Shown: in pieces, positions 1 through 64,000 of the stretch
How the letters are laid out: every line of letters starts with the position of its first letter
How positions within the stretch are numbered: position 1 is the stretch's first letter
IMG/VR virus record: IMGVR_UViG_3300017987_005500
DNA length: 64,000 bases
Source: a virus
Taxonomy: Duplodnaviria > Heunggongvirae > Uroviricota > Caudoviricetes
Direction: 5' to 3' (one strand)
The notes under the pieces: model-generated
The model's database searches: none
What the model saw: only the letters and a program-made list of their open reading frames with translations
What the model was told of the DNA's origin: nothing
Position numbers and translations under genes: made by a program

Positions 1-27
1 GATATTTTAATTTGACAACAGGTTGCA

Positions 28-1056
28 TTATTTAATACCTTGTTTTATTTTTCTATTTTCAATAAGTTTTTCAAAATGTTTAACCATTTTTCCCATATTC
101 TCTTCTCTGTTACCCAATTTAAATACTCTCTGTCTTGCTACAGAACCATAATTGAACATTTCATTTCTATTCTTTAATAAATATTCAATTGTATTGTAAA
201 ATGATTCATAGTTATTTTCGGCAATAAGTCCATTCTCTCCACCAACTACATAGTCCTGCATTCCTGACATTGGAGCATTTGTACACACAACTGGGCAACC
301 TGTCAACATTGCCTCAGATGGTGGAATATGTAAACCTTCAAGTGAAGTAGGAGCTAACCATAAATTGATATGATTATAAAATGTATTTTTAGTTTTCTTG
401 TCAGGTCTTTGAAAATATTTATCAATGACTTCAATGTGATGAGGTTGAGATTCATTTCCCATCATCCATAATTGAATTCTATATTTTCTTCTTAGTTTTG
501 TGACTGCATCAATAATCCATTTAACTCTTTTGGTTTGTCTTTTACCACCTTCATTATAAAGACCTCCCAATATAGTTACATCGTTTGTTTTATTTCTAAT
601 TTTCAATTGAGTAAAATCAGCAAGGTCATAACCTGGTCTTATTATTTCAGATAAAAAGTTAAGGTCTTCCAATTTACGTTGAAGACAATTGCTATTTACT
701 ATCTTTTCAGTTGGAGCTTTAAGGACTGAATTGATAATTTGTTTCTCATTCATATTCCATAGCTCAAATCCTCTTATCCAATGTGTTTTCAATCCACATC
801 TTTCAGGGAGTCTTACAGTAGACCTTACAGTACCAAAACCTGTAGCAATTACAATATCAGCATCTGGCACATTATTAAAACTTCTAATAATTTTATGATC
901 AGCAATAAGAGGAGTCCAGGTGTGTTGATTTCTTCCAGTATCAATTATTGTGACTTTGTGTCCCAACTTTTTAAGAGTGTTAGCGGATTTAATGATTGTC
1001 ATAGACCCACCGTTATTTCCAAGAGAACAATTCATTAGATTAAATGTTATTCGCAT
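28..1056 (-). CDS. GT-B glycosyltransferase (GT4-like)
   Basis: N-terminal NGG and 'LKKLGHKV'; C-terminal 'EGLHIPPSEAMLTGCPVV' EX7E motif and 'GENGLI', typical of Glycos_transf_1. Confidence 0.85.
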   Translation of the reverse strand: MRITFNLMNCSLGNNGGSMTIIKSANTLKKLGHKVTIIDTGRNQHTWTPLIADHKIIRSFNNVPDADIVIATGFGTVRSTVRLPERCGLKTHWIRGFELWNMNEKQIINSVLKAPTEKIVNSNCLQRKLEDLNFLSEIIRPGYDLADFTQLKIRNKTNDVTILGGLYNEGGKRQTKRVKWIIDAVTKLRRKYRIQLWMMGNESQPHHIEVIDKYFQRPDKKTKNTFYNHINLWLAPTSLEGLHIPPSEAMLTGCPVVCTNAPMSGMQDYVVGGENGLIAENNYESFYNTIEYLLKNRNEMFNYGSVARQRVFKLGNREENMGKMVKHFEKLIENRKIKQGIK

Positions 1057-1867
1057 TATATTTCTCCTCTAATTCTTTTTGAGTTATCCAACATTTATCT
1101 CGTTTCATAATATTATCTTTCCATGGCAATATTTGAAGGTTTGCTTTATTTCCAATTATTTCAGGTTTAATATTTCTTCTAAATCCTTCTGCTATAGAAA
1201 AAATATGATCAACGTTATAAAAACCATCACCTATTCCTATAGGTAAATTATCAGGATTTATATTTTCTACAGATTGTTTTGTTATAGTTAATACTTTTCT
1301 ATAATAAGCATTGCGTTTTCCAATTTCTTCATCAGTTCTTTTTAAACCTTTCTTAATAAGAGATTCAGAATACATTTTTCTGTATTCTTCTGATAACCAT
1401 CTATCTTTAATTATTTTTGACATATTATCTTTATATTCTTTACTGCTACAAATATATTTATGTTTTATTTTAACATCTTTATCATTCATTGGATTATTAT
1501 TTTTAATAAATAATGAATGATCTGGTCTTTTTCTTCCAAATAATTTACTATTTTCTCCTTTTGGTATTTTTTTACCAATTTGAGATTTAGAATTAACTCT
1601 TCTGTTAATTAAACATTTTCTATGGTTATCATTACAATATAATTTACCTTCACGGGAAATATATTTTGCTATTTGACCACATCCATTTTCGCAAAGGTTG
1701 TTATTAGGATTATTAATTGATTCAAAATTATTTAATTTTCTACCTCTGTTAGATTCACTATTCACTTTTCTTAACCCAGGACATTTATTACAACTTTTTT
1801 CACAACACCATTTACCATTTTTAAATTGATGATTTGCTTTTTGTCCGCATCCATATTCACAAATCAT
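1040..1867 (-). CDS. Free-standing HNH-type endonuclease, 'CEYGCG' family (C-terminal type B)
   Basis: N-terminal 'CEYGCGQKANHQFKNGKWCC', repeated internally as 'CENGCGQ'; C-terminal 'VDHIFS...NLQILPWKDNIMK' HNH core; overlaps both neighbours. Confidence 0.75.
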   Translation of the reverse strand: MICEYGCGQKANHQFKNGKWCCEKSCNKCPGLRKVNSESNRGRKLNNFESINNPNNNLCENGCGQIAKYISREGKLYCNDNHRKCLINRRVNSKSQIGKKIPKGENSKLFGRKRPDHSLFIKNNNPMNDKDVKIKHKYICSSKEYKDNMSKIIKDRWLSEEYRKMYSESLIKKGLKRTDEEIGKRNAYYRKVLTITKQSVENINPDNLPIGIGDGFYNVDHIFSIAEGFRRNIKPEIIGNKANLQILPWKDNIMKRDKCWITQKELEEKYNANNI

Positions 1868-2703
1868 AATTCAAATGTCTCCTTTTTACTAAAATCATAA
1901 TCATTTAATAAATAAATATTTGTATCAAGAGGATTTATTGTTTTGATAAAACTTTCAGAATAATCTCTACATAAATATAATTTAGTACCCAACAATAATG
2001 ATAAATGTGAAGTCTCTGATAAATTAACAGATATTGTAAATAAAGATCTCTTAATAGCTGTGATCAAACATCCTATAAGACTTATTGATGTATCATATTT
2101 AATTGCATTTAAATTTATAAGTTCTCTTGTTGTAAATAATAAATCTGTAAATGAATTAGATGGATCATGTATAATAAATCTTATTTTTTTATCAAGTTCT
2201 CGATCAAGTTTTTCAATATAATAAAATGCTTCTTCGAGATAAAGACCAGATGTATCAACAACAATATGATCAAAATCTCTCATTAAAGATGACATTATTT
2301 TTTCATTGTCAACTCTTGGATTAAAATCATATAACATTTTTTCTTTTGGAAATTGCCATTTGATTAATGATCTCTTTCCAAATATATCAGGATAAAAATG
2401 TTCTTTAGCTTTATAATGTGCTCTATATTTTCTCTCAAATATATGAACCATTTTCTTATAATTTTCTTGTGTAATGCCTTTAAGATTAAAATTTTGTTGA
2501 AGGTTTATGTTATCATTATTAATTCTTAAAGGCACTAAAATATCAGCATAAGAACCATATAAATCAAAACGCTCAGGTCTTGTATACACAAGTATGTTAT
2601 GATCCGGAAATTTATGTTTAAGATGAATCGCATAAGGAGCAAATCTAAATAATTCCCAAGATAAACTTCCTATAAATGGTCCAAATAAAAATGCTGGTTT
2701 CAT
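1864..2703 (-). CDS. GT9-like (heptosyltransferase-like) glycosyltransferase; paralog of 3340..4242
   Basis: Shares 'GP..G.L.W...R.AP.A' and 'FDLYG..ADILVPL.I' with 3340..4242; C-terminal 'SHLSLLLGT' resembles the GT9 'HLA.ALG' motif. Confidence 0.55.
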   Translation of the reverse strand: MKPAFLFGPFIGSLSWELFRFAPYAIHLKHKFPDHNILVYTRPERFDLYGSYADILVPLRINNDNINLQQNFNLKGITQENYKKMVHIFERKYRAHYKAKEHFYPDIFGKRSLIKWQFPKEKMLYDFNPRVDNEKIMSSLMRDFDHIVVDTSGLYLEEAFYYIEKLDRELDKKIRFIIHDPSNSFTDLLFTTRELINLNAIKYDTSISLIGCLITAIKRSLFTISVNLSETSHLSLLLGTKLYLCRDYSESFIKTINPLDTNIYLLNDYDFSKKETFEL

Positions 2704-2903
2704 TTTTTATCCTTTATTTCTATTTTATCTACAAAACCTTCAATTTTAAAAGTACCATTTTCTTGTTTAACAACTCTACCTAAAAACATAACTTCATCTG
2801 AATAATCAAAATGTATATCTGTACATTTCATTTCTGCTTCAAATTTATCTGTTTTAAAGATTATAGTTGCTTTATCATATATTTTAGTATCGCTCATGAT
2901 CAT
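2700..2903 (-). CDS. Hypothetical protein
   Basis: Short ORF in the operon with ATGA overlap and RBS. Confidence 0.5.
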   Translation of the reverse strand: MIMSDTKIYDKATIIFKTDKFEAEMKCTDIHFDYSDEVMFLGRVVKQENGTFKIEGFVDKIEIKDKK

Positions 2904-2906
2904 TCC

Positions 2907-3335
2907 TTAGTCAGTAATGACATCTTCATCTTTCATAATTTTAATATCATTTTCCAATTTCGATATTGTTACTTCAGCTTCAATTTGTTCAGTTTCACGC
3001 TCTTTATTTATTCTATCAATCGTTTCAGTTAATTCAGTTACCATTTTTTCATGAGCGATTGTTTTTTCTTTAACTGTATCATTCAGCTCTTGAATTGCAT
3101 CCTTGAATGAATTTATTTCAAGTCTAACGCTTTTCAATTCATCAACTTCAAGTTGAGCTTTCTCAAGAGCAAATACTAAACCCTGCAATACAAAAATGAT
3201 TTCTGTATAATTGACATCACCCTCATATGTATTTTGAAATCTCTTTTCCTCAATGACAGTCAATATATCTTTAACACGAGGTCCATAAGAATTCCACCAT
3301 TCATTCTGACATTTTAATTCTCTCATTTTAGCCAT
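2907..3335 (-). CDS. Coiled-coil hypothetical protein
   Basis: 142 aa, heptad-like E/K/L pattern, in operon. Confidence 0.6.
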   Translation of the reverse strand: MAKMRELKCQNEWWNSYGPRVKDILTVIEEKRFQNTYEGDVNYTEIIFVLQGLVFALEKAQLEVDELKSVRLEINSFKDAIQELNDTVKEKTIAHEKMVTELTETIDRINKERETEQIEAEVTISKLENDIKIMKDEDVITD

Positions 3336-3339
3336 TTAT

Positions 3340-4242
3340 TCACCCCTTCTTTTTTAATAGTTTATTCATAGTGTTGAATACTTTCTTTGGATCTAGATTA
3401 AATTTCATGTCATCTAAAAAAGTAATCGGCGTATTTGTATAATTATAAGTCTTAGTATGAAGCATTCTTTGATTGCCCCATTCTAAAACATCTGTACTTA
3501 ATAACAATGATAAATTGGGTATTGCTGATTGAGAACCAACTGTTAAAACAGAATTATAAACAATTGATATTGTCAAACCTATTAAAGAGCTGTTATCATT
3601 TATAGGAATTTTATTAATATCAAAAAATCTATTCTTTTCATCAGGTTTATATTCAGGACTTCTTCCTATTATAATAAATTCAAATCTATTTGGTAAATCA
3701 CTATCCCAAATCATATCATAAAAAGTTTGCCAATGATTCCAATTCCTTCTAAATCCTTTTCTAAATCTTGGAGATATAACAACCCAAGGTTTATCTTTTG
3801 AAATATATTTATCAACTAACTTTTTATTTTCAACTCTTGGTTTAAATTTAGCAAGTAATTGATTTTGAGGAAATTGATTCTTTTGTGTGAATTGTTTTCC
3901 TGCTATCTTTGGATATATATGATCAACTATTTGATATTTTTTATTATATTTTCCATTAAATCTTTTAATGATTTTTTCATAATTTTCAAGTGGATAACCA
4001 TCTAATCTAAAACAATTCGGTTTGTATTTTATAAAATCTCCCTCTATTTTTAATGGAACTAATATATCAGCATGTTTACCATATAAGTCAAACTCTTGTT
4101 CTCTACATAAAACTATAAGTTTTACTTGATTGTTATATTGTTTTATTTTTTTCCATAAAGCATGTGGAGCAACTCTAAGAATATGCCACCCTAATTCAGA
4201 ACATATTGGACCGCACAGAATAGCTTTTTCTTTCATATACAT
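3340..4242 (-). CDS. GT9-like glycosyltransferase
   Basis: 'VVISPR...RRNW..W', 'TVGSQSAIPNLSLLL' resemble the GT9 C-domain; paralog of 1864..2703. Confidence 0.6.
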   Translation of the reverse strand: MYMKEKAILCGPICSELGWHILRVAPHALWKKIKQYNNQVKLIVLCREQEFDLYGKHADILVPLKIEGDFIKYKPNCFRLDGYPLENYEKIIKRFNGKYNKKYQIVDHIYPKIAGKQFTQKNQFPQNQLLAKFKPRVENKKLVDKYISKDKPWVVISPRFRKGFRRNWNHWQTFYDMIWDSDLPNRFEFIIIGRSPEYKPDEKNRFFDINKIPINDNSSLIGLTISIVYNSVLTVGSQSAIPNLSLLLSTDVLEWGNQRMLHTKTYNYTNTPITFLDDMKFNLDPKKVFNTMNKLLKKKG

Positions 4243-4633
4243 ACCTTTTGTGCTAATTTACCAGTTGAGCATTCATCTTTATGACCTTTTGAATAATGAC
4301 ATTTTTCACAACAAGCAATTCCAAAGTCAGGATCTAATGAGAAAAATGGTTCAAGTTTTTGAGGTCTTGAATGATGAGCATGATTTGCTTTTTCTCCACA
4401 ATATTCACATTTGTAATTAGACCTTTTTAAAACTTCCCTTCTCCATATATTATATTCTTCAGCTGTATAATATTCTTCTTTGATAATTCCAGCTTTTATT
4501 TTGCATTGTTTATCAAGTTGACTAGTCTTTATATTATATAAGGACATCTATTCCAATTATCTTCACAACACCACTTACCATTTTTAAACATATATTTTGC
4601 TTCTTGATTACAACCATATTCACAAAGTCTCAT
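4233..4633 (-). pseudogene. Internally deleted, frameshifted 'CEYGCG' HNH endonuclease
   Basis: 4633..4529 encodes MRLCEYGCNQEAKYMFKNGKWCCEDNWNRCPYII*; another frame (4547..4233) encodes an HNH C-terminus closely matching that of 18510..19520. Confidence 0.8.
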
Positions 4634-4920
4634 TACCATTTACCTTTTGCTTTCCTCTTTTTAATCTCACTTGATAACTGTGTTCTTATATTACCTATAC
4701 AAGGATTTTTTATTTTACCCATACGAAATCCCGTTCCTGTAAGATAATTTATTGTTATTCTTATTTTATCATTAGACGTTTTATTAATAGGTCCTAAATA
4801 AGTTTTAAGTTGTTTACAACACCAGTCTGGTTTAAGATTCCATTGTCCTACTAAAGATTGTCTTATACTTTGCCATTCTTTATTTTTGACAAGGTCTTTT
4901 ATACTTTTTTTACCAGTCAT
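4633..4920 (-). CDS. Basic hypothetical protein
   Basis: Likely start MTGKK at 4920 after AAGGA; stop overlaps the next ATG. Confidence 0.6.
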   Translation of the reverse strand: MTGKKSIKDLVKNKEWQSIRQSLVGQWNLKPDWCCKQLKTYLGPINKTSNDKIRITINYLTGTGFRMGKIKNPCIGNIRTQLSSEIKKRKAKGKW

Positions 4921-5725
4921 TATGTAGTTCCTTCTTATTAACAATATATTTATAAAATTCATCAAATTTCATTTTATCAATATTTGTATTTTGTTTCTCA
5001 AATTTTATGTCTTTATGTCTATTTTTTGTTAAAGCATTGCATACAGAACCTGCCATTCTTCCACAGTGAATACCTAATTTAGTTGAGAGTCCGAGAATAT
5101 ATCTATCTCCGCCTGCTGCCTGAGAAAGTTTTCTCCAATAAACTTGATCATGTCTTTTATTATGATTTACAAGTTCCCTTAAATCTAAATATCCAACGTC
5201 TCTAAAGAAGTTATTTCTTACACACCATAAAGCTGACCCACCAAGTTTACCTGCCATAGCATCTAACCCAGCGATTTTATAAGGAAGTTTTTGACCATTC
5301 CTAATACCACCAGGACGTTGACCAATCACTTTTATATTTTTCAACTTATATTTATTAACTTCTTTCCAAGCAGCTCTAAGAGTTTTATCCCAACCAGGTC
5401 TTACAATAATATCATTATCTAAAAATACTAAAAACATAATATTATCTTTTTCAGGATCTTGTTCATGTACAGCTCCAAAATTATTACATGCTGAAGCTTT
5501 TGAAAATGCTTTAAATGTTGATGTTGCTGTATTAAAAGTTACTTGAGCAACTTTTCCTTTAGATAATAATTTATGATAATAATTAAAATGCTCATCCAAT
5601 TTATGATTAGTTAAATTATCATAAAGATAAATTTGATGAGGAATTTTAGAATGTAATCTTAATGCCTCTAAGCATTTTTTTGTAATTGCTAATCTATTTC
5701 GGACAGTTATCATTATCTTGTACAT
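4910..5725 (-). CDS. GT-A glycosyltransferase (GT2-like)
   Basis: 'ITVRNR', 'LYDN', 'VFLDND' DxD motif, 'VGYLD'. Confidence 0.8.
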   Translation of the reverse strand: MYKIMITVRNRLAITKKCLEALRLHSKIPHQIYLYDNLTNHKLDEHFNYYHKLLSKGKVAQVTFNTATSTFKAFSKASACNNFGAVHEQDPEKDNIMFLVFLDNDIIVRPGWDKTLRAAWKEVNKYKLKNIKVIGQRPGGIRNGQKLPYKIAGLDAMAGKLGGSALWCVRNNFFRDVGYLDLRELVNHNKRHDQVYWRKLSQAAGGDRYILGLSTKLGIHCGRMAGSVCNALTKNRHKDIKFEKQNTNIDKMKFDEFYKYIVNKKELHNDW

Positions 5726-5738
5726 AGTATATCCTTAT

Positions 5739-6074
5739 TTACTCAAAATTAAATTCATAATGTATGTTAACATTTGTACCATTGCCAACTTTTACAGGTC
5801 TGAATTCTCTGCACATAAAAATATTCATTTCCTCAATTTTAAATTCTATAGAATCAATAAACTTAATTTCATCACTGTATATATTAACATCGAAAGATAC
5901 TTGTTTAATATTAATAGGAACCATTTTACTTAATACCTGAGTTCCATCTATATAAAATATAGCTTCTGTTTTATAAACATCACTTTTATCTTCTTCTGTT
6001 AAAAACCAATCTTTAAAAGATTTATATGATCTTATTGTAATTTTAAAATTGTTTATCTCAACCTTACTGAACAT
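5739..6074 (-). CDS. Hypothetical protein
   Basis: 111-aa ORF in operon, overlapping the upstream gene. Confidence 0.55.
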   Translation of the reverse strand: MFSKVEINNFKITIRSYKSFKDWFLTEEDKSDVYKTEAIFYIDGTQVLSKMVPINIKQVSFDVNIYSDEIKFIDSIEFKIEEMNIFMCREFRPVKVGNGTNVNIHYEFNFE

Positions 6075-7353
6075 GTGCCATTGCTTTATTAACTTTCTCT
6101 TCTAATTCATCAAATGGAAAGTCATCAAAACAAATTCCATGATCGTCAATTGCATTTTTACATGGGAGATGTCCATGAATATAGCAGGGTGCGCAAGATA
6201 CTTTATTGCATTCTATGCTATCTGCTAAATCTCCATAAGTTGAAATTCTTACTTTTGATGGGAAGGGACCATATAATGTCAAGGATCTTTTTCCTAAAGA
6301 TGCTGCAATATGGACAAGTGCGGAGTCAATTGAAAGGACTAAACTTGAATGTGCCGCTAAGGCAATTGTTGAATCTAATGTTTCAGAGAATGGTGCATAA
6401 TTAAATACACGCTCTCTATTTTCTTTTGAGATAAAAGTCTCAATGAAATTTTCGATACCACTCTCAAATCTCTTATTATCAGTTATTACAATATTATACC
6501 CTTTGCTTGCAAGAAGATCTAATGCTTTTCCCCATACTTGAGGTCTTGGTGTTCTTATTGGAGAACTTGCTCTTAATTGAGCTAATATAAAAGGTTTATC
6601 ATTAATTCCCCATGACCACAAAGCACCTCTTGCTTTTTCAAACCATTCTTTTTTAGCTTCTTGTTTTGGTATAAGTTTTTCATCAGGAAGGTCTAATCCC
6701 ATCCATTGTGTAAAAAGTCTATATGCGTTGACTTCCTTAGCTTCCTCACATCTCTCAATAACTCCCTCAAATGTAACATGATAATCTGAGCGAACCATTT
6801 GAAGATAATTAAATGGAAGATCGACTAATTTATCTATACAATCCCATGTCTCAACCATTGCATGATATTGAGGTCCACATGCAAATAAGATTTCAGACGT
6901 TGGATATTTTTCCTTAAGATGAATCATATTAGGTTGGATAAATAATAAATCACCTATCCCGCCTGTTCTCCATATGAGGAGACGCTTATTATCTAAGTTT
7001 TCTCCTCTATATGGTTTATAAAGTTTCTCAAATTTTGTATTACATGGTCTTAAAACTTTGGCACCAAAATGATCATTATAATGAAGTTGTCTATATACGC
7101 TCAAGCTCATGACATATTTATTTTTCTTTTTCAAAACTTGAGTCTTAAATTTATTTTGCATAAATTCGCATTGACGTTTACATTCTGCTACAATCATATT
7201 AGGACCGTGATCTCTTAACGTATTTAAATTTGGAACATGAGCATATACTTGATCTCTTTCAATTCCAAATTTTCTAAATTCTTCAGAAGGAATTGGTTTC
7301 CCTTCTAATTTTCGATTCGCTACATCGGGCATTAAACTTTTCATGGTATTCAT
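6064..7353 (-). CDS. GT9 ADP-heptose heptosyltransferase-like protein with N-terminal extension
   Basis: 'RTGGIGDLL', 'SIDSALVHIAASLG...LYGP' and C-terminal 'CAPC..C..C' are GT9 (WaaC/WaaF family) signatures. Confidence 0.85.
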   Translation of the reverse strand: MNTMKSLMPDVANRKLEGKPIPSEEFRKFGIERDQVYAHVPNLNTLRDHGPNMIVAECKRQCEFMQNKFKTQVLKKKNKYVMSLSVYRQLHYNDHFGAKVLRPCNTKFEKLYKPYRGENLDNKRLLIWRTGGIGDLLFIQPNMIHLKEKYPTSEILFACGPQYHAMVETWDCIDKLVDLPFNYLQMVRSDYHVTFEGVIERCEEAKEVNAYRLFTQWMGLDLPDEKLIPKQEAKKEWFEKARGALWSWGINDKPFILAQLRASSPIRTPRPQVWGKALDLLASKGYNIVITDNKRFESGIENFIETFISKENRERVFNYAPFSETLDSTIALAAHSSLVLSIDSALVHIAASLGKRSLTLYGPFPSKVRISTYGDLADSIECNKVSCAPCYIHGHLPCKNAIDDHGICFDDFPFDELEEKVNKAMAHVQ

Positions 7354-7380
7354 CCTTCATAAGTTTTAAATATTCACGTA

Positions 7381-7788
7381 TTATTTTTTGAGATTCATCA
7401 TAGTCTTTTTATATTTTGCTTTAATTCTTTCTTGTTCTCCTTCTGACATATCAACTTGAGATTTTTGTACAATGTCTGCTGCAATTTTACCTGCTGCGGA
7501 ATCATAATCTTCATTTAAAATATCTTTTGCGAATCCCATAAATGATTCAGTGACTTCCTTTTCAATATCCTTCAAAGTCTTTTCAGGATTTTCTTCAGGA
7601 ACATCATCAACTTCATTTCTATCTGGTTCTGGGAAATCGCTTCTTTTGTCAGCTTCAAGAAATGTATCAACCATATCTAAAGCTGAATCAATTGTATTTT
7701 CAGCTGTAACTTCTTTCTTTTCAGCTGCAACAGTCTTATCCTCTTTTGTTCCATAATTTTCTTGTAATTTTTGTGCTAAGTCACTCAT
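7381..7788 (-). CDS. Acidic protein, possibly internal head/scaffold protein
   Basis: Strong GGAGG RBS; acidic with several L/V-x-E motifs; directly downstream of a GAACA motif. Function is inferred. Confidence 0.45.
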   Translation of the reverse strand: MSDLAQKLQENYGTKEDKTVAAEKKEVTAENTIDSALDMVDTFLEADKRSDFPEPDRNEVDDVPEENPEKTLKDIEKEVTESFMGFAKDILNEDYDSAAGKIAADIVQKSQVDMSEGEQERIKAKYKKTMMNLKK

Positions 7789-7843
7789 AATTTCCTCCTG
7801 GTTTTATAGTAAATCTTTCATCATGTGCTACAATAAAAGTTAT

Positions 7844-7860
7844 CATTTATTTGTTCTTAA
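7844..7860 (-). promoter_or_regulatory. Putative phage promoter, GAACA class
   Basis: Reverse complement reads TTAAGAACAAATAAATG (AACA-N6-TG), intergenic and oriented toward the glycosyltransferase operon. Confidence 0.6.
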
Positions 7861-7865
7861 TATTA

Positions 7866-8939
7866 TTACTTGATTCCAATATCTGACATAGTCTTAACAA
7901 GGAGTCCACTTGAAATTGCAGTTTGTGGATTTTTTGCCATTCTTATTGAAGAAACATCAAATGGTAATTCATATTTTTTAATTGTCTCTTTGAAAAGTTC
8001 TAAAAATCCAGGGACTGAAGAAGTTCCTCCCGCTATTACAATAGGAATATCCTCATCAAGTTCTAAATCAAAATTTTCATTAAATTGTGATATTATATTT
8101 TTAACTGTGTAATTCATCAATGCAGAGTAATAATATGTTAGCGCTTCTAAGACTCTACGTCGTTTTTTATTTTTTTCTGTGCTAAATCCTTTACTTAAAT
8201 CTAAATATCTTTCTTTAATATTTGTAACTCGATTTGGAGTTATACCTAAATCGTTTGCTACATTTGTGTCTATCCAATCTCCAGATCTTGAAGTTGAAAA
8301 TGTAAATGCTTCAACTGCCTTATATGCGCAACATACATTACACATTCCAGCTCCAAATGATAATCCTATTCCAGAGAATTTCTCTTTAGCACATTCAGAA
8401 TAAATAACTGCCATTGCTTCATTACAACTTGTGTGATTAACTCCAATTGCGCCAAGTATTCTTGTGAATACCTTTTCATGATATGTTACACTTCTGTCCA
8501 TATCAATTGCTTCAGCAGGAACTGAATATGAACAATATACATCTTTATCTTTAACATTCCCAAACATATTTTTAATTATAAGAGCAAGAACATCAACTGC
8601 ATCAAGTTCGCTTGGAGAAATCATTCCTTTCTCCATAGGACGAGACACAGGTTTATTAAAAAGATTTGCCATTTTAAAAGCGTCATCTCCAATAATATAT
8701 GTATTCCCATCTTCAGATTTAATATGAGATAAGTCTGAAAATTCAGATATTGAAACTTCATCTGTATCAATTGATAAAAACATATTTCTTGTTATATTTG
8801 CAGAAGTCGGTTTATCTGAAGTTGATAAAATAATAGTCATTGTACCAATGTCCAAACCAGCTGCTATTTTTTTATTCTTTGTGGTTTTTGGTTTCTTTCG
8901 AGTATCTTCGTTTGGGTCCGTTATAATATCATCTGTCAT
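7866..8939 (-). CDS. Actin-like (ASKHA; MreB/ParM-like) ATPase
   Basis: Phosphate-1 'GLDIGT', connect 'NEAMA', phosphate-2 'SFGAGMCN', adenosine 'IAGGTS'. Confidence 0.85.
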   Translation of the reverse strand: MTDDIITDPNEDTRKKPKTTKNKKIAAGLDIGTMTIILSTSDKPTSANITRNMFLSIDTDEVSISEFSDLSHIKSEDGNTYIIGDDAFKMANLFNKPVSRPMEKGMISPSELDAVDVLALIIKNMFGNVKDKDVYCSYSVPAEAIDMDRSVTYHEKVFTRILGAIGVNHTSCNEAMAVIYSECAKEKFSGIGLSFGAGMCNVCCAYKAVEAFTFSTSRSGDWIDTNVANDLGITPNRVTNIKERYLDLSKGFSTEKNKKRRRVLEALTYYYSALMNYTVKNIISQFNENFDLELDEDIPIVIAGGTSSVPGFLELFKETIKKYELPFDVSSIRMAKNPQTAISSGLLVKTMSDIGIK

Positions 8940-9472
8940 TCTTTATCTCCTTTTAATTCACGTAATATATCAGCACTCTCAGAAATATCAGACTCTACAT
9001 ATATTTCTTCTGATTTTGTATCAGATATTTCCATTCCGTCTAAACTAATCTCTGGTACAAATTCATCATCATCTAATGATTCAATTTTAGGTCCTGTTGA
9101 AACTGTTTTACTGAAAGATTTTTTGGGTTTAATGACTCCGCCTTCCATTAATTTATTCATCCCATCCATCAATAATTCAAATTTTCTATTTAATTTAGAT
9201 AATTCTTTTGAGCTAACACCATCTTTAATTCTTTGTACAATAACTTTTTCTGGTTTTTTAGCTTTAGCAATTTTTGTATTTTTCGGAAGAGTTTTAATTA
9301 CTTGAGGTTTTTCATCCTCAACTATTTGATATTTTGAAAGTCCATTCATTTTCAATGCTACAATAACTAAATTAATATCAACTCCAGATATCTCAATATT
9401 ACATGGAGTTCGTACCAATCCAACTCTTGGTAATGTAAATGAGCATCCTGGATCTTTAACTATAAGTCTCAT
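8936..9472 (-). CDS. Hypothetical protein coupled to the actin-like gene
   Basis: ATGA overlap with 7866..8939; basic middle, short coiled coil, acidic tail. Confidence 0.6.
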   Translation of the reverse strand: MRLIVKDPGCSFTLPRVGLVRTPCNIEISGVDINLVIVALKMNGLSKYQIVEDEKPQVIKTLPKNTKIAKAKKPEKVIVQRIKDGVSSKELSKLNRKFELLMDGMNKLMEGGVIKPKKSFSKTVSTGPKIESLDDDEFVPEISLDGMEISDTKSEEIYVESDISESADILRELKGDKE

Positions 9473-9482
9473 AATTTAATTC

Positions 9483-10901
9483 CTATTCATAATTATAAAT
9501 ATATAATTCAAGTAAATCATTTTTTCGTAAATCAACATGTTCAGCATTAATAGTTATTGTTACTCCATCATCATCTAATGTATAATGATCTCCATATAAT
9601 AGCGGACCTTCCTTTCCTATCAATACTAATAAATCTTTAGTTACTGTCTCAGGAACTGTTATATCATATGAAGTCGTTGAATCTGCTTCAGCTTGTGTTG
9701 TGAGATGTATATATCTTATTTTAAATATTGTCTCTCTTTGTTTACATTCTTTAACTTCTCCCGATGGAGAGTATTCTCCACTTGAGGTAGAGTCAAGTCC
9801 AGTCTCCCATGTTTTAGTAAATCTCATTTCATGTTCATGAGGTTCGTATTGCAATTGTTCTTCTGTTTTACTTGATGGATCAATTGTAAAGAATGCTTCT
9901 CTTGATTCTTTTGGAACAATTTCTTTTACTTTATCATCTTGAACTAAATCTTGTCTAACTTGACTTAATTTATAATCCTTTCCATGTTTATCAATAATAT
10001 AATTTAAAAATTCTTCCTGCTCTTTAGGTTCCAGTGTTCCCATCATATTATTGAACATAGCATTTTCAGAATACGAAGTCGCTGATGAAACATCCATATT
10101 TGTTTTAATTGATTGAACTAAATAATCAGTTTCTAAAACTAAAAAAGATGGAACTTCAAGTTCATATTCAACTTCAACAGTTAATCTCCAGTCAGCTAAT
10201 TTATCAGTACCCCCATAACGAGTGCTCCCATCGCTCATACCTGTCATTTTGTATATGGGTTTAATTTCAACAGGAATGACGTATTCGTCGCGATTTGTGG
10301 TCTTGACTAACTGATTGAAAGCTCCAGCTGATTCCCAATTTAATCTATGATGAGCACCTGTATCAGGATTGACATATTCATAATTTATGAATTTTTCAGG
10401 AAGAATTAAAAATGTATTAAACCATATAGGGTAAATATATCTATCAATATCACCCATAATTTGAATCATAAATAATCTTAAATCACAATATTCATAAAAT
10501 GAATTTGTAAGCATCAATAAATTAAATGTTCCTTTTAATCTTGTGAAACCTACATTTACTTTAACATCTTCATCTTGATACACTGGTTCATATATCCTGC
10601 TTATCAGTCCAGCTGCTAAATTAGGATATCTATATAATTGCTTTCCTCCAGCATTTGCATCTGCTGTGGTCATTTCTCCAGATGGATCTAAAATCAATGC
10701 TGGTAACATTGGCATATCAGTTTCTCGATCATACTGTTCTTTTTTACTTAAAAATTCAACAGCTTTATCATATGTACCAACCACACGATATTTAAAACGT
10801 TCATATAAATATGGAGCAAAATAATCTAAGGTGGAATGAAAAAAATCACCTATCACATTATGTATAAAGAAATAATGATATTTTGCTTCTTGATTTGTCA
10901 T
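9483..10901 (-). CDS. Putative virion structural protein (tail completion/neck-like)
   Basis: 472 aa, beta-rich, Ig-like-looking C-terminus ('LLYGDHYTL..DG.TI'). Assignment is inferred. Confidence 0.4.
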   Translation of the reverse strand: MTNQEAKYHYFFIHNVIGDFFHSTLDYFAPYLYERFKYRVVGTYDKAVEFLSKKEQYDRETDMPMLPALILDPSGEMTTADANAGGKQLYRYPNLAAGLISRIYEPVYQDEDVKVNVGFTRLKGTFNLLMLTNSFYEYCDLRLFMIQIMGDIDRYIYPIWFNTFLILPEKFINYEYVNPDTGAHHRLNWESAGAFNQLVKTTNRDEYVIPVEIKPIYKMTGMSDGSTRYGGTDKLADWRLTVEVEYELEVPSFLVLETDYLVQSIKTNMDVSSATSYSENAMFNNMMGTLEPKEQEEFLNYIIDKHGKDYKLSQVRQDLVQDDKVKEIVPKESREAFFTIDPSSKTEEQLQYEPHEHEMRFTKTWETGLDSTSSGEYSPSGEVKECKQRETIFKIRYIHLTTQAEADSTTSYDITVPETVTKDLLVLIGKEGPLLYGDHYTLDDDGVTITINAEHVDLRKNDLLELYIYNYE

Positions 10902-11527
10902 TATTCATCCCCTTTATCATCTTCCAATTTAATCACCTTATTTGTATCAATATTTGGCATTTGAACACGATTCATGAAAGACTTTTTATATTCTCTATTA
11001 AATTCATCTACAACTTTAATAGACTGTGATGTTGATAATTGAACTGCTGTTGTCCTTACTATTTTCTTTTTAAGTTTTGCTACAATATGTTGTCTTTCAG
11101 TTACAATAAAAAGAAATTCTTTTTCATAACCGACCAATGTCAAACCATATAACATAACCGTATTATAAAATGTTTTTCCTTCATAATCATACTTTGAAAG
11201 ATTGATTGATTCATTGAATGTAAATACCACGTCAGTATAATAATCATCTTTAATTTTATTAAACTGGTTAGTAATATCTAAATTATTTCCTCTATAATTA
11301 TGTAGCTCTAAAAATGTTTCACAGAATTTAGATGACTCTAAATTTTTAAACATATTTATTTTAATACCATGACTCTGCTGAGAATGTCCCATAAAGTCAG
11401 GGTCTACACGAAATAAAAGAAAGTTTGATGATTTATGAAAAAATACTCCAATGTTGTAATAACCATCTAAAAATGGTACTCTCAATGAGTAATGTCTGTC
11501 AAATGATTTACCTAATTCGAGTGGCAT
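10901..11527 (-). CDS. Hypothetical protein
   Basis: 208-aa ORF with AGGAG RBS. Confidence 0.65.
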   Translation of the reverse strand: MPLELGKSFDRHYSLRVPFLDGYYNIGVFFHKSSNFLLFRVDPDFMGHSQQSHGIKINMFKNLESSKFCETFLELHNYRGNNLDITNQFNKIKDDYYTDVVFTFNESINLSKYDYEGKTFYNTVMLYGLTLVGYEKEFLFIVTERQHIVAKLKKKIVRTTAVQLSTSQSIKVVDEFNREYKKSFMNRVQMPNIDTNKVIKLEDDKGDE

Positions 11528-11543
11528 TTAATTATCTCCTTCG

Positions 11544-13556
11544 CTAAAAATCTATATCATCCCAATTATCTTCTTCTTTATCTTCTTTAACTTCTTCTTT
11601 ATTTTCAGCTTCTACAGTTTTCAATCTTGCTAACATTAAATCTTTTGATAGCATACATTGTTCAAAATTATTTGCTACAAAATTCTTGAAGGTTCCCTTT
11701 TTATCACTTTCATTCCACACATATAATGCCTTAAGAACATTCTCACCTAATTCCTCAATTGCAGAATTAAATTCCCACTCAACATCTTTTGTACCAATAT
11801 CTTTTAGATAATTTAATAAAGCATCAACAGTTTGTTTTGGCACTTCATTTCTATATTTATAAACCAATCTGTAAACATGAGCTTCTTTAACAGCTTGAGG
11901 TGCTTTCGTGGGTGTTGATTTTTTAGGTGCTGCTTTAGCTTTTGGTTTTTTCTTCTCATCAAATAATTCTAAAATATCATCACTGAAAGCTTTTTTATCA
12001 ATATTTTCAAAATTACCTAATTTCTTTTCAACCTCAAGTTTTATGAGATCATTTATTTGTTCTAAACTTAATTTGTTAATAGCAGGTAATATAACTTCAC
12101 CGCTTTTATATAAACTATCATGCATCTCAATTACAGTTTGACCTTTACCAACTATATTATCAATTACCTGTGTAATAAATGAGTCTACGTCCAAACCTGT
12201 AACTGTTGTGCAACTATAAGATGCAAGAATTTCCTCATATTGATTGAATACACCTTTCGCCTTATATGCATTGAATCTTTCCATCACACAAGTCTTAATT
12301 GCATTCTTATCAATCTTATCTAAAAATGAAAAAATTAGAACGTCAGAAAAACTTCTAAATGCCAAATATAAAATTGCCTTATTGTGCATTGCATCTGACT
12401 CTTTGTCTTCTAATCTTTCTCTCATTATTTTAATATATGCTCCAACTGTTAATAGATCATATAATAATTCAACATTTTGAATTGGTAAATCATCAACTCC
12501 TTTATATTTCAAAATATTTGTAGTTGATGGCAGAGGTGTTGAATTTCTTGAATAATTCTGAAGATGTGTATGAAATATCAGAGTTGAGATATATGAATAT
12601 GATTCCATATCAGCTTCAGTGAAATCTGGTAATAAATCAACATCATATGCTTCTTTTATAGTCAATATAAATTCCATAAAAGGATTTGGTTTTGTGATTG
12701 ATGAATAAAGCATATTTTCAAGAGTCTCAATCTTTCCGTCCAATACCTTATTTATAAAAGGACTATCAAACTCTCTTATAGCAACCTTTTGTTCTTTATC
12801 TTTAGTTGCTTCAATTTCAGGAACTTTAATGTTATTTATATTTTCATCCATAAATCCACTAAAACTATCTTGTGCTTCGGAACTCTCTGGAGGACTTTGA
12901 CCAGTATATTTTTCAACCTCTTCAGATGTTGTCACGCTTACAAAATTATTGACAGTGTCGCCGTCCTGCGCAACACCCGAACCTATCGCCGCCGCAATCT
13001 GACCGGGAATACTTTTGATGTCCCCTCTCATTCCATCATTTGTCTTTAGTAAATTTGCCATTATTTGTCTATTCACTAAACTCATCGCCATTTGATCACA
13101 TGTATTAGAAGTTGTTTCTAACTTTTTAACAAGTGCTAAAAATGAAGATCCCATTGGCAAATATATCTTTCCAAAGTCAGATTCATTATGTCTAATTTCA
13201 ATTTGAATGACATTTTCATTTGTTGATTCAGCAACTAAAAATGAAAATTTTAATGTACGTCCTCTTTGATATTTACATAAAATTTCCGCTCCGGATTGAA
13301 ATGCATGTGCTATATCTTTTTGGACTTGTCTCAATCGAAGTATTAAATCAATTACATCAGTATATGAAAGGTTACATGACTTTCTTGATCTGTCAGAATC
13401 TGCAATAATTGAAATTAAAATATTTGGAGCTGTAAAATAATTGAAATCATTGGTGTTACATGAAAGTGCCATTTCAATTGAGCTGTTACTTCCATATATT
13501 TGATCTCGGTAGGAATATAAAGTTTGGTTAAACCATGTCGTGTTTTCGTTATACAT
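11544..13556 (-). CDS. Large hypothetical protein with acidic C-terminal tail
   Basis: 670 aa, AGGAG RBS, ends 'EEDNWDDIDF'. Confidence 0.7.
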   Translation of the reverse strand: MYNENTTWFNQTLYSYRDQIYGSNSSIEMALSCNTNDFNYFTAPNILISIIADSDRSRKSCNLSYTDVIDLILRLRQVQKDIAHAFQSGAEILCKYQRGRTLKFSFLVAESTNENVIQIEIRHNESDFGKIYLPMGSSFLALVKKLETTSNTCDQMAMSLVNRQIMANLLKTNDGMRGDIKSIPGQIAAAIGSGVAQDGDTVNNFVSVTTSEEVEKYTGQSPPESSEAQDSFSGFMDENINNIKVPEIEATKDKEQKVAIREFDSPFINKVLDGKIETLENMLYSSITKPNPFMEFILTIKEAYDVDLLPDFTEADMESYSYISTLIFHTHLQNYSRNSTPLPSTTNILKYKGVDDLPIQNVELLYDLLTVGAYIKIMRERLEDKESDAMHNKAILYLAFRSFSDVLIFSFLDKIDKNAIKTCVMERFNAYKAKGVFNQYEEILASYSCTTVTGLDVDSFITQVIDNIVGKGQTVIEMHDSLYKSGEVILPAINKLSLEQINDLIKLEVEKKLGNFENIDKKAFSDDILELFDEKKKPKAKAAPKKSTPTKAPQAVKEAHVYRLVYKYRNEVPKQTVDALLNYLKDIGTKDVEWEFNSAIEELGENVLKALYVWNESDKKGTFKNFVANNFEQCMLSKDLMLARLKTVEAENKEEVKEDKEEDNWDDIDF

Positions 13557-13587
13557 TTATTCAATCTCCTTTGAAATTCGTTATTCT

Positions 13588-14268
13588 CTAAAAAGTCAAT
13601 TCGTTAAACTTAAAATCTAGTTTATTCGGTTTCTTTTTATACTCTTTTTCATTTGTTCTATGACTCATGTCTATTTTCTCATATAAAACATCTACTAATT
13701 TACATAATACATGTCCTATTAAAATATGCATTTCTTGTATTCTTGCTGTATTATATGAAGGTACTTTAATTAATACATCATATTTATCAAATTCAACTTT
13801 ACAGTTACCTGTAAGAAGAATTGTTTTAATTCCCATTTCTTTAGCTCTATCAAGAGCAAGTCTTACATTAGGTGATGTTCCAGATGTTGAAATACCAATA
13901 GCAACATCACCTGGATTGCCAAGAGCAGAAATTTGTTTTGAAAAAATCTCTTTGTAATTGAAGTCATTTGAAATTGCTGTAAGAGCTGAAGTGTCTGTAG
14001 TTAGAGCAATTGCAGGAAGAGGTTCTCGGTCAATTGAAAATCTATTTGTAAATTCAGCAGCTATATGTTGAGCATCAGCAGCACTACCTCCATTACCAAA
14101 TAAAAATAATTTCCTCCTTGTAATTGGATAATCTCTTTTCTCAGGATTTGGATTGAATATCTCTTCTAATAGTTTACTAGCTCTAATAATAAAATTATGA
14201 CATTTACTTAATGTAAGAGCTGTTAATTTTTCATGTTCAAAAAATATCTCATCAACTATAGTTACCAT
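13588..14268 (-). CDS. gmhA: Phosphoheptose (sedoheptulose-7-phosphate) isomerase
   Basis: 'GNGGSAADAQHIAAE', 'SNDF', 'ISTSGTS.NV', 'ARIQEMHI..GH.LC'. Confidence 0.95.
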   Translation of the reverse strand: MVTIVDEIFFEHEKLTALTLSKCHNFIIRASKLLEEIFNPNPEKRDYPITRRKLFLFGNGGSAADAQHIAAEFTNRFSIDREPLPAIALTTDTSALTAISNDFNYKEIFSKQISALGNPGDVAIGISTSGTSPNVRLALDRAKEMGIKTILLTGNCKVEFDKYDVLIKVPSYNTARIQEMHILIGHVLCKLVDVLYEKIDMSHRTNEKEYKKKPNKLDFKFNELTF

Positions 14269-14550
14269 GTTGTAGAAACTCCTTTCTTTTTGAAAGTTAT
14301 ACGTTTACGTTGGCGTAAACCATCACGCACCAGCGTTGTGGTTTTGTCTGCGCAACTTCCTAATTATAATTACTTACAAATTCCAGTACTTTTTTTATTT
14401 ATTACTTAAAAACTTTTTTTATTAACCTATTTTGGAGTCGTCACTAAGGTGACTCCCTTCTAATTCTAATTCCTGGGGAATTCCAATTCTTAAAGGACAT
14501 ATATTCAATATAAGTTATTATTATCATTCTTATTATTGTACCTATCAAAA

Positions 14551-14680
14551 GAACTAATTATTACTTTTTTTAAAATACATGTACCAAAAAGGTTAATATT
14601 TGACCAATTATTACATTTTCAAAAAAACTAGAACTATTTATTTTATTTTTTAAAAATTAAGAACCAAATGTTATATTTTA
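14551..14680. repeat. Degenerate direct repeats at 30-bp spacing (iteron-like); putative origin
   Basis: Units at 14551 gaactaattattactttttttaaaa, 14601 tgaccaattattacattttcaaaaa, 14631 gaactatttattttattttttaaaa, 14661 gaaccaaatgttatatttta; partial unit at 14581; adjacent to the Rep-like gene. Confidence 0.55.
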
Positions 14681-14683
14681 GCA

Positions 14684-15637
14684 TCATTTGAAGAATTCAA
14701 AAACATTATTTTCATATGTCCAATTTTTAATTAATGAGTTATCTTTAAGAACCAATAATCCTTTTTCAATAGCTTTTATATTTTCTGAATGACTTTTATT
14801 CATAAAACCTAATCCTGATATAATTGTACAATCTTTAAACCTTTTATGTTTAAAACCATTTCTTGATAAAATATATTTTCTATAAATAAGTTGAGATGTT
14901 TCAGATAAATTGAAAAAATCAACTTTTGAAGTAATCCAATCAAAATTGATACATATTAAATTATACAAAAATAACCTTCCAAAATTAGTATTGAATGTTA
15001 TTTTATATTTTTTATTATTTCTTCTTCCAGATGGAGTAATATTACATGAAGCTAATTCACAATCAAAAATATTTTCATTTTCTATTTTTACAGGATTTTC
15101 TGTAAATTTTTTCATTTGTTTATTATATACTCTAATAGGATAATAAAAATTAAATTTACAACTTGCAGTTGAATTAAAAAGATTTTCGATTGCTATAGAA
15201 GATAAATTTCTAAAAAAATAATTTTGTTTGATAGTTTTTTCTTCTATGCACATATTAAAATCTTGAGGAATAACTGAAGTTGCAGCTTCATTATAATCAA
15301 TTTCATCTTTCTGATTTTCAACTTGAATTACTATTTTATTTGTATGTCTATTATATGGATTAGCAGGAATATAATTTTCTTTTTCTTCATCTTCATAATA
15401 TTTTTTAGTTTTATACCAATGATTAGCTAACAAATGACCAATATAATCAATCAACATAAAATTTCTAGAATCCCAAAAACTTGACATTGTTACAACATTT
15501 TTTTCATGTTTTGGATAAGGAGATAGAGTTAATGGGAATTCAATATCTCTATGACCTCTTCGTTTAGAAATTCCTATCAATAATCTATTCAAACTTCTTT
15601 CACTTATCATATCTTTTTTAATTTTTTCTTTTTTCAT
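14684..15637 (-). CDS. Putative plasmid-type replication initiator (TrfA/Rep_3-like winged helix)
   Basis: 'KYKITFN..FG.LF', 'FFNLSETSQLIYRKY', 'AIEKGLLVLKDNSLI' resemble WH initiators; very AT-rich; next to iteron-like repeats and the strand switch. Start set at ATG 15637 after AAGGA. Confidence 0.5.
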   Translation of the reverse strand: MKKEKIKKDMISERSLNRLLIGISKRRGHRDIEFPLTLSPYPKHEKNVVTMSSFWDSRNFMLIDYIGHLLANHWYKTKKYYEDEEKENYIPANPYNRHTNKIVIQVENQKDEIDYNEAATSVIPQDFNMCIEEKTIKQNYFFRNLSSIAIENLFNSTASCKFNFYYPIRVYNKQMKKFTENPVKIENENIFDCELASCNITPSGRRNNKKYKITFNTNFGRLFLYNLICINFDWITSKVDFFNLSETSQLIYRKYILSRNGFKHKRFKDCTIISGLGFMNKSHSENIKAIEKGLLVLKDNSLIKNWTYENNVFEFFK

Positions 15638-15738
15638 AAAATTTTCCTTTAGATATTCATTTTTCACTTTAATATATGTTACTAATAATAAAAATGGATT
15701 CTTATTTAAAATAATAAAAATACTTTAGGTTCTATGTG

Positions 15739-15756
15739 TTATATATATTACTTTGT
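15739..15756 (+). promoter_or_regulatory. Putative early promoter (TATATTAC class)
   Basis: ttATATATATTACTTTGT upstream of the helicase; near-identical motif at 44871. Confidence 0.5.
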
Positions 15757-15810
15757 AATAACGAGTATCCAATATTACTTTTAGTAACAAAATTAAAAGG
15801 AAATATATGT

Positions 15811-17064
15811 ATGAAATTATCGAGTGAACAAGAAAATGTAACGTCCATTTTGACTAAATGGGCGATGAGGAGAGTGAAACCAAATAACGACCCATTATTA
15901 GATAATTACACAACAATGGGTGGTTATGCGGGCACTGGAAAGACGACATTAATAGCTGAATTAAGACGACGAATATATAATCAAGCGCCAGGACTTAATG
16001 TGGCATTTGTGACATTTACAGGAAAAGCTTCTTTGGTACTTGACACTAAATTACAAGAAGCTGGAGTTGTAAGAAATAATGATTATGTAGGTACTATTCA
16101 TAGACTTATTTATAGACCAATTTTCTCAGAAGATAAACAAAAGGTAGTTGGATGGGAACCTAGATATAAGGGTGAATTGGAATGTGATTTAATAATAATT
16201 GATGAAGCTTCTATGGTTTCAAAGAAGATATGGGATGATTTAATTTATTATGAAATTCCAATAATTGCCATTGGAGATCATGGACAGCTTCCTCCAATTG
16301 GTGATGCATTCTCATTAATGCAAAATCCAAATATGGCATTAACACAAGTTCATAGACAAGCATTGAATCATCCAATTATTAAATTATCTATGCACATAAG
16401 GAAATATGGGTTTATTCCAAATGGATTATTTGAAGATGACATTCCATTGAAAGAGCAGAGAGTATTTAAACTCAGCTGGAATAATGATCCAATGTGTCAA
16501 AGAGTATTCAATAAAATTCAATTCGATGATGAAAAGAATGATGTTATTGCTTTATGTGGCATGAATAGGACGAGAGTTGGTATTAACAACCTTATAAGAA
16601 ATATGATTGGAAATACTGAAAATTATCCTTATGCAAATGACAAAGTTGTTTGTCTAAAGAATAACTATGATACAAAAATATTCAATGGACAGATAGGAAG
16701 TGTTGCTGGATTTGTCACACATTTCAATGATGAATTATATAACATGACTATTGACTTTGGTTATGAGGAAATGATAGAATGTCTTGTGCATAAGCATTGT
16801 TTTGGAATGGAAAATCACAGTGAAATATTCGACAAGATATATGCTGGAGAAATGAAAAAGATGATTTCTTCAACAGGTTTTAATTCAGTTGATTTATGTG
16901 ATTGGGGTTATTGTGTATCTGTTCATAAATCCCAAGGTAGTGAATGGGATAAGGTAATTTTATTTGAAGAAAGATCACAACATTGGGATGATGATTTTTA
17001 TAAGCGCTGGTTATACACAGCAGTTACCAGAGCAAAAGAGAAATTATTCGTCATTACAAATTGA
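15811..17064 (+). CDS. Dda/RecD-like SF1B helicase
   Basis: 'GYAGTGKTT', 'IIDEASMV', 'GDHGQLPP', 'HRQA', 'HKSQGSEW', 'YTAVTRA'. Confidence 0.92.
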   Translation: MKLSSEQENVTSILTKWAMRRVKPNNDPLLDNYTTMGGYAGTGKTTLIAELRRRIYNQAPGLNVAFVTFTGKASLVLDTKLQEAGVVRNNDYVGTIHRLIYRPIFSEDKQKVVGWEPRYKGELECDLIIIDEASMVSKKIWDDLIYYEIPIIAIGDHGQLPPIGDAFSLMQNPNMALTQVHRQALNHPIIKLSMHIRKYGFIPNGLFEDDIPLKEQRVFKLSWNNDPMCQRVFNKIQFDDEKNDVIALCGMNRTRVGINNLIRNMIGNTENYPYANDKVVCLKNNYDTKIFNGQIGSVAGFVTHFNDELYNMTIDFGYEEMIECLVHKHCFGMENHSEIFDKIYAGEMKKMISSTGFNSVDLCDWGYCVSVHKSQGSEWDKVILFEERSQHWDDDFYKRWLYTAVTRAKEKLFVITN

Positions 17065-17081
17065 GAAATAAAATATTTTCA

Positions 17082-17099
17082 TAAGAACATAAACTAAAA
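17082..17099 (+). promoter_or_regulatory. Putative phage promoter, GAACA class
   Basis: TAAGAACATAAACTAAAA, intergenic. Confidence 0.55.
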
Positions 17100-17125
17100 T
17101 AAACATTATTAGTGAGGTATGTCTT

Positions 17126-17527
17126 ATGAAGATTAAGCAAATTAAAGCTTTAGTGGAAGAGACATTAGAGATCAACGCGGTTACTATCATGGAAACATAT
17201 GATAAATCTGGAGATACTTATTATTTATGTGATGGGGTGATTATAATAATCCATCATTCTAAACAACAGATCAATCTATGTTTCCATGTCGCGATGAGAC
17301 CAGACACAGCAGCATTAATTTCAATTGCACTGACAAAGATTCGATATCCATTTATTTTTAGTCTTCCATTTATATATGACAAAGATGGAAATGTAGTCGA
17401 CGGAGAAAAAGCTGAAAAATTATTTCAATCAAATTTATCAACAACTATAATAAATGAATTTATGCAAGAGCAACAACAATTACAATTATTAAATATGATT
17501 GTACCTGAAAACACATTAAGTAATTGA
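17126..17527 (+). CDS. Hypothetical protein
   Basis: 133-aa ORF with GAGGT RBS. Confidence 0.65.
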   Translation: MKIKQIKALVEETLEINAVTIMETYDKSGDTYYLCDGVIIIIHHSKQQINLCFHVAMRPDTAALISIALTKIRYPFIFSLPFIYDKDGNVVDGEKAEKLFQSNLSTTIINEFMQEQQQLQLLNMIVPENTLSN

Positions 17528-17538
17528 AGGAGTGAATA

Positions 17539-18507
17539 GTGAGTTTACTTGAAGCGATATGGGTGGATAAATATAGACCGAAATCAATAGACGACGTTGT
17601 ATTTTCGGGTGAACAGAAAGACGACTTTGCGAGATATGTGAAATCAAGAGAAATTCCACATTTATGTTTATATGGTCCTCCAGGAGGAGGAAAAACAACA
17701 ATTGCATTAATTTTAGCATCACCATATGGAGTATTGAATAATCCAAATGATAATTTACTTGAGATAAATGGATCTGCTAAAAGCTCAAGAGGAATTGGAT
17801 TTGTAGAAGATGTAATTGTGCCATTTCTTAAACTTCCTCCAATGGGTAATGATAAACATAAAATTGTTTTTATTGACGAAGCTGATTATTTAACTGATGC
17901 AAGTTTTCATTCATTGAGAAATCCTGTTGAAAGATTTAGTAAAACTACAAGATTTGTTTTCACATGTAACTATGTGTCGAAACTGCCAGAAGCTTTACAA
18001 TCTCGTTTTCAATTTTATGAGTTTAAACAGATGTCAATTGAGTATGTAACAAATCATTGTAAAAATATTTTAGAATCTGAAAAGATTAAATATAAAGAAA
18101 AGGATATACAATATATAGTAAGTAATTTATATCCTGACATAAGAAGGATTGTAAATAGTTTACAAAGATGTTCAGTAACAGGTGAATTGAAAGTTAATAA
18201 GGATGTTGTATTAACTACTGAAAAATTAGTAATTGCAGCTACAATTGAAATTATTGCAGCAATTATGAATAATGAAAATAGTAAAATTGGAAAGAAAGTA
18301 AATGAAATACTGAAGTTAATAAGTGAGAAAGATATTGAATTCAGGAGTTTATATTCTTCTCTTTTTTTTACTAAAAATGTACCCCCGCCAGTTAAAATTA
18401 TTATAAATAAATACACTAATGAACACGGTAGCTGTTTGGTCCCAAATATGCACTTTATGAGTCTTATATTTGATATAATTCAATGTTTAAAAAGTTATGG
18501 AAAATAA
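17539..18507 (+). CDS. Clamp loader AAA+ subunit (RFC small / T4 gp44-like)
   Basis: 'WVDKYRP', 'GPPGGGKTT', 'IDEADYL', 'TCNY', 'LQSRF', 'PDIRR'. Confidence 0.92.
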   Translation: MSLLEAIWVDKYRPKSIDDVVFSGEQKDDFARYVKSREIPHLCLYGPPGGGKTTIALILASPYGVLNNPNDNLLEINGSAKSSRGIGFVEDVIVPFLKLPPMGNDKHKIVFIDEADYLTDASFHSLRNPVERFSKTTRFVFTCNYVSKLPEALQSRFQFYEFKQMSIEYVTNHCKNILESEKIKYKEKDIQYIVSNLYPDIRRIVNSLQRCSVTGELKVNKDVVLTTEKLVIAATIEIIAAIMNNENSKIGKKVNEILKLISEKDIEFRSLYSSLFFTKNVPPPVKIIINKYTNEHGSCLVPNMHFMSLIFDIIQCLKSYGK

Positions 18508-18509
18508 TT

Positions 18510-19520
18510 ATGTTATGTGAATATGGATGCGGTCAAGAAGCAACTCATCAATTTAGAAATGGTAAATGGTGTTGTTTAAATCATGTAAATAAATGTCCGT
18601 ATGTAAAGAAAAAGTATATAGGGAAAAATTTAAGTATAGAAACTAAAAATAAAATATCAAAAATACATAAAGGAAAAATAGTTAATGAAGAAATTAAGAA
18701 GAAGATGAGTGAATCTCATAAAGGAAAAATAGTTAGTGAAGAAACTAAAAAAAGAATGAGTAAATCTCATAAAGGAAAAATAGTTAGTGAAGAAACTAAA
18801 AAAAGAATGAGTAAATCTCATAAAGGAAGAATAGTAAAAGAATCAACAAGAATTAAAATAGGAAATGCTCATAAAGGAAAAATAGTTAGTAAAAAAACTA
18901 AAAATAAAATGAGTGAATCTCGAAAAGGAAAAATTCCATGGAATAAAGGACATAAATTAAATATACAATATTACATAGATAATTATCCATTATTTTCAAA
19001 AATTGAAGAGATGAGATATAACCCTGATAAACCAGGTGAAAAGGAAATACAAGTACATTGCAAAAATCATAATTGCTCAAATTCAAAAGAACAAAATGGA
19101 TGGTTTACTCCAACTGAAAATCAACTTGATGGAAGACGAAGAGCATTAGAAGATAAAAATGGTAATGGAGGACATTATTTTTATTGTTGTGATGAATGTA
19201 AAGAAGAATGTCCTTTATATGCAAAAAAAGTTTCTCAATTAATTAAAGAAGATCAAATAAAAGCGGGAATTATTAAAAAAGAATATTATACACAATCTGA
19301 ATATAATATTTTGAGAACTGAAGTTTTAGAAAGAGCAGAATATTTATGCGAATATTGTAAAAAAGAAGCTATAGATGTTCATCATATTAAACCACAAAAA
19401 TTAGAACCATTTTTTGCATTAGATCCTGATTATGGAATTGCTTGTTGTAAAGAATGTCATTACAAATATGGACATAAGGATGAATGCTCAACTGGGAAAT
19501 TGGCGAATGAACAATGTTAA
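18510..19520 (+). CDS. 'CEYGCG' family HNH endonuclease with NUMOD3-like repeats (C-terminal type A)
   Basis: N-terminal CEYGCG module, 17-aa repeats HKGKIVSEETKKRMSKS, central Cys module, C-terminal 'CEYC...HHIKP...CCKECH'. Confidence 0.8.
   Translation: MLCEYGCGQEATHQFRNGKWCCLNHVNKCPYVKKKYIGKNLSIETKNKISKIHKGKIVNEEIKKKMSESHKGKIVSEETKKRMSKSHKGKIVSEETKKRMSKSHKGRIVKESTRIKIGNAHKGKIVSKKTKNKMSESRKGKIPWNKGHKLNIQYYIDNYPLFSKIEEMRYNPDKPGEKEIQVHCKNHNCSNSKEQNGWFTPTENQLDGRRRALEDKNGNGGHYFYCCDECKEECPLYAKKVSQLIKEDQIKAGIIKKEYYTQSEYNILRTEVLERAEYLCEYCKKEAIDVHHIKPQKLEPFFALDPDYGIACCKECHYKYGHKDECSTGKLANEQC
18666..18928 (+). repeat. 51-bp coding tandem repeat, about 5 copies (NUMOD3-like)
   Basis: Units begin at 18666, 18717, 18768, 18819, 18870; copies 2 and 3 are identical. 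Confidence 0.9.
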
Positions 19521-19570
19521 AAACATCAATTATTATATTGTATATATGGTGTTTTATTTTAACAATTATT

Positions 19571-19586
19571 TTTATATATATTATAC
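19571..19586 (+). promoter_or_regulatory. Putative early promoter (TATATT class)
   Basis: tttATATATATTATAC about 30 bp upstream of ATG 19616. Confidence 0.4.
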
Positions 19587-19615
19587 AAAAAAATAAATTA
19601 AAGAAAGGTACGAAT

Positions 19616-20050
19616 ATGGAAGATGAAGAAAAATTAAGAAGATTCAATGAGGAAATGGAAAAACAACAATTCACTTCAAATGTAGACCCAAATACAATAG
19701 CTCAAAATCCTCAAGGACCACAAGGTCCTCAAAATACTGCAATTCAAGAGCAAGCACAAATTAGTAATATAATGAATAATCAAGGTCCGCCTCCTTCTCC
19801 AATTCCAACATCATCTGGGAGATGTGAGCAATGTGGTACATATCATCCTCCTATTAAAGATGGAGAAAAATGTCCAGTTGCTCCTGTAAAGGGGCATGAT
19901 GGAGAAGAGCTTGATTTAAATCCTTTTTTTGCACAATTAAAAAATATTTGTATGAGTCAAATTCAACAAAAAGGAATTAAAAATTATAAAAAATTATTTC
20001 AGTTTATAATTATTGAAATTACAAAATCATTGGAAAATTACAGTGAATAA
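19616..20050 (+). CDS. Hypothetical protein, Q/P-rich linker with CxxC..H..C zinc site
   Basis: ATG 19616 after AAGG; 'CEQCGTYHPP...CP'. Confidence 0.65.
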   Translation: MEDEEKLRRFNEEMEKQQFTSNVDPNTIAQNPQGPQGPQNTAIQEQAQISNIMNNQGPPPSPIPTSSGRCEQCGTYHPPIKDGEKCPVAPVKGHDGEELDLNPFFAQLKNICMSQIQQKGIKNYKKLFQFIIIEITKSLENYSE

Positions 20051-20339
20051 TCCATTTTGTCAATCAAGAATTAATACATCTCATTATGAAGCAATACGTG
20101 ATAATGAGAATTTAAATGAAAGATATATTAGAGTTAGAGAATTAGATTTATATTATAAATGCATTGCATGTGATGGGACAGGATTGGATAATTATTCACA
20201 GTATAAAGACGTAAAGTTATGGGATGGAAAATCAATATGTGAAGTATGTAAAGGTAAAGGAATATTTGATTGGGTTGAAAATACAATGTGTGGATGTAAA
20301 ACAGAAAAAGTTGAAAACAAAGAGGAGGAAATACCATGA
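20013..20339 (+). CDS. DnaJ-type CxxCxGxG zinc-finger protein
   Basis: 'CIACDGTG' and 'CEVCKGKG'; start uncertain. Confidence 0.65.
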   Translation: MKLQNHWKITVNNPFCQSRINTSHYEAIRDNENLNERYIRVRELDLYYKCIACDGTGLDNYSQYKDVKLWDGKSICEVCKGKGIFDWVENTMCGCKTEKVENKEEEIP

Positions 20340-20644
20340 TTAATATTAAACTTTCAGTCACAACCCCATTTCGTGTTGCAATTATATCTTCAATGGTTTT
20401 TATTTTTGCTTGTGTAGCGTCAAATTATGAGTTTGCAAAAGATCCAGGTCCAACTGATAATGAGATTGGAGCAACATATCCGAATTATGAAGTGACAAGT
20501 ATTGAATATTTAGAAGATTGTAATTATATACTTAATATGTATAGTCATGCAGAGGATGTAAGTATAATTATGAATATTGAGTGTGATTGTCAAGGTGATA
20601 AAGCAACTTTATGTAGAGTAATGAATGTTGAGAGAAAAGAATAA
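20336..20644 (+). CDS. Small membrane-anchored or secreted protein
   Basis: Hydrophobic N-terminus ending FACVAS; strong GAGGAGG RBS. Confidence 0.55.
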   Translation: MINIKLSVTTPFRVAIISSMVFIFACVASNYEFAKDPGPTDNEIGATYPNYEVTSIEYLEDCNYILNMYSHAEDVSIIMNIECDCQGDKATLCRVMNVERKE

Positions 20645-20656
20645 AGGAATTTAAAT

Positions 20657-20932
20657 ATGGAAACACTTGTACAGTTTCCTTGTAAAGAATGTATTGTTAA
20701 AGTTGTTTGTACTGAAGCATGTGAATTATTAGATATTAATTCAAAAAGGTCTAGAATGAATACTTTAATAAAGAAAAATAAATGTCCTGATTGTGGAAAT
20801 ATATTAAGTAGAAGACAAAGTATAAATCATTCCGCAACAATAGGATATTCTAAATGCAATGAATGTGATCATAGATTTAAGTTTATGAACACTGGGAAAG
20901 AATTTCAATTTCTCGAAAGAATGTTCAAATGA
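20657..20932 (+). CDS. Small Cys-rich protein (CxxCxVxxVC family) with zinc ribbon
   Basis: 'PCKECIVKVVCTEAC' plus 'CPDCG...CNEC'. Confidence 0.6.
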   Translation: METLVQFPCKECIVKVVCTEACELLDINSKRSRMNTLIKKNKCPDCGNILSRRQSINHSATIGYSKCNECDHRFKFMNTGKEFQFLERMFK

Positions 20933-21921
20933 TAGGAATATATAAAGATGAATTCCTCGACCTTTTAAAGCAAACTGTCGGAGAACCAATAAAAGTAACT
21001 AATAATCAAATTATATGCAGATGTCCTTGGTGTGAATTTGAGCAAGAAAAGGATCATTATCATTTATGGATTTCATTAGATGCTCCTATATTTAATTGTT
21101 TTCATTGTGCTGATGAAGCTGCTCATAAAGGAATTATAAGTAAGCTTATTAGGAAGTTGCATGGTTCTGACATATCTGACAATTTTGTAGACAGAGATAA
21201 GATAAAAGAATTTATACAGACAAAAGTAAAATTATCAAATGTAGTTGATAAAAAAGTAGAGTTAAGCATTCCCCCATTACAAGAAGAATTATATTCGCAT
21301 AAAGCGAGTTATTTAAGAGGAAGGTTGAAATACTCTGATGTAGAACTCAATTCAATAAAAGGATTAATATTTGATATTCAACAATTTATAAATATAAATC
21401 CAATTCCAATAACAGACACATTAGAAAGACTTCAACCATTTCTTCATAGCAACTTCATAGGATTTTTAACTGAAAATAATTCAACATTAATTTTAAGAAA
21501 TATAGATCCTACATCATCATTTAGGTATTATAAATTAAAAATATCTGATGGATTATTTTTAGATTATTATAAAATCAAAGGATTTAATCCAAATTCAAAA
21601 AATATAGTATTAGCGGAAGGAATTTTTGATATATTCTCAGAGCAAATTTTTGATCATTTAGGACTCAGACAAGATATTTTATTATATGCAACAACTAACT
21701 CAAAGAAATTTCATACATTGGTAAAAAGTATTGTATTTAATGAGTCCATATTTAGACCAAATGTTTATATATTATCAGATCGTGGTATAAATATTGAAGA
21801 GTATAAAAAGATGGCACATTACAATAAACATCTAATTAATTCGCTAATAGTGTATTACAATAAAATTGGAAAAGACTTCAATGATGTTCCATGTATTGTT
21901 GAAAAAATACAAATAAAATAG
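20929..21921 (+). CDS. DnaG-like primase (zinc-binding domain and Toprim)
   Basis: 'CRCPWC...H...CFHC' zinc domain, 'LAEGIFD' Toprim, 'KDFND'. Confidence 0.75.
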   Translation: MIGIYKDEFLDLLKQTVGEPIKVTNNQIICRCPWCEFEQEKDHYHLWISLDAPIFNCFHCADEAAHKGIISKLIRKLHGSDISDNFVDRDKIKEFIQTKVKLSNVVDKKVELSIPPLQEELYSHKASYLRGRLKYSDVELNSIKGLIFDIQQFININPIPITDTLERLQPFLHSNFIGFLTENNSTLILRNIDPTSSFRYYKLKISDGLFLDYYKIKGFNPNSKNIVLAEGIFDIFSEQIFDHLGLRQDILLYATTNSKKFHTLVKSIVFNESIFRPNVYILSDRGINIEEYKKMAHYNKHLINSLIVYYNKIGKDFNDVPCIVEKIQIK

Positions 21922-21990
21922 GGTTGCTATTAATAAAAAAGAGAACTAAATTAAAAAAGGACATGTTATATAATAGACGGGAGGAAGTTA

Positions 21991-22380
21991 ATGGGAGAAC
22001 GACAACAGGAAAAACTTTTAGCACTATTTGAAAAATGTAAAGATAGTGGTGATTTAGTTGAGGGAAAGATTGAGGATATTAATTATTTTAATTTGATGAG
22101 TAGAGCAGGAACCTCGGGTAAATTAGAGACTTGGGGAGATATGCATGTATGTGCATATAAGTATGATTTTTTGCGAAAACCATCAATTTTAATGATTATA
22201 AGCATTCCAATTAACTCAGCTAAAGAGTCTTGTACAAGTAAAAATATTGCTGAAAGAATTATGGAGATAGTTAAAGACTCGGAGTTATGTTTTACGACAT
22301 TAGATTTTAATACCTCAACCGAAATAAAGAAGGAGAAGTTTATTTATATAACATTGGTAAAAGTCATTGAGGAGGAATGA
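21991..22380 (+). CDS. Hypothetical protein
   Basis: GGAGG RBS; upstream GAGAACTAAATTAAAA motif at 21941. Confidence 0.65.
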   Translation: MGERQQEKLLALFEKCKDSGDLVEGKIEDINYFNLMSRAGTSGKLETWGDMHVCAYKYDFLRKPSILMIISIPINSAKESCTSKNIAERIMEIVKDSELCFTTLDFNTSTEIKKEKFIYITLVKVIEEE

Positions 22381-22577
22381 TGAACGGAGCAACCACAAAA
22401 TTTTTAAGAAGTGTGATAACACCATATCCGAATAAAGTGGTTTTAGATGAATTAATTGGAATCCATGGAGAAGACAATGTTCTTAATGGAAAAATTGATT
22501 TATGGAAAGAAGTCAAGAAAATCTGGCAATCGAAAAATGCAGAGGAGAAAGCACAATGGAGACAAGCGTTACCTTAA
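22377..22577 (+). CDS. Hypothetical protein
   Basis: Short ORF with GGAGG RBS and ATGA overlap. Confidence 0.55.
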   Translation: MMNGATTKFLRSVITPYPNKVVLDELIGIHGEDNVLNGKIDLWKEVKKIWQSKNAEEKAQWRQALP

Positions 22578-23338
22578 GCGGTGAAAATTTTAATGAATTT
22601 CTAAGAGTATTATCTCTTTTGAAAGAAGCATGTAATGATGTAGATGTTAGAGAAGGAATTATCAGACAGAGATCAAATGAAAATTCATGCATCTTTCAAA
22701 TAGATCTGACAACTATGTTTCCTGAAATGGATATTCCTATCACTGACATTAAACAAAAATTTGATCTACTTAAAATATTTTCAGATCAAGAAGTGACTGT
22801 ATCAGTTAATGATGAATATTGCACATTCAATGATCAATTCTCATCATTATCATTCAAAAAACCAAATCTTGATTACATTGATAATAAGTTCATGACAGAA
22901 ACTGAAATCAATGCAACATTTACATTAGACGATGATCACATGCTATTGAGCACTGAAATTCCGACTACAATTTCAGATAGAATCTCAGCAGTAAGACAAG
23001 GTTTCAATGTTGACACAGTTCAGGTAAACCTTCAAGGTGAATTGGCAATGATCACAGCAAAGACACAAGCTAAAGATCAGAGTGCTAAATTGATGGAAGG
23101 TATTGTAACTGAAATGACTATTCACAGCAAGACAGACCTTTTAATTGTTCCATTTATTATTGACCATGACGGCGATATGGAATTTAAGATGTTTAATGTA
23201 CAAGAAGGTGTTGCTGTAAACAAATTCGATACCTCAATTGGTGATATGGACATTATTGTTTATAGTCGCTCAAGTTTAGAGGAAGTTGAAGCTACTGAAA
23301 CTCCAGCACCGCCTGCTGATGGAGCAGCTCCATTTTAA
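22556..23338 (+). CDS. Putative sliding clamp (PCNA/gp45-like)
   Basis: 260 aa, acidic, two-domain beta-alpha pattern ('F..FL..L..L...C.DV....G'); clamp loader nearby; ATG 22556 after GAGGAG. Confidence 0.55.
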   Translation: METSVTLSGENFNEFLRVLSLLKEACNDVDVREGIIRQRSNENSCIFQIDLTTMFPEMDIPITDIKQKFDLLKIFSDQEVTVSVNDEYCTFNDQFSSLSFKKPNLDYIDNKFMTETEINATFTLDDDHMLLSTEIPTTISDRISAVRQGFNVDTVQVNLQGELAMITAKTQAKDQSAKLMEGIVTEMTIHSKTDLLIVPFIIDHDGDMEFKMFNVQEGVAVNKFDTSIGDMDIIVYSRSSLEEVEATETPAPPADGAAPF

Positions 23339-23366
23339 ATATGCATCCAACCATACTATTATCCTA

Positions 23367-23384
23367 TAAGAACAAATATTAAAA
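23367..23384 (+). promoter_or_regulatory. Putative phage promoter, GAACA class
   Basis: TAAGAACAAATATTAAAA directly upstream of the HNH gene. Confidence 0.6.
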
Positions 23385-23395
23385 AGGATAATAGT

Positions 23396-24466
23396 ATGGA
23401 ATGTAAATATGGTTGTGGTAATGAAGGAAAATATCAAAATAAACAGGGTGAATGGACTTGTTCTAAATATTGGCAACAATGTCCAGTAAAAAGAAAACAA
23501 ACATCTGAGATATCAAAAAGAACTCATAATACAAAAGAGTTTAAAGAAAAAGCAAAAATAAATGCAATTAATCAATTTAAAAATGAATCTTTAATTGATA
23601 GACAAAATAGAATTAGAAAAGTTAAACAAACTTGCAATTCAAAAGAATTTATTGAAAATAGTAGAAATAGGTCTATTGAAATATGGAAAGATGAAGAATT
23701 AAAAAATAAAATGTTAGAAGGTATAAGGAAATCTAAAAAAGATCCTACATATAGAAAATTAGCTTCTAATGCTGCTAAAAAAAGATTTAAAAATGAAACA
23801 CCTGAAGAAAAATTAAAAAGAAGTTTATTAGCAAAAGAAAAATCTAAACAATATTTTGATAATGAAACTGATGATCAAAAATTAAAAAGAATAAGATCTA
23901 AAAAAAGAACTATTGAAAAGATTAATAAAAAATACCCTCTGTTTTCAAAAATTGAAGAGATGAGATATAATCCAGATAAACCTGGAGAAATTCAAGTTCA
24001 TTGTACTTATGGAGAATGTAAAAATAGCAAAGAAAATAATGGATGGTTCACTCCAACAAATAAACAAATTGAAATGAGAATTACATCGTTAGAAAAACAA
24101 AGTTATGATGGTTCATATTTTTATTGCTCAGATGATTGTAAAGATAAATGTTGTTTATATCACTCTAAAGGAATATTATATAACAAAAGTAAATTTGAAC
24201 AATATATACATAATGTTTATAAACTTACAGAAAGAACGTTGAAGAAACATAAAATTGAAAATTTGCATTTACGAGGAATAAAATTTAATTATGATTTGGA
24301 TCATAATTATTCTATTTATGATGGTTTTATGAATGATATAGATCCAAAAATTATATCACATTGGAAAAATTTGAGAGTAATACCATCAAGTGAAAATAGA
24401 AGCAAAGGAAATAAATCAACTATTACATTAAATAACTTACTACAAATAACTAAGGAAACTAACTAA
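23396..24466 (+). CDS. 'CEYGCG' family HNH endonuclease (central Cys module, C-terminal type B)
   Basis: 'CKYGCG', central 'YPLFSKIEEMRYNPDKPGE' shared with 18510, C-terminal 'LDHNYS...NLRVIPSSENRSK' shared with 1040. Confidence 0.78.
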   Translation: MECKYGCGNEGKYQNKQGEWTCSKYWQQCPVKRKQTSEISKRTHNTKEFKEKAKINAINQFKNESLIDRQNRIRKVKQTCNSKEFIENSRNRSIEIWKDEELKNKMLEGIRKSKKDPTYRKLASNAAKKRFKNETPEEKLKRSLLAKEKSKQYFDNETDDQKLKRIRSKKRTIEKINKKYPLFSKIEEMRYNPDKPGEIQVHCTYGECKNSKENNGWFTPTNKQIEMRITSLEKQSYDGSYFYCSDDCKDKCCLYHSKGILYNKSKFEQYIHNVYKLTERTLKKHKIENLHLRGIKFNYDLDHNYSIYDGFMNDIDPKIISHWKNLRVIPSSENRSKGNKSTITLNNLLQITKETN

Positions 24467-25608
24467 TGCATCCTGCATCACTTTTGGCATACTATCCGTC
24501 ATTCGGAATTTTAGACGAGATATTATCTTACGGAGAATATAATCAGCTAAATCTATATATTGATTTAAAGAATTGTTTACAAACAACTTATATGGAACAT
24601 GCTGTAATAAATATTATTGAATCAACAGAGAGATCTCAATATTTTGATACATCTGTATTTTCATCATTAATATCATTCCTTGCATTTCATAAAAGATTTA
24701 CTTTAAATAGAAAAGTCAAATTGAATTTTTATATATTTTTTGAGACAGGAAGATCATTATATCATAAAAATATAAGCAAGACATATAAGGTAGGTAGACG
24801 AATTGATGAACTCTATGGTTTGGACAATGCTAAAAGAGAGACCTTTTATAATACACTACAAAAGAATTTTCAACTTATTGAAATGGCATGTAATAAAATT
24901 CCAAATACAAATGTAATAAGACTTAAGAATTTAGAAGCTGACTTCATTCCTTATTATTTAACTAAGAGAAAAATAGTCGATAGATCTCCTAATGTAGCAC
25001 ATGTAATATATTCAAATGATCATGATTTACTACAATGTTTAGATGAAGATGTATTTGTATTTCAAAAAGTAATGTCAAAAGTTAAACGAATTGCTAAATC
25101 AGGAATGGCAATGGATTTAGAATTGAAAAAGAAAACTTCAATTGAAGATGAATTTCAACCATTAGCTATGGCGATTATTGGAGATCCTGGGGATGATGTT
25201 ATAGGAATTAAAGGAATTGGTCCAGCAACTTTCATAAAATGTTTTCCTGAAATTATGAAATTAGTAGGAAGTATGGATAAATTATATGAAAATATCCTTA
25301 ATGGAGAACCTATATTCGATCTTTCTCAACTCAAGATTCCGAACAAAAATACACAGAAAATTATCAAAGCTGAACAGGATGATAAAACAGTATCTAATAA
25401 TTTAAAATTAGTTTCATTTGAATTATTATCAAGAGCAATTGAAAATCCTGACAGTATTGAAATGGTAGAAAGATCAAAACAAATTAATAGACTTATAAGA
25501 AATAAAGAGATAGCAAACATTGAAGCTTTGCAAATGTCATTATCCAAAGTTGGAGTAGAGTTGGAACATAAAGCTCTTGACATTTTATATCATCAAAATA
25601 CAAGTTGA
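24466..25608 (+). CDS. 5'-3' exonuclease / flap endonuclease (T4 RNase H-like)
   Basis: 'LEADF', 'SNDHDLLQ', 'GDPGDDVIGIKGIGPAT' H3TH motif. Confidence 0.85.
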   Translation: MHPASLLAYYPSFGILDEILSYGEYNQLNLYIDLKNCLQTTYMEHAVINIIESTERSQYFDTSVFSSLISFLAFHKRFTLNRKVKLNFYIFFETGRSLYHKNISKTYKVGRRIDELYGLDNAKRETFYNTLQKNFQLIEMACNKIPNTNVIRLKNLEADFIPYYLTKRKIVDRSPNVAHVIYSNDHDLLQCLDEDVFVFQKVMSKVKRIAKSGMAMDLELKKKTSIEDEFQPLAMAIIGDPGDDVIGIKGIGPATFIKCFPEIMKLVGSMDKLYENILNGEPIFDLSQLKIPNKNTQKIIKAEQDDKTVSNNLKLVSFELLSRAIENPDSIEMVERSKQINRLIRNKEIANIEALQMSLSKVGVELEHKALDILYHQNTS

Positions 25609-25618
25609 GGAGTATGTT

Positions 25619-26338
25619 ATGTTAAATGAATCATTAGTCTTAGAGTATGTTAAAGCTGAATTAGGATTTCCTTTTCAACCCTTAGAATTTGATGACAAAA
25701 CAATCCTTGAACACATTCAAAAATTCACAATTCCTACCTTCTCTCATTACTCACCACAAAAGAAAAAAATGAGTTTAAGTTTTAATAATACTCGAGCTCA
25801 AGTCGAAGGAAGACGTAATGAATATTATTTAGAAGAACCTCATGGACTTGAAATTTTGAATGTGGTTGATGTACTGTTTAATCAATCCGGACTAATTATT
25901 CATGGACATCCACCTATGAGTTCATTCTCTCAAATAGGTTTGAGAAATTGGGCACTTGATGTTGAAACTTCAATGACACAAAAAATGTTCTCAACATGGG
26001 ATTATACTCATGAATTTGAACATCCAAATATTATAAGAATAAGTCCTACCCCAACACCTACATTTAGTCGATGTACGATTGAATACGAAAGGATGCAACC
26101 CATTGACTTCAGAGGGATTGATAACGATCTTAGGACCCCATTTTTGGAGTTAGCACTCGCTGATACAATGATTCGTATAGGTCGAATTAGAAAGAGATAT
26201 GGTGATGGTCAATTAAGAACTCCATTTGGAGAAATTCCTTTAAGTGCTGAAATATTAGATGAAGGTAAAGAAAAACGAAGAGAAGTAATTGAACAATTAG
26301 AGAAAGCAACACCTAACGTTATAATTGACTTTGGATAA
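25619..26338 (+). CDS. Putative neck / head-completion protein (T4 gp13-like)
   Basis: 'YVKAELG.P', 'IGRIRKRYG...TPFG.I.L....L.EG' pattern of myovirus neck proteins. Confidence 0.55.
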   Translation: MLNESLVLEYVKAELGFPFQPLEFDDKTILEHIQKFTIPTFSHYSPQKKKMSLSFNNTRAQVEGRRNEYYLEEPHGLEILNVVDVLFNQSGLIIHGHPPMSSFSQIGLRNWALDVETSMTQKMFSTWDYTHEFEHPNIIRISPTPTPTFSRCTIEYERMQPIDFRGIDNDLRTPFLELALADTMIRIGRIRKRYGDGQLRTPFGEIPLSAEILDEGKEKRREVIEQLEKATPNVIIDFG

Positions 26339-26343
26339 ATAAA

Positions 26344-26574
26344 ATGAAAAAAGAAGAATTAATTGAAGCATTGGATAACATAAGAGCAAAGCATATGTGC
26401 GCTTATGTATCAATTGGTGGAAAACCTAATACATTTTGTGATTGTAAATTCTCAGAACATTTTGGAGGATTTGGTAAAAAAGCAATGCACCGTGGTAGTG
26501 AAAATAATAATGGTTGTCCTGAAATGAGAACAATTATTGATTTTATTAAACGACTTGATGAAAACGAATTTTAA
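26344..26574 (+). CDS. Small Cys-containing hypothetical protein
   Basis: 'MCAY...FCDCKF...GCPE'. Confidence 0.55.
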   Translation: MKKEELIEALDNIRAKHMCAYVSIGGKPNTFCDCKFSEHFGGFGKKAMHRGSENNNGCPEMRTIIDFIKRLDENEF

Positions 26575-26584
26575 AGGAATTTAA

Positions 26585-27082
26585 ATGGAAGATTATGTTC
26601 ATGATAAAGAGTATTTTGTAGGAATCGATCCTTCACTTAGTGCTTCAGGATTAGTAATGATAAATGAACAGGGTGAAATTGTTGTAGAAAAATTAATCAA
26701 AACTTTCACTGAACATTATATTTGTATTGAGCAAAGACTTTTAGATATCATGGAATCAATTACATTTTTAAGTGGAGTATTAAAACTTAATTGTGTATAT
26801 GTTGAAGAATTGCCATATTTATCAAAAGGTGGAGCAATATTTGAAAGAGCTGGATTGATGTACATGATTACTTCATTTTTATTTTCAAAAGATATAGCGT
26901 ATTCATTAATAAAACCAACTACATTGAAAAAATGGGCAGTTGGAAAAGGTAATGCTGATAAAAAAATGATGATGGAATTATCAGGAGAAAGATGGGGAAT
27001 AAATTTTACTGATGATAATATATGTGATGCATATAACTTAGCGCAAATGTGCAGACACACTGAGGGAGATGTCAAAGAATGA
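26585..27082 (+). CDS. ruvC: RuvC-like Holliday junction resolvase
   Basis: 'GIDPS', 'VEE', 'PTTLKK...G.G.A.K', 'DNICDA'. Confidence 0.88.
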   Translation: MEDYVHDKEYFVGIDPSLSASGLVMINEQGEIVVEKLIKTFTEHYICIEQRLLDIMESITFLSGVLKLNCVYVEELPYLSKGGAIFERAGLMYMITSFLFSKDIAYSLIKPTTLKKWAVGKGNADKKMMMELSGERWGINFTDDNICDAYNLAQMCRHTEGDVKE

Positions 27083-27780
27083 ACACCATAGATAACTATT
27101 TAACACAATTGAATGAAAATACTATTTTATATGAGGGTGTTATATCTAATTGGGTTTCTAAATTGAGTGGGAAATCTAATCAATTACAAACTGCATTTGA
27201 TAAGAAAGATATTAAAAAAGCGAAACAATTATTAGGATCTCCTCCGGTCAAAGGTGTTGACAAAATCAAAAAAGATACATTTTCTAAAGTTCCAGATTTA
27301 AAGAAAGAATATAATTCAAATTTAGTAAAGTATAGAGCAAAAGATGATAAAGCTAAGACTTCTTTAGTTTTAGGATATACTATTGCAAAGAGAGTAGTTG
27401 ATGATATTGGAAAACAAGATAAGTCAACTAAAATGGATGGTTTACATTCAGCTCTAAAAAAAATATCAACTATATTAAAAACAACTTCTTCAGGATTATA
27501 TTCAGCTGGAGCATTAACAATTCCAATAGTCCTATTAGGAAAAATAGGAGTCATTGCACTTAAAAAATCAACTATGTTAAAATTGAGTCGTGTTGGAATG
27601 GCAACATTTTTAATTGGAATGATTTTAGTATTAGTCAGTGAAATTATAGGAGAAACAGCAAACCTTATCAAACCCAAAGATCTTTCAGGAATTGATAGAA
27701 CTTATAAGGATAAGTATTTTAAGGGTGGTGGGAAAGATAGTGGGAAAGGTGGAAAAAACCCTATAAATTCACGAATATAA
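27079..27780 (+). CDS. Basic protein with two hydrophobic helices; putative internal virion protein
   Basis: N-terminal 'IDNYLTQLNE'; shares a domain with the C-terminal half of 35473..37140. Confidence 0.55.
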   Translation: MNTIDNYLTQLNENTILYEGVISNWVSKLSGKSNQLQTAFDKKDIKKAKQLLGSPPVKGVDKIKKDTFSKVPDLKKEYNSNLVKYRAKDDKAKTSLVLGYTIAKRVVDDIGKQDKSTKMDGLHSALKKISTILKTTSSGLYSAGALTIPIVLLGKIGVIALKKSTMLKLSRVGMATFLIGMILVLVSEIIGETANLIKPKDLSGIDRTYKDKYFKGGGKDSGKGGKNPINSRI

Positions 27781-27791
27781 AGGGATTACAA

Positions 27792-28436
27792 ATGAATAAA
27801 AAAATTAAATTTGTAATACATGATCATGATGCTAAAAAAGCAGGAAAACATCAAGATTTAAGATTCCAAAAACCAGGAGATATGAAGAATTGGTTATCTT
27901 TTGCAGTAAGGAAAGGAGTTCCTAAAAAACCTGGTAGTCGTGTATTAGCAATTAAAACACATTTACATTCCGAAAAAGAAGCAATGACTGTTGGAGAAAT
28001 TCCTAAAGGAAAATATGGAGCAGGGACATTAAAAGTATTTGATGAGGGAACTGCCACAGTTGAAAAATATAGTCCAGCTCATATAGCACTTACACTTAAA
28101 GGAAAAAAGTTAAAAGGGCTTTATCATTTAATTAATATAGGAGTTACAAGAAACCAAAAATATAAAGCTAATCAATATCTTCTATTCAAAGGAGGTAGTT
28201 TAAAAAAGATGAATACTGTAGAAGCGTATTTAAGAAAGCTTTCCGAGTCAGTTGGAAAACATCGCAATGTACCAGATTCCAACTATGATGAAAAGGAATT
28301 ACAGATGGGGATTGAGATTGAAAAAGAACATACTGACTCTGAAGAAATAGCAAAACAGATAGCTAAAGATCACCTTGAAGAATGCCCAGATTATTACACA
28401 AGACTTAAAAAGTTAGAATCTAATTGCGAGAATTGA
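27792..28436 (+). CDS. LigD-type 3'-phosphoesterase domain fused to DUF5661-like domain
   Basis: 'H.A...H.DLR', 'SFAVRKG', 'LAI.T..H', 'IPKGKYGAG....D.G'; C-terminal 'MGIEIEKEH...IAKDHL.E..DYYTRL'. Confidence 0.85.
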   Translation: MNKKIKFVIHDHDAKKAGKHQDLRFQKPGDMKNWLSFAVRKGVPKKPGSRVLAIKTHLHSEKEAMTVGEIPKGKYGAGTLKVFDEGTATVEKYSPAHIALTLKGKKLKGLYHLINIGVTRNQKYKANQYLLFKGGSLKKMNTVEAYLRKLSESVGKHRNVPDSNYDEKELQMGIEIEKEHTDSEEIAKQIAKDHLEECPDYYTRLKKLESNCEN

Positions 28437-28461
28437 ATCAAAGAAACCAATCGAATTTTAT

Positions 28462-28478
28462 GCGAACAAATTAATATC
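28462..28478 (+). promoter_or_regulatory. Putative phage promoter, GAACA class
   Basis: GCGAACAAATTAATA (AACA-N6-TA) upstream of hldD-nrdJ. Confidence 0.55.
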
Positions 28479-28513
28479 TAAATAATATTAATTTAAATGT
28501 GAATTGAGGGAAT

Positions 28514-29533
28514 ATGATAATTATAACTGGCGGCGCGGGATTTATAGGTAGCAATCTCATTCAATTATTAAATGAAAATAACATAGACAATATTGTTGTT
28601 GTTGATGATTTTGAAGAAAATCCCGATAAATGGAAAAATTTAATAGGTTTATCAATATACGAATATATTGATAAAAATGATTTCTTAAAATTTATAAAGA
28701 ATAGCAAATATCAAATCCAAGGTTATAAAATATCAGTAATCATTCATCTCGGAGCTTGCACAGATACAACAAATAATGATGTAAAATATATGATGGATAA
28801 CAATTATAGTTATTCAAAAGAGTTATTAGAACTTGCTCTTTATAATGATGCACAATTTATATACGCTTCAAGTGCTGCAACATATGGAGCAAGCACTGAA
28901 TTTAAAGATGAATTAATACCTTCCTTAAGTCCTCTCAATCCATATGCCCTTTCTAAACATTTATTTGATCAGTATGTATTCAATAGTAAATATCGTACGA
29001 AAGCAGTTGCTTTGAAATTTTTTAATGTATATGGTCCTAATGAATGTCACAAAGGTAAAATGTCAAGTTTTATCAATCATGCGTTTTATCAATTTAAAGT
29101 CAATGGACGCGTCAAATTATTCAAATCAAACGATCCAAATATAGAAGACGGAGAACAATCAAGAGATTTTATTTATGTTAAAGATGTTGTTAATGTAATA
29201 TATAAATTTATGCAAGATTTTAAATCAGGTATTTATAATGTTGGTTCTGGATTAAGTATTTCTTATAATACTATTGTAAGAAGTGTATATAAATCAATGG
29301 GATTCTCTAATGGATTTTATACATCAAGAGGAAAATTTATTGATTATATTGATATTCCAGGAGATATAAGTAAGCAATATCAAAATTTTACAAAAGCAAA
29401 CATTAGTAAATTAAAACAAGAATATCCAGATGTTGTAAAGTCTTTTAAGTCTATTGAGGAAGGAATTAATGAGTATGTTATGTTTTTAATGGACCGTAAT
29501 AATTACGGAAGGAGAGTGATTGATGAGCGATAA
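28514..29533 (+). CDS. hldD: ADP-L-glycero-D-manno-heptose 6-epimerase
   Basis: 'TGGAGFIGSN', 'HLGACTDT', 'YASSAATYG', 'PLNPYALSK', 'FNVYGPNECHKGKM.S', 'RDFIYV.D', 'YQ.FT.A'. Confidence 0.92.
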   Translation: MIIITGGAGFIGSNLIQLLNENNIDNIVVVDDFEENPDKWKNLIGLSIYEYIDKNDFLKFIKNSKYQIQGYKISVIIHLGACTDTTNNDVKYMMDNNYSYSKELLELALYNDAQFIYASSAATYGASTEFKDELIPSLSPLNPYALSKHLFDQYVFNSKYRTKAVALKFFNVYGPNECHKGKMSSFINHAFYQFKVNGRVKLFKSNDPNIEDGEQSRDFIYVKDVVNVIYKFMQDFKSGIYNVGSGLSISYNTIVRSVYKSMGFSNGFYTSRGKFIDYIDIPGDISKQYQNFTKANISKLKQEYPDVVKSFKSIEEGINEYVMFLMDRNNYGRRVIDER

Positions 29534-31253
29534 CCCAATGTCAGAGAATGCTTTGGAAGTTGCAACAAGTCGTTATTTTATGAAGGGTGAAACATGGAAA
29601 GATTGCACATATAGATGTGCTGAAACAATGGCAAGTATTGAAAGAAATAACAAAGGTAAATTTACTGATTCATTTCATGAGATGATTTATAACATGGAAT
29701 TTTTACCTGGAGGAAGAATACTAAGAAACTCAGGTAGAGCAAGAGGTTCTTTATTTAATTGTTTTCATTTACCCATCGGAGATTCGATTGAAGAGATTGG
29801 ACAATTTATTAAAGACTCCTTAATATTGTGGTCAGAAGGTGGCGGAGTAGGATGTAACTTTAGTTCTTTAAGACCTAAAGGTGATTCAATAATGGGAAAA
29901 GGAGGAGAATCTTCAGGACTTGTAAGTTTTATTGAAGCGGCAGATGGAGTTTCTCATACAATTGAGTCTGGTGGAGCAAGAAGAGCTGCAGCAATTGCTC
30001 ATGTTGATGCTAGACACCCCGAAGTACTTGATTTTATTAATGCAAAAATTGTTCAAGGTAAACTTGCACATTTCAATATTTCAGTTTCAGTGACTGAAGA
30101 ATTCCTTCAAACAGTCGAAGCGGATAAACAATGGGAATTTAGATTCAAACAAAGAGGTTATGGCAAAATACCTGCAAGAGAATTGTGGGATCAAATTGTT
30201 TCAAACATGGTAAATTTTGCTGAACCAGGACTTTTAAATTGGGACAAATTTACTAAAAATAATTCTTATTATTTTGCTCCAGTTATGGGAACAAATCCTT
30301 GTGGAGAAACAACTCTAGAACCTTATGGAGTATGTAATTTAGGGTCTTTGGTTCTTCCTAAATTTGTATCAAATAAGAATACGAATTGGATAAAATTAGA
30401 ACAAACAATTGAGTTAGCAGTAAGATTTCTTGATAATGTAACTGATATTAATAAATATGTATTAAAACAAAATGATATCACAGCTCATAATTCAAGACGA
30501 ATTGGTATTGGAGTCATGGGTGTTGCTGATTATCTTTTTGCTAAAAAATTAAGATATGGGTCAGATAAAGCGGTTCAAGAAATTGAAAGACTCATGAGAT
30601 TTATAAGAGATAAAACATATGAATCATCAGTTAAATTGGCAGTTGAAAAAGGTGCATTTCCTAAGTTTGATCATGTACATTATCCTAAGGCATCATTTAT
30701 AAGGAAACTTCCTGCTGCATTAAGAATGGATATTAAGAAACACGGAACAAGAAATTGCACTTTACAAGCAATTGCTCCAACTGGAACAATTTCATTATTA
30801 GCTGATTGTGGAAGCGGGATTGAACCTTTATTTTCAAAAGCTTATCTGAGAAAAGATAGAGTAAGCGAAAGAACATACATTCATTCAAAATATGAAGATA
30901 TAATTAAAGAGAATAAAGGAGAAATACCTGAATGGTACGTTGATACAACGGACTTAACACCAGAAGAGCATCTTGAAATTCAATCTGCAGTTCAAAAATT
31001 TGTTGATGGAAGTGTAAGTAAAACCATTAATCTTCCTAAAGAAACTACAGATGAGGATTTAAGTAAATTATTATTAGAGTATATTTATGATTTAAAAGGG
31101 GTAACTGTCTATAGAGATGGTTCAAGAGAAGGACAAATTTTAAATAAAATATCTCATGAGGATGTTGTCAAACATCTGGAACAAAAAGATGGAATTGAAA
31201 ATCATTTAACACCAATTGATGTATCGTGTTCAACAGGAAAATGTGAAATATAA
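29523..31253 (+). CDS. nrdJ: Class II (adenosylcobalamin-dependent) ribonucleotide reductase
   Basis: 'PGGRIL', 'NCF', 'TNPCGE', 'CNLGS', 'APTGTIS', 'SKTIN', C-terminal 'CSTGKCEI'; no beta subunit gene adjacent. Confidence 0.85.
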   Translation: MSDNPMSENALEVATSRYFMKGETWKDCTYRCAETMASIERNNKGKFTDSFHEMIYNMEFLPGGRILRNSGRARGSLFNCFHLPIGDSIEEIGQFIKDSLILWSEGGGVGCNFSSLRPKGDSIMGKGGESSGLVSFIEAADGVSHTIESGGARRAAAIAHVDARHPEVLDFINAKIVQGKLAHFNISVSVTEEFLQTVEADKQWEFRFKQRGYGKIPARELWDQIVSNMVNFAEPGLLNWDKFTKNNSYYFAPVMGTNPCGETTLEPYGVCNLGSLVLPKFVSNKNTNWIKLEQTIELAVRFLDNVTDINKYVLKQNDITAHNSRRIGIGVMGVADYLFAKKLRYGSDKAVQEIERLMRFIRDKTYESSVKLAVEKGAFPKFDHVHYPKASFIRKLPAALRMDIKKHGTRNCTLQAIAPTGTISLLADCGSGIEPLFSKAYLRKDRVSERTYIHSKYEDIIKENKGEIPEWYVDTTDLTPEEHLEIQSAVQKFVDGSVSKTINLPKETTDEDLSKLLLEYIYDLKGVTVYRDGSREGQILNKISHEDVVKHLEQKDGIENHLTPIDVSCSTGKCEI

Positions 31254-31265
31254 GGAGAAAAAAAT

Positions 31266-31469
31266 ATGTTAACTTTAGCAGCTAATCAAGTATGTCCACA
31301 CTCTGCAAATTGTCCTCATAATAGAGGAGTTGAATCATGTATGGGAGCAAATCCTGATAGAGGAAATATGTTTACATGTGAATTTGTTGATTCTTCAGGA
31401 AAAATATCAGAGTCAGGATTTAGAAATCCTCAAGACCAAACAGGAAATCAAACCATCCTACGAGGTTAA
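31266..31469 (+). CDS. Small Cys-rich hypothetical protein
   Basis: AAGGAG RBS; 'CPH..NCPH...C.G'. Confidence 0.6.
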   Translation: MLTLAANQVCPHSANCPHNRGVESCMGANPDRGNMFTCEFVDSSGKISESGFRNPQDQTGNQTILRG

Positions 31470-31487
31470 GAAGCTAAATTATTCATT

Positions 31488-31504
31488 TAGAACAAACTAT
31501 TAAA
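31488..31504 (+). promoter_or_regulatory. Putative phage promoter, GAACA class
   Basis: TAGAACAAACTATTAAA (AACA-N6-TA). Confidence 0.6.
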
Positions 31505-31519
31505 GGATAGGAGTTTTAA

Positions 31520-31741
31520 ATGAATGTTCATAGAAAGGCAAAATTTTCGCTTGGAAAGACTCCATTTAATGATCCGTGTATAGATTGTATTGTTGGAGTT
31601 GTATGCAATAAAGATGAATGTGTCGATAAAATAAAATATGAAATGGCACAAAATAAAGATAAACCAGAGACAATTAAAATAAAAAAGAAGAAAGTTAAAA
31701 AGACTAAATTATGGAGAAATATAAATGGAATCAGAAATTAA
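31520..31741 (+). CDS. Small Cys-rich protein (CxxCxVxxVC family)
   Basis: 'PCIDCIVGVVCNKDEC'. Confidence 0.6.
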   Translation: MNVHRKAKFSLGKTPFNDPCIDCIVGVVCNKDECVDKIKYEMAQNKDKPETIKIKKKKVKKTKLWRNINGIRN

Positions 31742-32240
31742 CAACAAAGAAGATAAATTTCAATCATTATTAGAAGAATTTACTAAGGTAAGAGATTCTA
31801 TTTATAAAATGATTGAAGATGTTGAAGTCATTTCAGCAAATGTAAAAGATCTTTTTCCTGAGAAATTTGATGCAAGATATAGGATGATTTTTCAAGAAAG
31901 AGTTAAAGCAACAACTGAAATATTCAAAACATTGCTTGATATGAAGAAAGAGATAACTAAAAACATCAAGGATGAAATTGACATAAGACGAAAAATTCAA
32001 TCTGGAGATAAATTTGAGCAAATTGAAGAATTGATAAATATGTCAGATATGATGGATAAAATTGAAGAATTTGAATCCAAGATTAAAAAGACAGTTAAAA
32101 AGACTAAAACAAAACCTAAAAAAGTTGTTGAAGCTGCTGAAGAATTAAATCTTAAAAATATAGATATCCCAAGTATAGAAGAATTAGACTTGGGTAATAT
32201 TGTTGACGATACTATAGAAATCTCTAAGGAGGGTACTTAA
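31725..32240 (+). CDS. Coiled-coil hypothetical protein
   Basis: 171 aa, helical, in operon with recA. Confidence 0.65.
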   Translation: MESEINNKEDKFQSLLEEFTKVRDSIYKMIEDVEVISANVKDLFPEKFDARYRMIFQERVKATTEIFKTLLDMKKEITKNIKDEIDIRRKIQSGDKFEQIEELINMSDMMDKIEEFESKIKKTVKKTKTKPKKVVEAAEELNLKNIDIPSIEELDLGNIVDDTIEISKEGT

Positions 32241-33544
32241 TGGCAATGGTTGGTGGGATAAAAAAAGGCGCAGAACTCGAAGATAGTAATGATCTTGGTG
32301 ATGAATTAGTTGAAGATAATGGAGAACCAGATCAGCTTATACCGAATGAAGAAGAGGTTATGGCAAGTATTTCTTTGAAACCTGATAAAGAACCTGAAAA
32401 AGAAAAACCAAAAGCTGCTCCGAAAAAAGCTGCCCCTAAGAAAGTTGAACAAAAAACTCAAGAAGATACGAAAATTGATGATGAAGCTAAAGAGTTATAT
32501 GATGACTTTAGTAGCTTTTTAGAACAAAAAGCAGAAATAACAACCACCACAGATGAAAGAATTGTAATTCCAACTGGGATAAGAATTTTAGATGCTTATC
32601 TTGGAGGAGGTTTTGCAGTTGGAGCTTTTAGTATTGTAGCAGGAACTCCTGGAAGTGGTAAATCAATGCTTATTGCTCAGACTCTTGGAAATGCTCAAAA
32701 GATATATAGAGCACAAAAGTTTATTGCAGGATATATGGACTCTGAGGAATCAACTAGCAAATTAAGATTGTCACAGCTTGGAGTAAATAATCCAACGATG
32801 AATCCAATTGGTAATTTAACAGTTGAGAAGGTTTTCAAATTTTTAGAAGGAATGTGTTTATATAAAGAGCAAAATAAAATTATAGAAGTTCCTTCAATGG
32901 CAGTGTGGGATAGTATTGCAAACACACTATCTGAAAAAGAATTTGAAGCTAAAGATGTAAATTCAGTTATTGGTTTTAAAGCAAGAATGTTATCAATGCT
33001 TGTACCAAAATATGTAGCACGAGCTTCTCAATATAATATATGCTGGATAGCTATAAATCAACTCAGGGATAATCTTCAAATGGGACAATTTGCTCCACCA
33101 GCTGATTTAAAATTTATGTCAGCAACGAAAACAATGCCTGGTGGACAGGTCTTAAGATTTAATGCATTTCAATTACTTGAAATGGGAGTTAAGTCAGCAT
33201 TAAAATCCGATGACGGAGCAAACGCAAAATATGGAATTGATGGAATAATTGCAAAAGTTAAAATTGTTAAGAATAAACTTTTTATTCCAAATGTAACAGT
33301 TGAAGTATTAGGGTCTTTTGTACGAGGTTTCTCAGATTTTTGGACTTCATTTTATCATTTAGTAGAATCAGGAAGACTTAAATCTGGCGGATGGGCAAAT
33401 CTTATTAATTTACCTGAAAAGAAATTCAGAATAAAAGATGCTGAAAATACATATAACACTGATGAAAAATTCAGAGAAGCATTTGATGAAGCAGTTAGAG
33501 ATTTCATTCAAATAGACATAATTGATAAATATACAATTGAATAG
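32240..33544 (+). CDS. recA: RecA/UvsX recombinase with acidic N-terminal extension
   Basis: 'PTG...LD..LGGG', Walker A 'GTPGSGKS', 'DSE', 'WDSIA', 'INQLRD', 'PGG..L.F.A', 'KNK'. Confidence 0.9.
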   Translation: MAMVGGIKKGAELEDSNDLGDELVEDNGEPDQLIPNEEEVMASISLKPDKEPEKEKPKAAPKKAAPKKVEQKTQEDTKIDDEAKELYDDFSSFLEQKAEITTTTDERIVIPTGIRILDAYLGGGFAVGAFSIVAGTPGSGKSMLIAQTLGNAQKIYRAQKFIAGYMDSEESTSKLRLSQLGVNNPTMNPIGNLTVEKVFKFLEGMCLYKEQNKIIEVPSMAVWDSIANTLSEKEFEAKDVNSVIGFKARMLSMLVPKYVARASQYNICWIAINQLRDNLQMGQFAPPADLKFMSATKTMPGGQVLRFNAFQLLEMGVKSALKSDDGANAKYGIDGIIAKVKIVKNKLFIPNVTVEVLGSFVRGFSDFWTSFYHLVESGRLKSGGWANLINLPEKKFRIKDAENTYNTDEKFREAFDEAVRDFIQIDIIDKYTIE

Positions 33545-33568
33545 CAAACATCCAATTCTCTTAAAAAC

Positions 33569-33592
33569 TAAGAACAAAAAACAAATTAATAT
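33569..33592 (+). promoter_or_regulatory. Putative phage promoter, GAACA class
   Basis: TAAGAACAAAAAACAAATTAATA; tandem AACA, the second giving AACA-N6-TA. Confidence 0.6.
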
Positions 33593-33646
33593 TCGAAGAT
33601 TAAATTAATGAGTCATGATTATGATTAGAGAAAAGGAGAATATGTT

Positions 33647-33967
33647 ATGTCAACGATTACTGAAGTTTTAGAGAATTATGTTAAAGAGACAATTAAACAA
33701 ATAGTAGACAATCCTGAAGAAGTAGATATTAAAATAGTTATATCAACTAAATCTGTAATTGTGCAAATTAAAGTTGCTAAATCAGATTGTGGCAAAGTTA
33801 TTGGAAAGAAGGGAAGAATTGTTGAAGCTCTTAAAACTATTGTATTAGCAATTAAGAGTTCTAAATTCCCAGATGATACAAGAAAAGTATTAATAGAAGT
33901 CCTTGAAGATGAATCTATAGGATTTAATTATACCAAGTCAACAGGAGGAGATGATAATGTTAACTAA
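33647..33967 (+). CDS. khpA: KH-domain RNA-binding protein (KhpA/UPF0109)
   Basis: 'IVDNPEEV', 'D.GKVIGKKGR...AL.T' GxxG loop. Confidence 0.88.
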   Translation: MSTITEVLENYVKETIKQIVDNPEEVDIKIVISTKSVIVQIKVAKSDCGKVIGKKGRIVEALKTIVLAIKSSKFPDDTRKVLIEVLEDESIGFNYTKSTGGDDNVN

Positions 33968-34523
33968 AGAGTCAAAAATGAGAGTACTTGAGAATTTTTA
34001 CGCAATTGATTACACTTTATTCGGTAAGTCAGCAACTAAAATAGATGTATGCTGCCCGGAAACAATCAAAGAATATGTTACGGTTAAAGGTGCTTTATTA
34101 TCAATTATGGTTGAAATGAATAAGCTCGTCGGACATACACCAGATGCGATAACTGAAAATATCTCAAGTAAAGATGTAAAAAGATTGGCTAAACAGTCTG
34201 CTAAAATTGCAAGAGAAAATGCTCAAAAGTTAGTGGAAACTGAGCAAGGCAAAGCAGATATCAAAAGAGAACTTAGAGAAGAATTATCCGAAATAAGTGA
34301 AGGCACATCCGTTGAAGATGTTGTTCAAGAAAAGATTCGAGCAAAAACATTTTCATTAGCATTGGATAATCTGCTAGTTGCAAGAACCGTAAGCGAGTCT
34401 GAATCTTATAAGAATCTTAATGAAGTTGAAGGGCAAATCCTTGAAGATGCTTATAAACTTTTAAGAGAAAGTCTCGTTGAATTATCAATTTTTATAGATG
34501 AGTATGCAAACATCACAAGGTAA
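33957..34523 (+). CDS. Hypothetical protein, possibly prohead core-like
   Basis: GGAGG RBS; helical and rich in x-x-E motifs. Confidence 0.55.
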   Translation: MLTKESKMRVLENFYAIDYTLFGKSATKIDVCCPETIKEYVTVKGALLSIMVEMNKLVGHTPDAITENISSKDVKRLAKQSAKIARENAQKLVETEQGKADIKRELREELSEISEGTSVEDVVQEKIRAKTFSLALDNLLVARTVSESESYKNLNEVEGQILEDAYKLLRESLVELSIFIDEYANITR

Positions 34524-35460
34524 TGAAATTGTATCTGAATACGATCAACTACTTTCATATTTAAAAAAGCACGAACCCAAGACTGGTACGCAAGAAAAGG
34601 AAATCAATGAGAAGCAACATAGAAAAAAGTTGCAGAAAGACACTAAAAAGTTATTAGATTCATGTATAGAGAGCCCAAAAAAATCCAAAAATAAAAAATT
34701 TAATTTTAGTAAAAAAGACGATACTGGTTTTGACGTAGAAAAATTTGAGTCATTGATGAGAAGTAAACTTATAGATGAATCAAAAAGACTTCAAAGTTAT
34801 GATAGACCTTATATTTCTGTCACTGAAGTTATATCTTGTATAAGGAAATCCTATTATCAGAGACAAAAATATACAATAGATATTAAGAGTCAATACAGAT
34901 TTGCATACGTATCTCTTATTACTCATGTAGGTGACGCTGTTCATAATTTTATTCAAGATCTCTATGATTTTGAAGAAGTTGAGAAAACTATTATAAGTGA
35001 GAAGTATAAAGTTAAAGGTAGGATTGATGGGCTAAGGGGTAAATATTTAATTGAAATTAAAACAATAGACGAAGATAAATTCAAAGGTACATACATTCCT
35101 CAACATTACCATCAAGGATTGGTATATACTGACATTTTAAATAATGAATATAATTACTCTATTAGCACAATTACAATTGTTTATGTATTAAGGAACCTCA
35201 AAAAAATCTATCCTTTCGACCTACCTTATAAACCCTCACTTTCATCGTCATTTCTCGACAATGCTGTTATTCTTAGACAAGCTTTAGCATCGAAGAAAAC
35301 ACCAGAACCTATGAACGCAAACAAAGAACAATGTAGGTTTTGTCCTTATATTAAATATTGTATGAAAGATGGTTCCTCAAAGATAGAGTTACCTTTCAAT
35401 AAAAAGTCGAATGACATATTAGAAAAAAATAACATGAACGACTCAATTTTCTTACTTTAG
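34498..35460 (+). CDS. Cas4-like PD-(D/E)xK exonuclease
   Basis: 'C.RK.YY', 'G..VH', 'GRIDG', 'EIKT', 'Q...Y', C-terminal 'CRFCPY...C' Fe-S cysteines. Confidence 0.85.
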   Translation: MSMQTSQGNEIVSEYDQLLSYLKKHEPKTGTQEKEINEKQHRKKLQKDTKKLLDSCIESPKKSKNKKFNFSKKDDTGFDVEKFESLMRSKLIDESKRLQSYDRPYISVTEVISCIRKSYYQRQKYTIDIKSQYRFAYVSLITHVGDAVHNFIQDLYDFEEVEKTIISEKYKVKGRIDGLRGKYLIEIKTIDEDKFKGTYIPQHYHQGLVYTDILNNEYNYSISTITIVYVLRNLKKIYPFDLPYKPSLSSSFLDNAVILRQALASKKTPEPMNANKEQCRFCPYIKYCMKDGSSKIELPFNKKSNDILEKNNMNDSIFLL

Positions 35461-35472
35461 GGGGAATGAGCA

Positions 35473-37140
35473 ATGATAATTATATACCCAATGTTAACCT
35501 CAGAATCTGTATCACATAACGTATTGCCAGGGATCTCGAAAGTATTAGAGAGATTTGTTATTGTGTATAGACTCGAGAAAGATATGAAACGTCTTGGCAA
35601 AGTCAAAGATGTGAATCTTAAACTCATTGATATTAAATTGTTTAGAAAGCAAATGAAAACAATGGGTGAGTCCCTTGGAATGGACATGGATAAAATGATG
35701 GAAGAAGCTGATAAGTATTATAATATTAGCGAAGCTGATCCACCAGGTGGAAAAAAGGATGGACTTTTTCCATCAACAGTAAATGTAGGACTTCCAAAAC
35801 AAAAAAGTCAAGGCGGACCTGTTAAAGTAGAGATGCCAAATACAAAAGATATAATGTTAGAACCTACATATATAACTGCCACAACAAAATCAGGTCCTAC
35901 ATTAATAGGAATTAAAGTAATCCCTTACCCATTAAAAACAACCAAAAAAGGTGTTAAGGCAGCTGAATTATTACAAAGTGATAAAGATCTTAAGTTAGCA
36001 TATTCATTAGCAGTTGGAATGGGAAGAAAACTTGTAAGAATGTTATGGTCAAGTTGGGTCAATACAGTTGGGAAGGTTTTTCCTTTATTATCAAGAACTG
36101 TAAGTGGTGATCCAAAGAAAGATATATTATTTGCTTCAACAACATTCACTGATGATACATTTGTTTGCATGGACACAATAGATCTTCAAAACTCAATAAC
36201 ACAGTCTGCATCAAGTGTTCGTAAACTTCATTATATGGGTTGGCGTTCATTTATATTAGCAGATAATGTTAATAAAAGAGTCAATTTTTGTATGAAAGAG
36301 TTTAAGGGAGTGTGTAATTTAATTCCATATTCTTTCTTATTCTCAAGTCTTGGAACAGGACAAAAGCAAACATTTGATGATCTTGAAGATATTAAAAAAT
36401 CATCAGCTGCATTTTTCAGAAAGAAAGTTCCTAAGAGTAAAGTATTTGGAGAACAATTTGCTCAAGCTCAATTATCAAATATGAAAGTTATTGATGAGGG
36501 TCAAATTGTCCAAGAAGGAATTATTGAATTTGCTAAAAGTATGGGTAATAAGATAATTGGAGATTCTAAAAAATCTGTTAAATCAAACGACCCTGAAAAA
36601 TTAGGAAAAGTTTTAGATAAAGTTCCTGATGTAGATGTTAATAAATTGAAAGCATTTGGAAAAAAGCAAAGTCCTGACTTTCCTAAATCATATGCATTAG
36701 CTAAAAGAGTTATTGATAATTCTCTTCCAAAAGATGTTGATGATAGCGTAAAAGATCATTATGCAGTAGGAATTGCTTTAAGAGCTGTAACACAAGGCGG
36801 TGATGCAGTTGTAAATACAAAAGCAGAATTAAAAGCAAGTATGCCAGCAATAATGAGAGCAGTGGGTTCTGGAGCAGGAACTGCAGCTTGGGTATTATTA
36901 TGGTATTATATATCTCAGGTATTATTTACATTCTCATCACCTGTAACAGTTACAATTGCAATGATAATGGTTGCCAGAGGTATTTATAAACATGCTAAGA
37001 AAGAAAAGAAACTTGATGTTAAAGATGCTGATCATAAAAGAAAACTTCAAGTGTTAGCAAAGAAGGTTGAAAAAGAAAGAGCTAAAGCAGGAAGAGGACC
37101 TTATATTCAAACGACTAATATACAAACCTCGGGAGAATAA
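35473..37140 (+). CDS. Putative virion protein with C-terminal membrane segment
   Basis: 555 aa; C-terminal region resembles 27079..27780; two hydrophobic helices and a basic tail. Confidence 0.5.
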   Translation: MIIIYPMLTSESVSHNVLPGISKVLERFVIVYRLEKDMKRLGKVKDVNLKLIDIKLFRKQMKTMGESLGMDMDKMMEEADKYYNISEADPPGGKKDGLFPSTVNVGLPKQKSQGGPVKVEMPNTKDIMLEPTYITATTKSGPTLIGIKVIPYPLKTTKKGVKAAELLQSDKDLKLAYSLAVGMGRKLVRMLWSSWVNTVGKVFPLLSRTVSGDPKKDILFASTTFTDDTFVCMDTIDLQNSITQSASSVRKLHYMGWRSFILADNVNKRVNFCMKEFKGVCNLIPYSFLFSSLGTGQKQTFDDLEDIKKSSAAFFRKKVPKSKVFGEQFAQAQLSNMKVIDEGQIVQEGIIEFAKSMGNKIIGDSKKSVKSNDPEKLGKVLDKVPDVDVNKLKAFGKKQSPDFPKSYALAKRVIDNSLPKDVDDSVKDHYAVGIALRAVTQGGDAVVNTKAELKASMPAIMRAVGSGAGTAAWVLLWYYISQVLFTFSSPVTVTIAMIMVARGIYKHAKKEKKLDVKDADHKRKLQVLAKKVEKERAKAGRGPYIQTTNIQTSGE

Positions 37141-37142
37141 TT

Positions 37143-37778
37143 ATGCAAGAAGAATTAGATCTTAATAAAATTAAAACATCTGAGGCAGTTGTTAAAAGCA
37201 ATGTTGAGAATTTAGAATTATTTGCAGACAATCATCCATTTCGTCTTTCATTAAGAATCAACAATTTTGAATCTGAAGCTGAATATAATAAATTCATAAA
37301 AAATGTTGAAACAACTGTTAGGCGAAGTGTTGAATACAAACAATGGAAATCTTATATAATTGATGTACTTGGAATTAAAACTTGCATGATCACAAATGAA
37401 AGAATTGATGAATGTTCAATTGAAGTTCATCATCATCTTCCTACATTGTATGTTTTAGTTAAAGGTATTGTAAATAAAAAGATTGAAGCAAAAGAAAAGT
37501 TTTCAACATTCGATATTGCCCTTGAAGCTATCAAACTTCATTTTGAAAATAAAATAGGTTATATAACAATTGTAAAAACAATGCATGAGAAGTTTCATAA
37601 TGGTTTTCTACAAATCCCTAAAGAATATGTTAGGGGTGATTATATGACATTCATAAATGAATACTCTAAATATTTAGATGATGCTGACTTAGAGCTTATC
37701 AATGTAAGATTGGCAGCAAAAGAATCTAATTGTTCATGGACAAGAGATAGTTATCCAGGGCAAGATATAGCTAAATAA
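37143..37778 (+). CDS. Conserved jumbo-phage-type protein with HNH-like metal motif
   Basis: 'C.IT...IEVHHH', 'HEKFH' resemble a beta-beta-alpha-Me fold. Confidence 0.45.
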   Translation: MQEELDLNKIKTSEAVVKSNVENLELFADNHPFRLSLRINNFESEAEYNKFIKNVETTVRRSVEYKQWKSYIIDVLGIKTCMITNERIDECSIEVHHHLPTLYVLVKGIVNKKIEAKEKFSTFDIALEAIKLHFENKIGYITIVKTMHEKFHNGFLQIPKEYVRGDYMTFINEYSKYLDDADLELINVRLAAKESNCSWTRDSYPGQDIAK

Positions 37779-37789
37779 GGAGTTACCTA

Positions 37790-38191
37790 ATGGCAAAATT
37801 TTTAGGAATTGAGACTGAAGCTCAACAAAATGAGAGACAACCCATTGACATTGAGCATATGCGTGATCGCTATAGAACCACAAGCGAATTATTCACATTT
37901 CCCAGTCCGACATTAGGTACCATTGAAAAGAATTTATTTTTTCTTTTAAAAAATTCCGAATATAAAAATTTTGAATTGAAATATACATATCGTCCAGACT
38001 ATCTTAGTTTTGATGAATATGGCACAGTCTTATTAGGTCAACTTATTATGTTTGTAAATGGAGTATTTACAGTCGAAGACTTTAGTTTAGATAAAGTCGT
38101 AATCCCTACATTTCAAGCAATTGTCAGCATATGTCAAGATAAATTTGATATTGATAGAGATGTTGATGAATTGACAGAGGTTGCATGGTAA
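37790..38191 (+). CDS. Baseplate wedge protein (T4 gp53 / LysM-like)
   Basis: 'YRPDYLSFDEYGT..L..LI..VN'. Confidence 0.65.
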   Translation: MAKFLGIETEAQQNERQPIDIEHMRDRYRTTSELFTFPSPTLGTIEKNLFFLLKNSEYKNFELKYTYRPDYLSFDEYGTVLLGQLIMFVNGVFTVEDFSLDKVVIPTFQAIVSICQDKFDIDRDVDELTEVAW

Positions 38192-38192
38192 T

Positions 38193-39086
38193 ATGGAAAT
38201 AAAAGATAAATTTAGTCTTCTTAAAGACGTCCCTAATATATTTCGTCTTTCAGCAAGCAAAATAGCAAGCTCATCAATAGCTAAGGGTCCTGCGAAAGTT
38301 TATAGTACATTAAAACTAAGTGAGGACAGAATAAATCATTTTACTAAAAAGACAGTATTCTCCACAATGGATGAAATTAAACAAGGTAAAAAGATAGTTA
38401 ACTTAGTTAAAATAGAAAAGTATATTTTACCTGTCAGTTATAATTTCAATACAAAAACTATAATAATCAATCTTCAACCTTTTGGGACTGACGATATATC
38501 AAGAGTCGATCCTAGAAATATTTATGCTTGTATGGTTTATGGAATATGTTTTAGAGATTTGGTTACAAAGAAAATTAATGTAGCTGATAATACATTTTCT
38601 GTAATTGCATCTTTTTTAACTACAGTTCTTATGAGATTATTTGGAAAGGAATTTGGATTATTAGGAATTTATGCAACACAAATACCAGCTCTTAAATTTC
38701 TCACAAATTGTTATGTTTTAGCATCAATGTTCGGTGAAAAGAATAAACCTAAATTATATAAGAGAGCGGCAGCATCTGCTGGTGTTGACTTTAGACCTTA
38801 TATAGATAGACTTGGAGAATATGACTTTACAGATATAAATGATTACATAAAATCATTATCTGACTTTAAAGTTATGCCGGGTATTACAAGACATACATTT
38901 GCTGCAAGAATATTAAAAACATTGTCAGTAAATTTTTTACCTGGAATTGAAGATGCCTCAAGATTTATTTCAATAATCACAACGTCAGATTTGCCCGGCT
39001 CTTCAATTGCTCCAACATTTATTTCAAAATACAATAGAACTGAATTTGATAAAATATTATCCATTTCAAAAAAGATTTTTAAATAG
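38193..39086 (+). CDS. Hypothetical protein (virion gene cluster)
   Basis: About 297-aa ORF between baseplate genes. Confidence 0.6.
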   Translation: MEIKDKFSLLKDVPNIFRLSASKIASSSIAKGPAKVYSTLKLSEDRINHFTKKTVFSTMDEIKQGKKIVNLVKIEKYILPVSYNFNTKTIIINLQPFGTDDISRVDPRNIYACMVYGICFRDLVTKKINVADNTFSVIASFLTTVLMRLFGKEFGLLGIYATQIPALKFLTNCYVLASMFGEKNKPKLYKRAAASAGVDFRPYIDRLGEYDFTDINDYIKSLSDFKVMPGITRHTFAARILKTLSVNFLPGIEDASRFISIITTSDLPGSSIAPTFISKYNRTEFDKILSISKKIFK

Positions 39087-39113
39087 AGAGTGATTTGAAA
39101 GGAAATATATAAC

Positions 39114-40088
39114 ATGACAATTAATATATCAAAAGATCCTGTAGAAAAAAGAGAGCAGGAAAAATATTATGGCTTTTATAGAGCAAAAGTTGTAAACAAT
39201 AAAGATCCGGATAAATTTGGAAGAGTTATTGTATGGATTCCTGATATAATGCCAATGATTTCAGATTTAGAAGGTATTGAAGCAAGACCAGGAAACACTC
39301 CTCTCGGTGGAAGAAATATGGAAGATCAAGACTCTAATTATTATGCAGGTTCTTCATATATTCCAAAGATAGGAAGTTGGGTATGGGTTTTCTTTGAAAA
39401 TGGAAATCCAAATAGACCTTATTATTGGGGAGCTCTTGATATTGAAAATACCCCAACAGTTCCTGAAGTTCAACAAGGCACTGAATATGAACATAAGTGG
39501 GTTGTTATAAGAACTCATTCAGGAAGAACTTTTGTTTCATCCGATGATCCTACTGATGAAAGAATGGAAATAACAGGGAAGAAAAGAAAACTCAATACTC
39601 CGCCTACTGGAGATTGGGACTCTGTTTATGAGATTGATAGCAATCAAACAACCATTCTTTTAGATGAAGTTGAAGGAAGAGAAAAAGTTCTTATAAGAAC
39701 CTATAAGGGAGATTATATTCATGTAGACATTGATGAACAAGAACTTCAATGCTATTTCAAAAACGATATTAAAATTCAAACTGATGCAAGTTTTCATTTA
39801 ACAGCTAAAGATCATATAAGAATACAATCTGGACAAAATACATATATTGAAGCTCAAGGTGATCTCCATAATCATTCTACAAATACATTTACTTACGCTG
39901 ATTCAGAAATTCATACTTTTGCAGGAGTAGGAGATTATACAACAACTGGAGCATATATTTCTCATAATACAGGAGGACCTTATTGTGTAGACTCGGGTAT
40001 GGAATTATTAGAAGTTGGAGCATCAATTCCAGCTATGAGCGCTGAGCAGGCAGATCCTGAAACACCAGTCGGAGATAGGGATACTTAA
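39114..40088 (+). CDS. Baseplate central spike (T4 gp5 / VgrG-like OB fold and beta-helix)
   Basis: 'YRAKVVNNKDP...GRV.V.IP', 'P..GS.VWV.FENG.PN.P.Y.G', C-terminal beta-helix repeats. Confidence 0.85.
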   Translation: MTINISKDPVEKREQEKYYGFYRAKVVNNKDPDKFGRVIVWIPDIMPMISDLEGIEARPGNTPLGGRNMEDQDSNYYAGSSYIPKIGSWVWVFFENGNPNRPYYWGALDIENTPTVPEVQQGTEYEHKWVVIRTHSGRTFVSSDDPTDERMEITGKKRKLNTPPTGDWDSVYEIDSNQTTILLDEVEGREKVLIRTYKGDYIHVDIDEQELQCYFKNDIKIQTDASFHLTAKDHIRIQSGQNTYIEAQGDLHNHSTNTFTYADSEIHTFAGVGDYTTTGAYISHNTGGPYCVDSGMELLEVGASIPAMSAEQADPETPVGDRDT

Positions 40089-40089
40089 T

Positions 40090-40878
40090 ATGGGATTATC
40101 TGAATATAGAGACCAAACGTGTGATCAGTATACTGCAACAACTCTTAAAGCGACTCGTCAACTTAATAATCTTCATAAATTGACAAGAGGTCCTAAAAAT
40201 GAAGTTCGTAAATCTTTAAATAAATTAAAGAGTCAAGCAACAACTCCAGTATCTGAATTAGTAAGAAAACTTGATGTTCTTAAATCAGGAATGAAATCCA
40301 AAGTTCCTGATTTTAAAAATAATAAAAAAGATCTTTTAGATATGGCAAAAGCATGTACACCTTTTGCTGATTTGATGAATGGAAAAGGAAGTTTAACTGA
40401 CGCAACTAAATCAGTTGTTGATGCTACAAATAATATGGTTGCAGATGTTATAACAGGCGCTGCAGATACGTTAATGAGTAATGTTGAAGAATATACATCA
40501 GGTGCTGCAATGGCAGGTATGGATTCATTATTTTCAGAATTAAAAATTCCTCAAGTTTTAGGAACTCTCGATCCTTTAATAAATTGTCTTGATAATATGT
40601 GTCCAGGAAGTAGGACTTCAGCAATTGTTGATGAATTAAACGATATTCAGGAGGAAATGGGTTTTGATGATGAAGGAGCTTTTGACTCTGCTAAAATGAT
40701 GCAAGATGTTGGAATGCCTGCTGATAAAACAGAAAATTTAAATAGTATTGATGATATGCTCATAAATACAGTCAAAGAAGTACAAGATGATGCAGCAAGC
40801 GAAGTTAGCGATTTATTTACTTCAATTAAAAAAGCTAAAAAAGCTCCATATGTAGGTAAAATAAGTAGTTACTTTTAG
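40090..40878 (+). CDS. Hypothetical helical protein (baseplate cluster)
   Basis: 262-aa ORF immediately after the spike gene. Confidence 0.6.
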   Translation: MGLSEYRDQTCDQYTATTLKATRQLNNLHKLTRGPKNEVRKSLNKLKSQATTPVSELVRKLDVLKSGMKSKVPDFKNNKKDLLDMAKACTPFADLMNGKGSLTDATKSVVDATNNMVADVITGAADTLMSNVEEYTSGAAMAGMDSLFSELKIPQVLGTLDPLINCLDNMCPGSRTSAIVDELNDIQEEMGFDDEGAFDSAKMMQDVGMPADKTENLNSIDDMLINTVKEVQDDAASEVSDLFTSIKKAKKAPYVGKISSYF

Positions 40879-40887
40879 GAGAATATA

Positions 40888-41097
40888 ATGGACATTATAC
40901 AAGAATATTTAAATTCATTACATAGAAGAGAAGAACAAAATCCAGAAGTTTATCCTCATCCAGTTGATGTTCCAAATCAGAATTATGGACATCCTGATGA
41001 TTTATGTCAACCAGGTCAAAAATGGAATCCCCAATTAAATAGATGTGTCCCATTAGGGGATGGTGAAAATGAAGACTTTAACGAATGTGGTGAATAG
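40888..41097 (+). CDS. Small protein with 'IQEYLNSL' leader and CxPG...RC motif
   Basis: AGGAG RBS; leader resembles those at 27079 and 28209. Confidence 0.55.
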   Translation: MDIIQEYLNSLHRREEQNPEVYPHPVDVPNQNYGHPDDLCQPGQKWNPQLNRCVPLGDGENEDFNECGE

Positions 41098-41105
41098 GGG
41101 GTATT

Positions 41106-41555
41106 ATGTTTTCGCGAATAACGAATGCTTTAGCAAAATTGAAAACTCGAAAAAGTCCATTTGAAGTTGAAACAGTTGCAAATGAAATAATTTTAAGAGA
41201 TAAAAATAAAAAGCATTACATTGCTTTGATATATGATGAACATGATGGTTTTACAGTTGAAGTTGGTGGGAATGTGCAACTTAAAATCAAAGGTGGAATG
41301 AATGTATCAACTGATGGAGAAACTAATATTGTAAGCTTCAAAGATATGAATATTGATACATGGAAATCAAAGTTAAATTTAAATAGCAGAAAAGCTTCTC
41401 AGATTAAAGACGATCCTGAAGCAATAGAGTTTAGAGAGTATATGAAACAAAAATTGATTGACTTTGAAAAATTTCAAGAACAATCTAAATATAAACGAAT
41501 TGAACCGACGATACTTGAACATAGCGAAGATTGTCCTAATAAGGGAGGGAATTAA
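41106..41555 (+). CDS. Short gp5-like beta-helix protein
   Basis: 'VEVGGNVQLKIKGGMNVSTDG' 8-residue repeats. Confidence 0.45.
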   Translation: MFSRITNALAKLKTRKSPFEVETVANEIILRDKNKKHYIALIYDEHDGFTVEVGGNVQLKIKGGMNVSTDGETNIVSFKDMNIDTWKSKLNLNSRKASQIKDDPEAIEFREYMKQKLIDFEKFQEQSKYKRIEPTILEHSEDCPNKGGN

Positions 41556-41558
41556 AGA

Positions 41559-42545
41559 ATGGGTCTACAACATTGGAGTTGTCCTGCTAATGCCTTATTT
41601 ACATTAGGTATGTTTCAAATAGTTGGATTTTTAGACCAGAGAAAACTTCTTGTAGAAGATGTTTTTGGAGATTTCTTTATTGACCCTGATACTGAAGAAG
41701 GCTGGGCAAAGATTCAACAAATTATTGAACCTCATGGAATGTCCAAAATAATGCTTACTGGAGCAACTCCATCAAAACCAATTCGTCAAGGCGATGGTCA
41801 ATTCGGACCTTTTATGATTCAAAAACAACATGCTAATTTTTGCATGATGTATAATAAAGCAGAAGAGCTTGGAAATATTAAAAATCCTGATGATGAAGAT
41901 TTAAGAATGTGGTGGAACTTTGCAGATTTTCCATTTCAAAATCAAGAAGCTTCTATGAGATGGAATGCTATAGTTGCAGCATATGAAGTTATACATGAAA
42001 TTGAAGCAAATGTTGAGTTAATGGTTGAAGCAATCAAACCATTATATTATAGCAATCAAGTATTCTCAAAAACTCCAATGGAAGTTCAATTTTTTGCTGG
42101 AGAAATGATGAATGGTAATGTAATGGTTCCAGACGGACTTTGTAATATTCCTTGGGGAACTGTTGATCAATTTAAAACAGATAATCCATTAGATCCAGGA
42201 ATCATTGATATAATGTTTGGATTTCCTCTTTCAGCATTATGGTATATTCCAGTTCCTGTAATTACTTTCGGTTCAGGAGCAGGAAGTCAAGCAGGTGACC
42301 CAAGCACAACTTATGCTTTATCTTCAGATGATGATTGTTTTTGTAAAACAGGAAGCTTTGTCCCAGATCCACCTGATCCAGATCCACCTCCGCCAGCTCC
42401 TCCATATACTCCGGTGACGGGAACTGTAACACCTGATTTATTTACATCAAATTTATGGAAAGCTGAAATTGTGGCAGGGACAAATCCTGTAATAACTGGA
42501 ACTATTAATTATGCATATCGAAGATTAATTGTAACATTTCCATAG
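41559..42545 (+). CDS. Putative tail/baseplate protein; paralog of 42922..43983
   Basis: Shared N-terminal domain ('F.DP...W.KI', 'QGD.Q.GP'); Pro-rich linker. Confidence 0.5.
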   Translation: MGLQHWSCPANALFTLGMFQIVGFLDQRKLLVEDVFGDFFIDPDTEEGWAKIQQIIEPHGMSKIMLTGATPSKPIRQGDGQFGPFMIQKQHANFCMMYNKAEELGNIKNPDDEDLRMWWNFADFPFQNQEASMRWNAIVAAYEVIHEIEANVELMVEAIKPLYYSNQVFSKTPMEVQFFAGEMMNGNVMVPDGLCNIPWGTVDQFKTDNPLDPGIIDIMFGFPLSALWYIPVPVITFGSGAGSQAGDPSTTYALSSDDDCFCKTGSFVPDPPDPDPPPPAPPYTPVTGTVTPDLFTSNLWKAEIVAGTNPVITGTINYAYRRLIVTFP

Positions 42546-42554
42546 GAGATTCTC

Positions 42555-42905
42555 ATGAGTCAACTTACAGTAAAAATAATTAACGAGACAACTGAATCAT
42601 GGTTAATTGAAGGACCTTTATCAAAAGGTAAAGCTAAGAAAAAGTTTATACAAATATATAATGATGCAGCTCAAAAAATTAATAGACATATGCAGGGTTG
42701 TTCTGGAGATGATGTATCATTAGATGATAATCATAGATGTTATTATAAAGCAGTGATAAAGTATTATACTACAGCATTACATGAGATGGAAAGAGCGGCA
42801 GAGAATTCAAATGATGAAACATATTCAAGATTTTTATATGATCATGCAAGATTATTTTCCGGTGGAATTCAAAATGCAACAAGTGCACTTAAAAAATTAG
42901 AATAA
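42555..42905 (+). CDS. Hypothetical protein
   Basis: AGGAG RBS; 'IINETTESWLIEG' leader. Confidence 0.6.
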   Translation: MSQLTVKIINETTESWLIEGPLSKGKAKKKFIQIYNDAAQKINRHMQGCSGDDVSLDDNHRCYYKAVIKYYTTALHEMERAAENSNDETYSRFLYDHARLFSGGIQNATSALKKLE

Positions 42906-42921
42906 TTAAAAGGGAATAATT

Positions 42922-43983
42922 ATGGCAGTACAAGAAATGCCCGCATTTGAAAATGGTCTGGGTTTTATGTCATGTATTAAATTAATGGAATATCCAGATA
43001 AAATTCGTACGTATTTAGAAGGTTCTTTTGCTGAAGTATTTACAGATCCTTGGGGAGATTGGGATAAAATATTAAGAGTATTTGGAACATTTGGAACATT
43101 TAAAAGTCAGGAAAATGCAAGTTTTGCAAAATATGAAGATCAAGGAGATAGTCAAAAAGGACCATATTTTTTATCATATGCAAGTGATGGGATTCTTGTC
43201 CAAATGTTTGAAATTGCAAAAAAGCTTGGAGTTTTAATTGATGCTGATGATATGGAGATAACTTACAAAGTACCTCCTACTCCAAAAGAAGTTGAAAATT
43301 TAACAAAATGGAAATCATTAGTGATGCAATTTGAAAAGATAAAAGATATTGAAACTACGATGATTGTTTCAGCATTTGCAATGGGACCACTTATTAACTC
43401 TCAAAGTAGTTTAGTAAGATCTCCAGCTCAATTGAAATTATATAATAGTTATTTATTAGGAACTACAATTTCAATGTCTGAAAAATTTGGTGGATCGACT
43501 TCTGAATCTTGTGTTCATAAAGTTCCTTGGGACACTACAAATACAATGTTCCCAGATATGGTTGGAACTTTAACTGGAGATTGGTGGTATAATTTAATTG
43601 CCGAACAAATTGTTGATCATGAATATGAGATGATTGATGCTCCTCTTTATTATATGACTCCAGCTGATGTAAGTAATAATTATTTTGATTTTGATAATGC
43701 TGGCGATAATGTCGTAAATGTAGAATATGCAATTGCTTTGCCTGAGGATTCAACTTCTGATGTAAGTCTTGAATTAAAGACATGTTATGGAGTTACATTT
43801 AGTCAGGATTTGCTTTATCCTTGTGATGGAACTCTTTGCGATTATTCAGCAAGTTGTGGAAATCCTGAATATATAAATCCTTCATCAATAGACTTTATTA
43901 TAGATAATAGATTGCATTGGGGAAGTTCTAGTTACGCAGGTCAACGAGTGAGAATAAAATATAAAAAGATTTCAATAGTTTAA
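42922..43983 (+). CDS. Putative tail/baseplate protein; paralog of 41559..42545
   Basis: Shared N-terminal domain, different C-terminal domain. Confidence 0.5.
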   Translation: MAVQEMPAFENGLGFMSCIKLMEYPDKIRTYLEGSFAEVFTDPWGDWDKILRVFGTFGTFKSQENASFAKYEDQGDSQKGPYFLSYASDGILVQMFEIAKKLGVLIDADDMEITYKVPPTPKEVENLTKWKSLVMQFEKIKDIETTMIVSAFAMGPLINSQSSLVRSPAQLKLYNSYLLGTTISMSEKFGGSTSESCVHKVPWDTTNTMFPDMVGTLTGDWWYNLIAEQIVDHEYEMIDAPLYYMTPADVSNNYFDFDNAGDNVVNVEYAIALPEDSTSDVSLELKTCYGVTFSQDLLYPCDGTLCDYSASCGNPEYINPSSIDFIIDNRLHWGSSSYAGQRVRIKYKKISIV

Positions 43984-43993
43984 GGGGATTTAT

Positions 43994-44317
43994 ATGACTG
44001 TAGCGAGACTCACAGATATTTCACATAATCCAAGTGATTGTCATTCATGCCCAGGATGTTGCCATGATGTAAAAGGACCTGCTATAACTGGGAGTCCTGA
44101 CACAATTTTAAATGGTAAACCTGTTTTGAGAGCTGCCGGAGCTGATCAAGGAATACATTGTTGCTGCTGTGGAAGTAATTCATGGATGACTCTTGCAGGA
44201 AGTGGAGATATATATTTAAATGGTCTTCCTCTTGTTAGACTTATGGATCCGACACAGCATTGTGGAGGAATTGGTTTTATAGAAACTTCATCAGAAGATA
44301 CAAATTCAAATTACTAG
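43994..44317 (+). CDS. PAAR-domain spike tip protein
   Basis: 'VARLTD', 'GS....NG.PV.R', 'GS..I..NG.P..R..D'; Cys/His-rich. Confidence 0.85.
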   Translation: MTVARLTDISHNPSDCHSCPGCCHDVKGPAITGSPDTILNGKPVLRAAGADQGIHCCCCGSNSWMTLAGSGDIYLNGLPLVRLMDPTQHCGGIGFIETSSEDTNSNY

Positions 44318-44327
44318 GGAAACTAAA

Positions 44328-44843
44328 ATGAGACTTCCATTTAAACCTTCGTTATTAAAAGTAAGAAGAAAGAAAATTAAGTGGATTATTTTACATCATA
44401 CTGTAGAGTTATATCCTTCTCCCGAAGCTAAAATAGATAACGCAAAATTTCAATTACCTTTTTTATATAATAATGCTATTGAACAAAACACTGCTGATAT
44501 TAATTATCATTTTGTAATTGAGAAAATTAAAAATGATTATCATGCTATAACAACACGACCTTTTTCATATCTTTGTCAATGGGATGATATAAGTCCAGAC
44601 ATAAATGAAAGAGCTGCTCATGTTGCTTTATTGGGTTCATATGACTTTAAAATTCCTGAAGTTAGACTTTTAGAAGTATTGTCATATAAAATCCTTAACC
44701 CTCTCCTTAAGATGTTCGCAATACCACCTTCCCGAATAAAACTTCATAGAGATGTTTCTGATAATAAAGAACTTACATGTCCAGGTGATTTTATAGACCT
44801 TGCCAGAATACAATCATTAGTCCGACGTTATGTTATTAAATAG
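44328..44843 (+). CDS. N-acetylmuramoyl-L-alanine amidase (Amidase_2, T7 lysozyme-like)
   Basis: 'IILHHT', 'YHFVI', 'HRD....TCPG'. Confidence 0.8.
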   Translation: MRLPFKPSLLKVRRKKIKWIILHHTVELYPSPEAKIDNAKFQLPFLYNNAIEQNTADINYHFVIEKIKNDYHAITTRPFSYLCQWDDISPDINERAAHVALLGSYDFKIPEVRLLEVLSYKILNPLLKMFAIPPSRIKLHRDVSDNKELTCPGDFIDLARIQSLVRRYVIK

Positions 44844-44868
44844 TAAATTTCCATTTAATTTTTTTTAT

Positions 44869-44886
44869 CTATATATATTTCTTTAT
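44869..44886 (+). promoter_or_regulatory. Putative early promoter (TATATT[A/T]C class)
   Basis: ctATATATATTTCTTTAT upstream of the sigma-like gene; 14 of 16 positions match the 15741 motif. Confidence 0.5.
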
Positions 44887-44933
44887 AAATAAGTATAATA
44901 TTTGTAAAGTAATTTGGATAAAAAAGGAGAGTC

Positions 44934-46391
44934 ATGGAACTTGAGAAAAAAGAAGTTAAAAAATGGACTATTATTTTTGGAGATGGTTGGCAATTCGAGC
45001 TGGATTTAATTTCTAATTCAATTACAAACAAATTTCATATCATTGCAGATTTTTTGACATCAATGTCGGAATCCTGCGATGGTTTTGAAGAATGGTTAAA
45101 GACTTTTTTGTTTGCATATTCTGAAAATGCTGACTTGAGATTTGACCTTTTAAAAGACGCTGTCCCAGTAATTAAGAAATATGTAAATGAATACATTGAT
45201 CTTATAGCAACTGACTATGATAAATTTGTTGATGAGACAAAAGCAAAGAAGTCAAGTATTTTATTTAGAGCTCCTGAAATTAAAAGTATTATAATACTTT
45301 CAGGTTATTTGAAAGTATATGCTTTAATTTCAAATAGTGCTAATTTGAAATTAGATCAAAGACTTCATAGACAAATTTATAACTTATTTGCAGCTGATAT
45401 ATTAAAAACTGATATTGTCAGAAAAATATTCGACGTAGTAAAAACAAAGACATTTCGTTATAGTATAACCGACAGATATATGTGGGATTATATTAGGACA
45501 ATACAATGCAAAGAAATCGACGATCACATAATCGAGATATTCAATTTTATAATGAATAATATCTTAGCGTTATGTGAAAATGATAAAAATCCAATCATCT
45601 TCTTTATTGGGGTGATTGATGAATCTGTAAAATGGTTCTTGAGATCAGTCTATAAAGGAACTATTATTTATGAAGATAGCATGTCAACTGAAGATATTCA
45701 ATCTGCAAATATTGATAACTTGAGTGCATATTGCTATAACGATACATTGGGTCGATTGAAGGGTATTGCATATGAATTGATATATGAATCCTTGGAAGGA
45801 AAGAAAGGGGGAGTATTAACCTTTACGGACGAAAATGGAGAGGTTGGGACTGATAGCTATATCACAACATTTCAATCAAGAGTTATGGGTGTTGAGCATA
45901 TATCACCCTTATGTGAATGTATTGTATTTCCAGTTCTTTCAAAAGTATTGGATATTCCATATAGCTATTTCAAGACAATATCTCCAGAACATGCAGCTGT
46001 ATTATCAGTATATACTCATAACCTTTTAAAGAAGGTATTTAAAAATAATTTTAAGACATTAATATCAATGCTCCCATTTTACCCAAATGAGCAACCATCA
46101 TTATCAACAACATATGTCCTTAAGAATGTGAACACATATTTAAATCTATTTAATGAGACACAGGATTTCTTTGGATTTAAAAATAAGATATTCTTTCATA
46201 ATGTTCTTTGTCATTTTGTAGGAAGAGTATCAAGGATTGATTTTGTCCATGTTGTTGATGGAACTAAATTAGGTGGAATCCCATTAAGTAAAATTGAGGA
46301 AGATATGATAGAGTTCTTTATATCATTCTTCTCTGGGAATTTAGATGGTGAGTTTGAAGAAATGTCTAAAATAGCAAACTCTGATTTTTAG
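44934..46391 (+). CDS. Putative sigma-like promoter-specificity subunit (AR9 gp226 / phiKZ gp68-like)
   Basis: 485 aa, helical. Segments 'IVRKIFDVVKTKTFRYSITDRYMWDYI' and 'IMNNILALCENDKNPIIFFIGVIDESVKW' match my recollection of gp226 in order and spacing; lies 1.6 kb upstream of beta'/beta. Confidence 0.6.
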   Translation: MELEKKEVKKWTIIFGDGWQFELDLISNSITNKFHIIADFLTSMSESCDGFEEWLKTFLFAYSENADLRFDLLKDAVPVIKKYVNEYIDLIATDYDKFVDETKAKKSSILFRAPEIKSIIILSGYLKVYALISNSANLKLDQRLHRQIYNLFAADILKTDIVRKIFDVVKTKTFRYSITDRYMWDYIRTIQCKEIDDHIIEIFNFIMNNILALCENDKNPIIFFIGVIDESVKWFLRSVYKGTIIYEDSMSTEDIQSANIDNLSAYCYNDTLGRLKGIAYELIYESLEGKKGGVLTFTDENGEVGTDSYITTFQSRVMGVEHISPLCECIVFPVLSKVLDIPYSYFKTISPEHAAVLSVYTHNLLKKVFKNNFKTLISMLPFYPNEQPSLSTTYVLKNVNTYLNLFNETQDFFGFKNKIFFHNVLCHFVGRVSRIDFVHVVDGTKLGGIPLSKIEEDMIEFFISFFSGNLDGEFEEMSKIANSDF

Positions 46392-46407
46392 TTACCTTTT
46401 CATAAAT

Positions 46408-46424
46408 TAAGAACAAAAACTAAA
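46408..46424 (+). promoter_or_regulatory. Putative phage promoter, GAACA class
   Basis: TAAGAACAAAAACTAAA upstream of the operon containing the RNAP core genes. Confidence 0.6.
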
Positions 46425-46438
46425 TTAATGGAGCATAG

Positions 46439-47131
46439 ATGAGTTATCCTGAAAATCCAGAAACTATAGTATTGAAAAATAGATTTTACTCAAGAGGAAT
46501 GTCTGAGAAAAATTTATACGATTACTATCAAAAAATTCGAGGTCCTTTGATTGAACAAGTTAAGGGTCGCGATGTTATGTTTGCAATATTGGCAGGTTTA
46601 AATAAACCAATACTCAAACGAAAAGCTTCTGGAAAATTTATAATACTCACTCCATCAAATTATGATAAAATAATTACTGGAAGAACAATCTCTGTCTATT
46701 CCACAATGAAATATTATGAAGATATTGCCATTGTGGATATAGACGCAGATAATTTTGAACAAAGCAAACAACCAACTTTGGATGTTTATAACGCTCTTAA
46801 TGGAGCAAATTTTATAAGAGACCTTTCAATTCGTTACACGGGAAAAACTGGTTTTCATATTTTTTGCGAAATAGTAAGAAAAACGAAAATAGATAGTGCT
46901 AGACTTTTATTAGAGCAATATCTCTTAACTAAAAAAGAAGTAACATCGCAATATACAATAGCTGCTAAAAGAACAAAGGGAATTCCAAATATAGATTTAT
47001 GGGCATCAAATAAGAAAAATGGTGCTTTCATTAGTCTTCATTCTCTTTCTATAATAGGACTTAGATGTATGAAAGTTCAACCGACACAGTTACAATCTTT
47101 TAGACCAGAACAAGCGAGAATACGTTTTTGA
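46439..47131 (+). CDS. Stand-alone LigD-type primase-polymerase (AEP) domain
   Basis: 'NPE......G.SE..L..YY', 'VDID', 'TGKTGFHI', 'NID...N'. Confidence 0.75.
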   Translation: MSYPENPETIVLKNRFYSRGMSEKNLYDYYQKIRGPLIEQVKGRDVMFAILAGLNKPILKRKASGKFIILTPSNYDKIITGRTISVYSTMKYYEDIAIVDIDADNFEQSKQPTLDVYNALNGANFIRDLSIRYTGKTGFHIFCEIVRKTKIDSARLLLEQYLLTKKEVTSQYTIAAKRTKGIPNIDLWASNKKNGAFISLHSLSIIGLRCMKVQPTQLQSFRPEQARIRF

Positions 47132-47148
47132 AAGGTAAGGTGAAAAAA

Positions 47149-47592
47149 ATGAAAGAAATATTAATATTGACAGATGATATATCGAATTATGGCAAATACA
47201 GAAGTTTATTAGAAGATGCGAATGTTGAAATAAGTCATAGATCTTCAGAACTTGAAGCACTTAGACTTATTAGAGAAAAGGTTATTGATTTAGTTATTAT
47301 AGATTTAGATGTTCCTATATTTAAAATGAAAAATTTAAATGTAATAAAACATTTCAAATATAATACTGATGTTTTAAATATAGTAAATGACGTTAGCATT
47401 AAAGCAATTGAAGAATGTATTAAACTTGGTTTTGAACTTTTAAGAAAACCTTTTAAAAATGAATCACTTCTTTCTCATGTTAATAAAACAATATTTGGAG
47501 GAAGCGAGAATAATACAGATAACTTAATCACAATTGATGATTGTCTTGATGATAGTCCATTTTGTGATGGAGACAATTACGCGGAGGGTTGA
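47149..47592 (+). CDS. Single-domain response regulator receiver
   Basis: 'ILILTDD', 'DLVIIDL' phosphoacceptor, 'LRKPF'. Confidence 0.75.
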   Translation: MKEILILTDDISNYGKYRSLLEDANVEISHRSSELEALRLIREKVIDLVIIDLDVPIFKMKNLNVIKHFKYNTDVLNIVNDVSIKAIEECIKLGFELLRKPFKNESLLSHVNKTIFGGSENNTDNLITIDDCLDDSPFCDGDNYAEG

Positions 47593-47593
47593 T

Positions 47594-48028
47594 ATGGAAG
47601 ATCCAAGAGTTGAGAAACTTCAAGAGTTAGTTAGGAAAATGAACTCATTGATTTCCCCAATGAGCTATCATGATACATTAAAAGATTTAAGAACAAAACC
47701 TGCCGGTGAAGTGTTTAAAGGAAATGCAACAAAATGTATCATTCCATGGAAAAAGGGAGCTCAATTAGTACAAATTCCTATTTGTAATAGGATGGGAATG
47801 ATAGATCCTCAAATGATAGAGTTTGGTAAAAAGATGGTAAATAAAATGAGATCAGTGAGTCCTCAAGATGATAGTGGTGGAGCTGATATAATCATTGCCA
47901 AATTAGATAAATTGCATAAAAAGTATAGCAAAGATATTCCAAAACCATCTGATAGAGCTGCCCAACATGGACAAGTTACAAAATTCACAAATAAAATACT
48001 AAAGAATATTAAAGGACATTTAACGTAA
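47594..48028 (+). CDS. Basic hypothetical protein coupled to beta'
   Basis: GGAGG RBS; TAATG overlap with the beta' gene. Confidence 0.6.
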   Translation: MEDPRVEKLQELVRKMNSLISPMSYHDTLKDLRTKPAGEVFKGNATKCIIPWKKGAQLVQIPICNRMGMIDPQMIEFGKKMVNKMRSVSPQDDSGGADIIIAKLDKLHKKYSKDIPKPSDRAAQHGQVTKFTNKILKNIKGHLT

Positions 48029-51000
48029 TGTTAGATCTTTTAAATGTTAATGATTTCACAAAAGGACTTGATTTAATATCATCTACAGAGATCGCAACTA
48101 AAGATGGCGGATTTCATGTAAATGGATTATTCTCAGAGTCCATTTTTGGAACAGTAGGTTCCAATGAAAGACGAACAACATATGCTTATATTGATTTAGG
48201 AGCAAATGTAATTCACCCAACAATGATACGTTTTCTTTATAGACTTGATGGAAAAATAAAATCTTTTATATCAACTGAACATACATATGAAGTTGATAAA
48301 GAAACGGGTGAACTTGTCCAATCTCCTGATGGAGTTTCTGGTATAGCTGCTTTTATTAAATTGTTTCCAAAGATTAAATTCAATCTTGGAACTCCAGCAA
48401 GAGAAAAAATTAATGCCTCTGTTCAAGCTGCCTATAAAGATAAGTCTATTTTTATTAATAAACTTCCAGTTATTCCACCTGGTTATAGAGATGCTTATCA
48501 AGATGAATCTGGAGATTGGGTAGTTGATAAACTTAATGATTATTATATTACTATAATGAGGCGAGCTGTTAATGTAACAACATCATCTGGATCAGGTATT
48601 CTTTTTGATCTGATGAATTATGGTTTACAGCAAGCAGTCATTGATCATGATAAATATATCCAAACTCGTATTGCTAAAAAGTCTGGAATTATAAGAAGTC
48701 AAATGTTGGGAAAACGAATTGATTTTTCAGCTAGATCTGTAATTACACCAGGTCCTGACTTAAAAATTAATGAGATTGGAATTCCTTTAAGAATTGCAGC
48801 AACAATATTTGAACCATTTTTAATTCATCGTCTTTTATATTCTGGAATTGTTGATCAAGACTCATTATCTAAGGAAGTTGAAGAGTTTGTTGGAATTCCT
48901 CTATCTGTAGATAGTGTAAGAAAAGTCATTAAATCAATAAGAGTTGGTGATAAAATTCCTGAAGCATTATATAATATTTTTGCAGAATCAACCGAAGCTG
49001 TTATGCACGGAAGAGCAGTTATTGCAAAACGAGATCCAGCACTTCACGCAGAATCAGTAAGAGCATTTACTCCAATTTTAACTCATGGAAATAATGTACA
49101 AATATGCACATTGCAAGTAACTGGATTTAATGCTGACTTTGATGGAGATACAATGTTAGTTTGTCATCCTTTGAGTAATGAAGCTCAAGAAGAGATTCAA
49201 GAAAAAATGATGAAAGCTAAATCTGGTGAGTCATCAACTGCAATAACATTTGAATTAAATAAGGAAATGTATGTAGGACTTTATACAATAACGAAAGATA
49301 TTAAGTCCACAAAAGCAGCAATCGCTGTAACTGATAAAGATTTAGAAGATGCATCAAATCCTTATATTCCAGTAGTTTATAGAAAACAAAATACCACAAT
49401 GGGAAAAGCAATATTCAATAGTTGTTTTCCTCCCACCTTTCCTTATGTAAATAAATTGATAACCAAAAAAGTAGTTAATAAAATAATTGATGAATTATTT
49501 AAAAAATACGACGATGATATTGTTAGAGAATCCGTATCTAAACTTGCTAAAGTTGGTTTTAAATTTGCTACAATCATTGCCCCATCTATAAGTATTCAAG
49601 ACTTTGAACTTCCTCCAGCTATATATGAAATTAAAAAGAAACTTGATAAAGTTCCTATTGATGAAGCTCAAAGATTGTTAGATGATGCTCAAAAAATTCT
49701 TGCAAAACATCTTGAAGATACTGGGTTTCATGATTTGATAGAGTCTGGTTCTGGAAAAGGTTGGAGTCAACCAATGCAAATTCTTGTAGCGAAAGGAATT
49801 ATTGCTGACCCAGATGGAAATGTTTTAGAACCTATTAAGGGATCTTTCGCAGATGGATTATCAAATGAGGAATTTTATAATGCAGCTCCAGGTGCTATGA
49901 AAGGAATAATTGATAGAGTCCATAATACTGCTGAAACAGGATATTTATCAAGAAGATTAGCTTTTGTGCTTAATACAGTTGAAGCTGATCCTTATCTTAG
50001 AGATTGCAAAACTAAAAGAACTTTAAATCTTAAAGCAGAACCTGATTTAGTAAGAAGGATGGTAGGAAGATTTGTATTAAAAAATGGAAAACCAGTTTTA
50101 TTTGATCCCAATGATTTTAAAACAGGGGATTTAATTCAATTAAGAAGTCCGATATATTGTGAAAGTCCTAAGATTTGTTATACTTGCTACGGCGAACTAA
50201 TAAAGAGAGTTGGTTCCCCTTACATAGGAATTGTATCAGCTCAGATAATTGGAGAAAGAGGAACTCAATTAATTATGAGAACCTTCCATACAGGTGGAGC
50301 TACTAAAATAGATAAAAAAGATATGATCTCCGATATTATTGATGGGGACGCATTTGTAACAAAGGATGTTGTTAAATCTAAACTTAGACAAGAAGGTAAT
50401 TCATTAGTATGTTTAGATGATTGCAAAATAACTATAGGACTTAATAATTATGAATCTGAAGATGTTGCAATTAAAGAAGATGAGAATGTAGTTTGGTTAA
50501 GAAGCTTAATTTGTAATATAAGCTTTGAAGATACAGAATTCTCTATAATTCTTGATTATATTATAAATGTAAATATTATAAATGGAAATATAGAAGGTAA
50601 TGCAAAAAGTGAAGTAATTCAACTAAATTATCCAAAAGGCAGTACAATTTTAGAATGTACATTAGAGTCAATTGAATTGAAAAAACAAATTCAATTTATT
50701 GATAGACTTCTCAGCGGAAGGGAAATATATAAAAATACAGAACATGTATTTAGACGAATATTTAAAATATACCAAGAACATTCAGGAATGGATTTAGTTC
50801 ATTTAGAAGTTTTATTATCTAATTGTTTTAGATGGAAAGATAATTTAGCTTATCCTGCAAGACTTGGAAAAACATGGGATCCTGTCATGATTAATGTGAA
50901 GAATTTAGTTTTCAATACAGGGTTTGTAAATGGTTTGGCATTTGAAAATATTACAAAAGCTATTGAAATGGGATTAATTGCACAAGAAGATGTACCACCA

Positions 51001-51054
51001 TCTGTATTAGAGAAGGTAATGACAGGAACACTAATTGAGGAAACTAAAAAATAA
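48028..51054 (+). CDS. rpoC: Phage multisubunit RNA polymerase beta'-like subunit
   Basis: 'LGKRIDFSARSVI', 'RDPALH', catalytic 'NADFDGD', bridge helix 'TAETGYLSRRL', trigger loop 'GTQLIMRTFHTGG', Zn site 'C...RSP..C...IC..CYG'. Confidence 0.97.
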   Translation: MLDLLNVNDFTKGLDLISSTEIATKDGGFHVNGLFSESIFGTVGSNERRTTYAYIDLGANVIHPTMIRFLYRLDGKIKSFISTEHTYEVDKETGELVQSPDGVSGIAAFIKLFPKIKFNLGTPAREKINASVQAAYKDKSIFINKLPVIPPGYRDAYQDESGDWVVDKLNDYYITIMRRAVNVTTSSGSGILFDLMNYGLQQAVIDHDKYIQTRIAKKSGIIRSQMLGKRIDFSARSVITPGPDLKINEIGIPLRIAATIFEPFLIHRLLYSGIVDQDSLSKEVEEFVGIPLSVDSVRKVIKSIRVGDKIPEALYNIFAESTEAVMHGRAVIAKRDPALHAESVRAFTPILTHGNNVQICTLQVTGFNADFDGDTMLVCHPLSNEAQEEIQEKMMKAKSGESSTAITFELNKEMYVGLYTITKDIKSTKAAIAVTDKDLEDASNPYIPVVYRKQNTTMGKAIFNSCFPPTFPYVNKLITKKVVNKIIDELFKKYDDDIVRESVSKLAKVGFKFATIIAPSISIQDFELPPAIYEIKKKLDKVPIDEAQRLLDDAQKILAKHLEDTGFHDLIESGSGKGWSQPMQILVAKGIIADPDGNVLEPIKGSFADGLSNEEFYNAAPGAMKGIIDRVHNTAETGYLSRRLAFVLNTVEADPYLRDCKTKRTLNLKAEPDLVRRMVGRFVLKNGKPVLFDPNDFKTGDLIQLRSPIYCESPKICYTCYGELIKRVGSPYIGIVSAQIIGERGTQLIMRTFHTGGATKIDKKDMISDIIDGDAFVTKDVVKSKLRQEGNSLVCLDDCKITIGLNNYESEDVAIKEDENVVWLRSLICNISFEDTEFSIILDYIINVNIINGNIEGNAKSEVIQLNYPKGSTILECTLESIELKKQIQFIDRLLSGREIYKNTEHVFRRIFKIYQEHSGMDLVHLEVLLSNCFRWKDNLAYPARLGKTWDPVMINVKNLVFNTGFVNGLAFENITKAIEMGLIAQEDVPPSVLEKVMTGTLIEETKK

Positions 51055-54000
51055 TGAAGCAATATAAAGTCCTAAAACCTTATTCTCAGGTTTCTAAAAA
51101 ATTAAGTTTTAAATTGGAACGAGACAATCCGTACATTCTCTTTTATTTTCCAGAAAATACAACATTACTTGAAACATATCCTGCATTGGACTTAAGAATA
51201 ATAGATTTTAGGAATGTAATTGTTCCACTTACAAAAATTCCAAGAACTCGCTTAACATCTACATTGAAGAAATTATATAGATCATTAAAGTTGTATGCTA
51301 ATGGAACCAATGAAAAATATCCTGAGAATAAAAATTTAATATTTGATTATTCAACTTATTTAAGATCTATAGATGTTACATATAAACCTATAAGTTATAG
51401 ACAGCGAACAGGATTTTTGATTAAGAATTTATTTTTTATGACAGCTAATCAATTTCCTGAAAATTATAAAAAGATTTTATTGTACAATATTGTACTTGAA
51501 AATAATTTTGATCCAACGTTTGTAAATAGGAAATCATTTCCTATTGTTCAACAATTAAAAGATGAATCATTTCCTTTTGACGATCTTCTTCTTTGCATTA
51601 CTCATAATAATACATCTACGTTTAGACTTTTGGTCAGAGATAAAGAATTTTCTTTACCAAGGACTTTACAATATTTGAAAACTATTAAACCTATAAATGT
51701 TGAAGAAGAGGAAGAAAAAGAATTAAATGATGCATCTACAGCAGTAGCTAAAAAGATAGATGTAAAACCAAAAGATAAAAAGACTGTTAATGTTGCAGTC
51801 AATAATTATTTATCAACTTCTCCAGCTGACTTAGAAAAGATTTCAACTGGAAAAGCAACTAAAGCTGATGAAGAAAGAATAGCTGTTGCATCATTATTAT
51901 ATAGGACATCAGGAGATTTATCTAAAGCTAAAAAAATAGCAAATTCAATTCCTCCTAAAAAGAGAGCAATTGCATTAAAGAGAATTGATAAACAACTCGT
52001 TGATGAATTGATTCCACCTAAAGATTCTATAAACTTATCATCCGAAGTTGTTGTGCAATCATCTAATGTTCAAAAAGTAGTCGATAAAAAAACACCTGAA
52101 CACATATTTGAAAAGAGAAAAGTTGATTATAAAGTTAATCTCACAAAGGATATGGCAAATGCATTTAAGATGCTTGAAAATAAAGAAGTTCCTTTGAAGA
52201 TTGAAAAAATAAAAATAGTTGAGCAACCTGATAAACCAGGAGAGATTGACCCAACTGATAAATCAACAATTGAAGTTATGCTTAAAGATAAATCTGGAAC
52301 ATCTCATAAAATTGAAATTGATGTTCCAAGGATTAATCCAGAGACAGGAATATTTAGAGTATATGGACAAAAGAAATGTTTGATAAATCAAATTATTCAA
52401 TGTCCAATAACATTTCCTAAACCACATGAGTCACGATTTGAAAGTTCATATTCAAAATTTAGAATATGGGTTGTGATGACAAAAAGAATGAATTATCTTC
52501 ATTCATATATGGGTGGTTGTAAGATACCTCTTTTAATAATGCTCTCGTATTCATATGGTTTTGAAAGGACATTAAAACAATATGGAATAGGATATAAAAT
52601 AAGCGACATTAAACCAAGTAAGGACGCGAAATTTGCGATTAAAATAGATGATAGGTATATATATTTCACAAAAGTTGACACCCCATTAAAGGAGCAATTG
52701 GTTAACTCATTCATCTATGCAAAACCATCGAAATATAAGATTGATTATGAATTTGGAAGCAAGATGTATTTCAATGAATTAATAATAGCTATAACAGGAA
52801 GAATCAATTCAACATATTTAATTCAATCAAATCTTGAAAATATAGTAACACCTGTTGCTCATCAAGTTCTTGTTAATCAACAACTTCCTACACAACTTGA
52901 GCAAATAATGAAATATATGGCAACTAATTGTGTAGCTGGTAAAGAGATTAAGAGAAATGATTTAAGCAACCAAAGAATAAGAAATTCAGAAGTTATTGTT
53001 GATTTAGCTCAAAGTAGAATATTAGCTGCTTATACTGAGTATAAAGAGCAAATATTATCAGGAAACAATGACGCTGTATTCAATATTCCTAAAGGAGTTG
53101 TTTTAGCAGACTTTAATAAAATTGAAAATGTTCAAACAATGGAGTATGCAAATCCTCTTGAAGAAATGGCAACATTGTCAAGAGTAACTCCTGTAGGAAA
53201 AACGGTTGGAGGAATTCCTGATAAAAGAGCTATAACTGCGGATGCTTTAAATGTTGATAAATCTTATTTTGGAAATATTGATTTATATGACACACCAGAA
53301 GGTGAGAATATTGGAGTTGTTCAACAATTGACAGTTGATGCTCATATTACATCAGCAAGAGGTCTTTTCAAAACAATCCCACTTTCTAATAAAGAGAATG
53401 CAGGGCTTTTATCAACAACAACTTCAATGATTCCTTTTGTATCTCATAATGATGGGAATAGGATTATGATGGCGGCAAGTCAAGCAAAACAAATGCTTCC
53501 ACTTAAAAATCCAGAACCTCCAGTTGTTCAATCGGGATATGAATCATTGCTTACAAATACATTATCTGATAGTTTTGTAAAGAAGTCCCCATGCACAGGA
53601 AAAGTTGCATCAATTTCAAGAGATGCAATTACATTGGTATGCTCAAATGGAAAAAAGCAAACAATTGACACAACTCCTGTTCATCTTAAATCAGGTTCTG
53701 GAAAAGATACTTTAAGTGTATTTAATCCAACTGTTATTAAAGGACAAACTATAAAAAGTGGTAATGTACTTGCTGAAGGAAGTTGTATTTCTCAAGGAAG
53801 TATTGCTTTAGGTAGGACATTGCTTGCTGCAGTTATGCCATATAAAGGATATAATTATGAAGATGGTGTAACGATAAGCGAGACATTAGTTCATCAAGAT
53901 AAGTTAACATCTTTACATGGAATAATTGTAGAGGTAACTGTATCTGAAAATGATCGTTTAGTTTATATTTCTGAAATGGGTGATAAAACTAAAAAGGGTG

Positions 54001-55139
54001 AAACAATTCTCAGAAAGACAGTAGGTGAAATTGAGGAATTAATTGGTATTGATGATGATGAAGATTCAACTGATATTTTAGCTGGACAACTTATCAAGAA
54101 AAGTCCAGGTGGAACAATTGTTGACATTGAAGTATTTTCAAATATGACAACTGATAAATTTCCTCAACTTAAATCATTAATTTCAAGAACAAGAAAGAGA
54201 TATAAAAACCCAACTAAGAAATTTTTGATTAAAGGAAGAAGCATTAATGGAATGTTGATAAGATTTAAAATAGAACAAGAACTTCCAATTGGTCTTGGCG
54301 ATAAACTTGCTAATAGACATGGTAATAAAGGTATTGTCTCATTAGTTGAAAAAGAAGAAAATATGCCAAGGACTCCGTGGGGAGATAGAGTTGAAATTGT
54401 ATTAAATCCTCTTGGAATTATTGGAAGAATGAATGTTGGTCAAATTTATGAATTGTATTGTGGATTAATCGGCAGAGAACTTGCTAAAAAATCAATCTCA
54501 TTAAATTCAAAATCAAATGTAGTTAATTTATTTAAAGCTATATTATCTCAATTAGATAATACAAAAGATAAACAATTTAGCTCAGATTTTATTAAAAATT
54601 TAAGAGGTCTTAACAGAGCAAATTACAATTTAATGTTAGAGCAAATGAAAAAGACAGGATTCGCCCCAATCGTAGTTCCTCCATTTCAAACTCCTACTTA
54701 TAAAAATATTCTTGCAGCAATGAAAATGTTAGATCTTAAACAAGGATATAAACTTTATTTGCCTGACTATAATACAAAAACGAATTATGAAGTTCCAGTT
54801 GGTTATCAATATATTACAAAACTTGAACATATGGGTGAAGCAAAACTACATGCTAGATCCACAGGACCCGTTACTTCAAAAACATTGCAACCGACTGCAG
54901 GAAAGAGAAGCGAAGGTGGTCAGAGATTAGGCGAAATGGACACATATTCATTTCTTTCATATAATGCGACAAAAACATTATCTGAACTTATGGGTCCTAT
55001 GAGCGATGATATCGTGACCAAAAATGAAATGTTATCTGAAATAATTCAAACAGGTCAAGTTGAATATAAACCAACTAAAACTTCACCGGTAAGGGATCTA
55101 TTAAATGCTTATATGGTTGCCCTTATGCTAGGAAAGTAA
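51054..55139 (+). CDS. rpoB: Phage multisubunit RNA polymerase beta-like subunit with long N-terminal extension
   Basis: 'DTPEGENIG', 'HNDGNR..M', 'GYNYEDG', 'GDKLANRHGNKG', 'LNPLG...RMN.GQ', 'HARSTGP', 'GGQRLGEMD'. Confidence 0.97.
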   Translation: MKQYKVLKPYSQVSKKLSFKLERDNPYILFYFPENTTLLETYPALDLRIIDFRNVIVPLTKIPRTRLTSTLKKLYRSLKLYANGTNEKYPENKNLIFDYSTYLRSIDVTYKPISYRQRTGFLIKNLFFMTANQFPENYKKILLYNIVLENNFDPTFVNRKSFPIVQQLKDESFPFDDLLLCITHNNTSTFRLLVRDKEFSLPRTLQYLKTIKPINVEEEEEKELNDASTAVAKKIDVKPKDKKTVNVAVNNYLSTSPADLEKISTGKATKADEERIAVASLLYRTSGDLSKAKKIANSIPPKKRAIALKRIDKQLVDELIPPKDSINLSSEVVVQSSNVQKVVDKKTPEHIFEKRKVDYKVNLTKDMANAFKMLENKEVPLKIEKIKIVEQPDKPGEIDPTDKSTIEVMLKDKSGTSHKIEIDVPRINPETGIFRVYGQKKCLINQIIQCPITFPKPHESRFESSYSKFRIWVVMTKRMNYLHSYMGGCKIPLLIMLSYSYGFERTLKQYGIGYKISDIKPSKDAKFAIKIDDRYIYFTKVDTPLKEQLVNSFIYAKPSKYKIDYEFGSKMYFNELIIAITGRINSTYLIQSNLENIVTPVAHQVLVNQQLPTQLEQIMKYMATNCVAGKEIKRNDLSNQRIRNSEVIVDLAQSRILAAYTEYKEQILSGNNDAVFNIPKGVVLADFNKIENVQTMEYANPLEEMATLSRVTPVGKTVGGIPDKRAITADALNVDKSYFGNIDLYDTPEGENIGVVQQLTVDAHITSARGLFKTIPLSNKENAGLLSTTTSMIPFVSHNDGNRIMMAASQAKQMLPLKNPEPPVVQSGYESLLTNTLSDSFVKKSPCTGKVASISRDAITLVCSNGKKQTIDTTPVHLKSGSGKDTLSVFNPTVIKGQTIKSGNVLAEGSCISQGSIALGRTLLAAVMPYKGYNYEDGVTISETLVHQDKLTSLHGIIVEVTVSENDRLVYISEMGDKTKKGETILRKTVGEIEELIGIDDDEDSTDILAGQLIKKSPGGTIVDIEVFSNMTTDKFPQLKSLISRTRKRYKNPTKKFLIKGRSINGMLIRFKIEQELPIGLGDKLANRHGNKGIVSLVEKEENMPRTPWGDRVEIVLNPLGIIGRMNVGQIYELYCGLIGRELAKKSISLNSKSNVVNLFKAILSQLDNTKDKQFSSDFIKNLRGLNRANYNLMLEQMKKTGFAPIVVPPFQTPTYKNILAAMKMLDLKQGYKLYLPDYNTKTNYEVPVGYQYITKLEHMGEAKLHARSTGPVTSKTLQPTAGKRSEGGQRLGEMDTYSFLSYNATKTLSELMGPMSDDIVTKNEMLSEIIQTGQVEYKPTKTSPVRDLLNAYMVALMLGK

Positions 55140-55140
55140 A

Positions 55141-55752
55141 ATGCAAAATGAACAGCAAAATTTAAAGACTTTATGCGACATTATTGACCCAGAACCATCC
55201 GGAGACGATGATCGAGATACCCAATATGACGTTGGGGTTGTATTTTCTGACCAATATGATTTATTAGAAATTCATACTTATTTTGGATTAGATGAATTTA
55301 TGGAGATTTATACATCTACAATAAATGGAGTAAGACAGCAAGAATTACAAATTCAAGCAACTTTATGTAGTCTGTTATTAGAAAAAATTGAAAATGTATA
55401 TGATTTTTCATTTGACACTCATATCACTTTATTAAGGCAGAGGGATCTCGATAAAGTATATGATTTAGCGGAATTTCTTCAATATAATAATCTTAAATTT
55501 ATAACAGGAATTTGGAAATCCTTTGGGTTAAAGAATATTGTATCATTAGATGTAGAAGATTTCTTCACTTCAAATAAAGATAATTTCCAAAAGTTAATAG
55601 AACAAATAACAAATAGATCATTAATGTATAGTAAAGATTCACTTATCAACCATTTTCTAAACATTTGTAACAAAGAAATATCATTATTTATGATAACACA
55701 AATGACGAATAAGTGGAGAATTGAAATTTCTGCGAATTTAATGAAAGGATAA
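55141..55752 (+). CDS. Hypothetical protein directly after beta
   Basis: 203 aa, starts 1 nt after the beta stop codon. Confidence 0.6.
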   Translation: MQNEQQNLKTLCDIIDPEPSGDDDRDTQYDVGVVFSDQYDLLEIHTYFGLDEFMEIYTSTINGVRQQELQIQATLCSLLLEKIENVYDFSFDTHITLLRQRDLDKVYDLAEFLQYNNLKFITGIWKSFGLKNIVSLDVEDFFTSNKDNFQKLIEQITNRSLMYSKDSLINHFLNICNKEISLFMITQMTNKWRIEISANLMKG

Positions 55753-55756
55753 AATT

Positions 55757-56017
55757 ATGGCAGCTGAAGAAGATAGTGTAGTAATTAAAAAAGGACCAGT
55801 TACAATAAATTGTTTTCGGAGCGATTTAATTATGGTTGATCAAACACCTGACGGAGTTGTTATTAATTTGAAGGGTGGACTTGCTTTAAATTATACAGAT
55901 CAATATATGGAAATTGAAACCAAAGAAAGAATAAAACAAGCTGTAAATCATATGGCAGGGAACTTAGAAATCGATCTTGGCAATCGAAGAACCCCAGCAA
56001 GAATTTTGGGTAAGTAG
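55757..56017 (+). CDS. Hypothetical protein
   Basis: 86 aa with AAGGA RBS. Confidence 0.6.
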   Translation: MAAEEDSVVIKKGPVTINCFRSDLIMVDQTPDGVVINLKGGLALNYTDQYMEIETKERIKQAVNHMAGNLEIDLGNRRTPARILGK

Positions 56018-56044
56018 TCCTTGTTATATATATTTATATTTAAT

Positions 56045-56163
56045 AATAAGAACTAGTTGCTCGGTATTCCTTATGGAATGATGTGACAAGATCTTATTTT
56101 ACCGCCTCTATGCAGGTGGGTTTCTTAGGGAGAGTGGACATTATGTCTGCTCTCCCAACTTTT
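56045..56163 (+). ncRNA. Candidate structured RNA (three hairpins, the last terminator-like)
   Basis: GC-enriched intergenic island after TATATATATT (56025). Stems: 56045-56098 (interrupted), 56102-56119, and a 13-bp stem 56128-56156 with two G-U pairs followed by AACUUUU. Confidence 0.5.
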
Positions 56164-56245
56164 AAAACAATTTAAAACTTTTTTGCGCTTAAATTTAAAA
56201 CAACTTTTAAAACAACTTTAGGAAAACTTTTAATGAACTTTTTAA
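56156..56245 (+). repeat. Low-complexity AACTTTTAAAAC-like repeats
   Basis: caacttttaaaacaa, tttaaaacaacttttaaaacaacttt, aaaacttttaa, gaactttttaa; similar units at 56886-56925. Confidence 0.65.
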
Positions 56246-56316
56246 TTTATTTGTACGTCTTTAGAAAAAATGTTATATCTATATCCTACGTAATTTTGAA
56301 TTTAACGAGGTGAATT

Positions 56317-56889
56317 ATGAACTTAGTTTCGATTGAAAGATTAGTAGAGTCGATGAATGTGGACGTTTATCCGATTACACTAATGAAATTTTTACTAAAC
56401 AGAGGAAAAATACTTTTCTATTTTTCAAAAGCGGCTGAAAAGGATTTTGAATTAAGAGGAGGGAATTCAACAATTAATTCTGACGAATGTGAAGCATGTA
56501 AATCTAAATCTGGAATTTTATGCAGAGAACATACTTCCATTGATAGAGTTATGACTGCTGACAGAGTATTATTTGACTTAGATACGAATACCTATTTTTA
56601 TAAAAATGAAATATTTAGGATGGTAGGGAATAGACTGGTTATAATATATTGTCCTCATACAAAACTTATAAAAGGAAGTATCGCAAACGACAAAGTTAAG
56701 AAGATAAAACCATTGACAATTGAAAATAAAGATTTGACTGCATTACCTGACTATGAAAACACACACCAATTTTTATCAACTGAAATGATGAATAAGAATA
56801 CTAAATGCTGGTTTAATAACCAATTTAGCATTATTTCAATACCCAAAGATAGAGAAAGTTCAGATTTCTGTTTAATTCCAAATAGATAA
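56317..56889 (+). CDS. Hypothetical protein with CxxC...CxxH zinc site
   Basis: 'CEACKSKSGILCREH'; GAGGT RBS. Confidence 0.65.
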   Translation: MNLVSIERLVESMNVDVYPITLMKFLLNRGKILFYFSKAAEKDFELRGGNSTINSDECEACKSKSGILCREHTSIDRVMTADRVLFDLDTNTYFYKNEIFRMVGNRLVIIYCPHTKLIKGSIANDKVKKIKPLTIENKDLTALPDYENTHQFLSTEMMNKNTKCWFNNQFSIISIPKDRESSDFCLIPNR

Positions 56890-56937
56890 CTTTCATTATC
56901 TTTAACTTTTAAAATAACTTTTAAGGAGGAAAACACG

Positions 56938-57963
56938 ATGGCACTTAACATGAATGACTACAAAGATGAATTTTCAGGAACTGGCGTAGATAATAAAGAA
57001 CCAGTTAAACCAGAAGATGAGTTTTTTCACGCAGTTTATATTGGACATTCTTCAAGAAAGAATCACCTTGGAATAATTGAAGAAGCAGGGAAATTCCATA
57101 TTAGAGGAGTCCAATATAATATGGACAGTGTTAATATGATTGTAACTTTGACAAAAAAGATCTTGTCAAAATCAGTTGAAGTAAATAAGAAAGATAAAAT
57201 AGAATGCTTTTCATTCCAAGATGGTCCTTTGCCTCATAAAGGAAGCAGCGGAAATGTTTGTGGAATGAACGCAAATGAAAGAGCATTAAATCCTTATTGT
57301 GAACCATGCCGAGCACAACTCATTGTAGTTGGTATTTTATGTGATGAGTCCGGAAATCCATTTAAAACTGAAGAAGGAAAACCAGTATTTGGATTTATTC
57401 GTGGAAAGGGAATGAGATATGTGGGTGTTTCTGATCATTTAAATACCCTAACCAAATTGGAACTCAATCCAATTGTTCAACCGGTAACTGAAGAAAGTAA
57501 AGAATGGGAAAAGAAGCATATCAATCAATGTCGTGTTGTGACCAAAATCACAAGGGATATCGCAACTTCATCTTTCAATAGCACTGTAAATATATTCAAA
57601 TTTGAAGTTGGAACTCAAATTCCTGATGATGCAGTTGAAAAGATTATGCAAATTACCAAAAGTATAGTTGAAAAATTTAAAGAAAAATTTGATTGGTCAA
57701 AGACAAGAGCAGCTCAAACTGCCGCAGCAGCAAATTCATATGCAGGCGCAGGACCAACTCAAGCTCAACAATTCGGAGTTCCAGATCAAGCACCTAAAAC
57801 TCAAGAATCTCAATTAAATAAACCAGCAGATGATATTCCTTTTGGAGGAAATTCAGTACCGGAAGCTCAACCCCAAAATCAATCAGTTGAGCAATCACCT
57901 CCTGCTGAAAAACAAGCTCCACCAGCTCAAACTGGATTTGGGTTTGATGATTTAAACTTTTAA
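56938..57963 (+). CDS. Putative single-stranded DNA-binding protein
   Basis: Beta-rich core with Cys cluster, Q/P/A-rich linker, acidic-aromatic tail 'FGFDDLNF'; strong AAGGAGG RBS. Confidence 0.6.
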   Translation: MALNMNDYKDEFSGTGVDNKEPVKPEDEFFHAVYIGHSSRKNHLGIIEEAGKFHIRGVQYNMDSVNMIVTLTKKILSKSVEVNKKDKIECFSFQDGPLPHKGSSGNVCGMNANERALNPYCEPCRAQLIVVGILCDESGNPFKTEEGKPVFGFIRGKGMRYVGVSDHLNTLTKLELNPIVQPVTEESKEWEKKHINQCRVVTKITRDIATSSFNSTVNIFKFEVGTQIPDDAVEKIMQITKSIVEKFKEKFDWSKTRAAQTAAAANSYAGAGPTQAQQFGVPDQAPKTQESQLNKPADDIPFGGNSVPEAQPQNQSVEQSPPAEKQAPPAQTGFGFDDLNF

Positions 57964-57989
57964 TTAAATTAAAAGTATAAGGTGACCTT

Positions 57990-58349
57990 ATGGTTCTCGA
58001 TATAGTTAAGAGACTTTTCTTTAAGAAAAATAAAGAGAGGCCACGAATGAAAGAGAAAAATACAACATTAAGAATGACTAAGAACGAAGTAATTAAATTA
58101 TATAGAAAAACGAATTTACCGAAACCAGAGAACCCCATTTCTTTTAAGACTGCAGAAGAAGAGTGTGAAACGTGTTTAGTGAGACCTGTATGTACTGATC
58201 CTTGTCCTAAGATATTGGAAATATACAGGTCTCACGTTGTAACTGACCCAGATTTTAATGAAATCGAACATAACAGAAAGTATCAAAAAGAATATAAAGA
58301 AATGTGGGAAAGAATAAATAACTCAATGGATAAAAGAGATATGTTTTAG
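57990..58349 (+). CDS. Cys-rich protein (CxxCxVxxVC family)
   Basis: 'CETCLVRPVCTDPC'; start may be 58047. Confidence 0.55.
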   Translation: MVLDIVKRLFFKKNKERPRMKEKNTTLRMTKNEVIKLYRKTNLPKPENPISFKTAEEECETCLVRPVCTDPCPKILEIYRSHVVTDPDFNEIEHNRKYQKEYKEMWERINNSMDKRDMF

Positions 58350-58363
58350 AAAGGAAATCAAAG

Positions 58364-59593
58364 ATGACAGATAAAAAACAGGATGAATTAAAACACTTCG
58401 AGAAACTAAATATTTCAACATTACCTATATCTAAAGTAAAAGAAATAATTAAATCAAATATTGTGAACACATTGACGTGTTGGGATAACGATATTGATAT
58501 TGAAAAACAAACCTTTCATATCATAGGTCCTGCCGGAGTAGGAAAGACACAGATTTGTTATCAAATATGTGAAGAATTGACACAGGAAATGTTTAAAGGG
58601 AATAAAGAATTTGAAATCATCAAAGTCAATGCTCCAGTATTATCAAGAGATGATTTTATTATTCCATTTCCAGTAATTGATAATGGTAATACATCATTTA
58701 AAATGCTGTATTCTGACTTTGTTCCAAAGAATAAAGATTCATTTGGATTATTTGTAATTGATGAGTTCTCTCGTGGAGATCATTCATTGCAACAATTAAT
58801 GTGGCAAGTCCAAAATGAATGTAAACTTCATTTAATGGATTTTCCAAAAGGTTGGTTTATAGTTTCAATTGATAATCCAGATGACTCTGAATATACAATG
58901 GATTATCTTGATGATGCTGCCGGACTCAGGAGAATGCTTCATGTTTACACTGAAGTAAGTCCTATGGACTTTTTGAATTATGCAATGAAGTCGAATTATC
59001 ATACAACTGTTATTGAATATATTCAAATGCATCCTGATTATTTATATGACTTTAAATCTCAAAAGGTTGGGTCTGTCTATGCAAATCCTGCTTCATGGGA
59101 AAGAGTTTCTAATATTCTCAAGGGGTTTGAGCAAACAGGTGGGATAAAACCTAACTTTAATGCAATAGAAGTTTTATGTTCAGGTCTTTTAAACACAAGT
59201 ATGACCAGGATGTTTATGGACTATTTAAGAGATATGAAAGATATATCTCCAAGGGATATCTTCTTTAGTTATCCTAAAGTAAGAAAAGATATTGTAGGAT
59301 TTGTTAGAGATCAAAATAATGCAAAGCTTGGGGAGATCATGCAAGCATTTCTGACATATCTCACAACTTCATTTCCTGATTATGGAAGAAAGGAAAAGAA
59401 GAATGTTGTTGAATTGTTAACCACAATTCCAATCGACACAGCAGCAATATTTATAACTCAAATTAATACATTTGGTAAAGCGACTAAAGAGTTTAAATAT
59501 ATGACCGATCTCCACAGAACATTATCAAAAGAATCAAAAGATTATAAGAGGGATTTTTATCAAAAGATTGTTGATGCAAGTAATGCCAAATAG
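58364..59593 (+). CDS. MoxR-like AAA+ ATPase
   Basis: 'GPAGVGKT', 'VIDEF.R', 'DNP', 'ANPASWERVS'. Confidence 0.85.
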   Translation: MTDKKQDELKHFEKLNISTLPISKVKEIIKSNIVNTLTCWDNDIDIEKQTFHIIGPAGVGKTQICYQICEELTQEMFKGNKEFEIIKVNAPVLSRDDFIIPFPVIDNGNTSFKMLYSDFVPKNKDSFGLFVIDEFSRGDHSLQQLMWQVQNECKLHLMDFPKGWFIVSIDNPDDSEYTMDYLDDAAGLRRMLHVYTEVSPMDFLNYAMKSNYHTTVIEYIQMHPDYLYDFKSQKVGSVYANPASWERVSNILKGFEQTGGIKPNFNAIEVLCSGLLNTSMTRMFMDYLRDMKDISPRDIFFSYPKVRKDIVGFVRDQNNAKLGEIMQAFLTYLTTSFPDYGRKEKKNVVELLTTIPIDTAAIFITQINTFGKATKEFKYMTDLHRTLSKESKDYKRDFYQKIVDASNAK

Positions 59594-59601
59594 GGGGATT
59601 T

Positions 59602-60981
59602 ATGAATGATATAAGTAACATTGATGGTTCTGTAAGATTAAAGAACCTAGTTGCTAAATTAACATTACAAAATTCTTATTGGGGTTATCTGTTTTCAAGA
59701 ATCAGAAGAGTTCCTGTTCCTAATTTTAAAAGTATTATGGGAATAACTAGCACAGGTCATGGAACTTTAAATTTAAGTTACAATCCTGAGTTAGTTGCTA
59801 AGACTGAAGATAGTGTTTTATCTTTAGTCTTAGAGCATGAGGGAATGCATATATTAAATAAACATATACCTCGACTCATAAGAATTTTAGCTAATGAAAT
59901 GGATTTTAATAAACATAAAGCTAAGATGAACATTTGGAATACAGCATCCGATTGTTGTGTTAATTCACAAATAAAGGATTTTCCAAAGGAACTTCTTATA
60001 GCAGGGGATAAATGGAAACTTGAATTTCCTCAAAATTATAAACTTGAATTAGGTAAGGCAGCAGAGTTTTATTATCATAAACTTCTTGAGAAAACTAAAT
60101 TTACAGAAATCTCAATCAATATGCCAGGTAAAGGTAAATCTGGAGATGATAAAGATGGAGATGATAATAAAGGAGAAGGTGAAGAAAGTAGTAAAGGATT
60201 AACTGGAAAAGCATTAGTTTGTGATCACAGTGGTTGGACTAAAGGAGAAGATGAAGGTGGAGGAAAAAGTCTTGATCCAAATACTCTTGCAAGACAGGTT
60301 GAAAATTTCACTCAGGAAATTGCAAGACAAGCTCTAAATAATTTTAGTAAAAAGATGGGGCGAGGGACTTTACCTGCTGGAGTATATGAATTGATTAATG
60401 AATTACTTCAACCACCTAAAGCTCCGTATTACCAAATCATTCAAAAGTTAGTTAAGGCGACTAGGATTTCTAAATTCAAAAGTTGTTCTACAAGAATAAA
60501 CAGAAAAAGGACATATTCATTTATATTAAAGGAATTTGATTTACCTCAAATATCTCCTTTTCCTGGAAAGAAAAGAGATCTCACTTTTAATATTGGAGTT
60601 CTTATAGATACTTCAGGGAGTCAATCTAAAGAAGACATTATGGATGCACTCTCTGGAATTAAAAGTCTTGTAGAGAATGATAGAAATTGTCACGTGACTG
60701 TAATTGAAAATGACACAGTTGTTCAAAAAGAATATGAGATAAAAAGATTAGCTGATATTCAAATGAAAGTTAAAGGACGAGGCGGGACAGTGTTAATGCC
60801 AGGACTTGAGAGATTCAGAGAATTATCAGTTGACGTAGTTCTTGGTTTCACAGATGGTTATTGTGAAAATCTAAATGAGTTAAATAGGAAAAGACTTCCG
60901 AAGAAACTTATTTGGGCAGTTGATAAACAAAGAGGAACTGTTGAGACACTTAACAGGACAGGATTTATAGTTAGAATATAA
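59602..60981 (+). CDS. Metallopeptidase-like (HExxH) and vWA domain protein (DUF2201 type)
   Basis: 'LEHEGMH..H', 'N.A.D..VN', MIDAS 'IDTSGS', 'GRGGT', 'FTDG'. Confidence 0.85.
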   Translation: MNDISNIDGSVRLKNLVAKLTLQNSYWGYLFSRIRRVPVPNFKSIMGITSTGHGTLNLSYNPELVAKTEDSVLSLVLEHEGMHILNKHIPRLIRILANEMDFNKHKAKMNIWNTASDCCVNSQIKDFPKELLIAGDKWKLEFPQNYKLELGKAAEFYYHKLLEKTKFTEISINMPGKGKSGDDKDGDDNKGEGEESSKGLTGKALVCDHSGWTKGEDEGGGKSLDPNTLARQVENFTQEIARQALNNFSKKMGRGTLPAGVYELINELLQPPKAPYYQIIQKLVKATRISKFKSCSTRINRKRTYSFILKEFDLPQISPFPGKKRDLTFNIGVLIDTSGSQSKEDIMDALSGIKSLVENDRNCHVTVIENDTVVQKEYEIKRLADIQMKVKGRGGTVLMPGLERFRELSVDVVLGFTDGYCENLNELNRKRLPKKLIWAVDKQRGTVETLNRTGFIVRI

Positions 60982-61015
60982 AATTATAGAGAACTATATA
61001 GAAAGGAAGTTAAAT

Positions 61016-61360
61016 ATGAAAATGTCATCTAGAGAAATTGTAGCTTATGCAGAAACCGCAGCACATGAATGCGCAAGAGAATCAGTTAGAGAATGGAAAG
61101 CAACTGGTTTGTGTATAGATAAAGTAATGTTAGAAAAAATTAATGCCTTGAAAGGAAAGGGTGTTTCTGACATGACAGGTGCATTAGCTGATGATATATT
61201 TAATGACAAAGGATTTCTTTCTGACATGATTGGTGATCAAGTATTTGACGCAGGTAAAGATAAAATTGAAAGACTATCTATTGTTTCTGAGTTAAAAGGT
61301 ATGAAAAACTTTGAAGCATGGAATGAGGCAATGAAGGAATTAGAAACCACAATGATCTAA
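61016..61360 (+). CDS. Hypothetical protein
   Basis: 114 aa; upstream AGAGAACTATATAGAAAGG at 60988. Confidence 0.6.
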   Translation: MKMSSREIVAYAETAAHECARESVREWKATGLCIDKVMLEKINALKGKGVSDMTGALADDIFNDKGFLSDMIGDQVFDAGKDKIERLSIVSELKGMKNFEAWNEAMKELETTMI

Positions 61361-61375
61361 AATAAGGAGAGGGTT

Positions 61376-61834
61376 ATGAGCGAAATTATAAATATATTTA
61401 ATAATGAATACAGTTTTTTATCGAACTTTTATAAATGTGAATTTGCTATGTTTTCTTCTCATAACCCTCTTGCCGTCCCATATAGATCAGTTGAACATTA
61501 TTATCAAGCAAGTAAAGCAATAAATGCTGAAGAACATTTAAAAATTGTAGCAGCAGAATCTCCAAGTAGAGCTAAAAAACTTGGAAGAAAAGTAAAAGTG
61601 AGAGAGGACTGGGATCAAGTCAAAATAGAAGTTATGATAAAAGGACTTAATGCTAAATTCTCAGATAAAAAATTGAGAACTAAGCTTTTAAATACAGGTG
61701 ATAAAATATTAATTGAAGGAAATTATTGGAGGGATACATATTGGGGAGTTGATTTAAAAACTGGAGAGGGACAAAATGTATTAGGAAATATTTTAATGAA
61801 TCTTAGGGAAACATACAGGAAAAACGATGTATAA
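61376..61834 (+). CDS. NADAR (YbiA-like) family protein
   Basis: 'FLSNFY', 'SVEHYYQA.K', 'AKKLGR', 'W......M...L.AKF', 'L..TG...L.E....D..WG', 'G.N.LG..LM..R'. Confidence 0.92.
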   Translation: MSEIINIFNNEYSFLSNFYKCEFAMFSSHNPLAVPYRSVEHYYQASKAINAEEHLKIVAAESPSRAKKLGRKVKVREDWDQVKIEVMIKGLNAKFSDKKLRTKLLNTGDKILIEGNYWRDTYWGVDLKTGEGQNVLGNILMNLRETYRKNDV

Positions 61835-62045
61835 TAAATGCCCAAATTGTGACAATGATAACTTCTTCACTACAAAGACTGTATTTCATGATATGACTGT
61901 AACGATCAAAGATGGTAATTTAATAGACGGAGATAATTGGGTTGAATCTAATTTTCAACCAGATGTAGCATATGGTATGTTAGTTTGTACAAAATGTAAA
62001 ACAACTGTTACATTAGATGATTTAATGAGGAAAAATACATTATGA
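61827..62045 (+). CDS. Small zinc-ribbon protein
   Basis: 'CPNC...CTKC'. Confidence 0.6.
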   Translation: MYNKCPNCDNDNFFTTKTVFHDMTVTIKDGNLIDGDNWVESNFQPDVAYGMLVCTKCKTTVTLDDLMRKNTL

Positions 62046-63832
62046 CAAAAGATTATAGCTCAAAAGATATAAGAAGCTTGAGTGATATAGAGCAACTTAA
62101 AATTAATCCAGAAATGTATATAGGACATACTGAACATCCGACTCATCTTATTGAAGAATTATTTGATAATGCATGTGATGAAGCTCAAGGTGGTCATGTC
62201 AATGTGATTGCTATAAATATAAATACTAAACTTCAGACATGTTCTGTATTGGACAATGGAAGAGGAATTCCAATATCTGACAATGTACCAAAAATGATTT
62301 CTACAAAATTATTCTCTGGTGCTAAATTTAGAGATAATAAAACAGCATATGAGATTTCAAGTGGTTTACATGGAATTGGACTTGTTGCTGTAAATGCTCT
62401 AAGTGATAATATGACGATAGAGATATATAGGGGTGGAAGACATGGAATATTTAGATTTGAAAAATCTAGATTTAAAACTAAAAAGATTCATAACACAGAA
62501 CCTGGATTTGAAGCACCCTATTCAACAAAAATAGAATTTAAAGCTGATGCAAATATATTTGACAAAATATTACCTGATATTGATAGACTCAGACTTCGTT
62601 TAATTACCGCTTCAGTTCAAATGCCAAATATTATATTTGTGTTGAATATAGATAATGAGAGAGAATTATTCAAATTAAATTTGAAAGATTATTATGATAA
62701 ATACGTTTTAGATGGAACAAACGGTGAAATAATTCCTCGCTTATCCTTTAACTCCAGAAATGGAGTAGAGAAATTTAATATTTTAATGTCATATTCAGGT
62801 AAGGGTAATATATCCTCAGTTGTGGCATCATCTGTGAACTTGCTTCCATGTACATCGGGAGGAAGTCATGTCAATCTCTTTAATGAGATATTGAGAGATG
62901 TATTTGTAGCAAAAGGCAAAAAGCTAGGATATAACTTTCAACCAAATGATTGTTTAGTTGGATTAAGAGCTTATTTAATGTTGAGTCTTAGAGAAGTACA
63001 TTTTTCTGCTCAGATAAAAGATAAGCTTACAAATAAGAAAGCATATTTTGATAAATTGGCAATTCAATTGAGAACACAAATTGAAGCTTATTTTAATTCC
63101 AATCAAGATATATTAGAAACACTTCTTGAACATTTTCAATCTTATAGACAGAGGTTGGATTATAAGAAATTGAAAGTTTCAAATAATGGCAAAAGAGCAT
63201 TTACAAAATTCACAAAACTTAGAGATTGTACAACAAGTATGGGAGAATTATTTATATGTGAGGGTGACTCTGCTGGGGGCGGGTTAATTGCATGTAGGAA
63301 TCCTAAACGACATGCTATATTTCCTTTAAAGGGTAAAATCCCATGTGCTGCAACAACTGCTGACATATTGAAAAATAAAGAGATAAGTGAATTAATGAAA
63401 GCAATTGGGACAGGTGTTGGTAATGACTTTGATTTAAGTAGACTTCGTTATGAGAAAATAATAATATTTACGGATGCTGATGCTGATGGAGATCATATAG
63501 CTGCTTTATTGATTTTAGCATTTGCATTAATTGTGCCTGATATCATCAAACAAGGTCATTTATATTGGGGTAAATCTCCATTATATGCAATTAATGAAAA
63601 GAAGATATTTCAACCATTATGGACTGATGAAGAAATATCAAAAGCGAAAAGCGAAAACCGAAAAATTACTCGGTGTAAAGGTTTGGGTGAATTTAATCCA
63701 GATCAACTAGAAACCTTTTCAACGAATGAAAAGACGCGCAATTTAATTCAAGTTGACTTTTCTCAAGACTTGGATAAAATTGTAAAACTATTTACAGATG
63801 TTGAACACAAAAGAATGTTATTAGCGGGGTAA
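62042..63832 (+). CDS. Type IIA topoisomerase B subunit (GyrB/ParE-like)
   Basis: 'MYIG', 'E..DN..DE', 'DNGRGIP', 'GLHGIG', Toprim 'EGDSA', 'PLKGK', 'DADADG', 'KGLGE'. Confidence 0.93.
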   Translation: MTKDYSSKDIRSLSDIEQLKINPEMYIGHTEHPTHLIEELFDNACDEAQGGHVNVIAININTKLQTCSVLDNGRGIPISDNVPKMISTKLFSGAKFRDNKTAYEISSGLHGIGLVAVNALSDNMTIEIYRGGRHGIFRFEKSRFKTKKIHNTEPGFEAPYSTKIEFKADANIFDKILPDIDRLRLRLITASVQMPNIIFVLNIDNERELFKLNLKDYYDKYVLDGTNGEIIPRLSFNSRNGVEKFNILMSYSGKGNISSVVASSVNLLPCTSGGSHVNLFNEILRDVFVAKGKKLGYNFQPNDCLVGLRAYLMLSLREVHFSAQIKDKLTNKKAYFDKLAIQLRTQIEAYFNSNQDILETLLEHFQSYRQRLDYKKLKVSNNGKRAFTKFTKLRDCTTSMGELFICEGDSAGGGLIACRNPKRHAIFPLKGKIPCAATTADILKNKEISELMKAIGTGVGNDFDLSRLRYEKIIIFTDADADGDHIAALLILAFALIVPDIIKQGHLYWGKSPLYAINEKKIFQPLWTDEEISKAKSENRKITRCKGLGEFNPDQLETFSTNEKTRNLIQVDFSQDLDKIVKLFTDVEHKRMLLAG

Positions 63833-63836
63833 AATT

Positions 63837-64000
63837 ATGCACATTATTCTATCTAATGGAGCAGAGGAGACTACAGTACACGATTTTGTTGAGAAATTGA
63901 AAGACGCTGAAAAAATCAACAAAGATATGACAGCTAATGCTTATATTGAAAGGATTAAACCATTTGAAATGGTTATGTTTATTGTTGATGCAATGGCAAA
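63837..64000 (+). CDS. Partial hypothetical ORF running off the window
   Basis: ATG 63837, open to the end of the window. Confidence 0.45.
   Translation, partial: MHIILSNGAEETTVHDFVEKLKDAEKINKDMTANAYIERIKPFEMVMFIVDAMA

What the first reader, a model, noticed from the sequence alone, without database searches (positions are those of the whole stretch)
7844..61005. Strand-oriented intergenic motif GAACA-N5/6-T[A/G] matching the AR9 late promoter consensus
Seen: (TAA)GAACAAA-type motifs in short intergenic gaps, always facing the next gene: 7860(-) GAACAAATAAATG, 17085 GAACATAAACTA, 23370 GAACAAATATTA, 28464 GAACAAATTAATA, 31490 GAACAAACTATTA, 33572 GAACAAAAAACAAATTAATA, 46411 GAACAAAAACTA, with GAACT variants at 21943 and 60991. 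Known: AR9 nvRNAP-gp226 recognises AACA-N6-T[A/G] promoters. Inferred: these are the cognate promoters of the sigma-like protein, which would independently support that assignment and extend the consensus with an upstream AG.
Basis: partly seen in the sequence, partly recalled or inferred. Interest (0 to 1): 0.85.

Follow-up and report, generated by a model that had tools for sequence, protein, structure and literature searches.

The report
Giant-phage GAACAAA promoter, AR9-like
An uncultured ~300-kb phage marks most of its non-early gene blocks with a short signal (GAACAAA, four bases, AAA) that looks like a divergent version of the late promoter of Bacillus phage AR9, and the phage also encodes a distant relative of the AR9 protein that reads that promoter.

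Summary
All nine listed sites exist, face the next gene, and are far above chance: AGAAC[AT]A occurs 8 times in sense intergenic DNA against 0.57 expected (0 of 500 shuffles).

The conserved core is A-GAACAAA-N4-AAA, not AACA-N5/6-T[A/G]. The strict AR9 pattern is not enriched in the window (4 vs 1.6) or in a complete relative (29 vs 20).

The motif is clade-wide. In 40 independent related contigs, GAACAAA occurs 52 times upstream in sense and 4 times in antisense (p about 1e-37). It is syntenic, often sitting just after a terminator.

The "sigma-like protein" is real. ORF 44934-46391 matches AR9 gp226 by fold (Z 19.4, 405 residues) and by profile (E 1.3e-5, on the promoter-reading 2.1bis helix). 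AR9's uracil-selective Val206 is Tyr/Phe here.

AACA and a purine at the AR9 +1 distance, the positions essential in AR9, are kept. The T at -1 is not.

A second motif, TATATATATT, resembles AR9 early promoters and precedes the gp226-like gene.

GAACAAA sites drive replication genes, RNA polymerase genes and probable virion genes, so "post-early" fits better than "late".

No transcript ends could be mapped. Which of the two unsplit polymerases reads the motif is inferred, not shown.

This scan has reported AR9-type promoters before on other DNA. This is a new variant of that known kind.

The parts
7843..7857 (-). Class B site AGAACAAATAAATGA; T-G at +11/+12 (AR9-like). 68 nt before the 135-aa gene that starts at 7788.
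17084..17098 (+). Class B site AGAACATAAACTAAA, 41 nt before gene 17126. The clamp-loader gene follows.
21942..21956 (+). Class B variant AGAACTAAATTAAAA, 48 nt before gene 21991.
23369..23383 (+). Class B site AGAACAAATATTAAA, 26 nt before gene 23396. It lies in the loop of a 15-bp inverted repeat whose 3' arm covers the RBS and ATG.
28463..28477 (+). Class B site CGAACAAATTAATAT; T-A at +11/+12. 50 nt before the epimerase-RNR unit.
31489..31503 (+). Class B site AGAACAAACTATTAA, 30 nt before gene 31520. The UvsX-like gene is downstream.
33571..33585 (+). Class B site AGAACAAAAAACAAA, 75 nt before gene 33647. It heads an 11-kb gap-free block that includes a baseplate-type OB-domain protein.
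46410..46424 (+). Class B site AGAACAAAAACTAAA, 28 nt before gene 46439, heading the receiver-domain / beta' / beta operon. This position is syntenic across the clade.
60990..61004 (+). Class B variant AGAACTATATAGAAA, 25 nt before gene 61016. Topoisomerase II is downstream.
55600..55613 (+). Candidate internal class B site GAACAAATAACAAA, inside gene 55141-55752 and 157 nt before gene 55757.
13645..13658 (-). Candidate internal class B site GAACAAATGAAAAA, inside the SIS-domain gene and 102 nt before the 670-aa gene that starts at 13556.
44934..46391 (+). gp226-like promoter-specificity subunit (485 aa). The 2.1bis-helix equivalent is T-D-R-Y-M-W-D-Y-I at residues 179-187.
48028..51054 (+). 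Unsplit RNA polymerase beta' (1008 aa).
51054..55139 (+). Unsplit RNA polymerase beta (1361 aa).
44869..44881 (+). Class A (AR9-early-like) site CTATATATATTTC, about 64 nt before the gp226-like gene.
15739..15751 (+). Class A-like site TTATATATATTAC in the divergent region, about 60 nt before the probable ATG of the Dda-like helicase.
56024..56036 (+). Class A-like site TTATATATATTTA at the start of the 299-nt gap after the RNA polymerase operon. Relatives have the same arrangement.

Best explanation
The motif is the main post-early promoter of this phage clade. Its consensus is 5'-A-GAACAAA-N4-AAA-3' on the coding strand.

By homology with AR9, a phage-encoded multisubunit RNA polymerase carrying the gp226-like subunit (44934-46391) would read the complement of AACA on the template strand at about -11 to -8. 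Transcription would start at an A inside the AAA block, 11-13 nt after the G. This gives short leaders that begin just before the Shine-Dalgarno sequence.

The gp226-like gene carries an AR9-early-like TATATATATT element. The likely programme is: an injected polymerase reads TATATAT promoters and makes the specificity subunit, which then switches on GAACAAA units (replication, nucleotide metabolism, both polymerase operons, virion genes).

Shown: the motif's reality, orientation, position, clade-wide and syntenic conservation, and the homology of the subunit.

Inferred: that it is a promoter, where transcription starts, strand-specific reading, and which of the two unsplit polymerase cores is used.
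For: Motif statistics.

Clade-wide conservation: 52 sense vs 4 antisense upstream copies in 34 of 40 loci, OR 14, p 1e-37. 28 upstream sites vs 5.1 expected in a complete 277-kb relative.

Synteny: 24 of 38 loci have the motif in the gap right after the gp226-like gene. In at least 8 distinct loci it follows a GC hairpin plus T-run, the layout of a terminator followed by a promoter.

Sharp downstream block: A at +11/+12/+13 in 45/53/57 of 59 sites, falling to 14 of 59 at +14. Shine-Dalgarno G's never begin before +14, and G-to-ATG distances are mostly 21-70 nt. The element must therefore act as a -10-like signal.

gp226 homology: Foldseek 7S01_A E 1e-4; VIA-align Z 19.4 over 405 residues, with unrelated rows at Z 4.9 or below; chain identity confirmed; hhalign 81%, E 1.3e-5 on the 2.1bis helix, with D, W and Y shared.

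In AR9, -11 to -8 and +1 are the essential positions and -1 matters less (PMC5449584). These are exactly the positions kept here.

The class A motif resembles AR9's early consensus (PMC5312081) and precedes the gp226-like gene in 20 of 38 loci.

Sigma70-like sites are not enriched: 108 vs 130 in shuffles.
Against: There are no transcript 5' ends, so promoter function and the start site are not demonstrated.

The T at AR9's -1 is absent, and the strict AR9 pattern is not enriched.

AR9's Val206 is Tyr/Phe here, so the -10 pocket cannot be identical.

The polymerase next to the gp226-like gene usually sits behind a GAACAAA site itself, sometimes after a terminator. That raises the question of who transcribes it first.

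The most divergent relatives show the motif less clearly: G003 has 4 of the top 24 hits upstream, and L054/L055 have none in the syntenic gap.
Confidence: 0.72

Rival explanations
1. The motif is a genuine phage promoter but is read by something other than the gp226-like holoenzyme built on the neighbouring beta'/beta. Possibilities are the second, compact polymerase (about 900 + 1000 aa, outside this window), or the injected core reprogrammed by the gp226-like protein acting as an exchangeable factor.
For: The neighbouring beta'/beta operon is itself behind a GAACAAA site in the window and in many relatives, sometimes after a terminator. In G004 the gp226-like gene is not next to beta'/beta. 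Nothing here ties the subunit physically to one core.
Against: gp226-like and beta' are syntenic in at least 24 loci. In AR9 and phiKZ this subunit belongs to the non-virion enzyme (PMC7598289). In the window no terminator separates the gp226-like gene from the operon, so read-through from the class A site is possible. In G004 the compact polymerase is behind a class B site, as expected for a late, packaged enzyme.
Confidence: 0.15
2. The motif acts at the RNA level, as a 5'-UTR processing site, a protein-binding site or a translation signal, rather than as a promoter.
For: It is strand-specific and always lies upstream of the ribosome-binding site, which an RNA element would also do. In 4-5 of 17 sites it sits in a hairpin loop.
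Against: It often lies directly after intrinsic terminators, where little upstream RNA would reach it. Its AACA core, its spacing to an A block, and a cognate gp226 homologue together match a known DNA-level system. Gaps as short as 34-38 nt hold only this element plus the RBS.
Confidence: 0.06
3. The motif is a host RNA polymerase promoter element, for example the -35 'GAAC' of an ECF sigma factor or an unusual -10.
For: GAAC resembles ECF -35 elements (general knowledge, not tested against a host because none is known).
Against: In many sites the start codon is only 21-30 nt from the G, too close for a -35 element. No TAnnnT pattern follows it. Sigma70-like sites are below chance. The phage encodes its own polymerases and specificity subunit.
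Confidence: 0.03

Closest known systems
Late promoters of Bacillus phage AR9/PBS1, 5'-AACA-N6-T-A/G(+1), read on the template strand by the nvRNAP-gp226 holoenzyme (PMC5312081, PMC5449584, PMC9209446)
   Same: AACA core. A conserved purine at the same distance (AACA-N6-N-A). A compact single-element promoter next to the RBS. A gp226-fold specificity subunit with the D..W.Y 2.1bis helix. A companion AT-rich TATATATATT early-type motif. Two phage multisubunit polymerases.
   Different: Invariant G and frequent A before AACA, AA after it, and AAA instead of T-A/G. In AR9 these flanks vary. The beta and beta' subunits are unsplit. The subunit is only about 11% identical to gp226. Val206 is replaced by Tyr/Phe. 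Relatives encode ThyX or ThyA-family enzymes. The motif serves replication and polymerase genes as well as virion genes.
phiKZ nvRNAP with gp68 and its late promoters (TATG at the start site; PMC7598289, PDB 7OGP/8QUE)
   Same: The C-terminal domain of the 485-aa protein matches phiKZ nvRNAP chain B (Z 8.5; taken to be gp68, the gp226 homologue per PMC7598289, but the chain identity was not checked here). Transcription is independent of the host.
   Different: phiKZ late promoters have no upstream -10-like element. Here a strong upstream element exists, and the full-length fold match is to AR9 gp226, not to the phiKZ protein.
AR9-type promoters reported earlier by this scan in other uncultured jumbo phages with thymidylate synthesis genes
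   Same: AACA-type motif plus a gp226-like subunit in phages that probably do not use plain uracil DNA.
   Different: Those notes describe AACA-N6-TA/TG and, in one case, retention of the valine. Here the start element is AAA, the valine is lost, and the polymerase subunits are unsplit. I did not re-examine those genomes.

Membership tests
AR9-type nvRNAP (gp226-dependent) promoter | Conserved AACA tetranucleotide upstream of genes, on the coding strand | tested here: met
   A-A-C is part of the search pattern in all 67 clade sites (selected on GAAC[AT]). The fourth base is A in 53 of 67. 52 sense vs 4 antisense upstream copies.
AR9-type nvRNAP (gp226-dependent) promoter | T(-1) and A/G(+1) exactly six bases after AACA | tested here: not met
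   The purine at the +1-equivalent position is kept (A in 53 of 59, G in 3). T at -1 occurs in only 12 of 59. The strict pattern is not enriched.
AR9-type nvRNAP (gp226-dependent) promoter | Transcription starts 7 nt after the last A of AACA | not testable with these tools
Only indirect support: the SD never starts before +14.
AR9-type nvRNAP (gp226-dependent) promoter | The genome encodes a gp226-family specificity subunit | tested here: met
   Z 19.4 over 405 residues to 7S01_A. hhalign E 1.3e-5.
AR9-type nvRNAP (gp226-dependent) promoter | Uracil-selective Val206 in the 2.1bis helix; uracil DNA | tested here: not met
   Val206 aligns with Tyr182, which is Y/F in the clade. 5 of 5 long relatives have ThyX or a ThyA-family gene. 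The actual DNA chemistry is unknown.
AR9-type nvRNAP (gp226-dependent) promoter | Split beta and beta' core subunits | tested here: not met
   Single ORFs of 1008 and 1361 aa carry Rpb1 and Rpb2 domains.
AR9-type nvRNAP (gp226-dependent) promoter | Restricted to late (virion) genes | tested here: inconclusive
   There are no timing data. Downstream genes include replication, polymerase and probable virion genes.
Bacterial sigma70 promoter | -35 TTGACA and -10 TATAAT with 16-18 nt spacing | tested here: not met
   108 sites vs 130 +/- 12 in shuffles, none associated with the motif.
ECF sigma promoter (-35 GAAC) | GAAC about 30-35 nt upstream of the start site, with a -10 element 16-17 nt downstream | tested here: not met
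   G-to-ATG distance is 21-30 nt at many sites, and no conserved element lies at +20 to +24.
AR9/phiKZ-type vRNAP early promoter (the class A motif) | AT-rich conserved block of about 10-13 nt upstream of early genes | tested here: met
   CTATATAT has OR 56 across 40 loci. G001 consensus is CTATATATATTAATAA, compared with AR9's AAATATATATTAT. Function and timing were not tested.

The most novel reading that the evidence does not exclude
This clade may be a natural experiment in template-strand promoter reading. An AR9-type specificity subunit has an aromatic residue in place of the uracil-selective valine, sits on unsplit beta'/beta cores, and would read an extended 14-nt promoter in DNA that is thymine-containing or otherwise modified. 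It may also work as an exchangeable factor that can programme either of the phage's two polymerases. This would be the first post-early promoter class in RNAP-encoding jumbo phages that can be predicted from sequence alone.
Probability: 0.3. Interest if true: 0.75.

Novelty: new variant of a known kind. Interest (0 to 1): 0.6.

Why it matters
The 2020 review of jumbo-phage polymerases states that bioinformatics fails to predict their middle and late promoters (PMC7598289). Here a sharp 14-nt signal allows transcription units to be drawn across a whole uncultured clade. More than 550 relatives of the specificity subunit were found, and none in deposited phages.

The signal keeps exactly the positions that are essential in AR9 and changes the residue that enforces uracil. 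It therefore offers a direct test of how template-strand promoter recognition adapts to a different DNA chemistry and to an unsplit polymerase core.

Tried and rejected
- The whole genome was not available. The contig is not in IMG/VR by exact match. Megablast to deposited phages found nothing.
- Direct phmmer of AR9 gp226 against six-frame ORFs found nothing significant. phmmer and a profile of the 485-aa family against PDB sequences gave only noise, including a weak tail-sheath hit. My early guess that the 485-aa ORF was a sheath or other virion protein was dropped once the model came out all-helical and matched gp226.
- Two other large unassigned ORFs gave no PDB hits.
- A complex prediction of beta' residues 1-430 with the gp226-like protein gave no verdict (score 0.01). 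It counts neither way.
- Hairpins around the motif occur at only 4-5 of 17 sites, so they are not a defining feature.
- Plus-strand GAACC/GAACT copies at 14551-14749, and GAAC copies at 15732(-) and 56050, lack the AAA block and score low. I treat them as doubtful.
- There are no tRNA or Rfam hits in the long gaps.
- A literature search for GAACAAA as a phage promoter found nothing relevant.
Full report
**What the window is**

The window has about 30% G+C. Genes run on the minus strand up to 15667 and on the plus strand from there on. It encodes an unsplit RNA polymerase beta' (48028-51054, 1008 aa) followed directly by beta (51054-55139, 1361 aa). It also encodes a Dda-like helicase, clamp loader, RNR, UvsX-like recombinase, 5'-3' exonuclease, topoisomerase II and a baseplate-type protein.

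The nearest cultured polymerases (YerA41, AR9-like phages, phiKZ) are only 22-28% identical. No whole genome is held. The protein cluster record shows that the source contig is 308,335 bp.

**Checking the observation**

Every listed site is present and lies in a short gap facing the next gene.

An unbiased comparison of intergenic and coding k-mers, separated by strand, returns TAAGAAC as a top 7-mer: 6 intergenic-sense, 7 coding, 1 antisense, OR 33, p 4e-7. Against dinucleotide shuffles of the intergenic DNA itself, AGAAC[AT]A is 8 vs 0.57 expected (0 of 500 shuffles). The strict AR9 formula AACA-N6-T[AG] is 4 vs 1.57 (30 of 500).

**Conservation in relatives**

Three related viral contigs were found through beta' and fetched whole. 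In G001 (beta' 49% identical), GAACAAA came up independently as a top upstream 7-mer: 11 upstream-sense, 21 coding, 2 antisense. Its sites lie 22-51 nt before start codons.

PWMs trained on one genome and applied to the other put 10 of 24 and 7 of 24 top hits at 15-90 nt upstream of a same-strand start, against about 1 expected.

A further 42 loci were retrieved through the 485-aa protein. In the 40 that are independent of G001/G002 (739 kb):
- GAACAAA is 52 upstream-sense, 4 antisense and 137 coding, present in 34 loci (OR 14, p 1e-37).
- AGAACAAA is 40 upstream-sense vs 2 antisense.

In a complete 277-kb relative with terminal repeats (G004), 28 GAACAAA copies lie 15-100 nt upstream of same-strand starts against 5.1 expected. 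The strict AR9 pattern is 29 vs 20.2.

**The consensus**

Across 59 strict sites the motif reads A-GAACAAA-N4-AAA. A is present at +11/+12/+13 from the G in 45, 53 and 57 of 59 sites, and in only 14 of 59 at +14. T at +11 occurs in 12 of 59.

Distances from G to the start codon are mostly 21-70 nt. The G's of Shine-Dalgarno cores never begin before +14. The element is therefore too close to genes to be a -35 element. If it is a promoter, transcription must start within the AAA block.

If AACA is placed at -11 to -8 as in AR9, then +12 is AR9's +1.

In AR9, changes at -11 to -8 abolish transcription and +1 matters strongly, while -1 has a smaller effect (PMC5449584). This clade keeps the essential positions and drops the least important one.

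Running the same procedure on 35 kb of genuine AR9 sequence shows that the base before AACA and the two bases after it vary freely there. The G and the AA are therefore clade-specific additions.

**The sigma-like protein**

ORF 44934-46391 (485 aa) has no Pfam, PHROG or PDB sequence match. It has more than 550 relatives of about 480 aa.

An AlphaFold2 model built on 20 homologues (mean pLDDT 76, mostly helical) gives three top Foldseek hits and nothing else below E 0.26: 7S01_A, 7UM0_A and 8QUE_B. VIA-align gives Z 19.4 over 405 residues to 7S01_A, and Z 8.5-9.3 for the C-terminal domain against 7UM1_A and phiKZ chains 7OGP_B/8QUE_B. Unrelated rows start at Z 4.9. 7S01_A is AR9 gp226.

A profile of six AR9-like gp226 proteins aligns to the family profile with hhalign probability 81%, E 1.3e-5, in the same register as the single-sequence comparison. 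The aligned stretch is the 2.1bis helix, which in AR9 forms the pocket for the -10 template base (PMC9209446):
- AR9 D204, W208 and Y210 match window D180, W184 and Y186.
- Val206 is invariant in the AR9-like set. It excludes thymine, and V206G relaxes this. It aligns with Tyr182, which is Y/F in the clade pattern D[RK][YF]MW[DE]Y.

All five long relatives encode ThyX (2, strong) or a ThyA-family protein (3, weak and partial). None has a dUTPase hit. Plain uracil DNA is therefore unlikely, but a modified pyrimidine cannot be excluded.

**Architecture**

A second motif, TATATATATT (G001 consensus CTATATATATTAATAA; OR 56 across the clade), resembles AR9's early consensus AAATATATATTAT. It precedes the gp226-like gene in the window (44869-44881) and in 20 of 38 loci.

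In 24 of 38 loci a GAACAAA site lies in the gap right after the gp226-like gene. That is nearly every locus with a gap of 30 nt or more. In at least 8 distinct loci it follows a GC-rich hairpin and T-run.

beta' follows the gp226-like gene within 0-2.5 kb in at least 24 loci. Several relatives reproduce the window's order exactly: class A, gp226-like, class B, receiver-domain gene, beta', beta, two small genes, then a ~300-nt gap with class A.

In G004:
- Class A units hold mostly small genes plus the gp226-like gene.
- Class B units hold the DNA polymerase, the second compact polymerase (902 + 998 aa) and several very large proteins.

**Interpretation**

The simplest reading is an AR9-like two-stage programme. 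TATATAT promoters are read by an injected polymerase and give early products that include the specificity subunit. GAACAAA promoters are then read by the gp226-like holoenzyme.

What is shown is the motif's statistics, its conservation and the protein homology. Promoter activity, the start site, template-strand reading and the identity of the core enzyme are inferred.

The polymerase operon next to the gp226-like gene is itself behind a class B site. It must first be made either by read-through from the class A site (no terminator is visible in the window's 47-nt gap) or by another enzyme. That leaves open the rival in which the factor also works with the other core.

Host sigma70-type signals are below chance. 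An ECF-type -35 reading is excluded by geometry. An RNA-level role is unlikely given the placement after terminators, but it is not excluded.

**Novelty**

No paper in the searchable library describes this motif, and no deposited phage has a detectable homologue of the subunit. Earlier notes of this scan report the same motif class in the neighbouring window of this genome, and AR9-type promoters in other uncultured phages.

I class this as a new variant of a known kind: the same mechanism family as AR9, with a longer and sharper consensus, a different start element, an altered pocket residue and unsplit polymerase subunits.

Noticed in passing
window 7866-8939 (-): The 357-aa protein is a strong match to the Volactin actin-like family (PF25216, E 5e-74). 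An actin homologue in a giant phage may serve a cytoskeletal or positioning role.
   Followed up: no
window 47128-47592 (+): A stand-alone response-regulator receiver domain (PF00072, E 5e-9) lies between the class B site and beta'. A gene of about 155 aa occupies the same place in relatives L017, L029 and L031. It may be a phospho-dependent regulator of the phage polymerase.
   Followed up: partly
window 56150-56250, 56900-56925, 57950-57975 (+): A third upstream motif, AACTTTT(A)AAA(C), is repeated 8-9 times before three consecutive genes (56317, 56938, 57990). AACTTTT is 8 intergenic vs 11 coding, p 9e-9. It is not among the top k-mers in the 40 related loci.
   Followed up: partly
window 23325-23400 (+); G001 7960-8030 and 13545-13590: GAACAAA lies in the loop of a long inverted repeat. 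In the window the stem is 15 bp (z -6.1) and its 3' arm covers the RBS and ATG. This could hide the RBS in read-through RNA or expose the template strand. It is seen at only 4-5 of 17 sites.
   Followed up: partly
window 28-1056 (-), 6064-7353 (-), 13588-14268 (-), 28514-29533 (+): GT1 and GT9 glycosyltransferases, a SIS-domain protein and a nucleotide-sugar epimerase. Together with the weak, partial ThyA-family hits in relatives, these might point to sugar-modified DNA bases. This is untested.
   Followed up: no
window 14269-14683: A 415-nt gap without a gene, tRNA or Rfam hit holds a strong hairpin at 14434-14456 and several weak plus-strand GAACT/GAACC copies that point against the flanking genes.
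   Followed up: partly
window 15736-15810: The Dda-like helicase ORF was called from GTG 15736, but it probably starts at an ATG near 15806-15811, after an AAAAGGAAA ribosome-binding site. The class A-like element at 15739-15751 is then intergenic.
   Followed up: partly
window 18483-19520 (+), 59602-60981 (+): A NUMOD3-motif protein (probably a homing-endonuclease type), and a DUF2201/VWA-like protein matching a PHROG annotated as HNH endonuclease, next to an ATPase.
   Followed up: no

Follow-up and report, generated by a model that had tools for sequence, protein, structure and literature searches.

[quoted passage not shown] This raises the question of which polymerase the factor serves. 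The features on which the analysis is based are the following, all on the + strand:

44869..44879, +: early-type promoter-like motif CTATATATATT, 55 nt upstream of the factor gene
44934..46391, +: gp226-like sigma-like factor, 485 aa, with profile, hhalign and AlphaFold/Foldseek matches to gp226
46409..46431, +: late-type promoter-like motif AAGAACAAAAACTAAATTAATGG (AACA-N5-TA), heading the polymerase operon
46439..47131, +: 230-aa ORF, first in the operon, with a weak likeness to NHEJ/AEP polymerase (5dmu_A, E 1e-3)
47149..47592, +: stand-alone response-regulator receiver-domain protein, 147 aa (PF00072, E 4.8e-9; NCBIfam receiver-domain matches)
47594..48028, +: 144-aa orphan ORF coupled to beta', candidate accessory subunit
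48028..51054, +: beta' of RNAP set 1, 1008 aa, unsplit, with Pfam Rpb1 domains 2, 3 and 5
51054..55139, +: beta of RNAP set 1, 1361 aa, unsplit, with Pfam Rpb2 domains 3, 6 and 7
55141..55752, +: 203-aa orphan ORF after beta, position conserved
55757..56017, +: 86-aa orphan ORF, position conserved (46% identity in G001, 32% in G002)
56024..56119, +: operon end with an early-type motif (56024), AAGAACT (56048) and a terminator-like hairpin (56102-56119)

A preliminary description of this DNA had reported complete single-chain genes for both core subunits, translationally coupled in the order beta'-beta, and the ORFs, the Pfam domains and the 1-base overlap between the two genes bear this out. 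The motif NADFDGD occupies residues 368-374 of the 1008-aa beta', which precedes beta in the operon. For the long N-terminal region of the 1361-aa beta a Pfam search gave no match. Stop and start codons share one base at 48028 and again at 51054, pointing to translational coupling, and a single base separates the end of beta (55139) from the start of the 203-aa ORF (55141). The reported lack of an alpha gene was likewise confirmed for the window: among the 29 window proteins scanned we detected no alpha domain, and no sigma70 domain either.

The remaining genes of the operon were compared with those of related genomes. The 230-aa ORF has a counterpart in G001 (47% identity) and is missing between the factor and beta' in G002, while the receiver-domain gene is kept in G001. 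The 144-aa ORF is always located directly 5' of the set-1 beta' in the relatives (orthologues in L013, G001, G002 and G003). It could not be assigned to a family by searches of Pfam, PHROGs, NCBIfam and the ESM Atlas, and a Foldseek search with its AlphaFold model (pLDDT 72.5) found no fold match. The 203-aa ORF is found at the same position in relatives with 33% identity in G001 and 26% in G002; searches of the same four resources gave nothing usable. Because their positions beside set 1 are kept in relatives, the ORFs at 47594 and 55141 stay candidate partners of the set-1 core. An Rfam search of the gap at 56018-56316 returned no family.

The 485-aa protein had been likened to gp226 of phage AR9, and this likeness proved correct. 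A profile of the 77-member factor family matched 7S01_A (gp226) in the PDB over its full length (residues 14-454, E 3.9e-7). In the AR9 genome the gp226 gene was the only match of the family profile (E 4.4e-10), and hhalign of the factor family against gp226 gave a probability of 95% (E 4e-8). The three ordered blocks of similarity named before (factor residues 109-132, 161-187 and 206-234) lie within the HMMER and hhalign alignment with gp226. Identity between the factor and gp226 is only about 11-18%, and the family profile is needed for detection: the factor alone retrieved neither gp226, gp68 nor any other relative by phmmer against the PDB or by tblastn against 50,697 phage records. The profile had no match in phiKZ, Rhizobium phage RHph_Y65, Fusobacterium phage JD-Fnp1 or Cobetia phage Carin-5, and gp68 gave no sequence signal to the factor, even when a profile was compared with the sequence. 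Among Pfam, PHROG and NCBIfam families, including sigma70 region 2 and region 4, the factor matched none. Its family comprises at least 145 clusters at 50% identity, with a single factor gene per genome.

Comparison of structures led to the same relatives. The AlphaFold model of the factor has a pLDDT of 90.9; confidence is low in a linker (residues 244-257). In the Foldseek search the top three matches were gp226, gp226 and gp68, and the next match had an E of 0.8; the resemblance to gp226/gp68 suggested in the preliminary description was thus found, and that to sigma domain 2 is weak (VIA Z 4.8-5.8 at factor residues 105-241). VIA gave a Z of 21.1 across 409 residues for the factor model against gp226 (7S01_A). 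The C-terminal domain of the factor reached a Z of 9.3 to 7UM1_A and superposed on the corresponding domain of phiKZ gp68, the fifth nvRNAP subunit (PDB 8QUE chain B), with a Z of 9.1 and an rmsd of 3.6 over 161 residues. In the model, the linker joins a larger N-terminal domain, which includes a sigma-2-like region, to a gp68-like C-terminal domain. AR9 gp226 (PDB 7S01/7UM0/7UM1 chain A) has 464 aa compared to 485 aa, the same two-domain fold and an alignable sigma-2-like region. We conclude that the factor is a true homologue of AR9 gp226 in sequence and in predicted fold.

In AR9 the 2.1bis helix of gp226 and the core jointly recognize the -10-like element of the template strand: I207, W208 and Y210 contact this element and V206 enforces uracil specificity (residue roles from PMC9209446). 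The 2.1bis-like helix of the factor comprises D180-Y186, and no other segment of the family is as strongly conserved. According to the profile alignment, from which this register is taken, gp226 D204, W208 and Y210 correspond to factor D180, W184 and Y186, and I207 corresponds to M183. The helix would thereby keep the D, the W and the G-stacking Tyr of gp226, and within the family D180 and W184 each reach a conservation of 83%. The uracil position (gp226 V206) is occupied by Tyr182 in the factor; about half of the family members have Tyr or Phe there. Judged by its sequence, the factor should therefore be kept out of the uracil-specific gp226 subgroup.

Beyond the window, about 32 kb downstream on the same contig, there is another unsplit beta'/beta pair (set 2), with single ORFs of 898 and at least 1018 aa. 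It was reached by walking along an ENA contig identical to the window; the preliminary description had overlooked it. A scan of genome contigs with a lone beta' sequence gave no match, and an alignment query was then used for the contig scan in place of the single beta'. The relatives G001-G003 likewise carry two beta'/beta sets.

In reciprocal sequence comparisons with AR9, the set-1 beta' matched the virion beta'N with an E of 6e-29 and the non-virion enzyme with 1.6e-12. In phiKZ the values were 1.6e-23 for gp180 (virion) and 2.6e-4 for gp55 (non-virion). The set-1 beta aligned over a long stretch with virion gp178 of phiKZ and with two exons of the virion beta of AR9; the sequence matches of the beta subunits agree with the orthology of beta', more weakly. 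In a maximum likelihood tree the phage clade was separated from 16 bacterial sequences (support 100/98). Set 1 was placed with the AR9/phiKZ virion RNAPs (100/99) and set 2 with the AR9/phiKZ non-virion RNAPs, the latter with moderate support (92/80) and with very long AR9 and phiKZ branches. An AU test against a clade of set 1 and the non-virion RNAPs gave a p-value of 0.033, for a hypothesis named after the tree had been seen. By sequence, set 1 groups as orthologous to the virion RNAPs and set 2 to the non-virion RNAPs of AR9/phiKZ. As the preliminary description had anticipated, beta and beta' are unsplit and fall outside the bacterial clade, among phage enzymes. The complete 277-kb relative G001 yielded neither an alpha nor a sigma70 domain, sigma70 region 2 included, and encodes a Gp23-type capsid protein (PF07068, E 8e-35).

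The factor gene and the polymerase operon bear different promoter-like motifs. The early-type pattern YTATATATATW occurs 4 times in the window, always on the + strand, compared to 1.33 expected occurrences, and the same early-type motif is located 5' of the factor gene in L013, L014, L015 and L016. The copy before the factor gene of the window, CTATATATATT, resembles the annotated AR9 early promoters, AAATATATATTAT (AR9 promoter consensus sequences from PMC7598289), and in AR9 as well an AT-rich early-type motif precedes the factor gene. The late type has the general form AGAACA-N5/6-TA and is AR9-like: late promoters of AR9 read AACA-N6-TA, and here we find the AACA core with N5/6-TA spacing. 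The late promoters of phiKZ (TATG at the start site) differ from this motif. AGAAC[AT] in sense orientation is present in 9 of 18 non-coding gaps compared to 1.6 expected (p 5e-5), and L013 and L016 have the late-type motif in the corresponding position. Window-wide AAGAACWNW is not enriched (37 versus 25 expected); the signal lies in placement and orientation in the gaps. For sigma70-type promoters there was no enrichment. The early/late scheme suggested by these sequences is not clean, since a GAACAAATTAAAT motif is located just 5' of the set-2 operon and AGAACA motifs also occur 5' of nucleotide-metabolism and recombination genes.

Taken together, these data bear on the proposal of the preliminary description that the gp226-like protein serves the neighboring core as its specificity subunit and forms with beta' and beta a minimal three-subunit holoenzyme. 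This part of the description found no support in the form proposed. The adjacent core groups with virion RNAPs, whereas gp226 and gp68 are described as subunits of the non-virion RNAP in AR9 and phiKZ (PMC7598289), so the pairing of the factor with set 1 is probably wrong. Since set 1 looks like the virion-carried type, the likely partner of the factor is set 2, about 32 kb away. Gene arrangement speaks in both directions. The factor gene is closely linked to set 1 in the window, where it sits 1.6 kb upstream of beta', and in L013 and G002, where only the 144-aa ORF (128 aa in G002) lies between factor and beta'. Such linkage is of the kind expected of partners and counts against pairing with set 2. 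In G001 and G003, however, the factor gene is 10-15 kb away from set 1, and in the window it is preceded by an early-type motif of its own and separated from the operon by a late-type one. The clamp and flap regions are kept in both sets, so that a sigma-like factor could dock on either. A complex prediction for residues 1-470 of the set-1 beta' with the factor returned a score of 0.00 ("no answer") and counts neither way. Overall we regard a holoenzyme of the factor with set 1 as unlikely.

To a related explanation we assign a similarly low probability: one sigma-like protein could serve both cores, or a different polymerase at different times. The presence of one family member per genome, the linkage to set 1 of a gene orthologous to the partner of set 2, and the occurrence of AGAACA-type motifs before many kinds of genes are all in line with a shared factor. 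We found no precedent for it in the AR9 or phiKZ papers, however, and the two clearly distinct motif classes suggest two specificities. It is very improbable that the protein has kept the gp226 fold for another role, e.g. as a virion or assembly protein of the neighboring baseplate module. Its gene does follow directly after hub, PAAR and lysozyme-like genes, and the protein is unusually conserved (>50% identity across hundreds of metagenomic clusters), but conservation in the family peaks precisely in the DNA-reading 2.1bis-like helix, AACA motifs like those of AR9 occur and the factor gene has its own early-type motif.

We therefore favor, with a probability of roughly 0.6, the reading that a T4-like jumbo-phage lineage (Gp23 capsid) here carries the phiKZ/AR9-type two-polymerase system in unsplit form. 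In such a system set 1, perhaps together with the 144-, 203- and 86-aa products, would be made late and packaged. After injection set 1 would transcribe early genes from CTATATATATT-type promoters, the gp226-like gene being one of them. The factor would then join the set-2 core and direct it to AGAACA-N5/6-TA promoters, one of which would head the set-1 operon. On this reading, transcripts should begin either at the TATATATATT motif or 5-8 nt 3' of the AACA core.

The system proposed here shares several features with phiKZ- and AR9-like jumbo phages: two paralogous beta'/beta sets per genome, by orthology one of the virion and one of the non-virion type, the lack of alpha and sigma70, and two promoter classes. 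As is the case for the factor here, the gene of phiKZ gp68 is near RNAP genes. In those phages beta' and beta are each distributed over 2-3 polypeptides, often scattered and intron-bearing, whereas here each is one gene and the two are adjacent and coupled. Compared to AR9, the differences are the unsplit partner cores, the Gp23-type capsid lineage and Tyr182 instead of V206. The unsplit beta/beta' outside cellular clades and the Gp23-type major capsid protein are in turn shared with the metagenomic tailed phages of the mReC group (Weinheimer and Aylward 2020, PMC7481178), a likeness at the level of features. The text of the mReC paper does not contain sigma, phiKZ, split or "two copies" (PMC7481178), and its tree omits the RNAPs of jumbo phages because of long branches (PMC7598289).

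According to a 2020 review no phage virion RNAP had so far been purified, and whether a duplication or independent captures gave rise to the virion and non-virion enzymes is held there to be undecidable (PMC7598289). Of Chimalliviridae and Straboviridae it has been written that they "may have convergently acquired" the enzyme (PMC11835377). The gp226 homologues form a widespread family, which occurs in genomes with one unsplit virion-type and one unsplit non-virion-type set. The family links both phage groups via a common accessory subunit and promoter logic, and thereby the question of origin becomes testable. Unsplit cores should be easier to express than those of the AR9 and phiKZ enzymes, which consist of four or five separate polypeptides, and could serve to study how promoters are read on the template strand, as well as the virion enzyme, which is uncharacterised. 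We see even odds that the lineage preserves the ancestral, unsplit apparatus of phiKZ/AR9 (virion and non-virion RNAP, gp226-like factor and both promoter classes) in combination with a T4-type capsid. If this is true, a two-gene core would be on offer for the virion RNAP, the genes would have been split only after the virion/non-virion duplication and after the factor had been recruited, and the mReC and Chimalliviridae/AR9 RNAPs would share one origin rather than being convergent acquisitions.

The gene for the 485-aa protein (44934-46391), which the preliminary description had likened to the specificity subunits AR9 gp226 and phiKZ gp68 and which we call the factor, lies downstream of a baseplate block in a phage-like window of 30% G+C. 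All the ORFs claimed earlier exist as described. Downstream of the factor gene come ORFs for a 230-aa product and a stand-alone receiver-domain protein, next a 144-aa ORF that is coupled to beta', and then the unsplit beta' and beta genes, in that order; stop and start codons share one base at 48028 and at 51054. We refer to this pair as set 1 and to a second unsplit pair, located about 32 kb downstream and outside the window, as set 2.

39114: gp5-like hub, baseplate block upstream of the factor gene
43994: PAAR protein, same block
44328: lysozyme-like gene, same block
44934-46391: factor, 485 aa
48028-51054: beta' of set 1, 1008 aa; Pfam Rpb1 domains 2, 3 and 5; NADFDGD at residues 368-374
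51054-55139: beta of set 1, 1361 aa; Pfam Rpb2 domains 3, 6 and 7
Roughly 87.4-93.1 kb (window-equivalent): set 2, beta' of 898 aa and beta of at least 1018 aa

Proteins identical to those of the window are encoded on contigs that reach 308 kb. One contig that is more than 99% identical (L003 8313-12198, JGI 3300005264) carries a 200-nt deletion within the set-1 beta gene (window beta nt ~1757-1956), flanked by short repeats; the frame is broken into ORFs of 587 and 666 aa. Either the variant is defective or the deletion is an artefact of assembly.

When used alone, the 485-aa protein retrieved no relative at all, gp226 and gp68 included, whether by phmmer on the full set of PDB chains (E cut-off 10) or by tblastn against 50,697 phage records. 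It belongs to a large, uncharacterised family of metagenomic proteins of ~480 aa: at 90% identity the scored candidates form 554 clusters, and at 50% identity there are at least 145 representatives. A family profile, A1, was built from an alignment of 77 full-length members with 17-55% identity. Its sole significant match in the PDB was 7S01 chain A (464 aa; E 3.9e-7), colinear over residues 14-454, with the runner-up at E 0.17. This chain is gp226, as it is part of 7S01, 7UM0 and 7UM1, all entries of the AR9 holoenzyme, and is unlisted for the core-only entry 7S00. In a six-frame search of the whole AR9 genome A1 matched a single place (E 4.4e-10), annotated “non-virion RNAP subunit”, and hhalign against gp226 gave a probability of 95% (E 4e-8) covering gp226 residues 113-268. 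Since the correction for composition in the HMMER score is large (bias 65 bits), independent structural evidence was sought.

The AlphaFold2 model of the factor obtained with A1 has a pLDDT of 90.9, with a low-confidence linker at residues 244-257. Foldseek against the PDB returned AR9 gp226 twice (E 4.7e-6 and 2.3e-5) and then phiKZ gp68 (8QUE_B, E 1.3e-3); all remaining matches had E >= 0.8. In VIA-align the model reached Z 21.1 against gp226 across 409 residues, with a high global rmsd, as expected of two domains joined by a hinge. Aligned by itself, the C-terminal domain gave Z 9.3 and rmsd 3.8 to 7UM1_A, and Z 9.1 and rmsd 3.6 to gp68. Bacterial sigma-2 regions ranked lower (Z 4.8-5.8, factor residues 105-241). 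The model mirrors the published layout of AR9 gp226: a sigma-2-like core in the N-terminal domain, a finger-like linker and a C-terminal domain (PMC9209446). Profile, hhalign and predicted structure thus uphold the proposed likeness to gp226, and the three sequence blocks on which it was based all fall within the gp226-aligned region of the A1-PDB and hhalign alignments, in the register described.

Both alignments place gp226 residues D204, V205, V206, I207, W208, T209 and Y210 of the 2.1bis helix opposite D180, R181, Y182, M183, W184, D185 and Y186 of the factor. D180 and W184 are each 83% conserved in the family, the top values in the tabulated stretches (172-192 and 214-224) if the N219-P220 pair is set aside. 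In AR9 gp226, I207 acts as a wedge at the -10 base, V206 excludes thymine and Y210 forms a stack with the -9 G (PMC9209446). As the factor has a Tyr (Y182) at the position of V206, uracil dependence cannot be inferred for it.

The adjacent beta' and beta had been proposed to form one holoenzyme with the factor. This is probably wrong. Walking along an ENA contig that carries identical versions of the window's proteins led to set 2, and each of the related IMG/VR genomes G001, G002 and G003 has a single gp226-like gene together with two unsplit beta' genes (~1005 and ~905 aa); G001 (277 kb, terminal repeats) is rated complete. Set-1 beta' matched the AR9 virion beta' N-part at 6e-29 and the non-virion one at 1.6e-12, and phiKZ gp180 (“structural head protein”) at 1.6e-23 and gp55 at 2.6e-4. 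For set-2 beta' the AR9 order is reversed (non-virion 1.7e-19, virion 1.6e-5), and among phiKZ proteins it matched gp55 and gp74, with no match to gp180. In a maximum-likelihood tree of the N-terminal part of beta' (32 sequences, 495 columns, LG+C20+F+G4) the 16 bacterial sequences stand apart from all phage ones (support 100/98). Set 1 groups with the AR9 and phiKZ virion sequences and with one from a Fusobacterium phage (100/99), and set 2 with the two non-virion sequences (92/80). Constraining set 1 to the non-virion sequences was 15.2 log-likelihood units worse (AU p 0.033, a post hoc test on long branches). Set-1 beta gave long alignments with phiKZ virion gp178 and two AR9 virion beta exons, and the best match of set-2 beta was the C-part of AR9 non-virion beta; judged by these matches, the beta subunits agree, less sharply, with the orthology of both sets. 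As gp226 and gp68 both belong to non-virion enzymes (PMC7598289), set 2 would be a likelier partner for the factor than any other, the adjacent set-1 genes included.

The 144-aa ORF lies directly 5’ of set-1 beta' in all relatives examined, and the window's 203- and 86-aa ORFs have counterparts after beta in G001 and G002. None of the three had a family match, and the model of the 144-aa product, the only one predicted, had no fold match; by their synteny they are credible candidates for partners of the virion-type core. G001 has both the 230-aa ORF and the receiver ORF; G002 has neither. The former ORF (46439-47131), first in the polymerase operon and 47% identical to its G001 counterpart, weakly matched an NHEJ/AEP-type polymerase (5dmu_A, E 1e-3, residues 91-178) and would be a primase-polymerase-like gene co-transcribed with an RNAP. 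The receiver ORF (47149-47592; 30% identity in G001) is a response-regulator-type receiver domain without an output domain. Past the window's end (L145 14355-17326), two ThiF/E1-like genes immediately precede set 2 and belong to its gene string.

G001 has a Gp23-type capsid protein, and neither sigma70 region 2 nor an alpha subunit was found in it, which matches the mReC phages, RNAP-encoding Caudovirales known from metagenomes (PMC7481178). The text of that paper mentions none of sigma, phiKZ, split or “two copies”. Homologues of gp68/gp226 have been stated for jumbo phages with split subunits, and the origin of virion and non-virion RNAPs has been called unresolved (PMC7598289); a 2025 paper suggested convergent acquisition for Chimalliviridae and Straboviridae (PMC11835377). 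We found no published link between a gp226 homologue and unsplit polymerases within an incomplete coverage of the literature. The cultured Fusobacterium phage JD-Fnp1 (ON464759; L024 9004-11796, L030) has an unsplit 930-aa beta', annotated “subunit alpha”, which falls in the virion-type clade, and a separate 485-aa beta'-N-like ORF; a profile search detected no gp226-like gene. Cobetia phage Carin-5 (PV155638; L025 7925-14750) also has an unsplit RNAP but a different solution to promoter specificity, with an annotated sigma-factor gene directly 5’ of beta' and beta. A set-2-type beta' or a gp226-like protein is also encoded on contigs assigned to Thermoplasmatales, Pacearchaeota or Thermoplasmata archaea (L034, DAOVGR010000079.1; P0008; P0118); these contigs probably stem from phages and were mis-binned into archaeal MAGs.

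Sigma70-type promoters showed no enrichment. Of 18 non-coding gaps, 9 contain AGAAC[AT] in sense orientation, where the genic rate would predict 1.6 (p 5e-5), and the motif is rare in antisense; the sites read AACA-N5/6-TA, near to AACA-N6-TA/G, which is the late consensus of AR9 (PMC7598289). One AGAACA-type site lies at 46409, between the factor gene and the polymerase operon, and at the same position in loci L013 and L016. YTATATATATW is present in four copies in the window, all on the + strand (1.33 expected), one of them 55 nt 5’ of the factor gene, as also in L013, L014, L015 and L016, and another directly after the polymerase operon; it also occurs 5’ of the operon leading into set 2. 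Annotated AR9 early promoters read AAATATATATTAT, and one fronts gp226 itself. This placement agrees with a programme like that of AR9, with the factor as a presumed early gene and set 1 as a presumed late one. The pattern has exceptions: a GAACAAATTAAAT motif also fronts the operon of set 2, and AGAACA sites are found ahead of ribonucleotide-reductase and recombinase genes. Past the window's end, the stretch between the two RNAP sets holds PTPS (QueD-like) and radical-SAM genes (L143 13930-14982, L144 15189-16214). They hint at a 7-deazaguanine-type DNA modification which, if present, could affect how promoters are read at the G within AACA/TTGT.
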